Source: an uncultured archaeon (GTDB lineage: Archaea > Altiarchaeota > Altiarchaeia > IMC4 > SCGC-AAA252-I15). From it: a DNA stretch of 48,184 nucleotides. The position numbers and the translations under genes were made by a program. The stretch is from NCBI GenBank assembly GCA_964587725.1, contig CAZPLO010000009.1:1-48184 (forward strand), read 5' to 3'. Every line of letters starts with the position of its first letter. Position 1 is the stretch's first letter. The notes under the pieces were generated by a model. The model was given only the letters and a program-made list of their open reading frames with translations. It had not been told where the DNA came from and searched no databases. Of the stretch, positions 1 to 48,184 are shown piece after piece.

Positions 1-5
1 TGGCC

Positions 6-1553
6 ATGGCATTAACGCTCCTCGTATCCCTCCCCTCTGTACTGAATCCTGCAGTACTCTACAGGAGCGACAACCAGCCGCACGCAGGCTACGTGCATTC
101 CATACGCAACACGGGAGTGCCGCCGGAGACACCGTATCTAGCAGGCCACCCCTTAAACTACTACTGGTTCTACGACGCATTCAATCTTATGCAGTCCACG
201 GCGCTGGCTGTCCACCCCCTCACCGCAATCCACATTACAGACTACACAGCGTTCCTATCCTTGGCTATGATGATGTGGCTTCTCTCCAAATCCTTCGGCG
301 GTGATAAGGGGGTGAACATTGTGTCGGTGTTGTTCATGGTGTTCGGACTGAACGCGTTGAAGGGATGGGAGCTGACGCGAAGCCTGATAGACGGCTCCAT
401 CCGCATGAGTTCATTATCCGGTGTCGGTAATATACTTGGTGCGTTAACGGGGTGGGGGAACGCGTCCTTCATGGCGGGCTACTTGGTGGCTCATCCGATG
501 GCGTTGGCGCTGCCCATGATGGCCGCCGGATTCTACTGCATCAACGAACACAGGAAGACCGGCCACAGGGGATACCTCTGTTATCTCCTCCTGTGCACCG
601 TTGGCGCAGCATACGCTCATCCGCCGACGGCCGTATACTACGGTGCCGCCGCCGGCTTATACGTTGTGTTGGAGTTCATGAGGCGCAGGCACGTTGCGGT
701 GGCTGTCGCCGCCGTACTGATATGGTCTGCCGCGGTCATAGTACCCTACGGGTCCGCAATAACATCGGGGAAGGCGGGCAGCGTCTGGGACGACTACTTC
801 AGGGACGTGGACCGGGGAGTCCGTCTGATAAAATCCCTGTTCGAACACCACCTCAAAGTCGTGGCGTTGTTCGCCGCCGTCGGCATAATCCTGGGCAGAC
901 GCAGGCTAAACCTGCCTCTGCTTTCTATGCTGCTGACCTTCGCTTTGGCGTACGTGTTCGTCAACACACCCGGCGGCAGCTGGAAGAACACCCACCTGAT
1001 GATGATTCCGTTGTCCATACTGGCGGCATGGGGTTTTACGGGCCTGGTGTCGAAGATACCATATGGCCGCTGTAGGCTTCTCGCATACCCTATGCTGGCA
1101 CTGCTACTCCTCCCCACCAACGTGTTGACGGTGTACGGGTACGCGTCTGAGCCGTGGGAGCCGCAGCCCGCGGGGGACGTCTACCAATGGATGCACTCCA
1201 ACACGCCGTCGGACAGCGTGTTCGTGTTTGAGGAAGGGTTTTTCAGGCTGTTCATGTCGGAAGCCGGGCGTTCCGCGTACGTGTACGACCGCTACTTCGA
1301 ACTCTACGACTACGACCGCACGCCGGTGGATCACCGGCTGAAGGTTGTGGAGGAAGTTCTTGCCGGCGAAAACACGGCGTCAAACACGGACTACATATGC
1401 TCCGATGTCGGAAGACCCGTCTACGTGCTCCTCCACGTCAGGCAGCTGGCCCGGAACCCATCTCTCCTGGAGGCGTTCAATCCGGAGGAGTTCACTGTGG
1501 TTGCGCTGGACTCTGGTTCTGCGGTGATAAATAGGCGGGGGTGCAATAGTTAA
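6..1553 (+). CDS. Multi-pass membrane protein, GT-C-fold glycosyltransferase-like (may be 5'-truncated by the window edge)
   Basis: About 10 hydrophobic segments, an N-terminal loop motif 'PPETPYLAGHPLNYYWFYD' and a C-terminal soluble domain ('YQWMHSNTPSDSVF'). The frame is open to the window start. Confidence 0.55.
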   Translation: MALTLLVSLPSVLNPAVLYRSDNQPHAGYVHSIRNTGVPPETPYLAGHPLNYYWFYDAFNLMQSTALAVHPLTAIHITDYTAFLSLAMMMWLLSKSFGGDKGVNIVSVLFMVFGLNALKGWELTRSLIDGSIRMSSLSGVGNILGALTGWGNASFMAGYLVAHPMALALPMMAAGFYCINEHRKTGHRGYLCYLLLCTVGAAYAHPPTAVYYGAAAGLYVVLEFMRRRHVAVAVAAVLIWSAAVIVPYGSAITSGKAGSVWDDYFRDVDRGVRLIKSLFEHHLKVVALFAAVGIILGRRRLNLPLLSMLLTFALAYVFVNTPGGSWKNTHLMMIPLSILAAWGFTGLVSKIPYGRCRLLAYPMLALLLLPTNVLTVYGYASEPWEPQPAGDVYQWMHSNTPSDSVFVFEEGFFRLFMSEAGRSAYVYDRYFELYDYDRTPVDHRLKVVEEVLAGENTASNTDYICSDVGRPVYVLLHVRQLARNPSLLEAFNPEEFTVVALDSGSAVINRRGCNS

Positions 1554-1554
1554 C

Positions 1555-2817
1555 GTGGACTACATGGTCTCACCCGCCGATTCGCTGGAGGGGTCTGTGA
1601 AGGCGCCTGCGAGCAAGTCGTACACCATACGGGCGGTGCTGTCAGCCCTCCTAGCAGACGGAGAGTCCACCATACGTTCGCCGCTGAAATCACGGGACAC
1701 CAGGGCATCGTTCAACGCCTGCCACTCCTTCGGAGGAAAACTAACGTGGAACGACGACTCCGTAATGGTTTCAGGCACTGCAGGACATTTGAAGGCACCT
1801 TCTTCAACCATCGACGCGTTGAACTCCGGCACCACCATCCGGATTGCGACGGCCCTTGCCTCTCTCTGCACTGCAGAAGTGGCGTTGACGGGCGACGACT
1901 CCGTGAGGAAGCGGCCGGTGCAGCCGCTTCTTGACGCGTTGGAGCAGTTGGGTGTATCCACATCCTCTGAAAACGGTTGCCCGCCGGCTACAGTCCAGGG
2001 CCCGCTTAAGGGCGGTTCATGCAATATAAGGGGTGACGTGAGCAGCCAGTTCATCACCGCATTGCTGATGGCCTCCCCCTACGCGGAACAAGACGTTACA
2101 GTAAACGTCACTACTGAGTTGAAGAGCCGCCCCTACGTGGACATGACGTTGAACATGCTTTCGATGTTCAAAATAGACGTGGTCGACGACGGTCGAACGT
2201 TCGTCGTCCCAGCCAACCAAACCTACCGGCCGGCGGACTACACGGTGGAGGGAGACTACAGCAGCGCAGCGTTCATACTCGCCGCAGCGGCATTGACGGA
2301 CTCCGAGGTCACGGTCGAGAATTTGTTCAAATACAGCCTCCAGGCCGACAGGAAAATCGTGGCCATACTCTCGGACATGGGGGCGGACGTTAAGGTGGAA
2401 GACGATTCCGTTACCGTGTCAGGAGGCGCACTGCACGGAGTAACCGTCGACCTCGGGGGCTCACCCGACCTGGTGCCGATAGTCGCCGCCGTCGGCTCGC
2501 TGGCGGACGGTGAAACCGAGATAGTTAACGCAGCCCACGCCCGCCTCAAGGAATGCGACCGCATACGCGCCATGGCCGTCGAACTGAAGAAGATGGGCGC
2601 ATCGGTGGAGGAACGGGATGACGGGCTCGTACTCAGCGGAGGTTCACTTAAAGGCGCGGTCGTAGACGGGTGGCGGGACCACCGCATCATCATGGCGTTG
2701 TGTGTCGCGGCGTTGAAGGCCTCCGACGAAACCGTTGTCCAAGGGGCGGAGCACGTGGACGTCACATTCCCGGACTTCAAGGAGGTGTTGAACGGTCTGG
2801 GGGCGTCGATAAAATGA
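1555..2817 (+). CDS. aroA: 3-phosphoshikimate 1-carboxyvinyltransferase (EPSP synthase)
   Basis: Motifs PASKSYTIR, NSGTTIR, SSQFITALL, RLKECDRI, DHRI. Confidence 0.97.
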   Translation: MDYMVSPADSLEGSVKAPASKSYTIRAVLSALLADGESTIRSPLKSRDTRASFNACHSFGGKLTWNDDSVMVSGTAGHLKAPSSTIDALNSGTTIRIATALASLCTAEVALTGDDSVRKRPVQPLLDALEQLGVSTSSENGCPPATVQGPLKGGSCNIRGDVSSQFITALLMASPYAEQDVTVNVTTELKSRPYVDMTLNMLSMFKIDVVDDGRTFVVPANQTYRPADYTVEGDYSSAAFILAAAALTDSEVTVENLFKYSLQADRKIVAILSDMGADVKVEDDSVTVSGGALHGVTVDLGGSPDLVPIVAAVGSLADGETEIVNAAHARLKECDRIRAMAVELKKMGASVEERDDGLVLSGGSLKGAVVDGWRDHRIIMALCVAALKASDETVVQGAEHVDVTFPDFKEVLNGLGASIK

Positions 2818-2915
2818 GTCTGTGGGATGCGTTCCGCCTGTGGAAGCAGCTGGTGAAGGCAGGGTTGGATGAGGTCCGGCTGGGCCTGCGGATGATGCGC
2901 GGCGAACAGCTTTAA
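2814..2915 (+). CDS. Putative 33-aa small protein (MSLWDAFRLWKQLVKAGLDEVRLGLRMMRGEQL)
   Basis: Its ATG overlaps the aroA stop (ATGA) and it fills the aroA-GT2 gap. Amphipathic-helix pattern. Confidence 0.45.
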   Translation: MSLWDAFRLWKQLVKAGLDEVRLGLRMMRGEQL

Positions 2916-2940
2916 AACCCGTGTTGAATATAATCATACG

Positions 2941-3771
2941 ATGACGTCCCTGTCTTGCATCATACCCGCCTACAATGAGGAATCCGTGCAGGAGGTCGTT
3001 GACGGCCTCCACGCCGTCCTCGACGGCTCAGACCATGAGATACTGGTTGTCGACGACGGCTCGGAAAACCCAGTGAAGGCAGATAGAGCCAGGGTAATCC
3101 GCCACCCCCGGAACATGGGCTACGGCGCGGCGTTGAAGACCGGGCTGCTCAAGGCATCGGGAGAGAAAATACTTATAATAGACGCGGACGGCACCTACCC
3201 AGTGGAGGCGGTTCCGGAGCTGCTCGTCAGGGACTCGGACATGGTGGTGGGTTCCCGCACCAAAGAGGGGGTTAAGATACCTGGGTACCGGAAACCAGCG
3301 AAATGGTTTCTGCGCAAGCTCGCCAACTATTTGAGCGGGACCAACATACCGGACCTCAACTCAGGCCTGCGTGTATTCAGAAGAGGTCGCGCCATCGAAT
3401 TCCTACACCTGTATCCGAGCGGCTTCTCATTCACCACCACAATCACCCTAGCGTTCCTAAGCAGCGACTACACTGTCGAGTACGTGCCCATAGACTATAG
3501 GGTGCGGCAGGGAAAGTCCAAGATAAACCCCATCCAGGACGGATTCAACTTCACAGGGTTGATAGTCCGCACCATACTCTACTTCAACCCCCTGAAGGTG
3601 TTCCTCCCGTTCAGCCTCCTCCTTCTGCTGGCGGCATTCATGGTGTTCCTGTACACGGCATTCATGCTGGGTCGGGTCATGGACATCGCCACCATCACCC
3701 TGACGGTCACAGCGGTTGAGGTACTGCTGTTCGGTTTGCTCGCGGACCTGATAGTCAAGAGGGTAAGATGA
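2941..3771 (+). CDS. Family 2 glycosyltransferase (DPM1-like) with two C-terminal TM helices
   Basis: IIPAYNEE, VVDDGS, NMGYGAALKTG, DADG motifs. Confidence 0.93.
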   Translation: MTSLSCIIPAYNEESVQEVVDGLHAVLDGSDHEILVVDDGSENPVKADRARVIRHPRNMGYGAALKTGLLKASGEKILIIDADGTYPVEAVPELLVRDSDMVVGSRTKEGVKIPGYRKPAKWFLRKLANYLSGTNIPDLNSGLRVFRRGRAIEFLHLYPSGFSFTTTITLAFLSSDYTVEYVPIDYRVRQGKSKINPIQDGFNFTGLIVRTILYFNPLKVFLPFSLLLLLAAFMVFLYTAFMLGRVMDIATITLTVTAVEVLLFGLLADLIVKRVR

Positions 3772-5174
3772 AGGTATTGTTCGTCAGCCCGCCGACGGAC
3801 CACATGCTCCGCTCCGAAGTCCCGGAGGTGCTGTCCACCGAACGCGGGCACAACCCGCCGCTGGGCATACTCTACCTGGCTTCCTCCCTGAAGGCTGCAG
3901 GCTATGAAGTCGGGGTCTTGGACGCGCAGGCGGAGGAACTCGATCAGGAGGGCATCCGCAGGAGGGTAAGGCAGGATAAGCCGGACCTCACTGCAATAAC
4001 CGCAACCTCATTCACGTTAATCGATGCTTTGCAGACGGCGGAGTCCGTAAAGGAAGCCTACCCGGACGTGCCGGTGGTGTTGGGCGGACCCCACGCCACC
4101 ATCTACCCCCGCGAAACCGTGGAACTGGATAACGTAGACTATGCGGTGTCCGGGGAGGGTGAGGAGGTGTTGGTGAAGCTTGCCTCTGCCGTAGACTCGG
4201 GGGAGTCCCCGGACATTCCGGGCGTGGCCTACAGGTCCGGCGGGGAAACCCTCTACGGCGGGAGGGCGCCGTTCATAATGGACTTGGATGCGCTGCCGTT
4301 CCCCGACCGCACGCTCCTTCCGTACAGGAAATACACGTCCCTCCTGGCGAAACGAAACCCCGTCACCACGTTGTTCAGCTCGCGGGGGTGCCCGTACAGG
4401 TGCATGTTCTGCGACCGCCCTCAGATGGGGAAGGTGTTCCGCGCCCGCTCAGCTGAAAACGTGGTAGACGAGATAGAGGAGTGTGTGGGGCTCGGCATCA
4501 ACGAACTACTCATATACGACGACACCTTCACAGTCGACCGCCAGCGCGTCCTCGACATATGCTCTGAAATAAAAATGAGGGGGTTGGATGTGGGGTTCGA
4601 CGTCCGCGCCCGCGTAAACACCGTCGACCCCGGTCTGCTGGCGGCCATGCGTTCCGCCGGATGCGAGAGAATACACTACGGCGTGGAGTCGGGGAACCAG
4701 GAGATACTGGACTTCATACGAAAGGGTATCACGCTGAAGCAGGTGGTGGACGCGTTCAAATGGACCAGGGAAGAGGGCATCGACACGCTCGCGTACTTCA
4801 TGCTCGGCCACCCCCGCGACACCCGCGACACCATAGAGCAGACCATAGACTTCGCAGTGAAGCTGGACCCCATGTACACGCACTTCACCATAACAACCCC
4901 GTTTCCCGCCACCGACCTTTATCGTCTCGGCCTGGAGGAGGGCGTCATAGAATCGGATGTGTGGCTGGAGTACGCCCGCCGCCCCACGGAAGACTTCATC
5001 CCGCCGGTGTGGGAGGAGAATTTGAGCATGGAGGAGCTGCAGAGGCTCCTTAAAAACGCGTACAAGAGATTCTATGTCCGGCCGAGCTACGTACTCACCC
5101 GCCTCCTCAAGGTGCGTTCCCCGTCCGAGTTGAAGCGGAAGGTTATGGCGGGGCTGAAGGTCATCGGCTGGTAA
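3768..5174 (+). CDS. Cobalamin-binding radical SAM protein
   Basis: PPLGILYLAS and GGPHAT B12-binding domain, CPYRCMFC (CxxxCxxC), YDDTFT, GVESG. Confidence 0.93.
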   Translation: MKVLFVSPPTDHMLRSEVPEVLSTERGHNPPLGILYLASSLKAAGYEVGVLDAQAEELDQEGIRRRVRQDKPDLTAITATSFTLIDALQTAESVKEAYPDVPVVLGGPHATIYPRETVELDNVDYAVSGEGEEVLVKLASAVDSGESPDIPGVAYRSGGETLYGGRAPFIMDLDALPFPDRTLLPYRKYTSLLAKRNPVTTLFSSRGCPYRCMFCDRPQMGKVFRARSAENVVDEIEECVGLGINELLIYDDTFTVDRQRVLDICSEIKMRGLDVGFDVRARVNTVDPGLLAAMRSAGCERIHYGVESGNQEILDFIRKGITLKQVVDAFKWTREEGIDTLAYFMLGHPRDTRDTIEQTIDFAVKLDPMYTHFTITTPFPATDLYRLGLEEGVIESDVWLEYARRPTEDFIPPVWEENLSMEELQRLLKNAYKRFYVRPSYVLTRLLKVRSPSELKRKVMAGLKVIGW

Positions 5175-5499
5175 TCATGTTTTCCTCGTCCACAACCACG
5201 ACCGTGGGCTGCTGTTCCTCGCCCTCTCCGCATATGCAGAAGCTCATCACAATCACCCTGTCCCCCACTTCCGCGAGTTTGGCGGCGGCGCCGTTGACTT
5301 CAACCACTCCGTCTCCCGCAATGGCGTAGGTCTCGAACCTGTTTCCGTTGTTGATGTCGCATACGAGGACCTTCTCGTGCTCCCTGATGCCCGCCGCGTC
5401 CATCAGCTTCCGGTCCAGCGTTATGCTGCCTGTGTAGTCTGGGTTTGTGCCGGTGACTGTGGCGCGGTGAATCTTGGACTTCAAAAATATTTCAAACAT
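5161..5499 (-). CDS. panD: Pyruvoyl-dependent aspartate 1-decarboxylase
   Basis: LKSKIHRATVT, YTG/SIT self-cleavage site, NGNRFETYAI, NGAAA. Confidence 0.93.
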   Translation of the reverse strand: MFEIFLKSKIHRATVTGTNPDYTGSITLDRKLMDAAGIREHEKVLVCDINNGNRFETYAIAGDGVVEVNGAAAKLAEVGDRVIVMSFCICGEGEEQQPTVVVVDEENMITSR

Positions 5500-5500
5500 T

Positions 5501-6055
5501 TTATAAATTATTTATAATTTTCTTTAAATTATTTGAACTCTCCCGTTCGACGTCTGCGTAGAGGCTTCTGCCGTGCGAGTCCATTGCCACTGTCAGCGGC
5601 ATGTCCTTCACTCGCAGCACCCAGAATGCTTCGGGGACGCCGAACTCCTCCAGCATGAAAACGTCCTCCACCTCCTTCACGCTCTCCGCCACCACCGCTC
5701 CGGCGCCGCCGACTGCCGCGAAATACACGCACCCGAAGTCCGACAGCGCCTTCAGTGTTTTCCCGCCCATGCCGCCCTTGCCTATGACGGCGCGGACACC
5801 GAACCCCTCTATGACCTCTGCCTCATAAGGCTCCTCCCGTATTGACGTTGTGGGGCCCGCGGATATTATCTCCCTGTCCCGTACCACGGGGCCGCAGTGG
5901 TATATCACGTTCAGCTCGAACGGCAGCTCTCCGCCTTCCATGAGGTATTTGTGGGCCGCGTCACGTGCGGTGACGACCGTGCCGGACAGTTCCACCTTGT
6001 CGCCGGCCTTCAGCCCCCCGACTTCATCCTCCGTCAGCGGCGTCTTCAGATTCAC
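5501..6055 (-). CDS. Class I Fe-S fumarate hydratase (or tartrate dehydratase) beta subunit
   Basis: TARDAAHK, YHCGPV, AGPTTS, IGKGG, MDSHG motifs. The GTG start at 6055 overlaps the alpha-subunit stop. Confidence 0.9.
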   Translation of the reverse strand: MNLKTPLTEDEVGGLKAGDKVELSGTVVTARDAAHKYLMEGGELPFELNVIYHCGPVVRDREIISAGPTTSIREEPYEAEVIEGFGVRAVIGKGGMGGKTLKALSDFGCVYFAAVGGAGAVVAESVKEVEDVFMLEEFGVPEAFWVLRVKDMPLTVAMDSHGRSLYADVERESSNNLKKIINNL

Positions 6056-6885
6056 ACCGTCACCTCGAGGGTGTGTCTCCTGCAGGCCCAGCACATCAGC
6101 GACACCGCCACGAAAAAGGAGGCGGGGTGGCGGTGCTGTTTCCCGGCCTTCACGTCTAACGCCGTCGTCTTCCCGCCCAATCCCCCCGGCCCTATGCCCA
6201 ACGCGTTGATGTCCGACAGCAGTTTTTCCTCAAACGCCGCCAGCTCCTTGTCACCACTCCTCTCCCCTACGGGACGGAGCAGCTGTCTCTTGCTCAACGC
6301 CAGCGTCTCATCCGCCAGCCCCCCCAAACCGACCCCTACTATGTATGGGGGGCAGCCTTTCCCCTGCGCCCTATGAACCGCATCCAACACGCACTTCCTG
6401 ACTCCGTCGAGGTCCCGGCCTGCATCCAGAGAGCTGTCGGGCAGATTATACAGTTGTGTAACGTTCTCGCTGCCCCCGCCCTTCAGCATCAGCTCAATAA
6501 TCACCGTGTTCCCATCCCATTCCGTGAAATGTGTTACCGGGAAGTTGACGCCTGTGTTGTCTCCGCTGTTCACTCCCGAAACGGGGTCGACGGCGTTCGG
6601 CCGCAGGGGAACGGATTCCGTCGCCTTCTTTACAGACCCAGCCAGCTTCTCCTTCAGCTCCGCGGTGTCGAAACCCGAAGGCGCCTTAACATGGAATATC
6701 GGCGTCCCCGTGTCCTGGCACATGGGCTTCCCCGTTTCACGGGCGAGGCGTATGTTCTCCAGTATGGTGTCGAGGACGTCGGCGGCCACACCTTCCTCGC
6801 GATCCCGAGCCTGCTTCAGCGCTTCCTCCACGTCCTGTGGAAGGTCCGTGGCGCACCTTTTCAACAGCTCAACGGCCTCATCCAT
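6052..6885 (-). CDS. Class I Fe-S fumarate hydratase (or tartrate dehydratase) alpha subunit
   Basis: PMCQDTG, KGGGSEN, GCPPY, GIGPGGLGG, HPAS and CWACR motifs. Confidence 0.92.
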   Translation of the reverse strand: MDEAVELLKRCATDLPQDVEEALKQARDREEGVAADVLDTILENIRLARETGKPMCQDTGTPIFHVKAPSGFDTAELKEKLAGSVKKATESVPLRPNAVDPVSGVNSGDNTGVNFPVTHFTEWDGNTVIIELMLKGGGSENVTQLYNLPDSSLDAGRDLDGVRKCVLDAVHRAQGKGCPPYIVGVGLGGLADETLALSKRQLLRPVGERSGDKELAAFEEKLLSDINALGIGPGGLGGKTTALDVKAGKQHRHPASFFVAVSLMCWACRRHTLEVTV

Positions 6886-8143
6886 CGTATGCCCTATAGA
6901 GTCTCTTAGCCTCTGCAGCCAACTCCCTGGTGTGCGCCTCCACGTCGGCGGCCGTCACCTTGACGCGGGCCACCCCGCTTTTGACGGCGGCTTCGGCCAC
7001 CGCCCCGGCCTCCAAGGCCATGATGTCCGGGTTCAGCGGGTCTGTTATGATGTTCTCTTCGTCCGGCTCCGGGGTCGCGGAGGCTATGGCGTATGCGGCC
7101 GCCAACTTCATGTCTTCATTTATGTCGGTTGCCATCGCATCCAGCGCCCCTCGGAATATTCCCGGGAAGCCTAAGACGTTGTTTATCTGGTTGGGGTAAT
7201 CCGACCTGCCGGTCGCCACCACCCATGCACCGGATGCCTTAGCCTTTTCAGGCATTATCTCAGGCACGGGGTTGGCGCACGCGAACACTATGGCGTCGTC
7301 GGCCATCGACTCCACCATCTCCTCCGACACCACGTCGCCCACCGACAGCCCCACGAACACGTCCGCTCCCTCTATGGCGTCCGCCAGAGTCCCCTGGATG
7401 TTCCCGCGGTTGGTTACTTCCGCAACCCCTTCCTTGTGGGGGTTCATGTTTTCCGCTCGGCCCTCGTATATGGTTCCGCGGCTGTCGCACATTATAACGT
7501 CTTTCACGCCCGCGCCCATGTAAAACTTTGCGCACGCTATCCCCGCAGCCCCCGCTCCGTTGAACGCCACCCTCACTTTCCCTATGTCTTTTCCCACCAC
7601 CTTCAATGCGTTGATGAGGCCGGCGAGTGTGACTACGGCGGTGCCGTGCTGGTCGTCGTGGAACACGGGTATGTCCATATCAGTCTTCAGTCTTTTTTCT
7701 ATGTCGAAGCACCGTGGTGCGCTGATGTCCTCCAGGTTTATTCCTCCGAACCCCGGTTCCAACGCCTTCACCATGCCTACTATCTCGTCCGGGTCTTTGG
7801 TGTCGAGGCAGATGGGGTATGCGTCGACGCCCGCGAGCATCTTGAACAACACGGCCTTGCCCTCCATCACCGGCATCCCCGCCGCCGGCCCGATGTCCCC
7901 GAGACCGAGGACTGCACTGCCGTCGGTGACCACCGCGACAGAGTTGCCCTTGGAGGTGTACTCGTAAGCCTTAGCGGGGTTTTCCTGTATTCCTCTGCAG
8001 ACTTCTGCGACTCCGGGGGTGTATGCGAGGCTCAGGTCTTTGTGGTCTTTCAGCGGCGTCTTGCTGGCTACAGCGACCTTGCCTTTTCTCCTGCTGTGGT
8101 ACTCCAGCGCCTCCTCGACGGTGTATTTCACGGGGTCTGTCAT
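6878..8143 (-). CDS. NAD(P)-dependent malic enzyme
   Basis: LSLAYTPGVA, PVMEGKA, INLEDI, FHDDQHGTA, GAGAAG, GRSDYPNQINNVL. Confidence 0.96.
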   Translation of the reverse strand: MTDPVKYTVEEALEYHSRRKGKVAVASKTPLKDHKDLSLAYTPGVAEVCRGIQENPAKAYEYTSKGNSVAVVTDGSAVLGLGDIGPAAGMPVMEGKAVLFKMLAGVDAYPICLDTKDPDEIVGMVKALEPGFGGINLEDISAPRCFDIEKRLKTDMDIPVFHDDQHGTAVVTLAGLINALKVVGKDIGKVRVAFNGAGAAGIACAKFYMGAGVKDVIMCDSRGTIYEGRAENMNPHKEGVAEVTNRGNIQGTLADAIEGADVFVGLSVGDVVSEEMVESMADDAIVFACANPVPEIMPEKAKASGAWVVATGRSDYPNQINNVLGFPGIFRGALDAMATDINEDMKLAAAYAIASATPEPDEENIITDPLNPDIMALEAGAVAEAAVKSGVARVKVTAADVEAHTRELAAEAKRLYRAYDG

Positions 8144-8163
8144 CTTAAACCCTTAATTCTTCG

Positions 8164-8186
8164 AACTCTGTTATAAAAGCAGAGTT
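8164..8186. promoter_or_regulatory. TATA-like box (TTATAAAAG) enclosed by a 7-bp inverted repeat, between divergent malic enzyme and aroC genes
   Basis: AACTCTG-TTATAAAAG-CAGAGTT, read directly from the sequence. Confidence 0.5.
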
Positions 8187-8199
8187 TTCATAACTAACA

Positions 8200-8251
8200 G
8201 AACCTTTTAACAAAAGGTTCACGAAATTGTGCGGGGGTGCTGTCGCACCCC
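8200..8251. repeat. Palindromic modules GAACCTTTT-AAC-AAAAGGTTC and GGGGTGC-TGTC-GCACCCC
   Basis: The first module recurs at 39145-39165, with a variant at 32543-32561. Confidence 0.75.
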
Positions 8252-8265
8252 ACGGGGAACTAGGA

Positions 8266-9360
8266 ATGGGAAACACATTCGGTAACGTCTTCCGGCTTAC
8301 GACGTGGGGTGAAAGCCACGGCCCCGCCGTCGGCTGCGTTCTAGACGGCTGCCCCACCGGCCTTGAACTCGGTGCCGACGACGTTCAACGTCAGCTGGAC
8401 CGCCGCCGGCCAGGCCAGAGTCAGGTGACCACGTCGCGCGGCGAGGCGGACGAGGTTGAATTGTTGTCTGGCGTGTTCGAGGGTCGGACGCTGGGCACGC
8501 CAATCAGCATGCTGGTCAGAAACCTCGACAAAGACTCCAGCAAATACCGTGAGATAATTCATAAGCCCCGGCCGGGCCACGCCGATTTGACGTGGCGGAT
8601 GAAGTACGGGCACGTGGACTGGCGCGGCGGAGGCCGCAGCAGCGCCCGGGAGACCGTGGGCAGGGTCGCGGGCGGCGCAGTCGCCTTGAAACTGCTGAAC
8701 CGCTTCAACGTGCAGGTGGTGGGGTACACGAAACAGATTGGCTCCGTGAAGTCGGAGGAGACACTGGATGCTTCGATGAAGGGTGTGTCGGATTTGATTG
8801 AAAGCAACCCCGTCCGCGCCTTGGATGTGGAACAAGCGAAGGCGATGGAGGATGAGGTGCGGGAAGCCAAACGGCAGGGTGACTCCGTCGGCGGCGTCGT
8901 GGAGTGCGTGGCGTTGAACGTTCCGCCGGGCATGGGGGAGCCGGTGTTCGGTAAACTCACCGCGGAACTCGCTGCGGCGGTCGCGTCCATACCCGGGTGC
9001 CGGGGCGTGGAGTTCGGCATGGGCTTCCAGTCGTCTGGGATGCGGGGCAGCGAGGTCAACGACGAATTCACGTTCCAGAACGGCGTTGTTAAGACCCGTA
9101 CCAACCGGTGCGGCGGAATACAGGGCGGCATATCCAACGGCATGCCCGTCGTCCTCCGGGCGGCGTTCAAACCCACCGCGTCCATGGGAAAACGGCAGCG
9201 GACCGTCGATTTGAACTTGAAGAAGGATTCTTACCTGAAGGTTGAGGGCCGCCACGACCCGTGCATCGCCCCCCGCGCCGTTCCCGTGGTGGAGGCGATG
9301 GTCTCCCTCGTCCTGGCGGACCACATGCTCATGTCAGGCGCCATACCGCGCAGGCTCTGA
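8266..9360 (+). CDS. aroC: Chorismate synthase
   Basis: MGNTFG, GESHG, RRRPG, PRPGHAD, GGGRSSARET, KPTAS, GRHDPC. Start placed at ATG 8266. Confidence 0.97.
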   Translation: MGNTFGNVFRLTTWGESHGPAVGCVLDGCPTGLELGADDVQRQLDRRRPGQSQVTTSRGEADEVELLSGVFEGRTLGTPISMLVRNLDKDSSKYREIIHKPRPGHADLTWRMKYGHVDWRGGGRSSARETVGRVAGGAVALKLLNRFNVQVVGYTKQIGSVKSEETLDASMKGVSDLIESNPVRALDVEQAKAMEDEVREAKRQGDSVGGVVECVALNVPPGMGEPVFGKLTAELAAAVASIPGCRGVEFGMGFQSSGMRGSEVNDEFTFQNGVVKTRTNRCGGIQGGISNGMPVVLRAAFKPTASMGKRQRTVDLNLKKDSYLKVEGRHDPCIAPRAVPVVEAMVSLVLADHMLMSGAIPRRL

Positions 9361-9416
9361 ACGGTTTCCCCGCGGAAACCAGAACCGTTTTTACGTTTCC
9401 ATGCCATATCCTCTAC

Positions 9417-9614
9417 ATGACCACCAAGACTAAAGCCAAGGTTTTCAAACCAGACGGCCCGGCAGGCCCCGAGGAGACGCTGCCGCTGAAGAAAGTCATG
9501 GAAAGGCGTTCCGAGGAGAAGGAACACGACCCGTCTGTTGAGATGCCGCCGAGGAACCCTGTCGACAACTTCAGGACCAGGGCGAAAAACAACGGGAAAC
9601 TGGATTTGAAGTGA
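9417..9614 (+). CDS. Hypothetical 65-aa protein
   Basis: ATG about 24 nt after a TTTTTA box. Its stop overlaps the next GTG start. Confidence 0.55.
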   Translation: MTTKTKAKVFKPDGPAGPEETLPLKKVMERRSEEKEHDPSVEMPPRNPVDNFRTRAKNNGKLDLK

Positions 9615-9814
9615 GCGAATCTGATTCTAGCCTGCATGTGAAGGAGCGGGAGAAGAAGGCGTTGGAGAGGATGCGTGACGCCGCCGACGGCATAAGGGAG
9701 GCCGCCGACCAGGTGAGGGAGAAGTACTCCGGATTCGACGACGAACTGGACCAGGTTTCGGAGAAGGCGGAGAAGGTGAAGCAGCGGGCGGAGGAGAAAA
9801 TCAGGGAAGACTGA
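9611..9814 (+). CDS. Hypothetical 67-aa charged helical/coiled-coil protein
   Basis: GTGA overlap with the upstream ORF, typical codon usage, heptad-like charged sequence. Confidence 0.6.
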   Translation: MSESDSSLHVKEREKKALERMRDAADGIREAADQVREKYSGFDDELDQVSEKAEKVKQRAEEKIRED

Positions 9815-10724
9815 AGCACTCCTTCAGCATGTTCAGGCAGTCGTCTTCGTCCGTTGCGTTGAACACGTCGTATCCTTCTGGCGTTTCACCGCCTTTGTCG
9901 TTGACCGCCGCATTCACCTCCACGCCGAAGTTACCGCGTATCTCATCCAGCAGCCGCAGCTGCATGCCCAAATCCGCTTCCGGGTCTATGATGAACAAAA
10001 CCGTGTCTGCTAGGTATTTCAGCGCCAGCACGGCCTGCTTCTCCACGGTGTTCCGGTCCTCCATCGGGCGGTCCAGCAGCCCCGGGGAGTCGATTATCTG
10101 GTACTCCGTGTACTTCACCCTCCTGTATCCTACGAGTATGTCTGTGGTGGTGAACGGATAGGACGCTATCTTCACCTTCGACCCGGTGAGTGTGCGGACG
10201 AACGTGCTCTTGCCGGCGTTCGGCTGCCCAGCCACCACCAGCGTGGGCTCCTCCTTGAGGACGGGGAAAGACAACAGCACCCCCTTAACCTCAATCAGAT
10301 ACTTCAAATCGCCGTCCACCCTTTTCACGAACGAGCCAGCCCGGCCCATGAACGATTTGCTGTGGCCGGTTTCTTTCGTGGTCTTCAGCTTCCTCAATGT
10401 CTTGTTCTTCAGCGACTTAACACGGTCCCTGCACCACTTCACGGCCCCCAGGCTTTTCTTGTACCGGTCCCTCTTAACCCTCAGGTCGAGGAGGCTCTGG
10501 TGGAACTCCGACAACTCCTCGTAGCTTGGGAAGTACTTCACAACGGCGTTCAACTCACCCTCCATTATGGCCGCCATCCTCTCCACCCTCCTTATTTCGC
10601 CCGTCAACTCCTTCCCCGGCTTCTTCCGGCCCATCGCCCGCGCCCTTTTGGCTTCTCCGGCGCCGGCCTTGAACGCCTTGTCCATGAGGTCGTCGGCGGT
10701 GGGCACGTACGGCAGCTTAAACAT
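9801..10724 (-). CDS. NOG1-family GTP-binding protein
   Basis: N-terminal helical NOG1 domain (PTADDLMDKAF), GQPNAGKST, YPFTT, DSPGLLDRP...RN. Confidence 0.9.
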   Translation of the reverse strand: MFKLPYVPTADDLMDKAFKAGAGEAKRARAMGRKKPGKELTGEIRRVERMAAIMEGELNAVVKYFPSYEELSEFHQSLLDLRVKRDRYKKSLGAVKWCRDRVKSLKNKTLRKLKTTKETGHSKSFMGRAGSFVKRVDGDLKYLIEVKGVLLSFPVLKEEPTLVVAGQPNAGKSTFVRTLTGSKVKIASYPFTTTDILVGYRRVKYTEYQIIDSPGLLDRPMEDRNTVEKQAVLALKYLADTVLFIIDPEADLGMQLRLLDEIRGNFGVEVNAAVNDKGGETPEGYDVFNATDEDDCLNMLKECFSLP

Positions 10725-10762
10725 AGTATATATTATAGTCTATGTGAGTATTATGTAAGGAA

Positions 10763-11122
10763 ATGAGTCAGTCCACTGTTAAGATAAAGCACCTGGGTTT
10801 GTTTTCGACCGGAAAGTTCATGGCGGTGTTCACGCTGATACTCAACCTCGTGCTGTTGGGCGTCGGCGCCGCAACCTTCATAGTGTACATTGTGTTTGCG
10901 CTGCTGGCTGGGCTGTTGAGCGGCAGCTACGACGTGCTGGCGGGGTCGCTGGTGGTCGGCGGAGTAAGCCTGGTGACGTTCCTCGTCTCCGCTGCCGTTG
11001 GCTTGATTGCATCCGTCATCGTAGGCTTTTTCGCGGGCATGATTGTCGCGTTCGCATTCAACGTTGTAGTGAAGTTGTCGGGCGGGCTGGCGTTCGACGC
11101 CGACGTAGAGAGTAGAGGCTGA
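10763..11122 (+). CDS. Small membrane protein (DUF3566-like)
   Basis: Two to three TM segments, with 'KIKHLGLFSTGK' and 'FNVVVKLSGGL' termini. Confidence 0.7.
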   Translation: MSQSTVKIKHLGLFSTGKFMAVFTLILNLVLLGVGAATFIVYIVFALLAGLLSGSYDVLAGSLVVGGVSLVTFLVSAAVGLIASVIVGFFAGMIVAFAFNVVVKLSGGLAFDADVESRG

Positions 11123-12198
11123 TGGTTTCACTGGCTTTCATAGGCGACTGCCACCTCGGATACAGGCACCGGTTCAGGACCCAGCGTCTCAGAGACTACG
11201 TGAAATCCTTCGAAGAAGCTGTTAGGAAGGCGTTGAACATGGACCCGGACGCGGTGGTGTTCACCGGAGACCTCGTCCACCACAGCCGCCCCGACCCGGT
11301 GAGCATGCGCACCGTCCTGAAGAAGCTGATTGAGGTCGCGGAATCCTGTCCGGTCATAGTATGCATCGGCAACCACGAGATAGAAGGCCATTTGGGAACA
11401 ACATATACGCCGCTGTACAGTGACGTCCACGAAAACATACACGTGCTGAGCTCTGAGAGCCCGCACACGGTGCTGAAAATAGGGAGGAAGAACATCGGGT
11501 TCCACGGGTTCGAGTACACCCGCAGCCGGGAGCGCGCGGAAGACATGCTCCGCAGCGTGTCAGCCAACCTGGAAGGCGACGTCAACATACTCTGCATACA
11601 CCAGGCTGTTGAACGGTACCTGAACCCGCACGAAATTTCACTGTCCGCCCTCCGTGAGGTGGCGCCGTCGTACGACCTCATAGTCAGCGGCCACGTCCAC
11701 AGGCACCAGCCCATAGGGGAGGTGTCTGATGTTACGCCCGCGTTCTACTGCGGCAGCACCGAACGCATAAGCTTCAACGAGGCAGGCAACCGCACGGGGT
11801 TCATGTTCTTCGACGGCGACTTCACCAGCCCAAAGTACGTGAAGGTGAACTCCGCCGACATGGCCTGCGTGAAGGAGGATTTCCGGGGCACGCCGGAGGA
11901 GCTGAACAAGAGGCTGCGGGAGGTCATCGAATCCAATCAGGCGCCTCTGCTGAAGGTGGAGGTGTCCGCCGACCTGCAAGGCGACTTGATGGACGTGCGA
12001 CGAGACTGGAGTTCCTTCGAGGAGGGCCGCACCATCCTTGAAGTCAACGTCGTCCCCAGCTCAGAGGAAGCCGACATAACCCTGGAGCGCACCGAACTCA
12101 ACGAAGACCTCATCCGGGAATACTTCGAACGCACGGGCAACAGCAACCAGGAGCTGGTGAACCTGTGCATCGAACTCTACAACAAATACGGTGCCTAG
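11122..12198 (+). CDS. mre11: Mre11/SbcD-family DNA repair exonuclease
   Basis: Metallophosphoesterase motifs DCHLG, GDLVH, GNHE, HQ, GHVH, YCGSTERISFNE. Confidence 0.85.
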   Translation: MVSLAFIGDCHLGYRHRFRTQRLRDYVKSFEEAVRKALNMDPDAVVFTGDLVHHSRPDPVSMRTVLKKLIEVAESCPVIVCIGNHEIEGHLGTTYTPLYSDVHENIHVLSSESPHTVLKIGRKNIGFHGFEYTRSRERAEDMLRSVSANLEGDVNILCIHQAVERYLNPHEISLSALREVAPSYDLIVSGHVHRHQPIGEVSDVTPAFYCGSTERISFNEAGNRTGFMFFDGDFTSPKYVKVNSADMACVKEDFRGTPEELNKRLREVIESNQAPLLKVEVSADLQGDLMDVRRDWSSFEEGRTILEVNVVPSSEEADITLERTELNEDLIREYFERTGNSNQELVNLCIELYNKYGA

Positions 12199-12679
12199 GA
12201 TGCAGCGGACGAGGCAGGGCGAATCTCCCTCCTACTACACGGTATTGGAGGGGCCTCCCGCAACCCCTTGCATGACCCACCCCCATGAAGATATCGACGA
12301 CGCATTAATCAACGCGAGGGAGAAGATGCGGCTCCTGCGCAAGGCGGTCGGCGACGTCTCCGAACCCGTGATGTTGGTGGGCCCCACCGACCCCATCCGT
12401 CTCCGCCGGCCGGCAATGCGGTAGAGGGCGTCCCCGACGACTCCGTAACACTAGCCTCCTCGGATTTGTTCTTCACCCCGGAGCTGGTTCCCAACCACCG
12501 CCTCCGCGACTTCATGGGGGGGGATGAAACGGGTCATCCGTCCCGGCGGGCACCTGGGCATCGGCGGCCTGCTTGAGGAAGCATACGGCGACATCAGCCA
12601 GATAATGGAGGTGGGCAGGATGGAGCCGGTAAGCCGACACAGTGTTTTGACCTTATACTGGTCCGCCCGGAAAAGGTAA
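12191..12679 (+). pseudogene. Frameshifted paralog of the downstream SAM-methyltransferase-like gene
   Basis: Three consecutive reading frames give '...YYTVLEGP...', 'VPDDSVTLASSDLFF...LRDFMG' and 'MKRVIRPGGHLGIGG...ARKR*'. The second shift lies in a G8 run at 12516-12523. Confidence 0.6.
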
Positions 12680-12729
12680 CATCAGGGAAACCATGGGGGT
12701 ATTAGCTTTGCTCTTCCTATTACTATTCC

Positions 12730-13482
12730 ATGGAAGCGGAGAGGAACAGCAGGCGGAGTCCGTTGGAGGCTACGGAACTCTACACCGTATTATTCCACCC
12801 CAACGGTCCCGACCCGGCCTATACGCGGGGCGGGTTCTCCGAAAAATCAAGGGCTAAGGCGATGTGGGATAAAATGCTGGAATCCGTTGGGCCGCTGGTG
12901 GGTGTAGGCGAACTGTCCGCCGTGGCTATTCTGGAACCCAAGCCCCTGATAGAAGCCCACGCCACATCCATAGTGAACGGGGTGGTCAGGGAGTCTCGGC
13001 CGGTTGTGAAGTCGTTCCCTGAAGTAGACTACGCGTTCCGGGAGTTCCCCGCATTGGAGAGGCTTTATCTGGTGGAGCCGAACGACAGATACCTGTTCAA
13101 GTTGAAGCATCAGCTCTCCACTCTGCCGCCGGAGCAGCAGAGAAGGATTACTGTCGTGGCTCAGGGACCCAACCACCTAAGCTGGAGCGGTGGGGGAATA
13201 ACAGAGGAGTCGGCGGGCCTGGTCCTAAGCCACCAGGGTTTCGCTGACATCCTGAAGTCCACGGCCCCCTTCCACGGGGGTCCGCGCCTGGACGGCACGT
13301 CGGTGCTGAGGGACTCAATACCCGAGGTTTCTAGGATACTGAAACCAGGCGGGATCGTGGCATACAATGGATTGGATGTGGAGACACTGGAGAAATACAA
13401 TTTAATAGGTTTGTTCACAGACTATAACCTGGAGCCGACCAAGGTTCCTGGCGGGGGCGAATGCTTTATGAAGAGAAAATGA
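12730..13482 (+). CDS. Divergent class I SAM-dependent methyltransferase-like protein
   Basis: C-terminal 'ITEESAGLVLS' and 'IPEVSRILKPGGIVAY' motifs. No clear GxGxG motif I. Confidence 0.55.
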   Translation: MEAERNSRRSPLEATELYTVLFHPNGPDPAYTRGGFSEKSRAKAMWDKMLESVGPLVGVGELSAVAILEPKPLIEAHATSIVNGVVRESRPVVKSFPEVDYAFREFPALERLYLVEPNDRYLFKLKHQLSTLPPEQQRRITVVAQGPNHLSWSGGGITEESAGLVLSHQGFADILKSTAPFHGGPRLDGTSVLRDSIPEVSRILKPGGIVAYNGLDVETLEKYNLIGLFTDYNLEPTKVPGGGECFMKRK

Positions 13483-14141
13483 TGTCTTTCAACAACCGGT
13501 TCGACGACCTGGTGGGCGGACTGCAGGAGGGTGTGGTGACGCAGTTCTACGGGCCGCCGGCGTCGGGGAAAACTAATCTAGCGTTGATAGCGGCCACTCA
13601 GGCGTTGGGCAGAGGCAAAGTGGTATATGTGGACCCGGAGGGCGGGTTCAGCGTGGAGCGTTTGAAGCAGATAGCAGGAAACAGGTTCGACGAGGTGTTG
13701 AGCAACATAGTGCTGCTGTCCCCCACGACATTCGAGGAGCAGCGGGTGGCTGTGTCGAAGATAGAGGATGTTGTGTCGTCGATGAAGGTGTCGCTGGTGA
13801 TAGTGGACAGCATAGCCATGCTCTACCGGATGGAGGAGGACAAGGACGTCCGCATGCTCGGCAGGATGCTCGCGCAGCTGTTGCGCATAGCCAGGAAATA
13901 CGACATATCCGTGATGCTCACCAACCAGGTGTACAGCGAATTCGACACCAACATAATACGGCCGATAGGCGGCCAAATCACGGAGTACTTCACAAAAAAC
14001 ATAGTGGAACTGTGCAGGCGGGAGGACGGCACCAGATACGCCGTCTTGAGGAGACACCAGAGCCAGCCGGCGGGATTGAGCCTCGACTTCACCATAACAT
14101 CCGCCGGCGTAGAGTCGACAAGGGAAATGTATAAAGTTTAA
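13479..14141 (+). CDS. radB: DNA repair and recombination protein RadB
   Basis: RecA core only (~220 aa) with YGPPASGKTN, LVIVDS, TNQVY, and a basic RRH patch near the C-terminus. Confidence 0.9.
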   Translation: MMSFNNRFDDLVGGLQEGVVTQFYGPPASGKTNLALIAATQALGRGKVVYVDPEGGFSVERLKQIAGNRFDEVLSNIVLLSPTTFEEQRVAVSKIEDVVSSMKVSLVIVDSIAMLYRMEEDKDVRMLGRMLAQLLRIARKYDISVMLTNQVYSEFDTNIIRPIGGQITEYFTKNIVELCRREDGTRYAVLRRHQSQPAGLSLDFTITSAGVESTREMYKV

Positions 14142-17047
14142 AATATTTCAAATTCCTCCACCTTCTCTTCCGCGCCGTCGACTTTTCCGCCGCCGATGGC
14201 GAGGCTTGGTTTTCCGCCTCCGCCCCCGCCGAGTTCAGCCGACAGTTTTTTGCAGATTTCCCCGGCGTTGTGTTCGGAGCTGGATGCGACAACCACATTC
14301 ACCCTCTCACCGGCTTTGTTGAGCAGTATAACCAGCCTGCCTTCTTCTTCGACCGCCTGGTTGGCGGCCTCCGTCAGAGCCTTCACCGACAGCCCCGACG
14401 TCACATATTTCACCACACTCTGTTGCCTGAATTTTTCCTCCAGTTCCCCCGCCAGACTGCCTCCTTTTTCGGCGCGCAACTTCTCCAGTGTCTTCCTGTT
14501 CCGCTTCCACGCGCCGAAGAGTTTTTCGGCTGCGTCGGCTAGGTCATCCGCCGACTTTATTCTTTCGGATTCTCCGCCGGTTTTTTCAATCTCCGAGGCG
14601 TCCGCCTCGTATTCCTTCATGAACCGTTCCACCGTCTGCGGCAGCTTCGCTGGCTGGACCTTCAGTATGCCTGCTGCCTTGGCGAGTCTGCCGGGGTCGT
14701 ATGATGGGTGTTTGACTTTGAAACCGAGTTTGTCCAACGCCTCTCCGAACAGTTCCTCCTCCCTGCCCGTCTGTTTCTCGGCCGCTCCGCCGGCGGTGAA
14801 CTCCAGACGGACGACGCCGTCCTGTATGCGTTTCGCGGACAGCATCTTAATGTGTCCCGTCTCCTCCGTATTCTTCAAATGTGTTCCGCCGCATGCTTCC
14901 ACGTCAATGCCTTCTACATTCACTATCCGGAGTTCGGTTCCGGGGACGGCGCCGCCCTGGTAGATGCTCATCCCGTATTTTTCTTCGGCGTCGTTTCGCT
15001 TCATCCACTGTATGCCTATGGGATGTGCTTCGTCCACGATGGCGTTCGCCCTCTTTTCTATCTCATCCACCTCGTCCTTGTCCACCGCCTTGTAGTGTGT
15101 GATGTCCAGCCTCGAGCTTCTGACGCTCTTGTGGGCGCCCGCCTGATACACGTGCGGCCCCAGCACATCCCGGGCCGCCGCGTTCACGATGTGGGTTGCG
15201 GTGTGGTGCTGCATCAGCTGCGTCCGCCGTGTTTCGTCAACAAATCCAAAAACTTTAGTGCCTATGATACTCTCGTCATTCCAGTATGAGGGGGAGTCTT
15301 TTATTTTATGAGCAATTAGTCCTCCCTTCCTCTTTTGAACATCTACAACCTCATATCTGTTATTTCCAATCTGCAGATGTCCGTAGTCTGCCTCTTGACC
15401 TCCCGATTCTGGATAAAATGCCGTCTGATTAAGGAGTATGGATCCAATGTCCTGTCCCTTACCAGCTTTGATAGGTCCGCTTGCTGCCATGACATTTGCT
15501 TCAAATTTTAACATGTACGGGTCTTCATAATACAATTTTCTTGTTTGTGGGACATCACCAAAGTCTTCATCTACTTCCTCCTCCTTCTTCTCTGTCTGCC
15601 GTTGGTGCCGTTCCTCCACGAGGCGGTAGAAGTTGTCCGGTATTTCAGAGCCTGTGATTTCTCTTATCAAGTCGGGGGTTATGCCGTGGCTGTCGTAGAG
15701 TTCAACCATCCTTTCAACGGTCATCTCGTCTTCATTCTCCACCAGCCTCCTCCCCTTCTCGCGGGTTTCCCTGTAGCGTTCCTTCTCCACCGCAATAATA
15801 TCGTACAGGCTGCCGGTGTCTTTGAGTTCGGTGTACCAGCCGCCGAATTCTTTCACGTGTTCTTCAAAGACCCTCTCAAGTTCGAGTTCGAGCTGGAACT
15901 CGTCCATGAGCGACCAACACCTCCTCAATATGTTCCTTAGATTGTAGCCTCCGCCGACGTTCGAGGGGAGGGCGCCGTCGTGTATCGCAACCAACAACGT
16001 GCGGGTGTGGTCCGCCATGGCGTAGAGGGCGCGCATCTCGTAGACGCGTTTCTTCAGCTCCGCCATCTCCAACCCCATCTCCTTCGCTATGGTGCCCCAG
16101 ACGCTGCCGATGTCCTCGACCTCGTCGATGTCCAGCATGCCGCTGTACCGTCCGAATGTGGCCATGAATTTTTCATCGAACTTGAAACCGGTTGTCTTAT
16201 AGATGTACTTCATCACCTCCGGGAACGCTGCGTCGTAGCTCATTGGGTTGCCTTGGCTGTACCACGCCCACCGCTCCAGGCCGGCGCCCATGTCGATGAC
16301 CTTCGTCTTCAGCTCACGGTTGCTGCCGTCCTGTAACACCTCATACTGCATGTACACCTGGTTGCCGAGCTCCAAACCCCTTGAGAAAAACTCCATGCTC
16401 GGCCCGTAGTTGCCGCCGCCCGCCCACACGTCCTCGTGGTAGACTATCTCCTCCGCCTTGATTCCAAGGCCTTGGGTGAGGAACTCGTGAATCTGCAGTA
16501 TGCCCTCGTCTTTGAAGTAGACGTGCCGTTCCGGGGTGTTGAAGGTGTGCTGCCCCACCATGATGAATCCCGTATAGTGTCTTCCGGTTACGCCGACGGA
16601 GTCCATGTCCTGGAACCGGAGGCAGAACTGAGGCTCCAACACGGCGGGCGCCGGCGGCTCCACCTCCCCTGACACCACGTACGGCTGGAAGTCGTTTACG
16701 CCGGCGTTGACGAAATACAGGTCCTCGTACCAGCGGCAGACTACGGGGTAGCGTTTGATGGGTTTGTAACCCCATTTACTGAAGGTCTTCACGTACTCGT
16801 CCCACGCCTCCCTGTACTTGAACCGTTTGCGGGTGAGTTTTTCGCCGATGAAACGGTATCCGCCGCTGCAGGCGGGTTCGTCGCAGACGTCCCGTTCCGA
16901 CGCACTCCAGAAGCCGCGGCCGCAGTTTGAACAGACCCTTCGGGCGAAGCCCACGCTCTCCAGTGACTCGGCGGGATAGTACTTGCGAAAGTTTTTGTGG
17001 AACTCCGGCTTCTTCTCCGCCTTCAATGCCCGGAAATCGAACGCCAT
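14138..17047 (-). CDS. alaS: Alanine--tRNA ligase (archaeal type)
   Basis: N-terminal CxxC motif, QFCLRF, GRHYTGF, GLELGNQV, DHTRT, editing HTATH and ACGGTH motifs, C-Ala GGGGG. Confidence 0.97.
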   Translation of the reverse strand: MAFDFRALKAEKKPEFHKNFRKYYPAESLESVGFARRVCSNCGRGFWSASERDVCDEPACSGGYRFIGEKLTRKRFKYREAWDEYVKTFSKWGYKPIKRYPVVCRWYEDLYFVNAGVNDFQPYVVSGEVEPPAPAVLEPQFCLRFQDMDSVGVTGRHYTGFIMVGQHTFNTPERHVYFKDEGILQIHEFLTQGLGIKAEEIVYHEDVWAGGGNYGPSMEFFSRGLELGNQVYMQYEVLQDGSNRELKTKVIDMGAGLERWAWYSQGNPMSYDAAFPEVMKYIYKTTGFKFDEKFMATFGRYSGMLDIDEVEDIGSVWGTIAKEMGLEMAELKKRVYEMRALYAMADHTRTLLVAIHDGALPSNVGGGYNLRNILRRCWSLMDEFQLELELERVFEEHVKEFGGWYTELKDTGSLYDIIAVEKERYRETREKGRRLVENEDEMTVERMVELYDSHGITPDLIREITGSEIPDNFYRLVEERHQRQTEKKEEEVDEDFGDVPQTRKLYYEDPYMLKFEANVMAASGPIKAGKGQDIGSILLNQTAFYPESGGQEADYGHLQIGNNRYEVVDVQKRKGGLIAHKIKDSPSYWNDESIIGTKVFGFVDETRRTQLMQHHTATHIVNAAARDVLGPHVYQAGAHKSVRSSRLDITHYKAVDKDEVDEIEKRANAIVDEAHPIGIQWMKRNDAEEKYGMSIYQGGAVPGTELRIVNVEGIDVEACGGTHLKNTEETGHIKMLSAKRIQDGVVRLEFTAGGAAEKQTGREEELFGEALDKLGFKVKHPSYDPGRLAKAAGILKVQPAKLPQTVERFMKEYEADASEIEKTGGESERIKSADDLADAAEKLFGAWKRNRKTLEKLRAEKGGSLAGELEEKFRQQSVVKYVTSGLSVKALTEAANQAVEEEGRLVILLNKAGERVNVVVASSSEHNAGEICKKLSAELGGGGGGKPSLAIGGGKVDGAEEKVEEFEIF

Positions 17048-17057
17048 CGGAATATAT

Positions 17058-18119
17058 TCACCGTTTCTTTTTTATTAAGTGTACCGTCAACCCCGCCAGC
17101 GTCAAAGTGCCTGAAAACATCATCAATTGGTCGAACCCCCACAGCTGGGTTATCACGCCGGCGGCGATGGGCCCTATTATCCTGGCCGTGCTCCTCGCCG
17201 AACTGAACAGCCCTATGACGGTCGCTTTCTCGGCATTCCTGGCCGTCAACAATCCCATGGCGCCGATACTCAACGCACTCCACGCCGCCGCCAGCGTCAC
17301 CTGAATGGGTATGGCGTGGAGGTAGTGGGTGGGGAACACGTAGGAGTAGAAGGTTACGGCAGACAGTATCAGACCCCACCTGAACAGGCGGGCGTAGTCT
17401 ATGCGGTCCACAAACTGTTTCAGCAGGAACTGTGTTCCGGTGTTGATGAAATACAGTATCCCAATCCAGGTGCTGCTAGCCCCCAACCCCACGAAGTAGA
17501 TGGGGAGGAACGCCCATATGCTGTACGCGCCTATGTCACGCATCAGGAACGGGAGGTAGACGTTCAAGTTCTTTTTTATGATTTTATACGGCATCAGCGG
17601 CACCTTCAGCTTCCTGGAATTCACCTCCGGCAGCCGCAGCGCGATGAGGAAGCTGATGAAGAAGAACACGCTGCTCAGTGTGAACACCCGCGCGTACACC
17701 GCCACTATCCCTGCTATGAGGTTGCCGGCGCCCCAGCCGAGGCTTTCGAAGGCGGTGTATTTGCCGAGTTTCTTCCCGCTTTCGACTCCGTATATGACGA
17801 GGCTGCTGTAGAATACGCCGATGCTGAAGCCGCACAGCGCCCGCACCATGAACAATGTTATTTCGTCGTAGGCGAACACCTGCATCATGAATGTGAGCGC
17901 CGACAACAGCATCCCCCCCTTTATCAGTGCTTCGCGGCCGCGTTTGTCGCTCACCCACCCGAAGATGTAGAATGATATGAGGGACATGAGCCCGTACACC
18001 GCCACGATGGCGCCCGTCTCTATTCTGGAGGCGCCCATGCCCTCCGCAATCAGCGGAATGAACAGCACGCTCATGCCTGCGGATGCTGTGCTGAGGAAGA
18101 ATATGGCGTTGGCCTTCAT
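17058..18119 (-). CDS. MFS transporter
   Basis: About 12 TM segments and MFS motif A 'GWVSDKRGR'. Start placed at ATG 18119. Confidence 0.88.
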   Translation of the reverse strand: MKANAIFFLSTASAGMSVLFIPLIAEGMGASRIETGAIVAVYGLMSLISFYIFGWVSDKRGREALIKGGMLLSALTFMMQVFAYDEITLFMVRALCGFSIGVFYSSLVIYGVESGKKLGKYTAFESLGWGAGNLIAGIVAVYARVFTLSSVFFFISFLIALRLPEVNSRKLKVPLMPYKIIKKNLNVYLPFLMRDIGAYSIWAFLPIYFVGLGASSTWIGILYFINTGTQFLLKQFVDRIDYARLFRWGLILSAVTFYSYVFPTHYLHAIPIQVTLAAAWSALSIGAMGLLTARNAEKATVIGLFSSARSTARIIGPIAAGVITQLWGFDQLMMFSGTLTLAGLTVHLIKKKR

Positions 18120-18159
18120 AGGTGAAGTTATAAACACTCCAGCGTTAAATCCATTTATA

Positions 18160-18708
18160 GTGGACGTGTTGTTCGCAACCAGCAACCAGCATAAGGTCAG
18201 GGAAGCCAACCAGGTGGGCAGGGAATATAATGTTGCATTCAAGCAGGTGAACGTCCTCTACCCGGAGGTGCGTTCTGAGTCCGTCCGGAAGGTGGCGGAG
18301 GAGGGCGTCAAGTACGTGTACGGGCAGATAAAACGCCCCATCATAGTGGAGGACTCCGGGCTGTTCATAGAGGCGTTGAACGGCTTTCCCGGCCCCTACA
18401 GCGCCTACGTGTACGGGAAGATAGGGTGTGAGGGCATCCTCCGTCTCATGTCCGGGCTGGAGAATAGAAAAGCCAGGTTCGTATCCGCCATAGGATTCCA
18501 CGACCGCCGCGGAACCGAAGTCTTCGAGGGCATGGTGGAGGGGTTCATCACCGGGGAGGCGAGGGGCGACAAGGGCTTCGGATACGACCCGGTGTTCAAG
18601 TCAGCAGACGTCCCGAAGACGTTCGCCGAAGATTTGAAACACAAGAACATGGTGTCGCACAGGCGCAAGGCTAACGAGCTGCTGTGTCGTTTCCTGAATT
18701 CTCGATAG
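18160..18708 (+). CDS. rdgB: XTP/dITP diphosphatase (RdgB/Ham1)
   Basis: FATSNQHK, EDSGL, GFPGPYS, GFGYDPVF, KNMVSHR. GTG start at 18160. Confidence 0.95.
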   Translation: MDVLFATSNQHKVREANQVGREYNVAFKQVNVLYPEVRSESVRKVAEEGVKYVYGQIKRPIIVEDSGLFIEALNGFPGPYSAYVYGKIGCEGILRLMSGLENRKARFVSAIGFHDRRGTEVFEGMVEGFITGEARGDKGFGYDPVFKSADVPKTFAEDLKHKNMVSHRRKANELLCRFLNSR

Positions 18709-19711
18709 CGAACGCGATGGTCTGGTTCATCAAGTCCATGAAATACACTCTCACCTCGACGGTGTCGTTCACCTTCCTGCCGTAAGAGAACGTGGCCGGT
18801 GCCATGTTGTTGTTCGGTATCTGAATCAGCCGCCCTTCCAGTATCATGTCCCTGGGAAGTTCAGCCAGCCCCTGCAGCTCGTATGTGATGTTGGATACGT
18901 TCATGGCCGAGAGCACGGATTCCACCTCCGTGGTGTTGGCGTCCGCGGGCAGCAGGAAAGACAGGCCCCACAGGCTGGCGTTGGTTTCATTATATTCGTT
19001 CACCCTCACCTCTGTGGCGTTCAGCACCGCCTTGAAGTCTTCTTCAAAGTATCGTATGCCGCTGAGCCCGGACACCGACAGTCCGTCTAAGAGAACTACT
19101 TTTGCGTCAACCCACGGCCCCTCCTCCACGGAGCCCTGGGAGAAAGCCAGCAGCTCCGCGCCTTCCGGCCCGCTCCTCCGCAGCACAAACGCCTTGACGG
19201 TGTCGCCCGCATTCAGGTATGCGCCGACCAGTGGGAGTTCGCCGTAAGGAGTAACCCCCCTGTATACTCTGTAGAGGTTGTATCCGCCGGGCAGCCGTAT
19301 TATCCTCTCCACCTCCCCGCTTATGTTCCTGCCGTCGCCTTCCAGGCGAAACATAGTGTGTCCCGGGGACACCTCCAGCCGCACGTGCCGTACGCCGGTG
19401 ATGTTGCTCTCGAACACTTCGACGACGTCCCTCTGGTCGAGGAGCTGGGGCTCCCGGGGCATGATTATCCAGTCTCCGGTGGCGTCAGCCACCTGGACGA
19501 CTGCGGCGGCGTCCCCCAGCTGCGCGGAATCGTATTCCACGACATCGTATGTCCGCGGACCCTCATCCTCGGTGGGAACTGACCTCCCCAATCCCATGTA
19601 GAGTCCGGAGAAGACGAATATGAATGTTATGAATAGTATCATATACTGCTGTTTCTTCTTCTTCGACAGCTTATGCGCTGTCACCCGCTCCTTTCTGCTC
19701 TTTCCCGCCAT
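18671..19711 (-). CDS. Membrane-anchored extracellular hypothetical protein
   Basis: Basic N-terminus followed by one TM helix, and several N-x-S/T sequons. Confidence 0.75.
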   Translation of the reverse strand: MAGKSRKERVTAHKLSKKKKQQYMILFITFIFVFSGLYMGLGRSVPTEDEGPRTYDVVEYDSAQLGDAAAVVQVADATGDWIIMPREPQLLDQRDVVEVFESNITGVRHVRLEVSPGHTMFRLEGDGRNISGEVERIIRLPGGYNLYRVYRGVTPYGELPLVGAYLNAGDTVKAFVLRRSGPEGAELLAFSQGSVEEGPWVDAKVVLLDGLSVSGLSGIRYFEEDFKAVLNATEVRVNEYNETNASLWGLSFLLPADANTTEVESVLSAMNVSNITYELQGLAELPRDMILEGRLIQIPNNNMAPATFSYGRKVNDTVEVRVYFMDLMNQTIAFAIENSGNDTAAR

Positions 19712-19762
19712 CTTCTCGGATAGTATTTATTATAGAGTGTGTTAAATGTATACCTTCTGACA

Positions 19763-20467
19763 ATGGATTTCATCAAAATAAACTACACCGGCAGAATCAA
19801 GGACGGTCAGGTGTTCGACACCAGCTTGGAGGACGTCGCCAAAAAAGAGGGCATATACGATGACCACAGAGTCTACACGTCGTTGACCGTCGTCGTCGGC
19901 GAAGGCACCGTCGTCGAAGGCCTGGACGAGGCCCTGAAGGCCATGAAGGTCGGCGGCAAGAAGAAGGTGGAGGTGCCGCCGGAGAAAGGCTACGGGGAAC
20001 GGAAATCCAGCATGGTGAAGCTGGTGCCGATAAAATACTTCAAGCAGCAGAAAATCAACCCCATACCAGGCATGCCCGTTGAAATAGACAACATGCGCGG
20101 CCGCGTTCAGACGGTTTCAGGCGGCAGGGTGCGCGTCGACTTCAACCCCGAACTCGCCGGCAAGACGCTGGAGTTCGACGTTGAAGTCGTTGAAAAAGCC
20201 GAGTCGGACAAGGACAAGCTGGCGTTCCTGGTGGAGCGGAACTTCCAGGACAGCGAGGGATTCGAAGTGAAACTTTCCGGCCAAAAGGCGGTGTTGAAGC
20301 TGCCCAAGGATGCGTTCCACGACCGCAACCTCCTGGTGAGGAAGGCTTCCTTGACGGCGGAGGCGTTCAAATACCTCGGCTTTTCCGAAGTGACGTTCGA
20401 GGAGACCTGGGAGAACCCCGACAAAAAAGAAAAGAAGTCGGAGTCCAAGAAATCCAAGAAAAAGTGA
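19763..20467 (+). CDS. FKBP-type peptidyl-prolyl isomerase (long archaeal SlyD-like)
   Basis: YTGRIKDGQVFDTS, GLDEAL, PPEKGYG, RVDFNPELAGKTLEF. Confidence 0.93.
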   Translation: MDFIKINYTGRIKDGQVFDTSLEDVAKKEGIYDDHRVYTSLTVVVGEGTVVEGLDEALKAMKVGGKKKVEVPPEKGYGERKSSMVKLVPIKYFKQQKINPIPGMPVEIDNMRGRVQTVSGGRVRVDFNPELAGKTLEFDVEVVEKAESDKDKLAFLVERNFQDSEGFEVKLSGQKAVLKLPKDAFHDRNLLVRKASLTAEAFKYLGFSEVTFEETWENPDKKEKKSESKKSKKK

Positions 20468-20498
20468 GCTATTTTTAACCTAATTCCTCTCCTTTAAC

Positions 20499-21158
20499 AT
20501 GAGGGTCCTGCATATACCGTGTTACTCTATGGCTGACCCGCTGCCGGCGCTGGAGGAGCACGTCGGCGAACTCGATGGATACTCTTCCATCGGGTTGGTG
20601 GGCACAGCGCAGCACCTGAACCGTTTAGACGACATAAAATCATTCCTTGAGTCGGGGGGGAAGAGGGTGGAGGTCGGCGGTCAGGTGTTGGGTTGCAGGC
20701 AGGACAACGCGCTGAACCTTGACGTAGAATGCATACTGTATGTGGGCTCCGGCCGGTTCCACCCGTTGGGGATAGCGTTGAAAACAGACCGGCAGGTGTT
20801 CATCCTCAACCCCCTGTCTGGGGTGTTGGACCGAATATCTGAAGAGGAGAAGAAGAAAGTGTTGGGCAGGAGGAAGGCTGCGTTGAAGCGGGCGCTGGAG
20901 TCGAATGTGTTCGGGATAATGGTGTCGACGAAATCCGGTCAGTACGATTTAGATAAGGCATTGGAGTTGAGGAAGAAGCTGAAATATACGGGCAGAGAGG
21001 CGTATCTCATCGCGGGCGATGAGCTGACGCCGCCGAATCTGCTGCCGTTCAAGGTCGACTGCATGGTGAACACCGCGTGTCCGAGAATCAGGGAGGACGA
21101 ATACCATCGGCCGGTGGTGAACGCCGCCGACTTGGAGGACTTCCTCCGGTACATGTGA
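20499..21158 (+). CDS. dph2: Diphthamide biosynthesis protein Dph2, short form
   Basis: TAQH, GQVLGC, GSGRFHPLG, STKSGQ, NTACPRI. Only 219 aa. Confidence 0.85.
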   Translation: MRVLHIPCYSMADPLPALEEHVGELDGYSSIGLVGTAQHLNRLDDIKSFLESGGKRVEVGGQVLGCRQDNALNLDVECILYVGSGRFHPLGIALKTDRQVFILNPLSGVLDRISEEEKKKVLGRRKAALKRALESNVFGIMVSTKSGQYDLDKALELRKKLKYTGREAYLIAGDELTPPNLLPFKVDCMVNTACPRIREDEYHRPVVNAADLEDFLRYM

Positions 21159-21608
21159 CTATATGCTGACCCCGTGTTTCTCCTTCACCACGTTCAACGC
21201 CACCATCGTGTATGTGCGGTCCACGTGCTCTAGTGCGGTGAGTTTCTTCACCAGTTTGTTGAGTTCGTCTCGGTTGTGGAATTTAGCCACCACCACCGCA
21301 TCGTATTCGCCGGTCACGTCGTACACTGCGGTGACGTTGTCTTCGGCCGCTATTTTTTTCTCTATCTCGGGGAGGTGCCCGCCCTTCACTATGACGCCGA
21401 TGACAGCCGTCAAATCATAGCCTATCCTGGCGTAGTCGACGTCGACCATGAAGTTTCTTATCACACCCTGCTCCTTCAGCTTGTTGACACGGTTGTATAC
21501 GGTGCCTTCGGCGACGTTCAGTTTCTCCGCTATCTCGCGGAAACTCATCCGCCCGTCCGACTGCAGCTCACGTATGATGCTCAAATCCACTTCGTCGACT
21601 TTGCCCAT
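21159..21608 (-). CDS. Lrp/AsnC-family transcriptional regulator
   Basis: N-terminal HTH (DGRMSFREIAEKL..GTVYNRV) plus RAM domain (YDVTGEYD). Confidence 0.95.
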   Translation of the reverse strand: MGKVDEVDLSIIRELQSDGRMSFREIAEKLNVAEGTVYNRVNKLKEQGVIRNFMVDVDYARIGYDLTAVIGVIVKGGHLPEIEKKIAAEDNVTAVYDVTGEYDAVVVAKFHNRDELNKLVKKLTALEHVDRTYTMVALNVVKEKHGVSI

Positions 21609-21653
21609 ATCCTTAATTCATAAGCGGTTTAATTAAAAATACTTCAAAACAAT

Positions 21654-22445
21654 ATGGTATCTGTTATGGAACACCTTAAACTTTCCAGGAAGCAGTTGGA
21701 CGCCGCGTTGAAGGGTGCGTCGGACGCAATCCGCGGCTGGGTGGAGAATTCAGGCGCCGACGGCGTCGTCTATGGTTTGAGCGGCGGCGTCGACTCCGCT
21801 CTCGTGTGCGTGCTCGCTTCCGAAGTGGACGCACACGCCCTCATACTGCCTGAAAAGGGCGTGACTCCCCGGCAGGACATAGACGATGCGGTTGAGCTGG
21901 CAGGAAAGGCGGGGGCCAGCCACACAATCCATGAAATCAACGGCATAGTGGATTCGGTGAAGCAGGCCTACGGTGAACTGGGTTGCGTTCCGTTGGGGAA
22001 CGTGAAGGCCCGGGCGAGGATGATCCTTTTGTATGCGGCTGCAAACGAGGAAAACCGGGTTGTGCTGGGCACGTCCAACAAGACGGAGCTGCTGCTCGGA
22101 TACTACACGAAACACGGCGACGGCGCCGCCGACTTCCTGCCCATAGGCTCACTGTATAAGACTCAGGTCCGGCAGCTGGCCCGCCACGCCAAGGTACCGA
22201 AGAGGATTTTGGATAAGACCCCGTCCGCCGGTTTGTGGGAGGGACAGTGCGACGAGGACGAGCTGGGCTTGGACTATGAAACCCTGGACAAGATACTGTA
22301 TCTAGTATACGGTGAGCGCCTCACCCCCAAGGACGCTGCCGTGGAGCTGGGCGTCACCCATCGGGCTGTGGAGGAGGTTCTTGAACGTGTTGATGCGAAC
22401 CGCCATAAGATGTTGAAGGCGGAGGTTGCGGGTCCGTTTTTTTAA
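21654..22445 (+). CDS. nadE: NH3-dependent NAD+ synthetase
   Basis: GLSGGVDS, GNVKARARM, GTSNKTE, TKHGDG, PSAGLW...DEDELG. Confidence 0.96.
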   Translation: MVSVMEHLKLSRKQLDAALKGASDAIRGWVENSGADGVVYGLSGGVDSALVCVLASEVDAHALILPEKGVTPRQDIDDAVELAGKAGASHTIHEINGIVDSVKQAYGELGCVPLGNVKARARMILLYAAANEENRVVLGTSNKTELLLGYYTKHGDGAADFLPIGSLYKTQVRQLARHAKVPKRILDKTPSAGLWEGQCDEDELGLDYETLDKILYLVYGERLTPKDAAVELGVTHRAVEEVLERVDANRHKMLKAEVAGPFF

Positions 22446-22466
22446 GGTACCCGTAATATCTAACCC

Positions 22467-23756
22467 ATGAATGTTTCGGTCGTCGGCTCAGGCTATGTGG
22501 GGATTATAACGGCTGCGGGCATGGCTGAGAAGGGCCATGACGTGGTGTGCGTGGACATAGACGAGTCCAAGGTCGATTTGATTAACGCCGGGAAGCCGCC
22601 GATATACGAGAAGGGTCTGCAGGATATACTCGACCACGTGGTCCCCGCTAAACTGAAGGCCACCCTGGACCTGGAAGACGGGGTTTTGAACACGGACGTC
22701 ACCTTCATCTGCGTCGGCACCCCGTCCGACCACGACGGCTGCATAAACCTCCGATACGTTCAGGAGGTCAGCAAACAGATAGGCGGCATACTGAAGAAGA
22801 AAGACGGCTACCACGTTGTGGTGGTCAAGAGCACCATAATACCTGGTAGCACCGAAGACCACGTGATACCCATACTGGAGAAGGAGTCGGGTAAGAAGGC
22901 GGGCGTCGGATTCGGGGTGGTGATGAACCCGGAGTTCCTCCGCGAAGGCGTGGCGGTGGAGGACTTCATGAACCCGGACCGCATAGTCATCGGCAGCTTC
23001 AACGACCGCGACGGCGACATAATAGAGAAACTCTACTACGACTTCACTGCGGCCGTGCTGCGGGTCGACCTGAAGACTGCGGAGATGATAAAGTACACCA
23101 GCAACAGCCTCCTGGCCACGAAGGTCAGCTTCATAAACGAGATAGGGAACGTGTGCAAGCGCCTGGGTGTTGACGTGTACGACGTCGCCAAAGGCGTGGG
23201 CCTGGACCACCGCGTTTCGCCGTCGTTCCTCAACGCAGGCCCCGGGTTCGGGGGCAGTTGCTTCCCCAAGGACGTTAAGGCTTTGATACACAAGGCCCGG
23301 GAGGTGAAGGTGGAGCCGGTGCTGTTGGATGCCGTGTTGGAGGTTAACGACCGGCAGCCTAAGGTGCTGGTGGGCCTGATTAACTCCAAGTACAAAATTA
23401 AGGGCATGCGCGTGACGGTTCTGGGCCTCGCCTTCAAGGCAGGCACCGACGACATGCGGGAGAGTCCCGCAATCCCCGTGGTTGAGGGGCTGCTGGATGC
23501 GGGGGCGAAGGTTGTGGTCTACGACCCGAAGGCGATGGACAACGCCCGCGGAATATTCGGGGACAGGGTTGAATACGCTTCTAAGGCGGTGGAGGCGTTG
23601 AAGGGCAGTGAACTCGCCGTCATCGTCACCGAATGGGGGGAGTTCAAGACCCTCGACTTCACGGGCATGAAGGAGAAGCGGGTGGTGGATTCACGCCACA
23701 TACTGAACGTGGATTTGATGCCCAAAGACGTCGAATACGAGGGCCTCTGCTGGTAG
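22467..23756 (+). CDS. ugd: UDP-glucose 6-dehydrogenase (UDP-glucose/GDP-mannose dehydrogenase family)
   Basis: GSGYVG, CVGTP, KST, NPEFLREG, GFGGSCFPKD, GLAFK..DDMRESP. Confidence 0.92.
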   Translation: MNVSVVGSGYVGIITAAGMAEKGHDVVCVDIDESKVDLINAGKPPIYEKGLQDILDHVVPAKLKATLDLEDGVLNTDVTFICVGTPSDHDGCINLRYVQEVSKQIGGILKKKDGYHVVVVKSTIIPGSTEDHVIPILEKESGKKAGVGFGVVMNPEFLREGVAVEDFMNPDRIVIGSFNDRDGDIIEKLYYDFTAAVLRVDLKTAEMIKYTSNSLLATKVSFINEIGNVCKRLGVDVYDVAKGVGLDHRVSPSFLNAGPGFGGSCFPKDVKALIHKAREVKVEPVLLDAVLEVNDRQPKVLVGLINSKYKIKGMRVTVLGLAFKAGTDDMRESPAIPVVEGLLDAGAKVVVYDPKAMDNARGIFGDRVEYASKAVEALKGSELAVIVTEWGEFKTLDFTGMKEKRVVDSRHILNVDLMPKDVEYEGLCW

Positions 23757-23781
23757 TTGAAGGAGATACTTCTGCCTGTAG

Positions 23782-24351
23782 CTAAAGAAGATACTTCATC
23801 GCCTCTGGCCAGTCTCTTGCGTAGTTGAATCCGTTGTTCTTCATCTCCCCCCGGTAGCCGTATCTCAGCAGGACGCCGGTGACGCTGCCGTTGAATTCTT
23901 GGAAGTGTCCTGGGTCGTCGTCCACCAGGTATGTTATGTTCCGTTTCTCGCATATGGCCATCTTCGGGTGCTTGCAGAGCTCCGAGGAGATGTAGGATTC
24001 GATGAAGTCGTCCATCCCCTGTTCGTCCATCCACTCCACCGCGGCTGAAAGATACTTTCCGTTGCGTCCGGTGAGGATGTATACTGTCCCACTATCTGAA
24101 AGCTCCTCCAAAGCCTCGTAGGAGCCGGGCACTGGGTCGGTGGCCAGGGTGTTTTCCCTGCAGCATACCTCATCCACCATTTCATTGTATTCGCTGTCCG
24201 ACATTATCTCCATGTTCCGAGTTATGGTGCTGCGGTTGGCTTCCCATGGTTTGATGGAGCAACCATGCCTGTCCAGTACGTACTTGCACTTAGAAGTGTG
24301 GGTGTCACATAATGTCCCGTCGAAGTCGACTGCGTACACCCGCCCCTGCAT
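23782..24351 (-). CDS. HAD-superfamily 5'(3')-nucleotidase-like protein
   Basis: VDFDGTL (DxD motif I), ILTGR, LVDDDP. The real gene is the C-terminal part of the 493-aa ORF call. Confidence 0.8.
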   Translation of the reverse strand: MQGRVYAVDFDGTLCDTHTSKCKYVLDRHGCSIKPWEANRSTITRNMEIMSDSEYNEMVDEVCCRENTLATDPVPGSYEALEELSDSGTVYILTGRNGKYLSAAVEWMDEQGMDDFIESYISSELCKHPKMAICEKRNITYLVDDDPGHFQEFNGSVTGVLLRYGYRGEMKNNGFNYARDWPEAMKYLL

Positions 24352-24380
24352 AATACTATTTGGGTGCCAAAATAAATAAT

Positions 24381-24449
24381 CTATATAGGTTTCCATATGG
24401 AAAGCATTATAACCGGGGGCCGGGGATTTAAAAACCGGCCTCCATAATG
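24381..24449. promoter_or_regulatory. Divergent promoter region with stacked palindromes
   Basis: CTATATAG, the perfect 14-bp TTTCCATATGGAAA (24390-24403), and GGGGGCCGG/CCGGCCTCC arms around TTTAAAAA. Confidence 0.5.
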
Positions 24450-24459
24450 TATTCCTACT

Positions 24460-25338
24460 ATGAAGGCCGTGATACCCGCGGCGGGCTTGGGGACGCGTTT
24501 CCTGCCCGCCACCAAGAGCCAGCCGAAGGAGATGCTTCCGCTGGTGGACAAGCCCAGCATACAGTTTGTGGTGGAGGAGTGCGTGAAATCCGGCGTGGAC
24601 GACATACTCATTATCACAGGCCGGGGGAAACGAGCCATAGAAGACCACTTCGACAAGAGCTTCGAACTGGAGAAGGTGTTGGACAAGAAGGGGAAGGAGG
24701 ATTTGAAGCGTCTCATCGAGGACATAGCCGACATGGTGGACATACACTACATCCGCCAGAAGGAGGCGTTGGGTCTCGGCCACGCAGTCCTCCACGCCGA
24801 AAAACACGTAGGCGACGAACCGTTCACCGTCCTCCTGGGAGACGACATAGTGTTCTCGAAGAAGCCGTGCACGAAGCAGCTGATGGAGCTGCATGAAAAA
24901 CACGGTGGTTCCGTGGTTGCTGTGGAGAAGGTGCCGAAGAACATGGTTTCCAGCTACGGAATCATAGACGGCGAGGAAATCGAGGACGGACTGTACAAGG
25001 TCAAGGACCTGGTGGAGAAGCCGGATCCCGAGGACGCCCCCACGGACATGGGAATCATCGGGCGTTACCTGCTGACCCCCGCCATATTCGACGAACTCAA
25101 GGATACGGGCAGGGGCGCGGGCGGCGAGATACAGTTGACCGACGGCATGAAAAATTTGAACAAAAAGGAGGATATTTTCGGGTGGGAGTTCGAGGGCGTC
25201 AGATACGATCTCGGCAACAAATTCGAGTACCTGAAGGCGTCCATCGAATACGGGCTGATACACGACGAAATAGGTGATGACTTCCGGGAATACCTAAGCA
25301 CCCTTGATGTCGACGAAATATTGGGGAAGCTGAAATGA
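24460..25338 (+). CDS. galU: UTP--glucose-1-phosphate uridylyltransferase
   Basis: [47 protein letters not shown]. Confidence 0.96.
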
Positions 25339-26267
25339 GGGTCCTTGTTACGGGAGGCGCGGGATTCATAGGAAGCCACCTGTGCGACCGCCTAGTTAAA
25401 GACGGGCATTCCGTGATATGCATGGACAACCTCGTAACCGGAGCCATGAGGAACATAAACCATCTCATGGACAACTCCTCGTTCGAGTTCATAGAACACG
25501 ACGTCAGCAGATACATCGAAGTCGACGGCGACGTCGACTACGTGCTGCATTTTGCTTGCCCGGCAAGCCCCGTAGACTACCAGAATCTGCCGATACAGAC
25601 GATGAAGGTGGATTCACTGGGCACACTCAACACCATCGGCGTTGCGAAGGCCAAGGATTCGGCCTACATGCAGGCGTCGACGTCCGAAGTCTACGGCGAC
25701 CCGCTGGTTCACCCGCAGACAGAATCCTACTGGGGTAACGTGAACCCCATCGGCGTCCGCTCCGTGTACGACGAAGCCAAACGCTTCAGCGAGGCGCTGG
25801 TGATGGCCTACCACCGCGTACACGGGATAGACACCCGCATAGTGAGGATATTCAACACCTACGGGTCGAGGATGCGCATAGACGACGGGCGCGTGGTGCC
25901 TAACTTCATATCCCAGGCCCTCCGCAGCCAGCCGCTGACGGTCTTCGGCGACGGGAAGCAGACCCGCAGCTTCTGCTACATAGACGACGAGGTCGAAGGC
26001 ATTATGCGGCTCATGGAATCCGACTATCATGAGCCGGTGAACATCGGGAACCCCGGGGAATACAACATGCTCGAACTGGCGGATGTCATACTGGACCTCA
26101 CCGGCTCCGAATCAGAGATAACCTTTGAGCCGCTCCCCGAAGACGACCCTAAAGTGAGGTGCCCGGACATAACATTGGCTAAGAAGCTGCTGAAGTGGGA
26201 GCCGAAGGTGCAGTTACGCGACGGCCTCGGAAAGACCATAGAATACTTCCGCGAGGTGCTGGAGTGA
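25335..26267 (+). CDS. UDP-glucuronate decarboxylase (UDP-xylose synthase) family SDR
   Basis: [61 protein letters not shown]. Confidence 0.9.
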
Positions 26268-27181
26268 AGGTTCTCGTGACAGGCGGCGCAGGATTCATAG
26301 GCAGCAATACCGTGGATCACTTGCTGGATAAAGGCCATGATGTTGTCGTGGTCGACGACCTGTCAACCGGGAGGAAAGAAAACATAAACCCCCAGGCGGC
26401 ATTCCACGAGGTCGACATAACATCCGACGGACTCGACGGTGTGTTCAAAAAGGAGAAGCCCTCCCACGCCGTCCACTTGGCGGCCCACATAGACGTGCGC
26501 AAGAGCGTCGCCAACCCAATGTATGACGCCTCCGTAAACGTCATTGGCACCATCAACCTGTTGGAGTCGTGCAGACGCCACGAAGTCAAAAAGTTTGTGT
26601 ACGCGTCCTCCGGAGGCGCGATATACGGGGAACCCGAATACAATCCAGTGGACGAGAAACACCCCATAAAACCACTCTCCCCTTATGGGGTATCCAAGTA
26701 CGCAGCAGAAAAATACGTTGAAACGTATTCGGCGCTGCACGGCGTCGACTACGTCATCCTACGCTACGGTAACGTGTACGGGCCACGGCAGGACCCGCTG
26801 GGGGAGGCGGGGGTGGTGGCTATATTCACCGGCCTCCTGGCGGAGAATAAGCAGCCGATTATCTTCGGAGACGGCATGCAGAGCCGGGACTTCTGCTACG
26901 TCGGCGACGTCGCGGAAGCGAATCTCACGGCGCTGAAGAAGGACGCGCCGGGCGCGTACAACATCGGCTCCGGCGTGGAGACCACCGTCAACGACGTGGC
27001 GTCGCAGCTGATCACGGCGGTCGGAGCGGACGTTGAGCCGAAGCATTCCGACCCAGTGCCCGGGGAGGTGCGGAACATATGCTTGGACGTCTCCCTCGCG
27101 CGGCAGCGACTGGGTTGGAAGCCCGTCATCTCCTTGGAGGAGGGGGTTGCGAAGACGTTTGAGTGGGCGGGAAACAGGTAA
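26264..27181 (+). CDS. NAD-dependent epimerase (UDP-glucose 4-epimerase-like)
   Basis: [22 protein letters not shown] (YxxxK), [13 protein letters not shown] start overlaps the previous stop. Confidence 0.9.
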
Positions 27182-27226
27182 CGTATTTAACCGTATATTC
27201 GGAATTACTTTCCACTCGTGGTTGGG

Positions 27227-28057
27227 ATGTCTGACAAGGAAGATAAGGATACGATTAAGCTGCTTAAGTCGAAGGCGAAGGCCGTCAGGAAGCATGTGCT
27301 GGAGATGACTACCGAAGCGTGCTCCGGACACCCCGGCGGCTCCATGTCGGCGCTGGAAATCCTGGTCACACTCTATTTTTACAAGATGCGGCACCGCCCC
27401 GAGGAGCCGGAGTGGCCGGACCGCGACCGCTTCGTATTGAGCAAGGGCCATGCGTCCCCAGCGCTGTACAGCGTACTGGCGGGGTCCGGGTATTTTCCCG
27501 TCGAAGAGCTCAACCGGTTCCGCCACGTCGACAGCTTTCTGGAAGGTCACCCGTGCAGGAAGAGCGTGCCCGGCGTCGACGTCTCAACAGGGTCTCTGGG
27601 GCAGGGGCTGAGCATCGCATGCGGCCTCGCCCTCACAGGCAAAATCGACAAAAAAGACTACCGGGTTTATGCGATAATAGGTGACGGGGAGAGCCAGGAG
27701 GGCCAGATATGGGAGGCTGCGATGGCAGCCTCGCATTACAGGCTCGACAACCTGTGCGTGATACTGGACCGGAACAGCCTTCAGATAGACGGCACCACGG
27801 AGGAGGTGATGAGCATCGAGCCCGTCGCCGACAAGTGGGCGAGCTTCGGATGGCACGTGCTCACAGCCAACGGCCACGACCTGAAGGAGCTGATGAGCGT
27901 GTTGGACGAGGCGGAGATGCTCAAGGACGCTCCAACGATGATAGTCGCCCACACCACCAAGGGGAAGGGTGTTTCGTTCATGGAGAACGTGTGCGAGTAC
28001 CACGGGAAACCGCTTACAAGGGAACAACTGTGCGAGGCGTTGAAGGAGTTAACATGA
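27227..28057 (+). CDS. Transketolase, N-terminal (TPP-binding) subunit
   Basis: SGHPGGSMS, RDRFVLSKGH, STGSLGQG, GDGESQEG, KGKG. Confidence 0.95.
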   Translation: MSDKEDKDTIKLLKSKAKAVRKHVLEMTTEACSGHPGGSMSALEILVTLYFYKMRHRPEEPEWPDRDRFVLSKGHASPALYSVLAGSGYFPVEELNRFRHVDSFLEGHPCRKSVPGVDVSTGSLGQGLSIACGLALTGKIDKKDYRVYAIIGDGESQEGQIWEAAMAASHYRLDNLCVILDRNSLQIDGTTEEVMSIEPVADKWASFGWHVLTANGHDLKELMSVLDEAEMLKDAPTMIVAHTTKGKGVSFMENVCEYHGKPLTREQLCEALKELT

Positions 28058-28998
28058 AATGCGAGAGATTCGAACACACTCGGAACGCTTACGGGGAAAC
28101 CCTGGTTGAACTCGGCAGGGAGAACCCGGACGTCGTAGTGGTGGACGCGGACCTCAGCAGCTCCACCAAGACCGCGTTGTTCGGGAAGGAGTTCCCCGAC
28201 CGGTTCTTCAACGTCGGATGCGCCGAACAGAACCTGATGGGGGTGTCAGCTGGCCTAGCGTTGGGGGGCAAGATCGTGTTCACCAGCGCGTTCGCAATGT
28301 TCGGCGCAGGGAGGGGGTGGGAGCAGATACGCAACACCATCGCCTACGACAGCTTGAACGTGAAGATTGTGCTCACCCACGCGGGCATAACAGTGGGGAA
28401 GGACGGGAGCAGCCACCAGATAATAGAAGACATCGCGTTGATGAGGGTCATCCCCGGCATGAAGGTTCAGGTGCCGGCGGACTCTATGGAGACCCGGGCT
28501 TTGGTGCGGGCGGCCGCCAAATACAAGGGACCCGTCTATATCAGGCTTACCAGGGAGAAGAGCCCCGTATTGTTCGAAGAATACAGCTACGACACCGACA
28601 AGCCTATTATGCTTCATGACGGCTCCGACGTGACCCTCATGGCGTGCGGGTACCTGCTGGGGCAGTCGATAAAGGCGGCCGCAGACCTGAAGAAGCAGGG
28701 TGTGGAGGCGCGTCTCATGAACATGCACACCATCAAACCCATGCACACGGGTTCCGTGGTGAAGGCCGCTAAAGACACCGGCGCCATCGTTACCGTGGAG
28801 GAGCACAGCATCTTCGGCGGACTCGGAAGCGCCGTCGCTGAAGTGCTTTGCGAGGAACATCCGACACCGATGAGGCGGGTGGGGATACGCGACCGGTTCG
28901 GGAAATCCGGTTCCGCCGCCGACCTCCTGGTGAGGTACAACCTCACATCCGACGACATTGTCAAGGCGGCGTTGGAGGCTGTTAAAGCGAAGAAATAG
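28054..28998 (+). CDS. Transketolase, C-terminal subunit
   Basis: DADLSSSTKT, AEQN, DGSSHQ, EEH..GGLG. ATG at 28054 overlaps the upstream stop. Confidence 0.95.
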   Translation: MKCERFEHTRNAYGETLVELGRENPDVVVVDADLSSSTKTALFGKEFPDRFFNVGCAEQNLMGVSAGLALGGKIVFTSAFAMFGAGRGWEQIRNTIAYDSLNVKIVLTHAGITVGKDGSSHQIIEDIALMRVIPGMKVQVPADSMETRALVRAAAKYKGPVYIRLTREKSPVLFEEYSYDTDKPIMLHDGSDVTLMACGYLLGQSIKAAADLKKQGVEARLMNMHTIKPMHTGSVVKAAKDTGAIVTVEEHSIFGGLGSAVAEVLCEEHPTPMRRVGIRDRFGKSGSAADLLVRYNLTSDDIVKAALEAVKAKK

Positions 28999-30016
28999 CT
29001 TCCATGAACTTATCCGTTTCCTCTTTCGTGCCGGCGTTCACCCTAACGTATTCTCCTTTGAACCCCCTGAATTCCCCGAACTTCCTGACAATAATCCTCT
29101 CCTTAATCATCTGTTCGAAGAACTCCTGCGCCGTCATAGGTGAAACGTCCGCCAATACGAAGTTGCTGTCCGACCTCCATGTCTTGAACCTCTTCGACAA
29201 CGCATCATATATCCTGTTCCTGTCGGCTGTAATCTTGTCCACGCATTCGCGCATGTAGCATGTGTCCTCCAATGCGGCAAGCGCCGCGGACTCCGCCAGC
29301 AGGTTCACGTTGAACGGCGGCTTCACCCTTGACAGGGCGTCGGCTGCTTCCTCGCCTGCCACCGCATACCCTATCCGCAGGCCCGCGAGCGCGAACGCCT
29401 TGGCCATGGTCCTCAACACAATCAGGTTCTGGTAGTCGTCAGTCCATTCAACCCGTGTTTTTCCGGAGAACTCGTAGTATGCTTCGTCCAACACCACCGT
29501 CTTACCGGAGTCCAACACGGCTTTCACGTCGTCGTCGGGTATGCTCAGTCCGGTGGGGTTGTTGGGGCTGCACAGAAACGCGAGGTTGCAGTTCCCCGCC
29601 TCCTCCAGGAACCGGTCGGCGTTGAATCTGAAGTTGTCCTCCAGCTTCACGCTCACGTATTTTTCGCCCACGGCGCCGGCCGCGATGGGGTATTCTGCGA
29701 ACGACGGGTAGCTGCCGGCCACCGGGCCCTTGAAGACTTTCACGCACATGTCCATGAGTTCGTCGCTGCCGTTCCCCAACACGATGTTTTCCGGGCCGCA
29801 GCCCACGTACTCCGCAATCCCTTCACATACTTCACGGCTCCTGTACGGGTACATGTACGCCTTCCCGCTCCACTCGCGTAGCGCCTCAACCACGTTGGGG
29901 CCGGGGCCGTAGTTGTTTTCGTTGCTGGCGAGCTTCACGTAGCCCTCACGGTACTCCCCCGGCACGTACTCGTCCAGACCCCATACGTAAGGCCTTATGC
30001 GCTCCCGCAGGCCCAT
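28982..30016 (-). CDS. hisC: Histidinol-phosphate aminotransferase
   Basis: KLASNEN, GNGSDE, SPNNPTG, DEAY, RTMAKAFALAGLRIG. Confidence 0.9.
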   Translation of the reverse strand: MGLRERIRPYVWGLDEYVPGEYREGYVKLASNENNYGPGPNVVEALREWSGKAYMYPYRSREVCEGIAEYVGCGPENIVLGNGSDELMDMCVKVFKGPVAGSYPSFAEYPIAAGAVGEKYVSVKLEDNFRFNADRFLEEAGNCNLAFLCSPNNPTGLSIPDDDVKAVLDSGKTVVLDEAYYEFSGKTRVEWTDDYQNLIVLRTMAKAFALAGLRIGYAVAGEEAADALSRVKPPFNVNLLAESAALAALEDTCYMRECVDKITADRNRIYDALSKRFKTWRSDSNFVLADVSPMTAQEFFEQMIKERIIVRKFGEFRGFKGEYVRVNAGTKEETDKFMEAISSL

Positions 30017-30038
30017 CCTTTATCATTTCACAGTCTTC

Positions 30039-30077
30039 TTTTATATCCGATTTCATATATTGTAGTACGCTATATGA
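30039..30077 (+). promoter_or_regulatory. TATA box followed by the inverted repeat TCATATA-N11-TATATGA (candidate RHH operator)
   Basis: TTTTATAT at 30039-30046, arms at 30053-30059 and 30071-30077, 10 nt before the RHH-containing gene. Confidence 0.5.
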
Positions 30078-30087
30078 GGGGTATGCT

Positions 30088-30930
30088 ATGGCTGATGTGA
30101 GCAGGGAGCGGCTGACTATTACGCTGCGCAACGACCTTCTCCGCGAACTGGACTCCATGGTCGACGGCATCGAGGTGCGTAACCGAAGTCACGCCATCGA
30201 GGTCCTGCTGTCGAAGGCGTTGGACGTGCGGCGCGTCCGGAAGGCTGTGATTCTGGCCGGGGGGAAGGGCACTAGGATGCGGCCGTTCACGTACGAGATG
30301 CCGAAGCCTATGATTCCCGTGAAGGGGAAGCCGCTGGTGCAGCACACCCTCGAACTGTGCAGGAAATACGACATCCGCGAGATAATCATGTCCATCGGCT
30401 ACCTGGGCGACAAGATAAGGGAGCACTTCGGGGACGGCAGCCACCTCGGCCTCGAAATAAAGTACGTGGAGGAGCGGAAGGAGATGGGCACCGCCGGCCC
30501 ACTGAACCTGGCCAGAGACTACCTGGACAGCCCGTTCCTGATGTTCAACGGCGACGTCCTGTGCAGGATAGATTTGTCCGACTTCATATCCTTCCACAGC
30601 GAGAAAAAAGGTTTGGCGACGCTAGCGTTGACCCAGGTTGAGGACACCTCCGCCTTCGGCGTCGCCCGCCTGAAAGGCGACCGGATCATAGGGTTCGTGG
30701 AGAAGCCCAAAACAGGCGAAGACAGCAAGCTCATAAACGCAGGCGTGTACCTGCTGGAGCCGGAGGTCATAGACTACATACCCAAGGGGAAGGCGATGAT
30801 GGAGACCGACGTGTTCCCCCAGCTCTCGAAGGAGGGTAAACTCTACGGCTACCCATTCGACGGCCAGTGGTTCGACACCGGCACCCCGGAAGCATATGAG
30901 CGTGCGATAAAGAACTGGAAGGGCGTCTGA
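30088..30930 (+). CDS. Sugar-phosphate nucleotidyltransferase with N-terminal ribbon-helix-helix (NikR/CopG-like) domain
   Basis: 'RERLTITLRNDLLRELDSMV...NRSHAIEVLL' followed by ILAGGKGTRMRP..PKP, GTAG, NGD, EKP, WFDTGT. Confidence 0.9.
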   Translation: MADVSRERLTITLRNDLLRELDSMVDGIEVRNRSHAIEVLLSKALDVRRVRKAVILAGGKGTRMRPFTYEMPKPMIPVKGKPLVQHTLELCRKYDIREIIMSIGYLGDKIREHFGDGSHLGLEIKYVEERKEMGTAGPLNLARDYLDSPFLMFNGDVLCRIDLSDFISFHSEKKGLATLALTQVEDTSAFGVARLKGDRIIGFVEKPKTGEDSKLINAGVYLLEPEVIDYIPKGKAMMETDVFPQLSKEGKLYGYPFDGQWFDTGTPEAYERAIKNWKGV

Positions 30931-30931
30931 A

Positions 30932-32284
30932 ATGAGCATCTACCGCGCCTACGACATCAGAGGGATATACGGCACTGAAATAACGGAGGAGACCGCATAC
31001 GACATCGGCAGGGCGTTCGGCTCCACCCTAGAAGGCTCCGTCGCCGTGGGCATGGACGTCAGAGAAAGCTCCCCCACACTTTCGAAGTGCCTGATAGACG
31101 GGTTGAAGTCCACTGGCCTTCACGTAATCGACGTCGGCGTGGTGCCCACGCCGGTCCTATACTATGCAGTCCACTCCCTCAGGACCAACGGCGGCGTCAT
31201 GCTCACAGCCTCCCACAACCCGCCGGAATACAACGGCTTCAAATTGGTGCGGGAGGGGGGTATGACCCTCTACGGGCCTGAGATACAGGCCATACGGGCG
31301 GCGGTAGAGGAGAAAACATTCAGGGACGGCGAAGGCAGTTCGGAGACCCGCGACATCACCCCCGAATACATAAAATACGTTAAGGAACGCATCAACGTCG
31401 CCGGAAAACCCAAGGTCGTATTGGACTGCGCCAACGGCACCGCAGGACTCGTCGCCCCGCGACTGTTTCGTGAAATAGGATGTGAGGTGGTGGAACTCTA
31501 CTCGGAACCGGACGGTTCCTTCCCCAACCACCCCGCCGACCCCACAGTCGACGATAACCTAACCGAACTCATATCGGCGGTGAAGTCCTCCGGCGCAGAC
31601 ATGGGGTTCGCATTCGACGGCGACTCGGACCGCGCGGGCTTCGTAACCGAAAAAGGCGGCATAGTAAGGGGCGACACCGCCCTCGCATTGTTCAGCCGGG
31701 GAATACTGAAGCAACACCCTGGCGCCTCAGTGATATTCGAGGTGAAATGCAGCATGGCGGTGGCTGAAGACGTTGAAGCCCACGGAGGCAAGCCGATAAT
31801 GTACCGTACCGGACACAGCTTCATCAAAAAGAAAATCAAGGAGGAGCAGGCGCTGATTGCAGGCGAGATGAGCGGCCACTTCTTCTTCGCAGACGACTAC
31901 CCGGGGTACGACGACGGAATATACGCGTCGGCGAGGATGACCCAGCTGATATCACGGTCCGGTAAAACCTTTTCAGAGCTCTCCGACACCGTGCCCCACT
32001 ACCAATCCACCCCAGAAATCAGGGTGGCCGTCCCCGAGGAGGAGAAGTTCCAGCTGGTCGAGGACGTGAAACAGGAATTCCAGGGCATGGACGGCGTCGA
32101 GGTGATTACGGTCGACGGCGTCCGCGTTCAAACAGGCGACAGCTGGGGCCTCATCCGCGCATCCAACACCTCCCCAAAAATAATACTCCGCTTCGAAGGC
32201 AAAACCCCCGAGAAACTGGAGGAAATGAAGGCCCTTTTCAGGCCGGTGTTCGACAGACACCCAGCACTCAAAAACCAAATATAA
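30932..32284 (+). CDS. Phosphomannomutase/phosphoglucomutase
   Basis: AYDIRG, TASHNP, DGDSDR, GEMSGH, RASNT. Confidence 0.96.
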   Translation: MSIYRAYDIRGIYGTEITEETAYDIGRAFGSTLEGSVAVGMDVRESSPTLSKCLIDGLKSTGLHVIDVGVVPTPVLYYAVHSLRTNGGVMLTASHNPPEYNGFKLVREGGMTLYGPEIQAIRAAVEEKTFRDGEGSSETRDITPEYIKYVKERINVAGKPKVVLDCANGTAGLVAPRLFREIGCEVVELYSEPDGSFPNHPADPTVDDNLTELISAVKSSGADMGFAFDGDSDRAGFVTEKGGIVRGDTALALFSRGILKQHPGASVIFEVKCSMAVAEDVEAHGGKPIMYRTGHSFIKKKIKEEQALIAGEMSGHFFFADDYPGYDDGIYASARMTQLISRSGKTFSELSDTVPHYQSTPEIRVAVPEEEKFQLVEDVKQEFQGMDGVEVITVDGVRVQTGDSWGLIRASNTSPKIILRFEGKTPEKLEEMKALFRPVFDRHPALKNQI

Positions 32285-32298
32285 CCCCTGCCCGACAA

Positions 32299-32630
32299 TG
32301 TCATACACGTGATGACACCAAACCGCCGAGCCCCTGGGCTGTGACGACGCTTATGAGTGCTGAAACGGTCACGCGAAGTAGCCTTCGGCTACTAGCGTCC
32401 CAAGACGCAAAGCGTCTTACGGACGCCCCGTTTACAAGCGGAGCGAATGGGGGGGTGGTATTACGACCCCCCATGCACTTCCCTTTTTTATGTGGCGGAC
32501 GCTGTGCATCCGACCCGTGTCCGGGCTCTGCTAGGCCACATAAAACTTTTTCTAAAAGTTTCGTGTGCGAAAAGAAAGAAACTCTGCCATCGGAGATGGT
32601 GCAGTCACCCGGCCCACACTAGCCCACCTG
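32299..32630. repeat. About 330-bp intergenic array of nested hairpins (REP/MITE-like cassette or structured RNA)
   Basis: At least eight inverted repeats, several shared with the tRNA-Ser flank (GACGC-AAA-GCGTC, AAACTTTT-N3-AAAAGTTT). Confidence 0.6.
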
Positions 32631-32667
32631 CGCCTTTTTCTTTTATCCCTTCCATATATCCTATGTG

Positions 32668-33657
32668 ATGGATGATAAACCCAGGAAGTTCGTGCTCATG
32701 GAGGATGAGATGCTTCTGAGGGAGATTCAACCCCATTACCTAGCATTCTACGACATGTTCCTGGTGTGGGCGTGGGTCATATTGTTGAGCGTGTTTTTCA
32801 TCAGCTTCGGGGAGGAGGTGAGCGAGTTCCTCGGCAACCCCATGCTGTTTTTCACCGAAACAATGGCCGACTACACATCCCCCAGCGACGCCGCCCTGGC
32901 TTCCAGGATTCCCCTGGTGTCCAACAGCATGGAGTGGATGAACGACTTCATAACCCCAGTGAACGATTTCATGCGCTCCTACACGCCTGTGGGGTTGTGG
33001 GTCAGCCTGCTGGTTTTCAGCAGCATACCCGTTTCTGTCATGAAGATTGCGTGGAAGTGGATTGCCATCATGATCGGGGTCGGAGTAGCAAGCCTCGCAT
33101 TGACCATCGCGTTGGAGCTGCCGGCGGAGAGCGCATACTACTTCGGCATAATGTTCTCGGTGTTCGGCATAGCCGGGGTTGAACTCTACAGGCGAGCCCA
33201 CACATTCTACATCACCGACCGGCGAATAGTCACGGAGGTGTCGTTTATAGACCATAAACGCAACGAGCTCACCTACGACAAAATAAACAACCTGGTGTTG
33301 GAGCAGAACCTGCTGGGGAGAATATTCGACTTCGGCACCCTCATACCCGTCACCGCGTCCGGCTTGGGGATGGGCAGCGACTTCTCAGCTGTAACAATAG
33401 GGGTGGCCGGCCAGATACAGGGGGGGCCGTTCGTCGGCGGCGCGGTCACTGGCGGCAGGACGGTGCAGACGCCGAGGGTGAGGAGCCCGTACGGAGTCTT
33501 CGGGGTGTCGGGGCCTGAGAAGGTCCAGCAGATGCTCACCCAACACATACACGCCCACGTCGAAGCCCCCTATTTGAAGAAGATGACGGAGCAGCTGGAC
33601 ACAATGTCCAAGAACATGAGGGAAGGCAAGGACTCCGACGGCACCAACGACTGGTGA
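32668..33657 (+). CDS. Membrane protein with bacterial PH (bPH_2) domain
   Basis: TM helices followed by 'FYITDRRIV...YDKINNLVLEQNLLGRIFDFGTL'. Confidence 0.8.
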   Translation: MDDKPRKFVLMEDEMLLREIQPHYLAFYDMFLVWAWVILLSVFFISFGEEVSEFLGNPMLFFTETMADYTSPSDAALASRIPLVSNSMEWMNDFITPVNDFMRSYTPVGLWVSLLVFSSIPVSVMKIAWKWIAIMIGVGVASLALTIALELPAESAYYFGIMFSVFGIAGVELYRRAHTFYITDRRIVTEVSFIDHKRNELTYDKINNLVLEQNLLGRIFDFGTLIPVTASGLGMGSDFSAVTIGVAGQIQGGPFVGGAVTGGRTVQTPRVRSPYGVFGVSGPEKVQQMLTQHIHAHVEAPYLKKMTEQLDTMSKNMREGKDSDGTNDW

Positions 33658-33748
33658 CCAAAATTCAACATAATTTTTATATAATTTAAACTTTTTTTAA
33701 ACTATTTTTAAAAAAGAATTATTTTATTCGGTTCATCTCATATCTAAC

Positions 33749-34174
33749 GTGGGCTTGCTGTTTGAAACCCGGGAGTCACCGGAGGGCTTGGTCATACTCA
33801 ACAGGAACCTGTGGGGTTACTGGTGGCTGGAGAAGGTCCTCCGCCCGGAGAGGGTTTCCCCGACGGCGTGTCTGGCCGCATCCATTGTGTTGCTGGCTGT
33901 GCTGACCCTGCCGGGAATGGTGACGTTGTTGGTGATATCCGGGCTGCTGGACGGCCTCATGCTGCTGATGTTCGTGTCGGCGGTGGCCGCATTCATACTG
34001 TCGTCCCACTACGGCGTGGCCGCACGCCTCATCGAGGCTGAACGCAGCGGACTGAACATGCGTTTCCACTACTTCACCCCGTCCCTGTTCGCCGGAGAAT
34101 ACGAGGAGGTTACGGTGGGCAGGCGTCTGGCCCCGTTCTGGTTCAGCGCCTACAAGATAGTCATCGAGAAATAA
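33749..34174 (+). CDS. Hypothetical membrane protein
   Basis: Two TM segments. Preceded by an AT-rich promoter-like spacer (33658-33748). Confidence 0.65.
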   Translation: MGLLFETRESPEGLVILNRNLWGYWWLEKVLRPERVSPTACLAASIVLLAVLTLPGMVTLLVISGLLDGLMLLMFVSAVAAFILSSHYGVAARLIEAERSGLNMRFHYFTPSLFAGEYEEVTVGRRLAPFWFSAYKIVIEK

Positions 34175-35887
34175 CTATTTCGTGTAGTAGTATTCGCCGG
34201 CGCTCTTCTGCTCGCGGTCTTTGACGCTGCCGGGTTTGTTGGCCCGAGGCCGTCCGGTGTCGGGGTCCCGGCGGAAGGTCACGTCCATCTCCCTGAGGAA
34301 ACGGTTCATGCCGTCTTTCATGGGGAGCGGTTCGTTGGCCCTACCGGTCTTGCCGGACTCGCCCTCGAACACCAGCAGCTCGTCCGACAGGTAATCTATC
34401 AGCAGTATGTCGTGTTCCACCACTATCACCGACGCCTTGTTGTCGTAGGCGAATCCGTGCAGGTATTTGGCCAACGCCAGCCGTTCCTCCACGTCCAGGT
34501 AAGCGGAGGGCTCGTCGAGCATGTATATCTCAGCCTCCCTCGACAGGCAATCTGCGATGGCAACCCGCTGCAGTTCGCCGCCGCTCAACTCCGTCAATTT
34601 CTTGTCCAGCAGGTGGGTGAGGCGGAACCTCTGCACCAGGTCGCCTTTAATCTTCAAACCCATCACCGGGTCTTCGGTGGGGTGTATGTACTGGGGTTTA
34701 TACGATACTCTGACGCCGAGGTCTACCTCCTTGCCGTCTGGTTTCTCCTCGCCCGCGAGCATCTTAACGAACGTTGTTTTTCCGGTGGCGTTGGGCCCCA
34801 ACACCCCGAGTATGGACGGGCTCTTCACACCCCCCGCGTCTGCATGTAGGCTGAAGCTCTCGTACGTCTTCCCCATCTCCGGATACTCCAAAAGCGTTTT
34901 CCTCTCCTTCTCCACCGTCGGAGGCCGGACGTCGAATTTGATTTCATCCCGGAACCGCATGTTTTCGCTGCGGAGGAAACCGCCCAAGTACTCGTTGATG
35001 CCAACCCTGACGCCCATGATGTTGCTGACTATCCCGTACGCCCCCACCTCCCCGAATATGACGTGCACGCGGTCGCTCAAGTAATCCAACACGACGAGGT
35101 CGTGTTCCACCACCAACACGGGCTTGCCCTCCAGGGAGCGTATGGTCTTCGCCGCGTTCAAACGCTCCCCCACGTCCAGGTAGCTGGAGGGCTCGTCTAT
35201 CAAGTACACGTCCGCTTCTTTGCCGAGGCACGCCGCCAACGCAATCTTCTGCAGCTCCCCCCCGCTAACTGACTTGATGTCCTTGTCCAACGCGTTCTTG
35301 AGGTTCAGTTTCTCTGTTATTTCATCGAACACGCCGCGTTCATCGCCGGACTCCAGTATGTCCCCAACCCTGCCCTCAACCACCCGAGGTATCGACTCCA
35401 CATACTGTGGCTTATACACTGCCTTTATGCCGCCTTCACTGAGCCTCTTCAAATAGTCTTGGAGTTCATGTCCTTTGTATCGTTCCAGTACCTCATCCCA
35501 TCCCGCGCCGGCTCCGAGGTTCGGCTGTATTTCGCCGGACAGTATCCTCAACGCAGTGGACTTTCCTATGCCGTTGCTTCCGACGATGCCGGCCACGCCT
35601 TCGCGGGGGGTGGGGAGGTTGAACAGGCGGAAGCCGTTGACGCCGTGCTGGTGCACCGGCTCGGTCAGCGCCTCCGGCAGGTTGATTATCTTGATGGCGT
35701 CGTACGGGCACTTCCTCACGCATATGCCGCATCCAGTGCACAGTGTCTCGCTTATCACCGGCTTCCCCGTATCAGGGTCCTTGGTGATGCACTCGCCTCC
35801 GGTCTTGTTCACAGGGCACACTCTGACACACAGGAAGTTACAGTCTTTCGGCTTGCACCTGCTTTTGTCGTGTACCGCAATCCTCAT
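34175..35887 (-). CDS. Ribosome recycling ATPase ABCE1 (RLI)
   Basis: N-terminal 2x[4Fe-4S] domain (CKPKDC..CVRVCP, CTGCGICVRKCP), two ABC domains with SGGELQ, C-terminal RPRANK...YYY. Confidence 0.97.
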   Translation of the reverse strand: MRIAVHDKSRCKPKDCNFLCVRVCPVNKTGGECITKDPDTGKPVISETLCTGCGICVRKCPYDAIKIINLPEALTEPVHQHGVNGFRLFNLPTPREGVAGIVGSNGIGKSTALRILSGEIQPNLGAGAGWDEVLERYKGHELQDYLKRLSEGGIKAVYKPQYVESIPRVVEGRVGDILESGDERGVFDEITEKLNLKNALDKDIKSVSGGELQKIALAACLGKEADVYLIDEPSSYLDVGERLNAAKTIRSLEGKPVLVVEHDLVVLDYLSDRVHVIFGEVGAYGIVSNIMGVRVGINEYLGGFLRSENMRFRDEIKFDVRPPTVEKERKTLLEYPEMGKTYESFSLHADAGGVKSPSILGVLGPNATGKTTFVKMLAGEEKPDGKEVDLGVRVSYKPQYIHPTEDPVMGLKIKGDLVQRFRLTHLLDKKLTELSGGELQRVAIADCLSREAEIYMLDEPSAYLDVEERLALAKYLHGFAYDNKASVIVVEHDILLIDYLSDELLVFEGESGKTGRANEPLPMKDGMNRFLREMDVTFRRDPDTGRPRANKPGSVKDREQKSAGEYYYTK

Positions 35888-36531
35888 CTTCTCTCCATAA
35901 TCCCCCGTATCTCCCCGAGGTTTGATATGGTCGGGTAGTCTCTGGCGTCCTTGGAGCCTGCTCTGTCCACCAAAACAGCCTTCAGTCCCGCGTTCAACGC
36001 CCCTTCGACGTCTGCTTCAACGCTGTCCCCTACCATCCACGCGTCGGCGGCTTTCACGTCCAGTTCCTCTAAGGCGGCCTCGTATATAAGCGGGTTAGGC
36101 TTCACCACGCCTATGTCGCATGAGAATAATACGGCGTCGAAGTAGTCTTTCAGGTATTTTTCTCTGGCGTAGTCACATCCGCTCCCGTCCACGTTCGATA
36201 TGAGACCGAGCCTGTAGTCTTCGCGGAGGCCCGCCAACACCGCCTCCGCCCCCGGAAAGTATTCCGCATCGTCCAGGCGGCTTCTCCACACCTCCGCAGC
36301 CTCCGAAACCTCGCCGCCGCATGCGACGTCGTTTTCCCTGCACAGTCCATCCAGCATCTCCTCCAGACTGTATCCACGGTCCACGAACACGGTTTTTTCC
36401 ATCGCGGATACGACCTCATGGTAGCCTGCCTTCCCCTCCAAATCAAGCAGCTTTATCATCCTCTCCACCCGCTCCCTGGTCGGACAATACAATAGCGTGT
36501 TCCACAGGTCGAACAGTACAGCTTCAGCCAT
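35884..36531 (-). CDS. HAD-family hydrolase
   Basis: FDLWNTL, ISN, KPNP, VGDSVEADV. Confidence 0.9.
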   Translation of the reverse strand: MAEAVLFDLWNTLLYCPTRERVERMIKLLDLEGKAGYHEVVSAMEKTVFVDRGYSLEEMLDGLCRENDVACGGEVSEAAEVWRSRLDDAEYFPGAEAVLAGLREDYRLGLISNVDGSGCDYAREKYLKDYFDAVLFSCDIGVVKPNPLIYEAALEELDVKAADAWMVGDSVEADVEGALNAGLKAVLVDRAGSKDARDYPTISNLGEIRGIMERR

Positions 36532-36532
36532 C

Positions 36533-37642
36533 TTAAATCATGTTTTTTATGAGTTCAGCCAGCCCCTTCTCGTCCACGGGCCGTGGATTGCTTCTGGTGG
36601 ACCCGCTCAAACCCACCTCCACCATCTCCGGTATATGCTCTTCCTTAACCCCTAATTCGCCCAGGGTTGCAGGCACCCCCAGAATCTCATTAATCTCCTC
36701 TACCTTTTCAACAAGCTCCTCAGGCGTCTGGAGGCCGCAGTGCCTAGCCAACCCCGCATAGTCCGTGCACTCCATGTTGAAACGCATGACATATGGGAGT
36801 ACTGTTCCGCAGGCTAGTCCGTGGGAAATGCCCGTCACCCTCCACAGTGAATATGAGAGGCCGTGAGCCACTCCGGCGCCGGCGTGGGTTATCCCGTAAC
36901 CAGCCATCAAACCCGCCAGCATCATCCGCTCCCTCGCCTCCATGTTTCCCCCGTCCCGGTAGGCTGTGGTCAGGTTCTCCAGTACAACTTTCGCCGCCTC
37001 CATGCACAGCACGTCCCCTATGGGCTGGTGGCGGTTAGATGTATGGGCTTCTATGGCGTGGGTGAGGGCGTCGAGCCCGGATGACGCCGTCACACTGGTG
37101 GGCATGCTAACAGTCAACTCCGGGTCATCCAATGCAACCGTGGGGTACATGAATCTGCTGCGGAAGCTTTTTTTCACCCTATTACCCACGTCCGACAGCA
37201 CTGACACCTCCGTTACCTCACTGCCTGTGCCAGAGGTTGTGGGCACCGCTACCAGGGGCGGTCCGGGTTCACCGACGCCACACCCCCTCAGGTACTCTAT
37301 TGATGTTCCGCCGTTGGCTGACACAACCGACATGGCCTTGGCGGCGTCCATGGGGCTGCCGCCCCCCAAGGCTATGATGGCGTCGGAGCCTCTCACAACT
37401 TCTGCGCCCCGGTCCACCGTATCAACGGAGGGGTCGTTTTCCACTTCGTCGAAGACTGTCACCTCCTGTTTCTCAAGCATGCTGGTAACCCGGTCCAGTA
37501 TTCCCGTCTTTCGCATGGCTGTTTTTCCAGTAACCACCACCACATTGCATGCACCCAACTCTTTCATAACCGACGGCAGTTCATCCACCACACCCCTTCC
37601 GAAACGCACTTCCGTTGGCGTGTGGTAGGTGAATTCCATCAC
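36533..37642 (-). CDS. Iron-containing alcohol dehydrogenase family protein
   Basis: GGGSPMDAAK, PTTSGTGSE, DALTHAIE, HGL...HG. Confidence 0.93.
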   Translation of the reverse strand: MMEFTYHTPTEVRFGRGVVDELPSVMKELGACNVVVVTGKTAMRKTGILDRVTSMLEKQEVTVFDEVENDPSVDTVDRGAEVVRGSDAIIALGGGSPMDAAKAMSVVSANGGTSIEYLRGCGVGEPGPPLVAVPTTSGTGSEVTEVSVLSDVGNRVKKSFRSRFMYPTVALDDPELTVSMPTSVTASSGLDALTHAIEAHTSNRHQPIGDVLCMEAAKVVLENLTTAYRDGGNMEARERMMLAGLMAGYGITHAGAGVAHGLSYSLWRVTGISHGLACGTVLPYVMRFNMECTDYAGLARHCGLQTPEELVEKVEEINEILGVPATLGELGVKEEHIPEMVEVGLSGSTRSNPRPVDEKGLAELIKNMI

Positions 37643-38283
37643 AGGCCCTCCAGCAGCCTAAGGTTCACGTCCTCCATGGAGTCGACCACCGCGTCAGCTC
37701 CGCCGAGGTCTTGGCCGTGGGTGTTGGGGCTTCTCACCGCCACAACCTTCATGCCCGCCGCCTTAGCAGCCTCTATCCCCGCCTCCGCGTCCTCCAACAC
37801 CACACACCCGGACGGTTCCAGACCCAACCGTTCAGCAGCCAACAGGAAAGGCTCCGGGTCGGGTTTGCCCTGCACGCAGCAGTCTCCGGACAGTATCAAA
37901 TCGAATCCCATAACCAACCCCACCTCCTCTAGACTAACGTTGACCCGGTCCATGGGGCTCGAAGAAACCACAGCTTTCTTCACGCCGGCGTCGTCCAGCT
38001 CGCCCAGCAACTCGAGCACCCCCGGCACCGGCTTCAACCGGCCCCTAATCAGTTTCGCGAACAACCGGTTCTTCTTAGCCACCAGTCCGTCGACATCCAC
38101 TTCCAAGCCTCTTGCGTCGACGGCGGCCTGATAGTTCTCTCTCGTCCGCCTGCCGAACACGTTCTTCCTCTCCTCCTCGGTCTGACGTATCCCCACATCA
38201 GCCAAAACTTTGTCTGAAGCCTCCCGGCTGAACGGCTCCGAATCAATCAACACCCCGTCGAGGTCGAACAACACAGCATCCAT
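37639..38283 (-). CDS. HAD-family phosphatase (beta-phosphoglucomutase-like)
   Basis: FDLDGVLIDSE, VSSS, KPDPE, LEDA..GIEAAKAAGM. Confidence 0.9.
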   Translation of the reverse strand: MDAVLFDLDGVLIDSEPFSREASDKVLADVGIRQTEEERKNVFGRRTRENYQAAVDARGLEVDVDGLVAKKNRLFAKLIRGRLKPVPGVLELLGELDDAGVKKAVVSSSPMDRVNVSLEEVGLVMGFDLILSGDCCVQGKPDPEPFLLAAERLGLEPSGCVVLEDAEAGIEAAKAAGMKVVAVRSPNTHGQDLGGADAVVDSMEDVNLRLLEGL

Positions 38284-38285
38284 GG

Positions 38286-38912
38286 CTAAAAATATAGTCT
38301 CCCCACTTTTTTAACGGCCTCCGCCTTCGCAGGCGGCCCGTGGCCCGGGTAAAAGGTTTCCACGCCTTCCGCGTCAACGAACTCCTCCAGCCTCCTCAAA
38401 GACTCCTCCAAGTCATCCCAGCTGCCCCCCTGGAAATCCGTCCTCCCCACGCCTGTGGCGAACACTGTGTCGCCGGTGAACAGACTCCCTGAACCCCGTT
38501 CATACAGGCATATGCTGCCGGGCGTGTGCCCCGGCGTATGCAGCACCTCCAACGCCACACCCCCCAAGTCTACGACGTCCCCGTCTCTGAGGCGGCGGTC
38601 CACCCGGTGCCTGACGGGCTCGGCACCGAACAATGAGGCGAGCTGCAGGCCGTCAACACCCGTCTCCAACGCCCCGGCGTCGCATTCACCGGCTGAAACC
38701 TCAGGAGAAAACATTTTCAGAATTCCAGGGTTGGCTCCGACGTGGTCGAAGTGGCAGTGAGTATTTATTAAGACGTCAATACCTATATTATCCTCACCAA
38801 CGTGGTTCAGAACCCGCGAGGCATCCAGGCCGGGGTCGATGACGCACGTTCTCTCGCATGAGACGACGTACGCGTTAGACTCCATGGAGGTGCTGAGCAG
38901 GCTGTGAATCAC
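38286..38912 (-). CDS. MBL-fold metallo-hydrolase (glyoxalase II-like)
   Basis: THCHFDH, HTPGHTPGS, FTGD, PGHG. Confidence 0.92.
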   Translation of the reverse strand: MIHSLLSTSMESNAYVVSCERTCVIDPGLDASRVLNHVGEDNIGIDVLINTHCHFDHVGANPGILKMFSPEVSAGECDAGALETGVDGLQLASLFGAEPVRHRVDRRLRDGDVVDLGGVALEVLHTPGHTPGSICLYERGSGSLFTGDTVFATGVGRTDFQGGSWDDLEESLRRLEEFVDAEGVETFYPGHGPPAKAEAVKKVGRLYF

Positions 38913-39038
38913 GGATAAATATATAGGCTAAGTCTATATATGGTATTCACGACCCGTCCCCCGTTTGAGGGGATTTAGTCGGGCTCACAGAAGCCCTTGA
39001 CGAGACTAATGACGGAAAACGGGCTTACCTTACACTAT

Positions 39039-39145
39039 GCCGAGGTGGCGGAGTCCGGTTCAACGCGCGGGCCTTGAAATCATATACTTGACTTGAAAGC
39101 CCGTGTCCCCCCGGGGACACTTGAGTTCAAATCTCAACCTCGGCG
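39039..39145 (+). tRNA. tRNA-Ser(UGA) with a 19-nt intron at 37/38 (39079-39097)
   Basis: Acceptor GCCGAGG/CCTCGGC plus G73, anticodon stem CGGGC/GCCCG, loop CT-TGA-A, long variable arm, T arm TTGAG-TTCAAAT-CTCAA. Confidence 0.9.
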
Positions 39146-39215
39146 AACCTTTTACAAAAAGGTTCATGTGGTCGAGCAGAGCTCGGACAGGTGTCGGACG
39201 CAAAGCGTCCGACAC
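39145..39215. repeat. Palindromic module cluster immediately 3' of tRNA-Ser
   Basis: GAACCTTTT-ACA-AAAAGGTTC, CGAGC-AGA-GCTCG, and GTGTCGGACGC-AAA-GCGTCCGACAC (11-bp arms). Confidence 0.8.
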
Positions 39216-39232
39216 ATCAAAAGAATTTGCAT

Positions 39233-39310
39233 TTGAGTTCAAACGACGGCTTCGCAGAAGCCGGCGCGCCGAAAGCCGAATGGCTTTCGAGCGTCTCAAC
39301 CTCGGCGAAC
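39233..39310 (+). repeat. Duplicated tRNA-Ser 3' end (T arm plus acceptor 3' strand) interrupted by a 50-nt hairpin insert in the T-loop
   Basis: TTGAGTTCAAA (39233-39243) + insert (39244-39293) + TCTCAACCTCGGCGAAC (39294-39310) matches 39121-39148 exactly once the insert is removed. Confidence 0.85.
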
Positions 39311-39318
39311 GACATAAG

Positions 39319-39870
39319 ATGGCGGATAAGAAGGACAAGCAGGATTCCGGGAAGGAGAAACCCAAGGGTAAGGGTAAGAAGAAGCCCGAGTCCAAGGAGA
39401 AGCAGTCAGGCGAAGGCAAGGGCGTCCAGCAGCTGGTCCGTCTCTCGGGTGTGGTAGTCGACGGAAGCCTGACCCTGCCGAAGGCGCTGATGAAGGTTAA
39501 GGGTGTCGGCCCGCGTGTGGCAGACGCGTTGATACCCCAGCTTGGAATCCCCGCGGACGAGCGCGTCGGAAACCTGAGCGAGGAGCAGATAGCCGACGTG
39601 GAGGGTAAGCTGGAGAAAATCCACGAACTCCTGCCCGAGTGGATGCTGAACAGGAGGAAGGACGTTGACACGGGCATGAACCTCCACAAGTTCGGACCCG
39701 AACTGGACATGCAGAAGCGGGAGGACATCAACCGGGAGAAGAAGATAAAATCCTACCGCGGCGTCAGACACAGCCTGAACCTGCCGGTGCGTGGTCAGCG
39801 CACCCGCTCGTCTTTCAGGACCGGCGGCACACTAGGCGTGAGCAGGAAGAAGGTGAAGTCAGGTAAGTAA
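39319..39870 (+). CDS. rps13: 30S ribosomal protein S13 (uS13)
   Basis: KGVGPRVA, PEWMLNRRKD, SYRGVRH..LPVRGQRTRS. ATG at 39319. Confidence 0.96.
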   Translation: MADKKDKQDSGKEKPKGKGKKKPESKEKQSGEGKGVQQLVRLSGVVVDGSLTLPKALMKVKGVGPRVADALIPQLGIPADERVGNLSEEQIADVEGKLEKIHELLPEWMLNRRKDVDTGMNLHKFGPELDMQKREDINREKKIKSYRGVRHSLNLPVRGQRTRSSFRTGGTLGVSRKKVKSGK

Positions 39871-39871
39871 A

Positions 39872-40381
39872 ATGGGCACCCCAGGCAAGCAGCGGAGGAA
39901 GTTCAGCAGGCCCAAGCACCCGTGGAGGATAGAGAGGGTCACGGGGGAGAAGGAAATCCAGTCCAAATACGGCCTCAAAAACAAGCGCGAGATATGGAGG
40001 GCGAGGAGCATGCTGGGGAGGGTGCGCCAGCAGGCGAGGAAACTGCTCCCGTTGACGGACGAGGGCTCGGAGAAGGAGAAGCGTGAATTGATAGCAAAAA
40101 TCAACCGCATGGGCATAAACATCAAGACAGCCGACGACATACTCGGGTTGGGCGTGGAAGACATACTCGACCGGCGCCTGCAGACCGTGGTTTTCAGGCG
40201 CGGCCTGGCAAACACGCCGAGGCAGGCTCGGCAGTTCATAGTACATAACCACGTATACGTGGGAGGCCATAAGGTCAGCGTACCCGGCTACATGGTATTG
40301 GCGCAGGAGGAAGGTACCATCCGGTTGGCTGACGACATAAAGGTGGAGCAAAGTGTCAGAGGACAAGAAGAGTCAATCTGA
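39872..40381 (+). CDS. rps4: 30S ribosomal protein S4 (uS4)
   Basis: [31 protein letters not shown]. Confidence 0.96.
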
Positions 40382-40934
40382 AGAGGAGGGGGTGAAGGCC
40401 CAGGAGGCTGAGCCACAGCCCGAGGAGGCTCCGGAACAGCCTGAGGAATCGGCTGAGCAGTCCGAGAAACCCTCGGAGGATCAGTCCGGGGGGTCGGCTG
40501 AAAAGGAGAAGAAAACCAGAAAACAGCCCGCCGCACCGAAGAAGAGAAAGGAGCTGTGGGGCGTCCTCCACATGTACTCGTCGAAAAACAACACCATATT
40601 GCATGTAACCGACGTGACCGGCGCCGAAACCGTGGCCATACAGTCCGGCGGCCAGATAGTGAGGTCGGACCGTGAGGAGGGTTCACCGTATGCGGCCATG
40701 CAGGCGGCCTCAAACATTGCCTCAGCTATAAAGGAGAAGGGGTTCAGCGGAGTCCACATCAAAGTCCGCGCCCCAGGAGGCCACAACGGCCCCAAATACC
40801 CCGGCAAGGGGGCGCAGGCGGCCATCCGCGCCATATCCCGTTCCGGGGTGAAGATAGGCCGCATAGAAGACGTTACGCCCATACCCCACGACGGCTGCAG
40901 GCCGAAGGGCGGTAAACGGGGGAGGAGGGTATGA
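40353..40934 (+). CDS. rps11: 30S ribosomal protein S11 (uS11) with an acidic N-terminal extension
   Basis: [46 protein letters not shown]. Confidence 0.96.
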
Positions 40935-41545
40935 TGAAGGTAACCAACTTCAAACAGGACGGGGATAGTGTTGAATTCGACGTGGAAGGCGTGAACATTA
41001 AGATGTTGAACGCGTTCCGGAGAACCATCATATCCCGGGTGCCGGTGATGGCGGCGGAGAAGGTGACGGTCTACAACAACTCATCCATATTAAACGACGA
41101 GAACCTAGTGCACAGGATCGGTTTGATGCCGTTGACAACGGACCTGAAAACCTATGTTCCAAGGGGTGAGTGCACGTGCAAGGGGAAGGGCTGCGCCAAG
41201 TGCACGGCCACCATAACCCTGGATGTTTCGGAGGCGGGTTCGGTGTACAGCGGCGACTTCAAAACCACAGACGAGGCCGTGAAGCACGTGTACGAGAAGA
41301 TGCCGTTGGTGAAGCTGATGCCCGGGCAGAAAATCAAGCTGGAGGCGGAGGCCATACTCGGCTACGGCAGCGACCACGTGAAATGGCAGCCGGGGCTGGC
41401 GTCCTACGAAGTCAAAGACAAGGACAAAAAATCATACCATGTGGTGGTGGAGTCGTACGGGCAGTTGCCCGTCGGCGAACTAGTGAAGAAAACCTTCGAG
41501 GTGGTTGACGACAAAATCAAGGAGCTTGAGAAAGCAGTCAAATAA
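40931..41545 (+). CDS. rpoD: DNA-directed RNA polymerase subunit D (Rpo3)
   Basis: NAFRRTI..VP, NSS...[11 protein letters not shown], Cys cluster, HVKWQP. Confidence 0.95.
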
Positions 41546-41549
41546 ACAT

Positions 41550-41735
41550 GCGGGGGTGCCCGAGTCCGGTCAAACATATCCGTCTCACCCCCCTATTTCA
41601 CTTTCAAGTTGAAAGGAGACGATATGGGCCAAAGGGGCACGGTTGAGGATCGCCGAGCAAGCTCGGATTTTTGCTTGCGGGCAAGCAAATGCCGTGTGGC
41701 GCAGGCCTACGCGAGTTCGAACCTCGCCCCCCGCA
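41550..41735 (+). tRNA. tRNA-Leu(GAG) with two introns: D-loop (41574-41632) and anticodon loop (about 41649-41690)
   Basis: Acceptor GCGGGGG/CCCCCGC plus A73, spliced D-loop GAGTCCGGTCAAAGGG, anticodon stem CACGG/CCGTG with TT-GAG-G, T arm GCGAG-TTCGAAC-CTCGC. Lies at the canonical tRNA-Leu position between rpoD and L18e. Confidence 0.85.
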
Positions 41736-41758
41736 AATCCCAATAACAAAACAAGAAG

Positions 41759-42124
41759 ATGGTTAAGGCGGTTGAGTACGCGGATCCAGGAAGGCTGGAT
41801 TTGATCAGGCGGCTGGAGAGTGTTGCGAAGGAGAACGGCTCCAGCGTGTGGTCTACGGTGGCTGAGGAGCTGTCCAGGGTTCGGAGGAACCGCCGCATAG
41901 TCAACGTCCACAAACTGGACCGCCACACCGGCGACGGAGACATAGTCGTGGTTCCGGGGAAGGTGTTGGGTTCCGGTACGCTGAGCCATAAGGTGGATGT
42001 GGCGGCGTTCCGTTTCACCGCCGGAGCGGAGAAGAAGATACGGGGTGCTGGCGGGAAAACCATGTCCATATTGGAGTTGCTGAGCAGCAACCCCAAAGGC
42101 AGCAGAATAAAGTTGATGGGTTAA
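41759..42124 (+). CDS. rpl18e: 50S ribosomal protein L18e
   Basis: VNVHKL, VVPGKVLGSG, VAAFRFT, NPKGS, and its position in the operon. Confidence 0.94.
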   Translation: MVKAVEYADPGRLDLIRRLESVAKENGSSVWSTVAEELSRVRRNRRIVNVHKLDRHTGDGDIVVVPGKVLGSGTLSHKVDVAAFRFTAGAEKKIRGAGGKTMSILELLSSNPKGSRIKLMG

Positions 42125-42125
42125 A

Positions 42126-42554
42126 TTGAAGGTCATAAACGCTGAACGCAGGGTGCTTGGGAGGATGGCTTCGGAGGCTGCGAAGCAGGCACTGCTGGGG
42201 GAGGATGTGTTCATAGTCAACGCCGAGAAAGCGTATGTTTCAGGTGACATGAAGGCAGTGTTCAGGGAGAAACGCGCTAAGCTCGACATCAAAAACAAGG
42301 GCAACCGTCTGGGAGGCCCATTCCACCAGAGGCGGCCGGACAGGTTCGTCCGCAGGACCGTCAGGGGGATGCTGCCGTGGAAGAGGCAGCGGGGCCGGGA
42401 AGCCTATAAGAGGGTTCGCGTCTACATAGGGGTGCCGGAGGACGAGTTGAAGAAACACAACGTCGCCAAAGTACCTGATGCGAAGCACAAGAAGAAGCTG
42501 AGGCGGAAGGTTACGGTGGCGGAAATATGCAGTCACCTGGGAGGTAGTTGGTGA
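42126..42554 (+). CDS. rpl13: 50S ribosomal protein L13 (uL13)
   Basis: VLGRMAS..AK, VNAEKA, GPFH.RRPD, RGMLP. TTG start. Confidence 0.95.
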   Translation: MKVINAERRVLGRMASEAAKQALLGEDVFIVNAEKAYVSGDMKAVFREKRAKLDIKNKGNRLGGPFHQRRPDRFVRRTVRGMLPWKRQRGREAYKRVRVYIGVPEDELKKHNVAKVPDAKHKKKLRRKVTVAEICSHLGGSW

Positions 42555-42964
42555 TGGATTTGACACATCAGTCGGGGAAGAGGAAGGAGGCTGTGGCGAG
42601 GACCACGGTGAAGAAAGGCAGCGGAATCATAAGAATAAACACGATGTTAATCGACAACTTCACGCCGAAGCTGGCCAGGGACCGGATACGGCAGCCCCTG
42701 CTCATGGCCGACGGCATAGTCGACTTAGGCAAGGTGGACATCAAGGTGGTGTCCAACGGCGGAGGCGTCATGGGGCAGGCGGACGCTATCGCGTCATCCA
42801 TAGCGAGGGCGCTGGTGGATTACTCCGGCAGCGACGAACTACACGACCTCTACGTCAGACACGACCGCACGTTGATTGCGGGAGACCACCGTGAGACGGA
42901 GGTTCACAAGCCCGGTCAGTCCAGCAAGGGGCCGAGGCATAAGAGGCAGAAATCATACAGGTGA
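42554..42964 (+). CDS. rps9: 30S ribosomal protein S9 (uS9)
   Basis: GKRKEAVAR, GGGVMGQADA, RQKSYR C-terminus. Confidence 0.96.
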   Translation: MDLTHQSGKRKEAVARTTVKKGSGIIRINTMLIDNFTPKLARDRIRQPLLMADGIVDLGKVDIKVVSNGGGVMGQADAIASSIARALVDYSGSDELHDLYVRHDRTLIAGDHRETEVHKPGQSSKGPRHKRQKSYR

Positions 42965-42968
42965 TACC

Positions 42969-43166
42969 ATGATTATTCCAATGCGTTGTTTCAGCTGCGG
43001 GAAGCCGCTGGCGCAGGACTGGGACGAATACCAGGAGAGGACCGGGAAGGGGGAGGACGCTAGGAAGGTGCTGGACTCCCTCGGCTACAAACGGTACTGT
43101 TGCAGGCGGATGTTCATCAGCCACAGTGAAATAATAGACGACGCCATGAAACACAAGAGGTTTTGA
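42969..43166 (+). CDS. rpoN: DNA-directed RNA polymerase subunit N (Rpo10)
   Basis: [12 protein letters not shown]...[13 protein letters not shown]. Confidence 0.96.
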
Positions 43167-43168
43167 CG

Positions 43169-43336
43169 GTGAAGTACGAGAGATTCGAGAGGGCACGGGT
43201 TATCGGCGCCAGGGCGCTTCAGATTAAGATGGGCGCGCCGGTTCTGGTGGACGTGAAAGACGATGTCTCGGCGTTGGAGGTTGCGAAGCGCGAGTTCGAA
43301 CAGGACGTCATACCGATTACAGTGAAGAGAAAATGA
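43169..43336 (+). CDS. rpoK: DNA-directed RNA polymerase subunit K (Rpo6), absent from the ORF track
   Basis: Manual translation [27 protein letters not shown]...PITVKRK. An alternative TTG start lies at 43163. Confidence 0.95.
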
Positions 43337-44022
43337 AAGGGGAAGAGCAGACTACGGAGGAGAAGCTGTTGGTTTCGCTGGACGACTATTTGTCCAACGG
43401 AGTCCACGTGGGTTTGAAGTACAAGTCCGCGGACATGCGACCTTTCATATACAAGATACGTTCGGACAAGCTCTGCGTCTTCGACGTCCAGAAGATAGAC
43501 GAGCGCCTCCGGATGGCCGCCAACTTCATAGCGTCCTACAAGCCGGAGGACGTGTTGGTGGTGTCCAACCGCGTTTACGGGCGCCGGCCGGTTAAAAAGT
43601 TCGCGGAGGCGACGGGCGTGAAATACGTGGGCGACCGCCTCGTGTCCGGCACATTAACAAACCCCCAAATAGAGGATTACGTGGAGCCGAAACTGTTGAT
43701 AGTGACAGACCCCACCGCCGACCAGCAGGCCATCAAGGAGGCCAGGGAGGCGGGCGTAACCGTTCTCGCAATCTGCGACACCAACACGCGAACCAGGGAC
43801 ATAGACTTCATCGTGCCCAGCAACAACAAGGGCAAGAACTCCCTGGCGCTGATTTACTGGATTCTGTCCAGGGAGGTGCTGAGGCTCCGGGGCATAGACG
43901 AGTTCGACACCCCGTTCGAGGAATACGTCAGCACCGCGGAGCCGCAGCCCTACCTCATAACCCTGCAGGAGCGGGCGAAGCAGAAGCGGCAGAAGAAGCG
44001 CCGCGGCGGCAGGCGCAGGTAA
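43333..44022 (+). CDS. rps2: 30S ribosomal protein S2 (uS2)
   Basis: [28 protein letters not shown]. Confidence 0.96.
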
Positions 44023-44053
44023 CCTTTTTTTATACCCTGAACTCATTCATTAC

Positions 44054-45952
44054 ATGCGCTACGACAAATCACTGGTGTATTCTGCGGCCGCACTGTCCAT
44101 CCTCGCATTCCTCCTCATCCCCCGCTACCTGAAACCGTCGTATCCGGGGATGCTGCTGTCCCTCGCATACTTCACACTCCTCTTATACTCTCTGGGCTAC
44201 TCCGTCACCAAGGACGTGTACGAAGCCGAACCGGTGGAGTCGATTGTTATGAGGGTGGGTTTCGGCCTCGCAGCCCTCCCCCTCGTGTTCACCGTATTAG
44301 ATGCGGCCAATCTCCTCATATGGTATGTTCCCCTCGCGTTGTCGCTCATACGGCCTTCACTGGATTTCATCCGCGGCTGGCGGCCTTCACTGCATAAGCC
44401 CCGGTTCGGATTCAACGCCTCCGCCGCCCTTCTCATAGCGGCGTTGATGTTCACTGTGGCGTTGTACGGCTCCTACGTTTACCCCTACCTGGAGGACGGG
44501 GACCCGTGGGAGCACGCCGTTGGCGTGAAATACGTCTCCCTTTTCCATACGTACACCAAGCCGGAGGGCGTCTACGTCGCCCACTACATTAAACCGTATC
44601 CCCCAGCATACGACACCCTGTTGGGTCTGACACACCAGCTTAACACTTCGGTGTCGTGGACGATGAAAGCGTTCAACAGCGTCCTCGTCGGGCTTTCATA
44701 CGCGTTCGCCTTTTTTTTCGCGAAAAAAATGGCTGGTCCGCGCACGGCCTTGTTCGCCGTCCTGGTTCTGGCCGCCCTCCCACCATTCGGAAGCCACAGC
44801 ATCTGGGCCCACACAATGGCTGCCGCCGCCTTGTTTCCCGTATTCTACTCCGTCGAACACCTCCGCTCCAGCCGGAGATGGCTCGTCCCGTCCGCAGTCA
44901 TGCTGGGTGGTAGTCTCATCATGCAGCCGCTGATGTCATTCGTCTTCGGAGTCTTCCTGGCTTTATACGCCTTACCCCGCGTGTTGGCCGACAGAAGCAG
45001 CATGAAAACATACGCGTCGTTGGCGGTCCTCGGTCTTCTGTTGTCGATGGTGTATTGGCTGCCGATTTTCACCAACCCGGTCGGTGACCTGGAGGGCGTC
45101 GGCGCGCAGGTTTCCCGGGGTGACTTCAGGATAGGTGTTAAGGAGGAGTCCAACCCGTCCGCCGCCCAGGTTCTGTTCCCCGCAACCCACGGCGACATAT
45201 TCATGCACGAAGGCTACGGACTGTTTGCTGTGCTGCTGGTGTTCATGGCATTAGACCACGTACTGCGCACCGGCACCAAGTTCCTATCCAAGAATCCGTG
45301 GTTCGCGTCGATGTTTCTGTGGCTGGCTTTCTCCACATTCCTCCTGCATTCATCCGACCTGCCTGTTGCCATGTGGCCGCAGCGGTTCTGGGGAATAGGC
45401 GCAATCCCGTTGTCGATGCTGGCGGGCTTCACCCTCGCCAACCTCGGCAGGATACGTTGGATTCCGCCGAAGTTCACCAACCATGTACTGGCTTTCTTGG
45501 TGGCTGGTCTGCTGCTTACCTCCGCATATCCGAAACTGGTTGTTCAGACCAAGCAGTGGCCGTCTGACCTGGGCAAACACATGGACGGCGACATCAAGGC
45601 GTACACGACACTCCAGTATCTTCAGCCGGACATGCCGGTGTATCCATTGTGCGTGGAGGACAAGTTCGTCGTCGGCATGGACAAACTCAGCGCCCCGTGG
45701 AAGCCTGAGATAACAGGCTTCCGCGACGGCGCATTATACAAGAGCGCCGGCGACATACACTCTTTCCTTGATGAATGGGGTTTCCAGTATGCGACGGCCG
45801 ACATCCACTGCATCAAAAAATGCGTTGACGCGGGCGGCGCGCCGGAAGACTGCTACGCCGCATTAATCGGGTTACTCCGTGACATGCGGCGGCACCCGGG
45901 CCTCACCCTGGAGTACAGGGACAACAGCACCGGCGTGTTCAGCGTCTCCTGA
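44054..45952 (+). CDS. Large multi-pass membrane protein, GT-C/glycosylation-associated-like
   Basis: More than 12 TM segments, loop '[14 protein letters not shown]...PYPPAYD', C-terminal soluble domain. Confidence 0.6.
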
Positions 45953-47210
45953 AATCTCGGCCCGGGTATCTGGCCTTCGAACCAAGCTGTTCCTCTATGC
46001 GCAGCAGCTGGTTGTATTTCGCCAGTCGTTCGCTCCTCGCGGGGGCGCCGGTCTTTATCTGGCCGGTGTCCAACCCCACTGAGAGGTCTGCGATGAAGCT
46101 GTCTTCGGTTTCCCCGGAGCGGTGTGAGACTGTGACCCCCCATCCGCTGTCGTAGCTCAGATTGGCTGCGTCGATAGACTCTGTGACGGAACCTATCTGG
46201 TTCACCTTCAGCAGCAGTGCGTTGCATGCTTTCTCGTCAATCGCCTTACTTATCCTCTTCACGTTGGTGACGAGGAGGTCGTCGCCGGTCAACTGTATCT
46301 TGGACCCGAGCTTCTCCACCAGCATAGCCCACCCGCTCCAGTCGTCTTCCGCCATACCGTCTTCGATGGAGACGATGGGGAACGTGCTGCAGAGGTCGGC
46401 GTAGAAGTCCACCATGTCGGCGGGCTCGTATTTTTTCTCGCCTATCATGTAGTATCCGCCGTCGCCGTAGAAAAACTCGCTGGAGGCGGGGTCCAACGCC
46501 ATCGCCATCTCCTTTCCGTATCCTGCTTCTTCGGCGGCCTTGGCCATCAATTCCAGCCTCTCATGCGGCGTGTCGATGGGCGGCACGAACCCGCCTTCGT
46601 CGCCGAGGTGGGTTGCGTGGACTCCGTATTTTTTCTTAAGCATCCTCTTAAGCGTGTGGTAGACTTCCGCGCCCATCCGTATTCCTTCCGCGAATGTTTT
46701 GGCTCCGACTGGCATGTACATGTTCTCCTGTATGTCGTTTTCCTTCCCGGCGTGTTTCCCGCCGTTTATGACGTTCAACTGCGGCACCGGCAGCGTCACG
46801 CCCTTGCTGCCTGCGAGCACGGCGATGTGCTCGTACAGCGGCTCCCCCGCTTCCCCGGCGGCGGCCTTGCACGCGGCCATCGACACAGCCAGTATGGCGT
46901 TCGCGCCCAGGTTGCCCTTGTTTTCTGTGCCGTCCAACCCTATCATCAGCTCGTCGAGTCCGCGCTGGTCGGACGGGTCCAATCCCTTCACCTTCGGGGC
47001 TATGGTTTTGTTGACGTTTTCAACGGCCTTCAACACGCCTTTGCCGCCGTATCTTTCGCCTCCGTCCCGCAGTTCAACTGCTTCGTGGGTGCCGGTGGAT
47101 GCGCCGCTGGGCACCATCGCCATGTACACGCCGCCCGCCTTCAAGTCTACCTCTATCGTGGGGTTGCCCCGTGAATCCAGCACCTCCCGTGCATGAACCG
47201 ACTCTATCAT
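45939..47210 (-). CDS. eno: Enolase
   Basis: [64 protein letters not shown] at 47210 follows GGTGA; an alternative GTG lies at 47219. Confidence 0.97.
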
Positions 47211-47282
47211 CTCATTCACCGTGAAAACTGAATCAGTTATGAGATTCACTGTTTTTAAACCGCCCCTTCCGTAATAGGTTAC

Positions 47283-47370
47283 GCGGCCCCCCACGAGGGT
47301 TACCTTCGGTGAGAGCAGAAGACGTCCGTCGATCAATGACCCAAGGCTTTAGTGTCGGGGGCCACACCCC
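47283..47370 (+). ncRNA. Candidate small structured RNA (possibly H/ACA-like)
   Basis: GC-rich stem GGCCCCC/GGGGGCC followed directly by ACA, with TTTAAA about 24 nt upstream and T-tracts downstream. Confidence 0.3.
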
Positions 47371-47388
47371 ATTTTCATAAATAATTTA

Positions 47389-47406
47389 AAAAAACAGCTG
47401 TTTTTT
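47389..47406. terminator. Palindromic AAAAAACAGCTGTTTTTT, possible bidirectional oligo-T terminator
   Basis: Perfect 18-bp palindrome giving a T6 tract on both strands, just beyond the stop of the minus-strand gene. Confidence 0.45.
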
Positions 47407-47415
47407 ATAAATAGT

Positions 47416-48105
47416 TTATATTTCCAGCGGGGTCTCCGTCGTCGTTTCCTCGCCGTCCACAACCACTTTCCTGACGGCCTTCCCCTTCCTCCTGGCGTTC
47501 AACCTGGCATCCGACGCCTTCATGCCCTCCGGATACACAAGCTCCTCTATGGCGAAGGTGTGTTCCACGCACGCGGTCTTGAACTCCCCCACATCCCAAA
47601 GTATTTCATTCCGCAGCTCGTCTAGCACGGACTTGTCGAGGGTGCCGCTGCAGAAGTCCGCTGTCTTCTCCTTCCCCGGCTTCGGAGGCTTGGCCTTGCA
47701 CTTCAGCTTCGCGTTCCCGCCCTTCAAATCCAACAGTATCGTAGCGTACGGCGCAGCCTCATAGATTTTCGCAACCACTTCACCTGGGAGTTCATCATCC
47801 AGTTTGGCGACGTAGTAGCTCTTCTTCTCCTTGCTCTTGTCGTCGAACTCCAAACCGATTCCCGCCAGCTCATCCCTGAAATCTGTCTTAGCGTACAGCG
47901 CGCCCTTGACCTTGTAGTCTCCGCCGCACAACGCAGCTAACCGGCCGAAGGCGTTGCAGTACTCCACACTCCCCTTGAACTTGACGTCCTTCTTCGCCTG
48001 CACGTCGCACACGGGCCCCTGGAATTCCCCGCGGCCGTAGCGGATGAACATGTCGTGAACCCAGTCCTCCGCGTCCCCAGTGAAAAGTTGTTTAACCCAG
48101 TGCAT
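47416..48105 (-). CDS. Hypothetical protein
   Basis: Long ORF with typical codon usage. ATG 48105 is preferred over the upstream AT-rich extension. Confidence 0.75.
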   Translation of the reverse strand: MHWVKQLFTGDAEDWVHDMFIRYGRGEFQGPVCDVQAKKDVKFKGSVEYCNAFGRLAALCGGDYKVKGALYAKTDFRDELAGIGLEFDDKSKEKKSYYVAKLDDELPGEVVAKIYEAAPYATILLDLKGGNAKLKCKAKPPKPGKEKTADFCSGTLDKSVLDELRNEILWDVGEFKTACVEHTFAIEELVYPEGMKASDARLNARRKGKAVRKVVVDGEETTTETPLEI

Positions 48106-48184
48106 TTTAAGTTTCAGGTAACAATAATTCAACCTACTCACATAAAAAGATGGACTACACTCAGATACTGTTCGCGCCGACGGC

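Follow-up and report, generated by a model that had tools for sequence, protein, structure and literature searches.

Hairpin modules that recur at tRNA genes and further stable-RNA genes in an uncultured archaeon and its relatives

The 48,184-nt stretch of DNA analysed here (the window) comes from an uncultured archaeon whose genome, G000, is 92% complete (handles beginning with G denote genomes), and it contains four hairpin-rich stretches: locus 1 (8200-8251), intergenic between divergent genes, upstream of an ORF resembling chorismate synthase; locus 2 (32299-32630), at a C/D-box sRNA gene; locus 3 (39145-39310), between tRNA-Ser(UGA) and rpS13; and locus 4 (41649-41690), within tRNA-Leu(GAG) (Table 1). 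An earlier sequence-only reading had taken the four for members of a single hairpin element family with a shared vocabulary, housed at tRNA genes and neutralised by host splicing. We find that three of the four consist of small hairpin modules, repeated elsewhere, that were inserted in a lineage-specific manner at tRNA or other stable-RNA genes, and that the four do not form one cassette family: we distinguish two main families, a T-run palindrome cassette (the D cassette) and the twin hairpin, and beyond these at least several further modules. Several such families recur both in G000 and across the order, far above chance as judged by covariation, model matches and censuses.

Table 1. Features of the four hairpin-rich loci (window coordinates)
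Feature	Position	Strand	Basis or remark
Locus 1: D-type cassette	8198..8232	.	palindrome 8201-8219, short linker, degenerate third arm
Locus 1: GC-rich hairpin, 7-bp stem, 4-nt loop	8234..8251	+	read from sequence; directly after D cassette
Locus 2: C/D-box sRNA gene	32306..32364	+	C box 32309-32315, C' box 32341-32347, D box 32360-32363
Locus 2: composite insert, ~265 nt of related modules	32365..32628	.	between C/D-box sRNA and T-rich leader of downstream gene
Locus 2: twin-hairpin-like module with GC-AAA-GC hairpin	32364..32448	.	paralogue adjoins RNase P RNA gene
Locus 2: long-stem module (32491-32541), variant D palindrome (32544-32560), A-rich third arm (32571-32584)	32491..32584	.	sequence reading
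Locus 3: tRNA-Ser(UGA) gene, canonical intron ~20 nt	39039..39145	+	Rfam RF00005, 45.3 bits; ARAGORN, introns allowed
Locus 3: D palindrome, joined directly to tRNA-Ser 3' end	39146..39164	.	sequence match
Locus 3: 11-bp hairpin, AAA loop, holding the 13-mer common to 32404-32416	39191..39215	+	fold
Locus 3: displaced copy, 5' side of tRNA-Ser T-arm	39233..39243	+	repeat comparison
Locus 3: twin hairpin, ~54 nt, at T-loop position 59/60 of displaced copy	39244..39293	.	model match 39247-39293
Locus 3: displaced copy of tRNA-Ser 3' end	39294..39310	+	17-nt direct repeat of 39132-39148
Locus 4: tRNA-Leu(GAG) gene, two introns	41550..41735	+	hand alignment to intron-less orthologues in G013, G024
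Locus 4: intron 1, D-loop, boundaries slide ~3 nt	41575..41633	+	orthologue comparison
Locus 4: intron 2, canonical position 37/38, 42 nt, two adjacent hairpins	41649..41690	+	orthologue comparison

The D cassette is built from a palindrome with T-run and A-run arms, followed by a short linker and then a third copy of the A-rich arm. Its palindrome, AACCTTTT..AAAAGGTT, occurs at loci 1 and 3 (two matches in the window vs. none in 100 shuffles), as had been claimed for the set, while locus 2 holds only the variant AACTTTTTCTAAAAGTT. The locus 1 cassette is 91% identical over 35 nt to C1:97870-97904 of the same genome, within the P3 region of RNase P RNA; it lies without flanking duplication, and the locus was left out of the relative-to-relative site comparison since synteny and neighbour genes differ there. 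Across the order, a census (rows summed) returns 95 palindrome sites in 49 genomes, vs. 16 for the reversed control. Three of the six copies in G000 directly adjoin either the end of a tRNA or a partial copy of one, one lies in RNase P RNA and one stands beside the 12-mer GTAGTGCCTAAC; in G028 and G021, tRNA ends or partial copies adjoin 11 of 25 palindrome loci. Duplications beside D cassettes vary in length from 13 to 56 nt, and RNase P RNA and one ORF show the same architecture as the inserts at tRNA loci. Two other roles were considered and rejected: the palindrome as the usual promoter, the recurrent AT-rich promoter-like word of this genome being a different one, and solo 12-mers as excision footprints, orthologues at C8:32786 being equal in length.

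The first 60 nt of locus 2 are an ordinary conserved sRNA outside the cassette system: box order and a 12-nt guide spacing are legible, the gene is conserved in G001, G003, G008 and G002, and an Rfam search gave no match to it. The composite insert behind it is missing at the same site in the same-genus genome G001. Its first module is 84% identical over 85 nt to C1:97459-97542, and Logan contigs break there owing to the presence of this segment in more than one genomic copy; the arrangement at 32491-32584 likewise has a paralogue at C1:242235-242315. The GC-AAA-GC loop proposed as a shared part is confirmed by a 13-mer present at 32404-32416 and 39197-39209 (two matches, vs. none in 100 shuffles).

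The twin hairpin, about 54 nt long, has two variable stems separated by a GC-rich centre; this centre and the ends of the element are conserved. In an alignment of six sequences 95.6% of cells pair and 16 of 24 pairs change on both sides, a level that none of 500 shuffles reaches. The corresponding structure-and-sequence model, R1, matched 39247-39293 (E 1.3e-3) and 32372-32423 (E 5e-3) in a whole-genome search, which supports a vocabulary shared between loci 2 and 3. Six places in G000 carry the element, and it occurs in 23 of 31 related genomes (E<=1e-3), where two-strand match counts range from 0 to 43 per genome, with 43 in G020 and 32 in the one-contig G024. In the 19 places read in these relatives and in the further sites examined, its contexts are loops. 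It is found at T-loop position 59/60 of displaced 3' copies, in D-loops of displaced 5' copies, in canonical introns of tRNA-Trp and tRNA-Leu(UAA) and at position 37/38 of tRNA-Ile, but also nested within another module (G028:C21), in the loop of another repeat (G017:C2) and in-frame inside tnpA genes of G024; no terminal inverted repeat and no target-site duplication of its own were found at the 19 places. Related twin hairpins thus sit in different tRNA species and positions, namely 37/38 (tRNA-Ile, tRNA-Thr), 59/60 (Ser, Phe, Arg and Gly copies) and D-loops (Gly and Phe copies), as transposing tRNA introns do. The censuses show a concentration at tRNA and other stable-RNA genes, as the sequence-only reading had expected. 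Against this background it is extremely improbable that the loci are unrelated GC-rich hairpins of non-coding DNA that resemble one another by chance: hairpins are frequent in stable-RNA regions and locus 4 shares its two-hairpin architecture alone, with no sequence in common with the other loci found, but no shuffle out of 100 yields the shared palindrome or the shared 13-mer, and model matches, covariation and order-wide censuses all oppose such a reading, which is refuted for loci 1-3. The shared vocabulary holds for loci 1 and 3 through the palindrome and for loci 2 and 3 through the 13-mer and the R1 matches, and at locus 4 shrinks to architecture.

The tRNA-Leu(GAG) gene of locus 4 is missed by both ARAGORN and Rfam. 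Intron 1 is present in G001, G005, G016, G004, G028 and G012 and not in G013 or G024. Intron 2 corresponds exactly to the extra 42 nt relative to the intron-less genes of G013 and G024; among the nine orthologues read it occurs in G000 only, same-genus G001 being without it and G012 carrying an unrelated 19-nt insert at this point. Judged from these alignments, 41649-41690 appears to be a newly gained tRNA intron: removing it together with about 41575-41633 restores the layout of the intron-less genes. A hand-built bulge-helix-bulge model of intron 2 fits imperfectly, its 4-bp central helix consisting of three Watson-Crick pairs and one A.G mismatch. The genome encodes the splicing endonuclease EndA (PF01974 match at C1:163379-163639, 114 bits, 176-aa open frame), and we infer, rather than observe, that this host enzyme removes the inserts from working tRNAs, so that the proposed neutralisation by splicing stands as far as the gene is concerned. 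Further modules form introns of tRNA-Thr and tRNA-Ile in G000 and of tRNA-Trp, tRNA-Leu(UAA) and tRNA-Phe in relatives, in line with the earlier expectation. It is important to note that of the two insertions assigned to tRNA loops, that at locus 4 does occupy the anticodon loop of a functional tRNA, whereas the twin hairpin of locus 3 (39244-39293) lies in the T-loop of a displaced partial copy and not of the working gene.

At locus 3, an insert at 39146-39310 separates tRNA-Ser(UGA) from a displaced copy of the gene's own 3' end; the att-like repeat pair noted earlier is present (39132-39148/39294-39310), and the segment 39165-39310 folds with a z-score of -5.6. The spacer up to rpS13 is empty in G013, G010, G011, G004 and G012 and holds different modules in G000, G001, G016 and G003. 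Presence or absence at the same site in related genomes, the polymorphism that had been called for, is likewise seen at tRNA-Phe (where G000 and G001 hold different modules), tRNA-Leu intron 2 and locus 2. Partial self-copies occur at 13 of 23 tRNA loci, vs. 121 of 5000 random 90-mers (2.4%); the repeats begin in the T-loop, and the discriminator base is their exact endpoint in 5 of 11 cases, while the inserts between them measure 60-190 nt and contain no ORF. Direct repeats of 55 nt at a spacing of 155 nt proved to be scaffold-gap artefacts (100 N plus a 55-nt overlap) and were dropped.

Such direct repeats, which extend from a tRNA loop as far as the end of the gene and leave a restored tRNA, are of the att type, and they invite the explanation that larger tyrosine-integrase elements (viruses, plasmids or islands) recombined into the T-, D- or anticodon loop. 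Each entry would have restored the tRNA and moved a partial copy aside (attL/attR), and subsequent deletion would have left 60-190 nt in which the hairpins are remnants of element arms. The repeats do span loop to 3' end, or 5' end to loop, like att identity blocks. The one tyrosine recombinase match in G000 (PF00589, contig C27) comes with island-like cargo about 1.2 kb from a tRNA that also bears a displaced 5' copy, and in G012 a tRNA-Gly without introns precedes a displaced copy that contains two; the Sugahara et al. 2012 model (PMC3293823), in the portion available to us, derives both intron gain and tRNA fragment from such recombination. We nevertheless consider this origin unlikely. Each of the 13 affected loci would require an integration and a near-total deletion, in a genome with a single integrase; the inserts fall in a narrow size range and their modules are common to different tRNAs; the same modules sit in working introns, in each other and in protein genes; RNase P RNA and an ORF share the architecture. 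The C27 integrase, moreover, lies outside its repeat pair, and no integrase-bearing element was found between repeats.

The position of the displaced tRNA-Ser 3' end, 8 nt ahead of the start codon of rpS13 (39319), bears on another alternative, namely that the modules are resident functional signals, vertically inherited and kept by selection, with palindromes serving as bidirectional oligo-T terminators and displaced 3' minihelices as tRNase Z/RNase P processing sites that free downstream RNAs such as the rpS13 operon mRNA. T-run arms do follow directly after RNA 3' ends, displaced 3' ends pair with an upstream arm to give long hairpins, one palindrome copy is itself the P3 helix region of RNase P RNA, and stems show compensatory changes across genera: a second unit at tRNA-Phe persists with such changes in G000, G002 and G010, and module F is kept at tRNA-Leu in two families. 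Arrangements of this kind fit selection for function as well as mobility. That module F's tRNA-Gly arm proves copying between loci was rejected, the arm pairing equally well with both C-rich acceptor strands. Immobile signals are nonetheless an improbable explanation, because orthologous sites are empty in many relatives, same-genus genomes carry different modules, counts per genome run from 0 to 43, copies are nested in other modules and in-frame in coding genes, and the T-run palindrome inside the canonical intron of G021 tRNA-Phe would be harmful as a terminator.

Miniature elements derived from IS200/IS605 are short, abundant, hairpin-forming non-autonomous repeats. A further possibility, put forward in the sequence-only reading, is that the modules resemble REP/REPIN elements and that an HUH (Y1) transposase mobilises them in trans, those of G000 being relics after enzyme loss. 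The modules form hairpins and land in loops that are single-stranded, Y1_Tnp genes are present in 9 of 31 relatives (E<=1e-3), and G020, G024 and G025, in first, second and fourth place by twin-hairpin match count, each have an intact one. The third-ranking G017 (67% complete), however, has none, nor do G000, G001, G002, G010 and G011, so that six genomes with 6-23 matches are without a Y1 gene; in G000 a genome-wide search found no match to PF01797 (HUH Y1_Tnp), PF07282 (TnpB) or PF00078 (RVT_1), and the earlier statement that the window encodes no mobilising enzyme holds for these families and for PF00589. HUH genes flanked by the same hairpins, for which a search had been proposed, were not found in G000. 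In G024, the genome richest in HUH genes, twin hairpins interrupt or adjoin tnpA genes as insertions and are not seen at element ends, so a role as terminal hairpins of IS200/IS605 copies was rejected, and the Y1 genes of G020, G025, G015 and G005 have no twin-hairpin match nearby. The association between Y1 genes and twin hairpins is weak because related genomes are not independent, and we regard movement by such an enzyme as very unlikely.

In light of these results, we lean, with little more than even confidence, toward the view that the loci consist of short, non-coding, strongly structured modules that behave like mobile DNA, non-autonomous and directed at stable-RNA genes; transposing tRNA introns would be among them, and the target would be duplicated. 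The observations above establish that the modules are repeated, conserved in structure, placed as described, accompanied by duplication and polymorphic between genomes; mobility as a process and the order of events would be as follows. Modules may insert into the single-stranded part of a stem-loop, whether in a tRNA (D-, anticodon or T-loop) or in another module, or precisely at the 3' end of a tRNA gene. Within a working tRNA the module would persist as an intron, presumably removed by the host splicing endonuclease; otherwise insertion would be accompanied by duplication of the adjoining gene part, such that the gene retains one intact copy, and its displaced partial copy may afterwards gather further modules. 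A more specific form of this proposal is unlikely: an undescribed RNA-gene-specific insertion system in which cassettes would be joined at RNA-processing cuts (the tRNase Z site at tRNA 73/74, splicing endonuclease loop positions), a variable length of target upstream of the fixed junction would be duplicated, and the order-conserved 12-nt word GTAGTGCCTAAC would also serve as a landing site. If true, it would imply an RNA-templated or RNA-guided mechanism, or a recombinase outside current family libraries, and a direct route to the birth of archaeal tRNA introns, split genes and permuted genes.

The problem addressed here is the route by which archaeal tRNA introns arrive; for Asgard tRNA genes, the abstract of a 2026 preprint reports no general one. 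The present loci may be snapshots of how such introns and gene-end duplications arise, as the clade gathers an apparently recent canonical intron, one module family that occupies working introns and displaced gene fragments alike and is also found nested inside further modules, and intron-less genes adjoining intron-bearing displaced copies. About half of the tRNA genes of G000 are missed by standard finders, which the inserts seen here explain and which matters for completeness estimates of metagenome-assembled genomes. A look-up of sequencing runs containing this stretch listed no RNA run. Contigs from four metagenome DNA runs of one study, probably the source sample, contain no indel or joint across 32100-42000 and hence no sign of ongoing movement at the contig level, where rare variants are dropped. 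Rfam (gathering threshold and E<=5) has no family for any module in the window, and literature searches, whose scope did not extend to supplementary intron-family lists, returned no described family matching the modules or the 12-mer.

The following comparisons with described systems draw on the portions of the cited papers available to us. MITEs differ in that the twin hairpin has no short target-site duplication, D-cassette duplications are variable and no parent IS was found. REP/REPIN elements with their RAYT enzymes (PMC3116915) are likewise short, abundant, hairpin-forming and non-autonomous with genome-specific sequence variants. Copy numbers here are six twin hairpins and six D palindromes in G000, with more in some relatives, mostly at RNA genes. 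G000 lacks RAYT/Y1, the elements are not grouped around a transposase gene, and the targets are RNA-gene loops rather than intergenic space. The GC-cluster hairpins of yeast mitochondria (PMC4478555) are also tiny palindromes without an enzyme of their own, and they enter both RNA genes and coding sequence, in some cases in-frame; with host, sequence and genetic system unrelated, they offer an analogy only. The regenerated tRNA with a displaced 5' or 3' fragment as direct repeat recalls SSV- and pNOB8-type attL/attR sites and the model of Sugahara et al. 2012 (PMC3293823), which also has an intron in just one of two copies; unlike SSV- or pNOB8-type integration, the intervening DNA here is gene-less and short, most tRNA loci are affected and the genome has one integrase. 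Finally, Fujishima et al. 2010 describe similar introns in different tRNAs and positions of Thermoproteales, implying movement (PMC4033280, PMC10714607), and the modules resemble these in placing related, non-coding sequences in different tRNAs and positions, with removal by the host endonuclease presumed. They differ in belonging to another lineage with a defined twin-hairpin architecture, in occurring also in displaced partial copies, other modules, RNase P RNA flanks and protein genes, and in coming with duplications of the target gene end. The core idea thus has a described precedent, the closest in the available literature being tRNA intron transposition in Thermoproteales.

Six copies of the twin hairpin, a module of about 54 nt sampled in four genomes, align as a pair of hairpins whose ends and centre are conserved; 95.6% of the aligned cells are paired, with changes on both sides in 16 of the 24 pairs, a degree of pairing and covariation reached by 0 of 500 shuffles, while slid controls were 27-54% paired. 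The covariance model places the module at six sites in this genome (G000; table) and yields matches at E<=1e-3 in 23 of 31 related genomes, with 0 to 43 per genome (both strands counted). Among the 19 places inspected in relatives are T-loop position 59/60 and the D-loops of displaced tRNA copies, and the canonical introns of tRNA-Trp and tRNA-Leu(UAA), where the twin hairpin lies within a D cassette (a palindrome with T-run and A-run arms, a short linker and a third, A-rich arm copy); two further copies are nested, one within module F, in its loop, and one in the loop of a different repeat. In the relative G012, a complete, intron-less tRNA-Gly(GCC) is followed after a 22-nt spacer by a displaced copy of nucleotides ~12-76, with one twin hairpin in its D-loop and another in its T-loop.

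Features of the hairpin-rich loci and their counterparts (positions without a contig name lie in the window; C1 denotes a contig of the genome concerned)
Feature	Position or context	Basis or relation
Twin hairpins	Displaced T-loops of tRNA-Phe, tRNA-Arg and tRNA-Ser (G000)	Covariance model
Twin hairpin	Position 37/38 of tRNA-Ile copy (G000)	Covariance model
Twin hairpin	Intron of tRNA-Thr(UGU) (G000)	Covariance model
Twin hairpin	Locus 2 of the window (G000)	Covariance model
D cassette, locus 1	8198-8232	91% identity with C1:97870-97904 over 35 nt
85-nt module	Locus 2	84% identical to module beside RNase P RNA gene; also matched by twin-hairpin model
Long-stem module	Locus 2	Paralogue at C1:242235-242315
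Variant palindrome	Locus 2 insert	
A-rich third arm	Locus 2 insert	
tRNA-Ser(UGA) gene	39039-39145	Rfam, among others
D palindrome	39146-39164	Directly after tRNA-Ser(UGA)
Second copy, 5' side of tRNA-Ser T-arm	39233-39243	
50-nt twin hairpin	39244-39293	T-loop position 59/60 of displaced tRNA-Ser copy
Second copy of last 17 nt of tRNA-Ser	39294-39310	
Interrupted IS200-type tnpA genes	G024 C1:~50000-50500 and 1305300-1305700	54-nt in-frame twin hairpins

The sequence-only reading had placed one of its four loci between att-like tRNA repeats, and locus 3 (39146-39310) indeed ends in a duplicate of the tRNA-Ser 3' end, which stops 8 nt upstream of the rpS13 start codon. Two hairpins separate the palindrome behind the gene from the displaced T-arm copy, and the trailer as a whole folds better than any of 200 shuffles (z = -5.6). 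Among the 11 relatives compared, the spacer between tRNA-Ser and rpS13 is short and plain in five (G013, G010, G011, G004 and G012). In the same-genus genome G001 and in G016 and G003 it holds other inserts, behind each of which the tRNA 3' end appears a second time; the longer insert of G002 closes with a degenerate version of the tRNA end, the spacer of G030 is longer and AT-rich and lacks a second copy, and in G023 another tRNA takes the place of rpS13.

Locus 4 (41649-41690) shares the conserved block of locus 3, which runs tRNA-Ser, rpS13, rpS4, rpS11, RNA polymerase subunit D, tRNA-Leu, rpL18e, rpL13 (gene names from rpS13 to rpL13 read from translated open reading frames, that of subunit D backed by a language-model look-alike search). 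Standard tools recover few tRNAs in this genome: the window, which is contig C9 in full within an assembly of 1.56 Mb in 48 contigs (92% complete, ~57% G+C), gives none with ARAGORN when introns are disallowed, and genome-wide ARAGORN with introns reports 26 and the Rfam tRNA model 21, 20 of them above cut-off. Both missed the tRNA-Leu(GAG) gene at 41550-41735. Comparison with orthologues in nine relatives shows it uninterrupted in G013 and G024, and a D-loop intron (~41575-41633 here) is common to this genome and six relatives (G001, G005, G016, G004, G028 and G012). Among these orthologues, the 42 extra nucleotides between nucleotides 37 and 38 were seen in this genome alone, and they coincide exactly with the coordinates of the sequence-only reading, 41649-41690. 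Given their absence from G001, and with G012 carrying 19 unrelated nt at that site, they are best described as a recently gained putative intron at the canonical position, composed of two adjacent hairpins. The proposal of one hairpin vocabulary common to all four loci survives for loci 2 and 3, both matched by the twin-hairpin model, but not for locus 4, where no sequence shared with loci 1-3 was found.

Locus 2 (32299-32630) belongs only in part to the cassette modules. Its first 60 nt (32306-32364, plus strand) are an unannotated C/D-box sRNA whose C, C' and D boxes stand at the proper distances and which had no match in an Rfam search; it is kept in at least four relatives (G001, G003, G008 and G002), with a second guide nearly identical in G001. 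In G001 no more than ~10 nt separate the sRNA from the T-rich leader of the gene that follows, whereas here ~265 nt (32365-32628) are interposed, a modular insert with four recognisable pieces (table). Occupancy differs among relatives at the tRNA-Ser, tRNA-Leu(GAG) and locus-2 sites. At locus 1 (8198-8232) no flanking duplication was found.

The counterpart of the locus 1 cassette, read on the minus strand, is a hairpin that adjoins, on its 5' side, the conserved GAGGAA-type core of an RNase P RNA (C1:~97620-97985, minus strand; 48.7 bits against an Rfam gathering score of 84, E 5e-11). In this RNA ~60 additional nt separate P1 from P3, and P3 itself is formed by a D-type palindrome; its 3' end recurs as a 17-nt copy 186 nt downstream, the layout also seen at tRNA genes. 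There, a local direct-repeat scan detects partial self-copies 80-210 nt away, with 3'-end copies downstream and 5'-end copies upstream. An exact self-copy of 13 nt or more lies no further than 500 nt from 13 of 23 tRNA loci, versus 121 of 5000 random 90-nt segments, and 3 of the 10 loci lacking one are at contig ends. The 3' repeats start in the T-loop; of 11 read manually, 5 stop precisely at the discriminator base, 2 run one base past it and 4 two or three bases. Exact 55-nt repeats spaced by 155 nt around runs of 100 N (C1:215153, C4:82229 and C28:4648, among several contigs) were rejected as biological duplications, since both they and the 55-nt overlaps common to many contig ends are assembly and scaffolding artefacts. 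A CRISPR array of ~37 copies of a 30-nt repeat was also noted at C5:44067-46451, with a second repeat type at the ends of contigs C32 and C34.

The inserts draw on a limited set of modules common to different loci. For the D cassette, counted as exact ACCTTTT, 1-14 nt, AAAAGGT, this genome has 6 sites and the 49 genomes of the order have 95, against 16 for the reversed control (sums by hand). Bursts of up to 13-14 copies were seen in G021, G028 and G038, with a loop variant particular to each genome. Of 25 D-cassette loci in G028 and G021, 11 abut a tRNA 3' end, 5' start or displaced 5' fragment and 2 the 12-mer GTAGTGCCTAAC; in G021 a canonical tRNA-Phe intron is composed of a D cassette. These counts support a repeated family associated with tRNA ends; the D cassette and the twin hairpin are distinct families rather than the single one proposed. 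The D cassette was rejected as the usual promoter of this genome: the recurrent promoter-like word differs from it, being an AT-rich intergenic TTTAAA..TTTGAAC type (window 5465-5547) that recurs at many gene starts and is probably the local promoter consensus.

The 12-mer, for which the literature searched holds no description, has 22 copies here with unrelated flanks, none in the window (C17:25525, C8:32786 and a cluster at C1:242088-242326 are examples); 17 lie in long open frames, using all three stop-free frames, and it occurs in 37 of the 49 genomes, with up to 71 per genome against 5 in total for the reversed control. In G000, G021 and G028 D cassettes directly adjoin it, and a copy of the 12-mer then stands at each end of the insert; one 12-mer site shows no insertion relative to orthologues. 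The layout seen at tRNA genes recurs at C17:25525-25722, where a 144-nt unit, in-frame and without stop codons, combines a 56-nt repeat (one mismatch) with 88 nt of D cassette and hairpin. The unit lies within a 274-aa open reading frame (1867..2691, minus strand, in locus L014) that a Pfam search assigned to no family and that adjoins an IF2/aIF5B-like gene, so named from its translation. Separately, a 120-137-nt repeat, 95-99% identical, recurs at C1:119992-120127, C3:91467-91585, C29:147-266 and C40:54-190, several copies being at contig ends; it includes a hairpin whose loop carries a twin hairpin in the relative G017.

HUH-type mobilisation, also part of the sequence-only reading, is not borne out. 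Genome-wide searches of this 92%-complete genome for Y1 transposase, for TnpB and for reverse transcriptase found none; Y1_Tnp is present in 9 and RVT_1 in 3 of the 31 relatives. Three genomes (G020, G024 and G025) combine intact Y1 genes with high twin-hairpin counts, and several others reach 6-23 matches without a Y1 gene. Around Y1 genes (11 loci) the model matches only at G024 loci and, weakly, in G021; in G024, assembled as one contig, the twin hairpins interrupt tnpA genes, as 18-codon inserts, or adjoin them, with more copies within a few hundred bases. This genome encodes one EndA and a single tyrosine recombinase, in an open frame of 488 aa on C27, ~1.2 kb from a tRNA. The recombinase ends in a zinc-ribbon-like C-terminal tail and neighbours HATPase_c and DUF4325 (STAS-like) proteins just downstream of the tRNA, in what is probably a small genomic island (C27:12905-15487).

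Modules that recur, keep their structure, target loops, nest in one another, swing in copy number and differ site by site between close genomes are what a non-autonomous mobile family would be expected to yield. Because some arrangements are conserved across genera, there may also be room for a role in termination or processing. The displaced copies may be older, intron-bearing gene parts that gave way to an intron-less segment, or neutral landing sites in which modules accumulated. The modules that form introns agree with the transposing tRNA introns proposed in the literature. In their geometry the duplications agree with att-type recombination and with the intron-gain model of Sugahara et al., but the inserts are tiny and without genes.

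Follow-up and report, generated by a model that had tools for sequence, protein, structure and literature searches.

A plugged partial copy of a tRNA-Ser gene end in front of the S13 gene of an altiarchaeon

What can account for a second, interrupted copy of a tRNA 3' end that lies directly in front of a ribosomal protein gene? The question is raised by contig C9 of an uncultured altiarchaeon (CAZPLO010000009.1 of assembly GCA_964587725.1), which was analysed over its full 48,184 nt and is here called the window. The genome bin to which it belongs comprises 1.56 Mb in 48 contigs and is 92% complete; several contigs of this metagenome bin terminate at tRNAs. An initial annotation, made from the bare sequence, had suggested that a miniature non-coding element integrated at the tRNA gene, or that an invaded tRNA was repaired. 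Comparing the locus within its own genome, with the orthologous position in 14 relatives and across the 49 genomes of its order, we incline, if only slightly, towards a reading in which the second copy is the non-functional scar of a non-autonomous, mobile double-hairpin element that seeks out tRNA loops.

A tRNA-Ser gene and its split second copy

The functional tRNA-Ser(UGA) gene lies at 39039-39145 (Rfam RF00005, 45.3 bits versus a gathering score of 29) and is, like all features of the window described below, on the forward strand. It is the single tRNA that Rfam places in this region, the total for the 92%-complete genome being 21. An intron occupies the canonical position, at about 39078-39097; when introns are allowed, ARAGORN reports tRNA-Ser(tga) and places an intron of 19 nt at position 40, and in its default setting it misses the gene and calls no tRNA anywhere in the window. 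The Pfam domains found 3' of the tRNA are S13, S4, S11 and RpoA/Rpb3, the S13 gene (39319-39870; Pfam S13, E = 3.7e-34) being the first of an S13-S4-S11-RpoD cluster. Its start at 39319 is 8 nt past the end of the second repeat copy, and the second copy with its inserted cassette is part of the upstream leader region of S13. A scan of 38850-39450 for promoters and terminators gave no match with a consensus that is bacterial and uninformative for an archaeon.

As the initial annotation had described, the end of the tRNA-Ser gene and its trailer recur downstream, the last 28 bases of the gene end forming a second copy 84 nt 3' of the tRNA. A repeat search delimits the first copy at 39118-39148, where it covers the end of the variable arm, the T-arm, the 3' strand of the acceptor, the discriminator and the trailer AAC. 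The second copy comes in two parts: 39230-39243, with the 5' strand of the T-stem and T-loop positions 54-59, is identical to 39118-39131 at 13 of 14 positions, and 39294-39310, with T-loop position 60, the 3' strand of the T-stem, the 3' strand of the acceptor, the discriminator and again the trailer AAC, matches 39132-39148 at 17 of 17. With up to one mismatch allowed, the 17-mer at 39132-39148 has two occurrences in the window and no more, against an expectation of 0.00 from 100 shuffles. The two parts separate at T-loop 59/60 (TTCAAA / cassette / T, followed by the 3' strand of the T-stem), and repeat search and minimum-free-energy (MFE) fold concur with the earlier description of a 50-nt double hairpin as the interrupting sequence. 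Beginning at about position 47, the second copy, hereafter the stub, lacks the acceptor 5' strand, the D arm and the anticodon arm. With direct repeats of a tRNA end 84 nt apart and the tRNA itself intact, the arrangement resembles, in this respect, an att duplication made by an integrase.

The cassette comprises 50 nt (39244-39293) and two hairpins. Hairpin 1 (39244-39266) has 10-nt arms (39244-39253 and 39257-39266) that are 90% complementary, with one A/G mismatch and a GCA loop; hairpin 2 (39267-39293), the signature module of the family discussed below, has in the MFE fold the base CGCC..G-A-GCG with a bulged A at 39290. In this fold, the T-stem of the stub closes both hairpins to give a three-way junction. 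The whole stretch from the tRNA to S13 folds far better than its shuffles (z = -7.5), the 5' strand of the tRNA pairing with the second acceptor strand; the alternative pairing that had been proposed between them is therefore what RNAfold predicts, and its relevance lacks any sign. The 84-nt spacer, in turn, is pieced together from hairpin modules of kinds found beside other tRNAs as well. By inverted-repeat search, it holds a trailer palindrome with 9-bp arms at 39145-39165 (AACCTTT..AAAGGTT type), the likes of which come after many tRNAs, here and in related genomes, and a perfect 11-bp hairpin at 39191-39215 (GGTG..CAC-flanked type), to which hairpins adjoining other tRNAs are comparable. 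The spacer had been taken for three palindromes; these two are clear, the third, around 39169-39186, is weak, and the count was slightly generous.

Failure of the reads to support the duplication had been named as the sign of a misassembly. Logan contigs of four metagenomic DNA runs are identical over the feature: those of X1-X3 span 38700-39900 in one piece each with 0 differences, and those of X4 cover it in two pieces, with the break at 38868-38873, outside the feature. As a single study, from which the window itself may derive, produced all four, the independent support that they lend to the assembly is weak; all of them show one form only and thus give no sign of ongoing mobility. Among the runs listed as containing this stretch, none is of RNA.

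Stubs and cassettes in this genome and its order

The stub of the window is one of many such loci in the genome. Of the 25 tRNA candidates that a simple finder returned, two or three are false, and tRNA-Phe is not among them. An exact 13-nt copy of the 3' end lies within 300 nt downstream of 10 of the 25, to which tRNA-Phe, recognised by eye, adds an eleventh, and an exact 12-nt copy of the 5' end lies within 300 nt upstream of six; the respective controls with the direction swapped gave 0 and 0. About one third of the recognised tRNA genes are affected. Altogether, 13 downstream stubs stand at 11 tRNAs, and the T-arm is interrupted in every one of them. Cassettes of the window's type occupy four (Ser-UGA, Phe, Arg-UCU and His); the remaining stubs hold other small inserts, including one recurrent type that starts with ATAAGCGAG and ends in GAGCGG, and a 95-nt element is common to the stubs of the Cys and Leu loci. 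In the 5' stubs upstream of tRNAs, it is the D-loop that holds a conserved hairpin. A second strict match to the hairpin-2 motif described below lies behind tRNA-Phe on contig C10, whose partial copy follows without a gap, from about position 38 onwards. When stubs far from their tRNAs were sought throughout the genome with exact 14-mers, the only matches were chance ones in coding DNA and one overlap of contig ends.

Beyond this genome, the motif formed by hairpin 2 and its base occurs at 40 places in 20 of the 49 genomes of the order, and the reversed pattern, used as a control, at 0. With the window's own genome set aside, 12 of 20 genomes of family f1 have the cassette, and 2 of 22 of family f5. 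In a wider contig scan, where 11 of the 80 listed loci are archaeal and the listed matches are mostly bacterial chance, the motif also stands in a tRNA context in MAGs titled Altiarchaeales, Nanoarchaeota and Pacearchaeota, among the matches listed; we accordingly take the host to be of Altiarchaeales type. Viral contigs were considered as well: none of 40 stretches matching the family pattern is a real cassette, 37 having no hairpin complementarity and the three that pass the pairing filter having neither mirror hairpin nor tRNA context. A two-fold symmetry, in which the hairpins mirror each other about a central GGCGCGCC, is seen in most members; most also carry in both hairpins a bulged base three pairs from the foot, and in most the ends are inverted repeats (CGCTC.. 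/ ..GAGCG). The two-fold symmetry of the window's own cassette is imperfect. Short, non-coding, multi-copy and bounded by terminal inverted repeats, the cassette shares these properties with MITEs.

The pairing of hairpin 2 could be followed at two positions that the search pattern had left free to mismatch. Among 27 distinct hairpin-2 sequences, both positions are paired in all 27, the first by 18 G:C and 9 A:T pairs, the second by 5 G:C and 22 A:T pairs. Judged from this covariation, the structure of the cassette family is evidently under constraint. The mismatches in the inner stem (three G:T and four A:C) have no strand bias, so that the structure could act as DNA or as RNA, the two levels being indistinguishable here.

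Thirty contexts in the order were read. Their usual layout is an intact tRNA, 0-90 nt, and a partial copy without the 5' part whose T-loop holds the cassette, at position 59/60 or, in genome G004, 58/59. The tRNAs with such cassette-bearing copies are Ser, Phe, His (three in tandem), Val (two), Gly, Ala and Arg. In G004, tRNA-His is followed by three partial copies with a homologous insert in their T-loops, and the partial copy, with a related insert, that accompanies tRNA-Ser(GGA) in G010 and G022 lies 8 and 24 nt downstream of it, respectively. The partial copies of tRNA-Gly in G012 and of G027 reach into the D-arm and hold a second cassette in the D-loop, and on contig C42 of G022 a 5' partial copy upstream of its tRNA has the cassette in the D-loop. 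A few cassettes lie inside long 37/38 introns of intact tRNAs (tRNA-Arg of G023, tRNA-Trp of G015), and other copies in the loops of unrelated hairpins. Two of the non-tRNA copies (L073 and L143) have possible 8-9-nt A/T-rich repeats at their flanks, in low-complexity sequence. At the T-loop sites (TTCAAA / cassette / TCTC) no target-site duplication is visible, and models built on such duplications do not fit, since the duplication extends to tRNA-specific sequence on the 5' side of the cassette.

Some of these loci carry cargo. The stretch from tRNA-Arg to the cassette-bearing stub in G007 measures 530 nt and includes a 154-aa ORF, which has only sub-threshold Pfam matches and belongs to no known family, and in G001, 2.9 kb with a Fic-family (Fic/DOC) gene lie between tRNA and stub; neither cargo includes an integrase or a GIY-YIG gene. 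Some stubs, for example those of G027 and L113, have degenerate T-stems or acceptor strands, which argues that stubs are not retained as parts of a tRNA. In G010 and G022 an oligo-T run comes after the second copy and not after the first; tRNA and stub are thus probably one transcript.

Mobility of the cassette and rival explanations

Two comparisons proposed in the initial annotation bear on mobility, a search for empty sites and a search for an identical, fixed arrangement in relatives, the latter of which would oppose it. The arrangement is absent: at the tRNA-Ser(UGA)/S13 locus, none of the 14 relatives has this cassette. Empty sites are there, eight of the 14 having no second copy at all, with leaders down to 22-40 nt; five have a second copy of another kind, and one is masked. 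Four relatives have at this locus a copy of the acceptor end that folds back into a 'minihelix', and G001, from the same genus, has a second copy with another type of insert and an unrelated spacer. The kinship among cassettes, moreover, follows lines of its own. For 14 of 16 T-loop cassettes, the nearest relative stands beside a different tRNA end; the window's cassette shares 87% identity with the tRNA-His cassette of G004, which belongs to another genus, and only 65% with the tRNA-Ser cassette in G022, and for the cassette at tRNA-Phe in this genome the figure is 93% with that at tRNA-Gly in G012. On the strength of these sequence comparisons, the cassette is to all appearances mobile relative to its tRNA context. 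Together, the variation at the locus, the kinship that disregards the tRNA and the decayed stubs argue for the repeated independent arrival of a mobile cassette and against conservation of the stubs as tRNA parts. Since a filled and an empty version of the same stub were not found as a pair, insertion of the cassette into the stub is something we infer rather than see.

The reading that we favour would run as follows. A spare 3'-end stub of tRNA-Ser would have been plugged by one member of a family of small double-hairpin cassettes, two-fold symmetric and non-autonomous. Cassettes of this family would lodge on the 3' side of tRNA loops, be it at T-loop 59/60 or 58/59, in the D-loop or in long 37/38 introns, and would persist only where they do no harm, in partial copies beside an intact gene or in introns that are removed anyway. 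The upstream copy would supply the functional tRNA; the stub, together with the hairpins of its spacer, would most likely be merely transcribed, unspliced, as the leader between tRNA-Ser and S13. Likewise, we infer that the cassette moves as a DNA element and that the stub, which we take to be dead, is part of a shared transcript. As to how the stub arose, the insertion itself may duplicate and rebuild the tRNA, or the cassette may enter an att-like stub that already exists; we lean narrowly to the former, as all 13 stubs in the genome are plugged. Repair of an invaded tRNA is possible. From the earlier idea of an integrative element at tRNA-Ser, a non-coding feature of the insertion type can be kept, and the 84-nt spacer as one integrated element has to be given up.

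At or near the tRNA-Ser locus, no integrase, HUH, RT or GIY-YIG gene was found. The proposed search for tyrosine integrases and HUH nucleases elsewhere likewise gave little: the genome has a single tyrosine integrase (PF00589), beside another tRNA on contig C27, and 0 Y1/HUH transposases (PF01797), nor was an integron integrase found in it; reverse transcriptases (PF00078) also number 0. The searches of this genome for Y1, RT and Cas1 thus gave no related autonomous element or transposase as a partner for the cassette; at a bin completeness of 92%, a missing enzyme gene remains conceivable. Casposons use a Cas1 casposase, together with PolB, and make a 14-15-bp duplication at a tRNA 3' end, a size to which the repeats at other stubs of the genome, 14-18 nt long, would correspond. 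Insertion by a casposon or Cas1 nevertheless finds no support in this genome, as the only Cas1 (PF01867) is CRISPR-linked, lying among cas genes next to a CRISPR array.

In an alternative that we regard as improbable, the stub would be the displaced original 3' end of the gene: the cassette would be an old 59/60 intron, an intron-less end that now completes the gene would have arrived with an integrating element or recombining DNA, displacing the old end downstream in the manner of an attR, and the element would have been deleted down to the 84-nt spacer. Partial tRNA copies are indeed the standard product at the borders of archaeal integrases (PMC3293823 and PMC9897764, in their available text), a tyrosine integrase does lie beside a tRNA on C27, and versions with cargo exist in G007 and G001. 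These two cargoes come without an integrase, however, and the spacers, mostly 0-90 nt and gene-free, would require the repeated and precise loss of an element. Nor would a displaced end explain why the cassettes ignore the identity of the tRNA, their nearest relative standing elsewhere in 14 of 16 cases, or why the upstream 5'-end stubs have the same layout with a plugged loop.

Much therefore hinges on whether the cassette could have been an intron. Position 59/60 is, along with other loop positions, a documented site of non-canonical introns in archaeal tRNAs, of which the pre-tRNA-Cys of ARMAN-2 gives an example (Fujishima et al., 2011, PMC3239211, in the part available), and in lying there, at the T-arm counterpart of 37/38, the cassette occupies a recognised intron position. 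Its insertion points obey the rule for archaeal tRNA introns, which puts them 0-1 nt ahead of an arm's 3' strand. In the initiator tRNA of this genome (C1:147764-147892), the canonical 37/38 intron consists of two-hairpin modules of similar layout, from which it appears that the cassette family probably overlaps with real 37/38 introns. Given intron-type insertion points and cassette-like 37/38 introns, an origin at the RNA level, as an intron, fits as well.

The borders of the cassette tell against splicing at 59/60. The α4 and α2 splicing endonucleases require a strict 3-4-3 hBHBh' motif (PMC3239211, same part), and the sole EndA gene found, 170 aa with one catalytic domain, looks to be of the α4 type, to which it is assigned by size only. 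Neither a strict nor a relaxed hBHBh' was found at the cassette borders, and the MFE fold contains no BHB. The initial annotation had allowed for a relaxed BHB only, and rightly so: the one central helix possible is TTCA/CGAG, with three of four pairs here, the h' helix is absent, and the bases needed are those of the covarying foot of hairpin 2. Most relatives have TGAG instead of CGAG, which gives four of four pairs with a G:U; the foot is equally conserved in the D-loop and non-tRNA copies, where pairing of the TTCA type is impossible. Neither the window's cassette nor the family members read interrupt a complete two-exon tRNA gene. An intact tRNA with this cassette at 59/60 was found in none of the contexts read, and a search of this genome for intact tRNAs with an interrupted T-loop returned, among the matches listed, only the known pairs of tRNA and stub and false positives in coding DNA.

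A function of the feature as RNA, whether it supplied a second choice of 3' exon, offered RNase P, tRNase Z or EndA a minihelix-like processing site at which tRNA-Ser is parted from the S13 mRNA, or controlled translation of the S13 operon as a structured leader, has considerably less in its favour still, and we rate it as quite unlikely. The conserved and covarying structure of the cassette would fit such a role, as would the 8 nt that separate the feature from the S13 start, the strong fold between tRNA and S13 (z = -7.5), in which the tRNA 5' strand meets the second acceptor strand, and the probable single transcript to which the oligo-T runs of G010 and G022 point. Yet the same locus manages without a second copy in eight of the 14 relatives, with leaders as short as 22-40 nt, and holds a different insert type in G001 of the same genus, while the same cassette family stands behind many unrelated tRNAs that have no ribosomal operon downstream. 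Stubs, moreover, decay, and an alternative exon would lead to the same tRNA, with no gain.

Very unlikely, too, is a decayed homing cassette, in which a GIY-YIG gene would once have lain between the working tRNA and a disabled copy, the plugs protecting the leftover target. What speaks for it is one small stand-alone GIY-YIG ORF in the genome (PF01541; C1:3956-4171), which is itself not between a tRNA and a stub; in the order, GIY-YIG genes occur at 45 places in 31 of the 49 genomes and near 0 of the 40 cassette places, sharing a contig with a cassette only in G001 and G026, at distances of at least 264 kb, and the cargo ORFs of G007 and G001 are not GIY-YIG. An assembly artefact or a chance repeat, as a 48-contig metagenome bin with several contigs ending at tRNAs might suggest, is practically negligible in view of an exact 17-nt repeat expected 0.00 times, identical contigs from four runs and the same architecture in many other genomes.

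Relation to known systems

The closest precedents each share much with the feature, which fails one defining test each of att repeats, 59/60 introns and MITEs. Partial repeats of tRNA genes are left as attL and attR by archaeal integrative elements of the SSV1 and pNOB8 types, as the available text of two studies describes (Sugahara et al., 2012, PMC3293823; van der Gulik et al., 2023, PMC9897764), and att sites with an intron-like insert have been proposed in the first of them (Sugahara et al., 2012, PMC3293823). Like these, the loci described here have an intact, reconstituted tRNA beside a direct repeat of its end, with 3' fragments downstream, 5' fragments upstream, and filled and empty sites among relatives. 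Unlike these, they have no integrase and mostly no genes between the repeats, whose spacers measure 0-200 nt; the loop of each stub is filled by a hairpin cassette, the cassettes move independently of the tRNA, and about one third of the recognised tRNA genes are affected.

With introns at 59/60 (PMC3239211, in the part available), the cassette shares the insertion point and a possible hBH-like TTCA/xGAG pairing, and cassette-like modules occur in real 37/38 introns of this lineage. It differs from them in lying in a partial copy that has no 5' exon, in having no strict hBHBh', in that the helix bases belong to a covarying stem, and in the strict α4 size of the host EndA. With MITEs, it has in common that it is small, non-coding, multi-copy, enzyme-less and patchily distributed, with inverted-repeat ends. 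What it targets, however, is not a short sequence but a place in the structure of tRNA loops; no target-site duplication could be defined, the target gene is in every case partly duplicated, and no partner transposase was found in this genome. The highest density of cMITEs in archaea has been reported for Ca. Altiarchaeum hamiconexum (PMC11602168, in its available text).

A further likeness is to recombination sites that act as folded hairpins. Integron attC sites, the ends of IS200/IS605 elements and the attP of CTX phage are such sites, with extrahelical bases. The conserved bulged bases of the cassette, at a fixed distance from its borders, and the placement of those borders at the feet of hairpins may be seen as analogous; here neither an integron integrase nor a Y1 transposase was found in the genome, and we draw the parallel as an analogy only.

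How archaeal tRNA genes came by introns at odd positions, came to be split and left fragments is an old question, for which the models are integrating plasmids or intron transposition, and for which few intermediates are at hand. A conserved cassette at intron-type positions of tRNA loops, carried in spare copies, bears on how these genes become interrupted, and it offers intermediates that can be tested: filled and empty sites, with or without cargo, and cassettes that serve as introns or as plugs. In the open full-text literature, which leaves aside subscription-only papers and supplements, we found no description of hairpin cassettes in the loops of partial tRNA copies. Tentatively, and well short of even confidence, one might go further and regard the cassettes as a class of selfish elements of Altiarchaeales and DPANN archaea that has gone undescribed, whose insertion at an intron-type position of a tRNA loop duplicates the part invaded and thereby restores a functional tRNA next to a plugged stub. 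Were this so, they would constitute a source, at the level of DNA, of non-canonical tRNA introns (59/60 and D-loop) and of scattered tRNA fragments, by a chemistry of insertion not yet assigned to any known enzyme. In practice, stubs of this kind break assemblies at tRNAs and confuse tRNA finders.

Multiplied tRNA fragments in this and related genomes

Partial tRNA copies lying beside an intact tRNA, here called stubs, also occur in tandem with their loops interrupted by hairpin cassettes: at locus L052 (contig C67 of G004, another genome of the order), tRNA-His is followed by three copies, each with a cassette, and at L053 (contig C93 of G018, likewise of the order), tRNA-Val is followed by two identical 101-nt units. 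Within G000, the genome of the window, the spacers behind tRNA-Cys (contig C3) and tRNA-Leu (C16) have in common a near-identical element of about 95 nt that contains a piece resembling the T-stem of tRNA-Cys, as if, judging from the sequence, flanking DNA had been taken along from one tRNA locus to another. Copies of the 5' end are found as well, 95-150 nt upstream of six G000 tRNA genes (contigs C1, C2, C4, C16, C27 and C30); they extend over tRNA positions 1-15/20, and most of them carry a conserved D-loop hairpin, ACGG-CTNGCT-CCGT, followed by ACACGC.

The whole G000 genome yields 21 Rfam tRNA hits at E <= 0.01, 20 of which exceed the gathering score. Several of its contigs start or end with a tRNA, and the end of C1 and the start of C18 overlap inside a tRNA-Arg stub; the assembly seems to have been broken by the stubs. 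The only integrase found in the bin is a tyrosine integrase of 411 aa in locus L194 (G000:C27:12695-15867), whose gene lies about 1.2 kb 3' of a tRNA gene, separated from it by two unknown ORFs, and shortly past which the contig terminates. This locus is probably an integrated element.

Interrupted tRNA genes

Downstream of rpoD, on the forward strand, the window holds an apparent tRNA-Leu(GAG) gene (41550-41735) that was not detected by Rfam or ARAGORN. It appears to be interrupted twice, by a D-loop hairpin of about 55 nt and by a canonical 37/38 intron. If no other tRNA-Leu(GAG) exists, the D-loop insert must be excised by the EndA of this genome, which looks, by its size, like an α4 enzyme. 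The initiator tRNA-Met (A1:U72; G000:C1:147764-147892), wrongly called tRNA-Thr by ARAGORN, is interrupted by a pair of A4/T4 hairpins that make up an intron of some 52 nt, similar in layout to the cassette.

Palindromes and neighboring genes

The trailer palindrome AACCTTT..AAAGGTT (window 39145-39165) is conserved behind many tRNA genes of G000 and of further genera in its family, often with ATCAAAG next after it; it may serve to end transcription or to guide processing. Another palindrome, A/T-rich and with 11 bp (ATATATAGGCT / AGTCTATATAT; window 38919-38941), placed between tRNA-Ser(UGA) and a divergent gene of the metallo-beta-lactamase fold, may represent a bidirectional TATA/promoter region.

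In S13, the Pfam S13 domain begins only at residue 41, behind an N-terminal extension of some 40 residues that is rich in lysine (window 39319-39438). S11 is extended in a similar way by an acidic/lysine-rich stretch, and its domain begins at residue 70.
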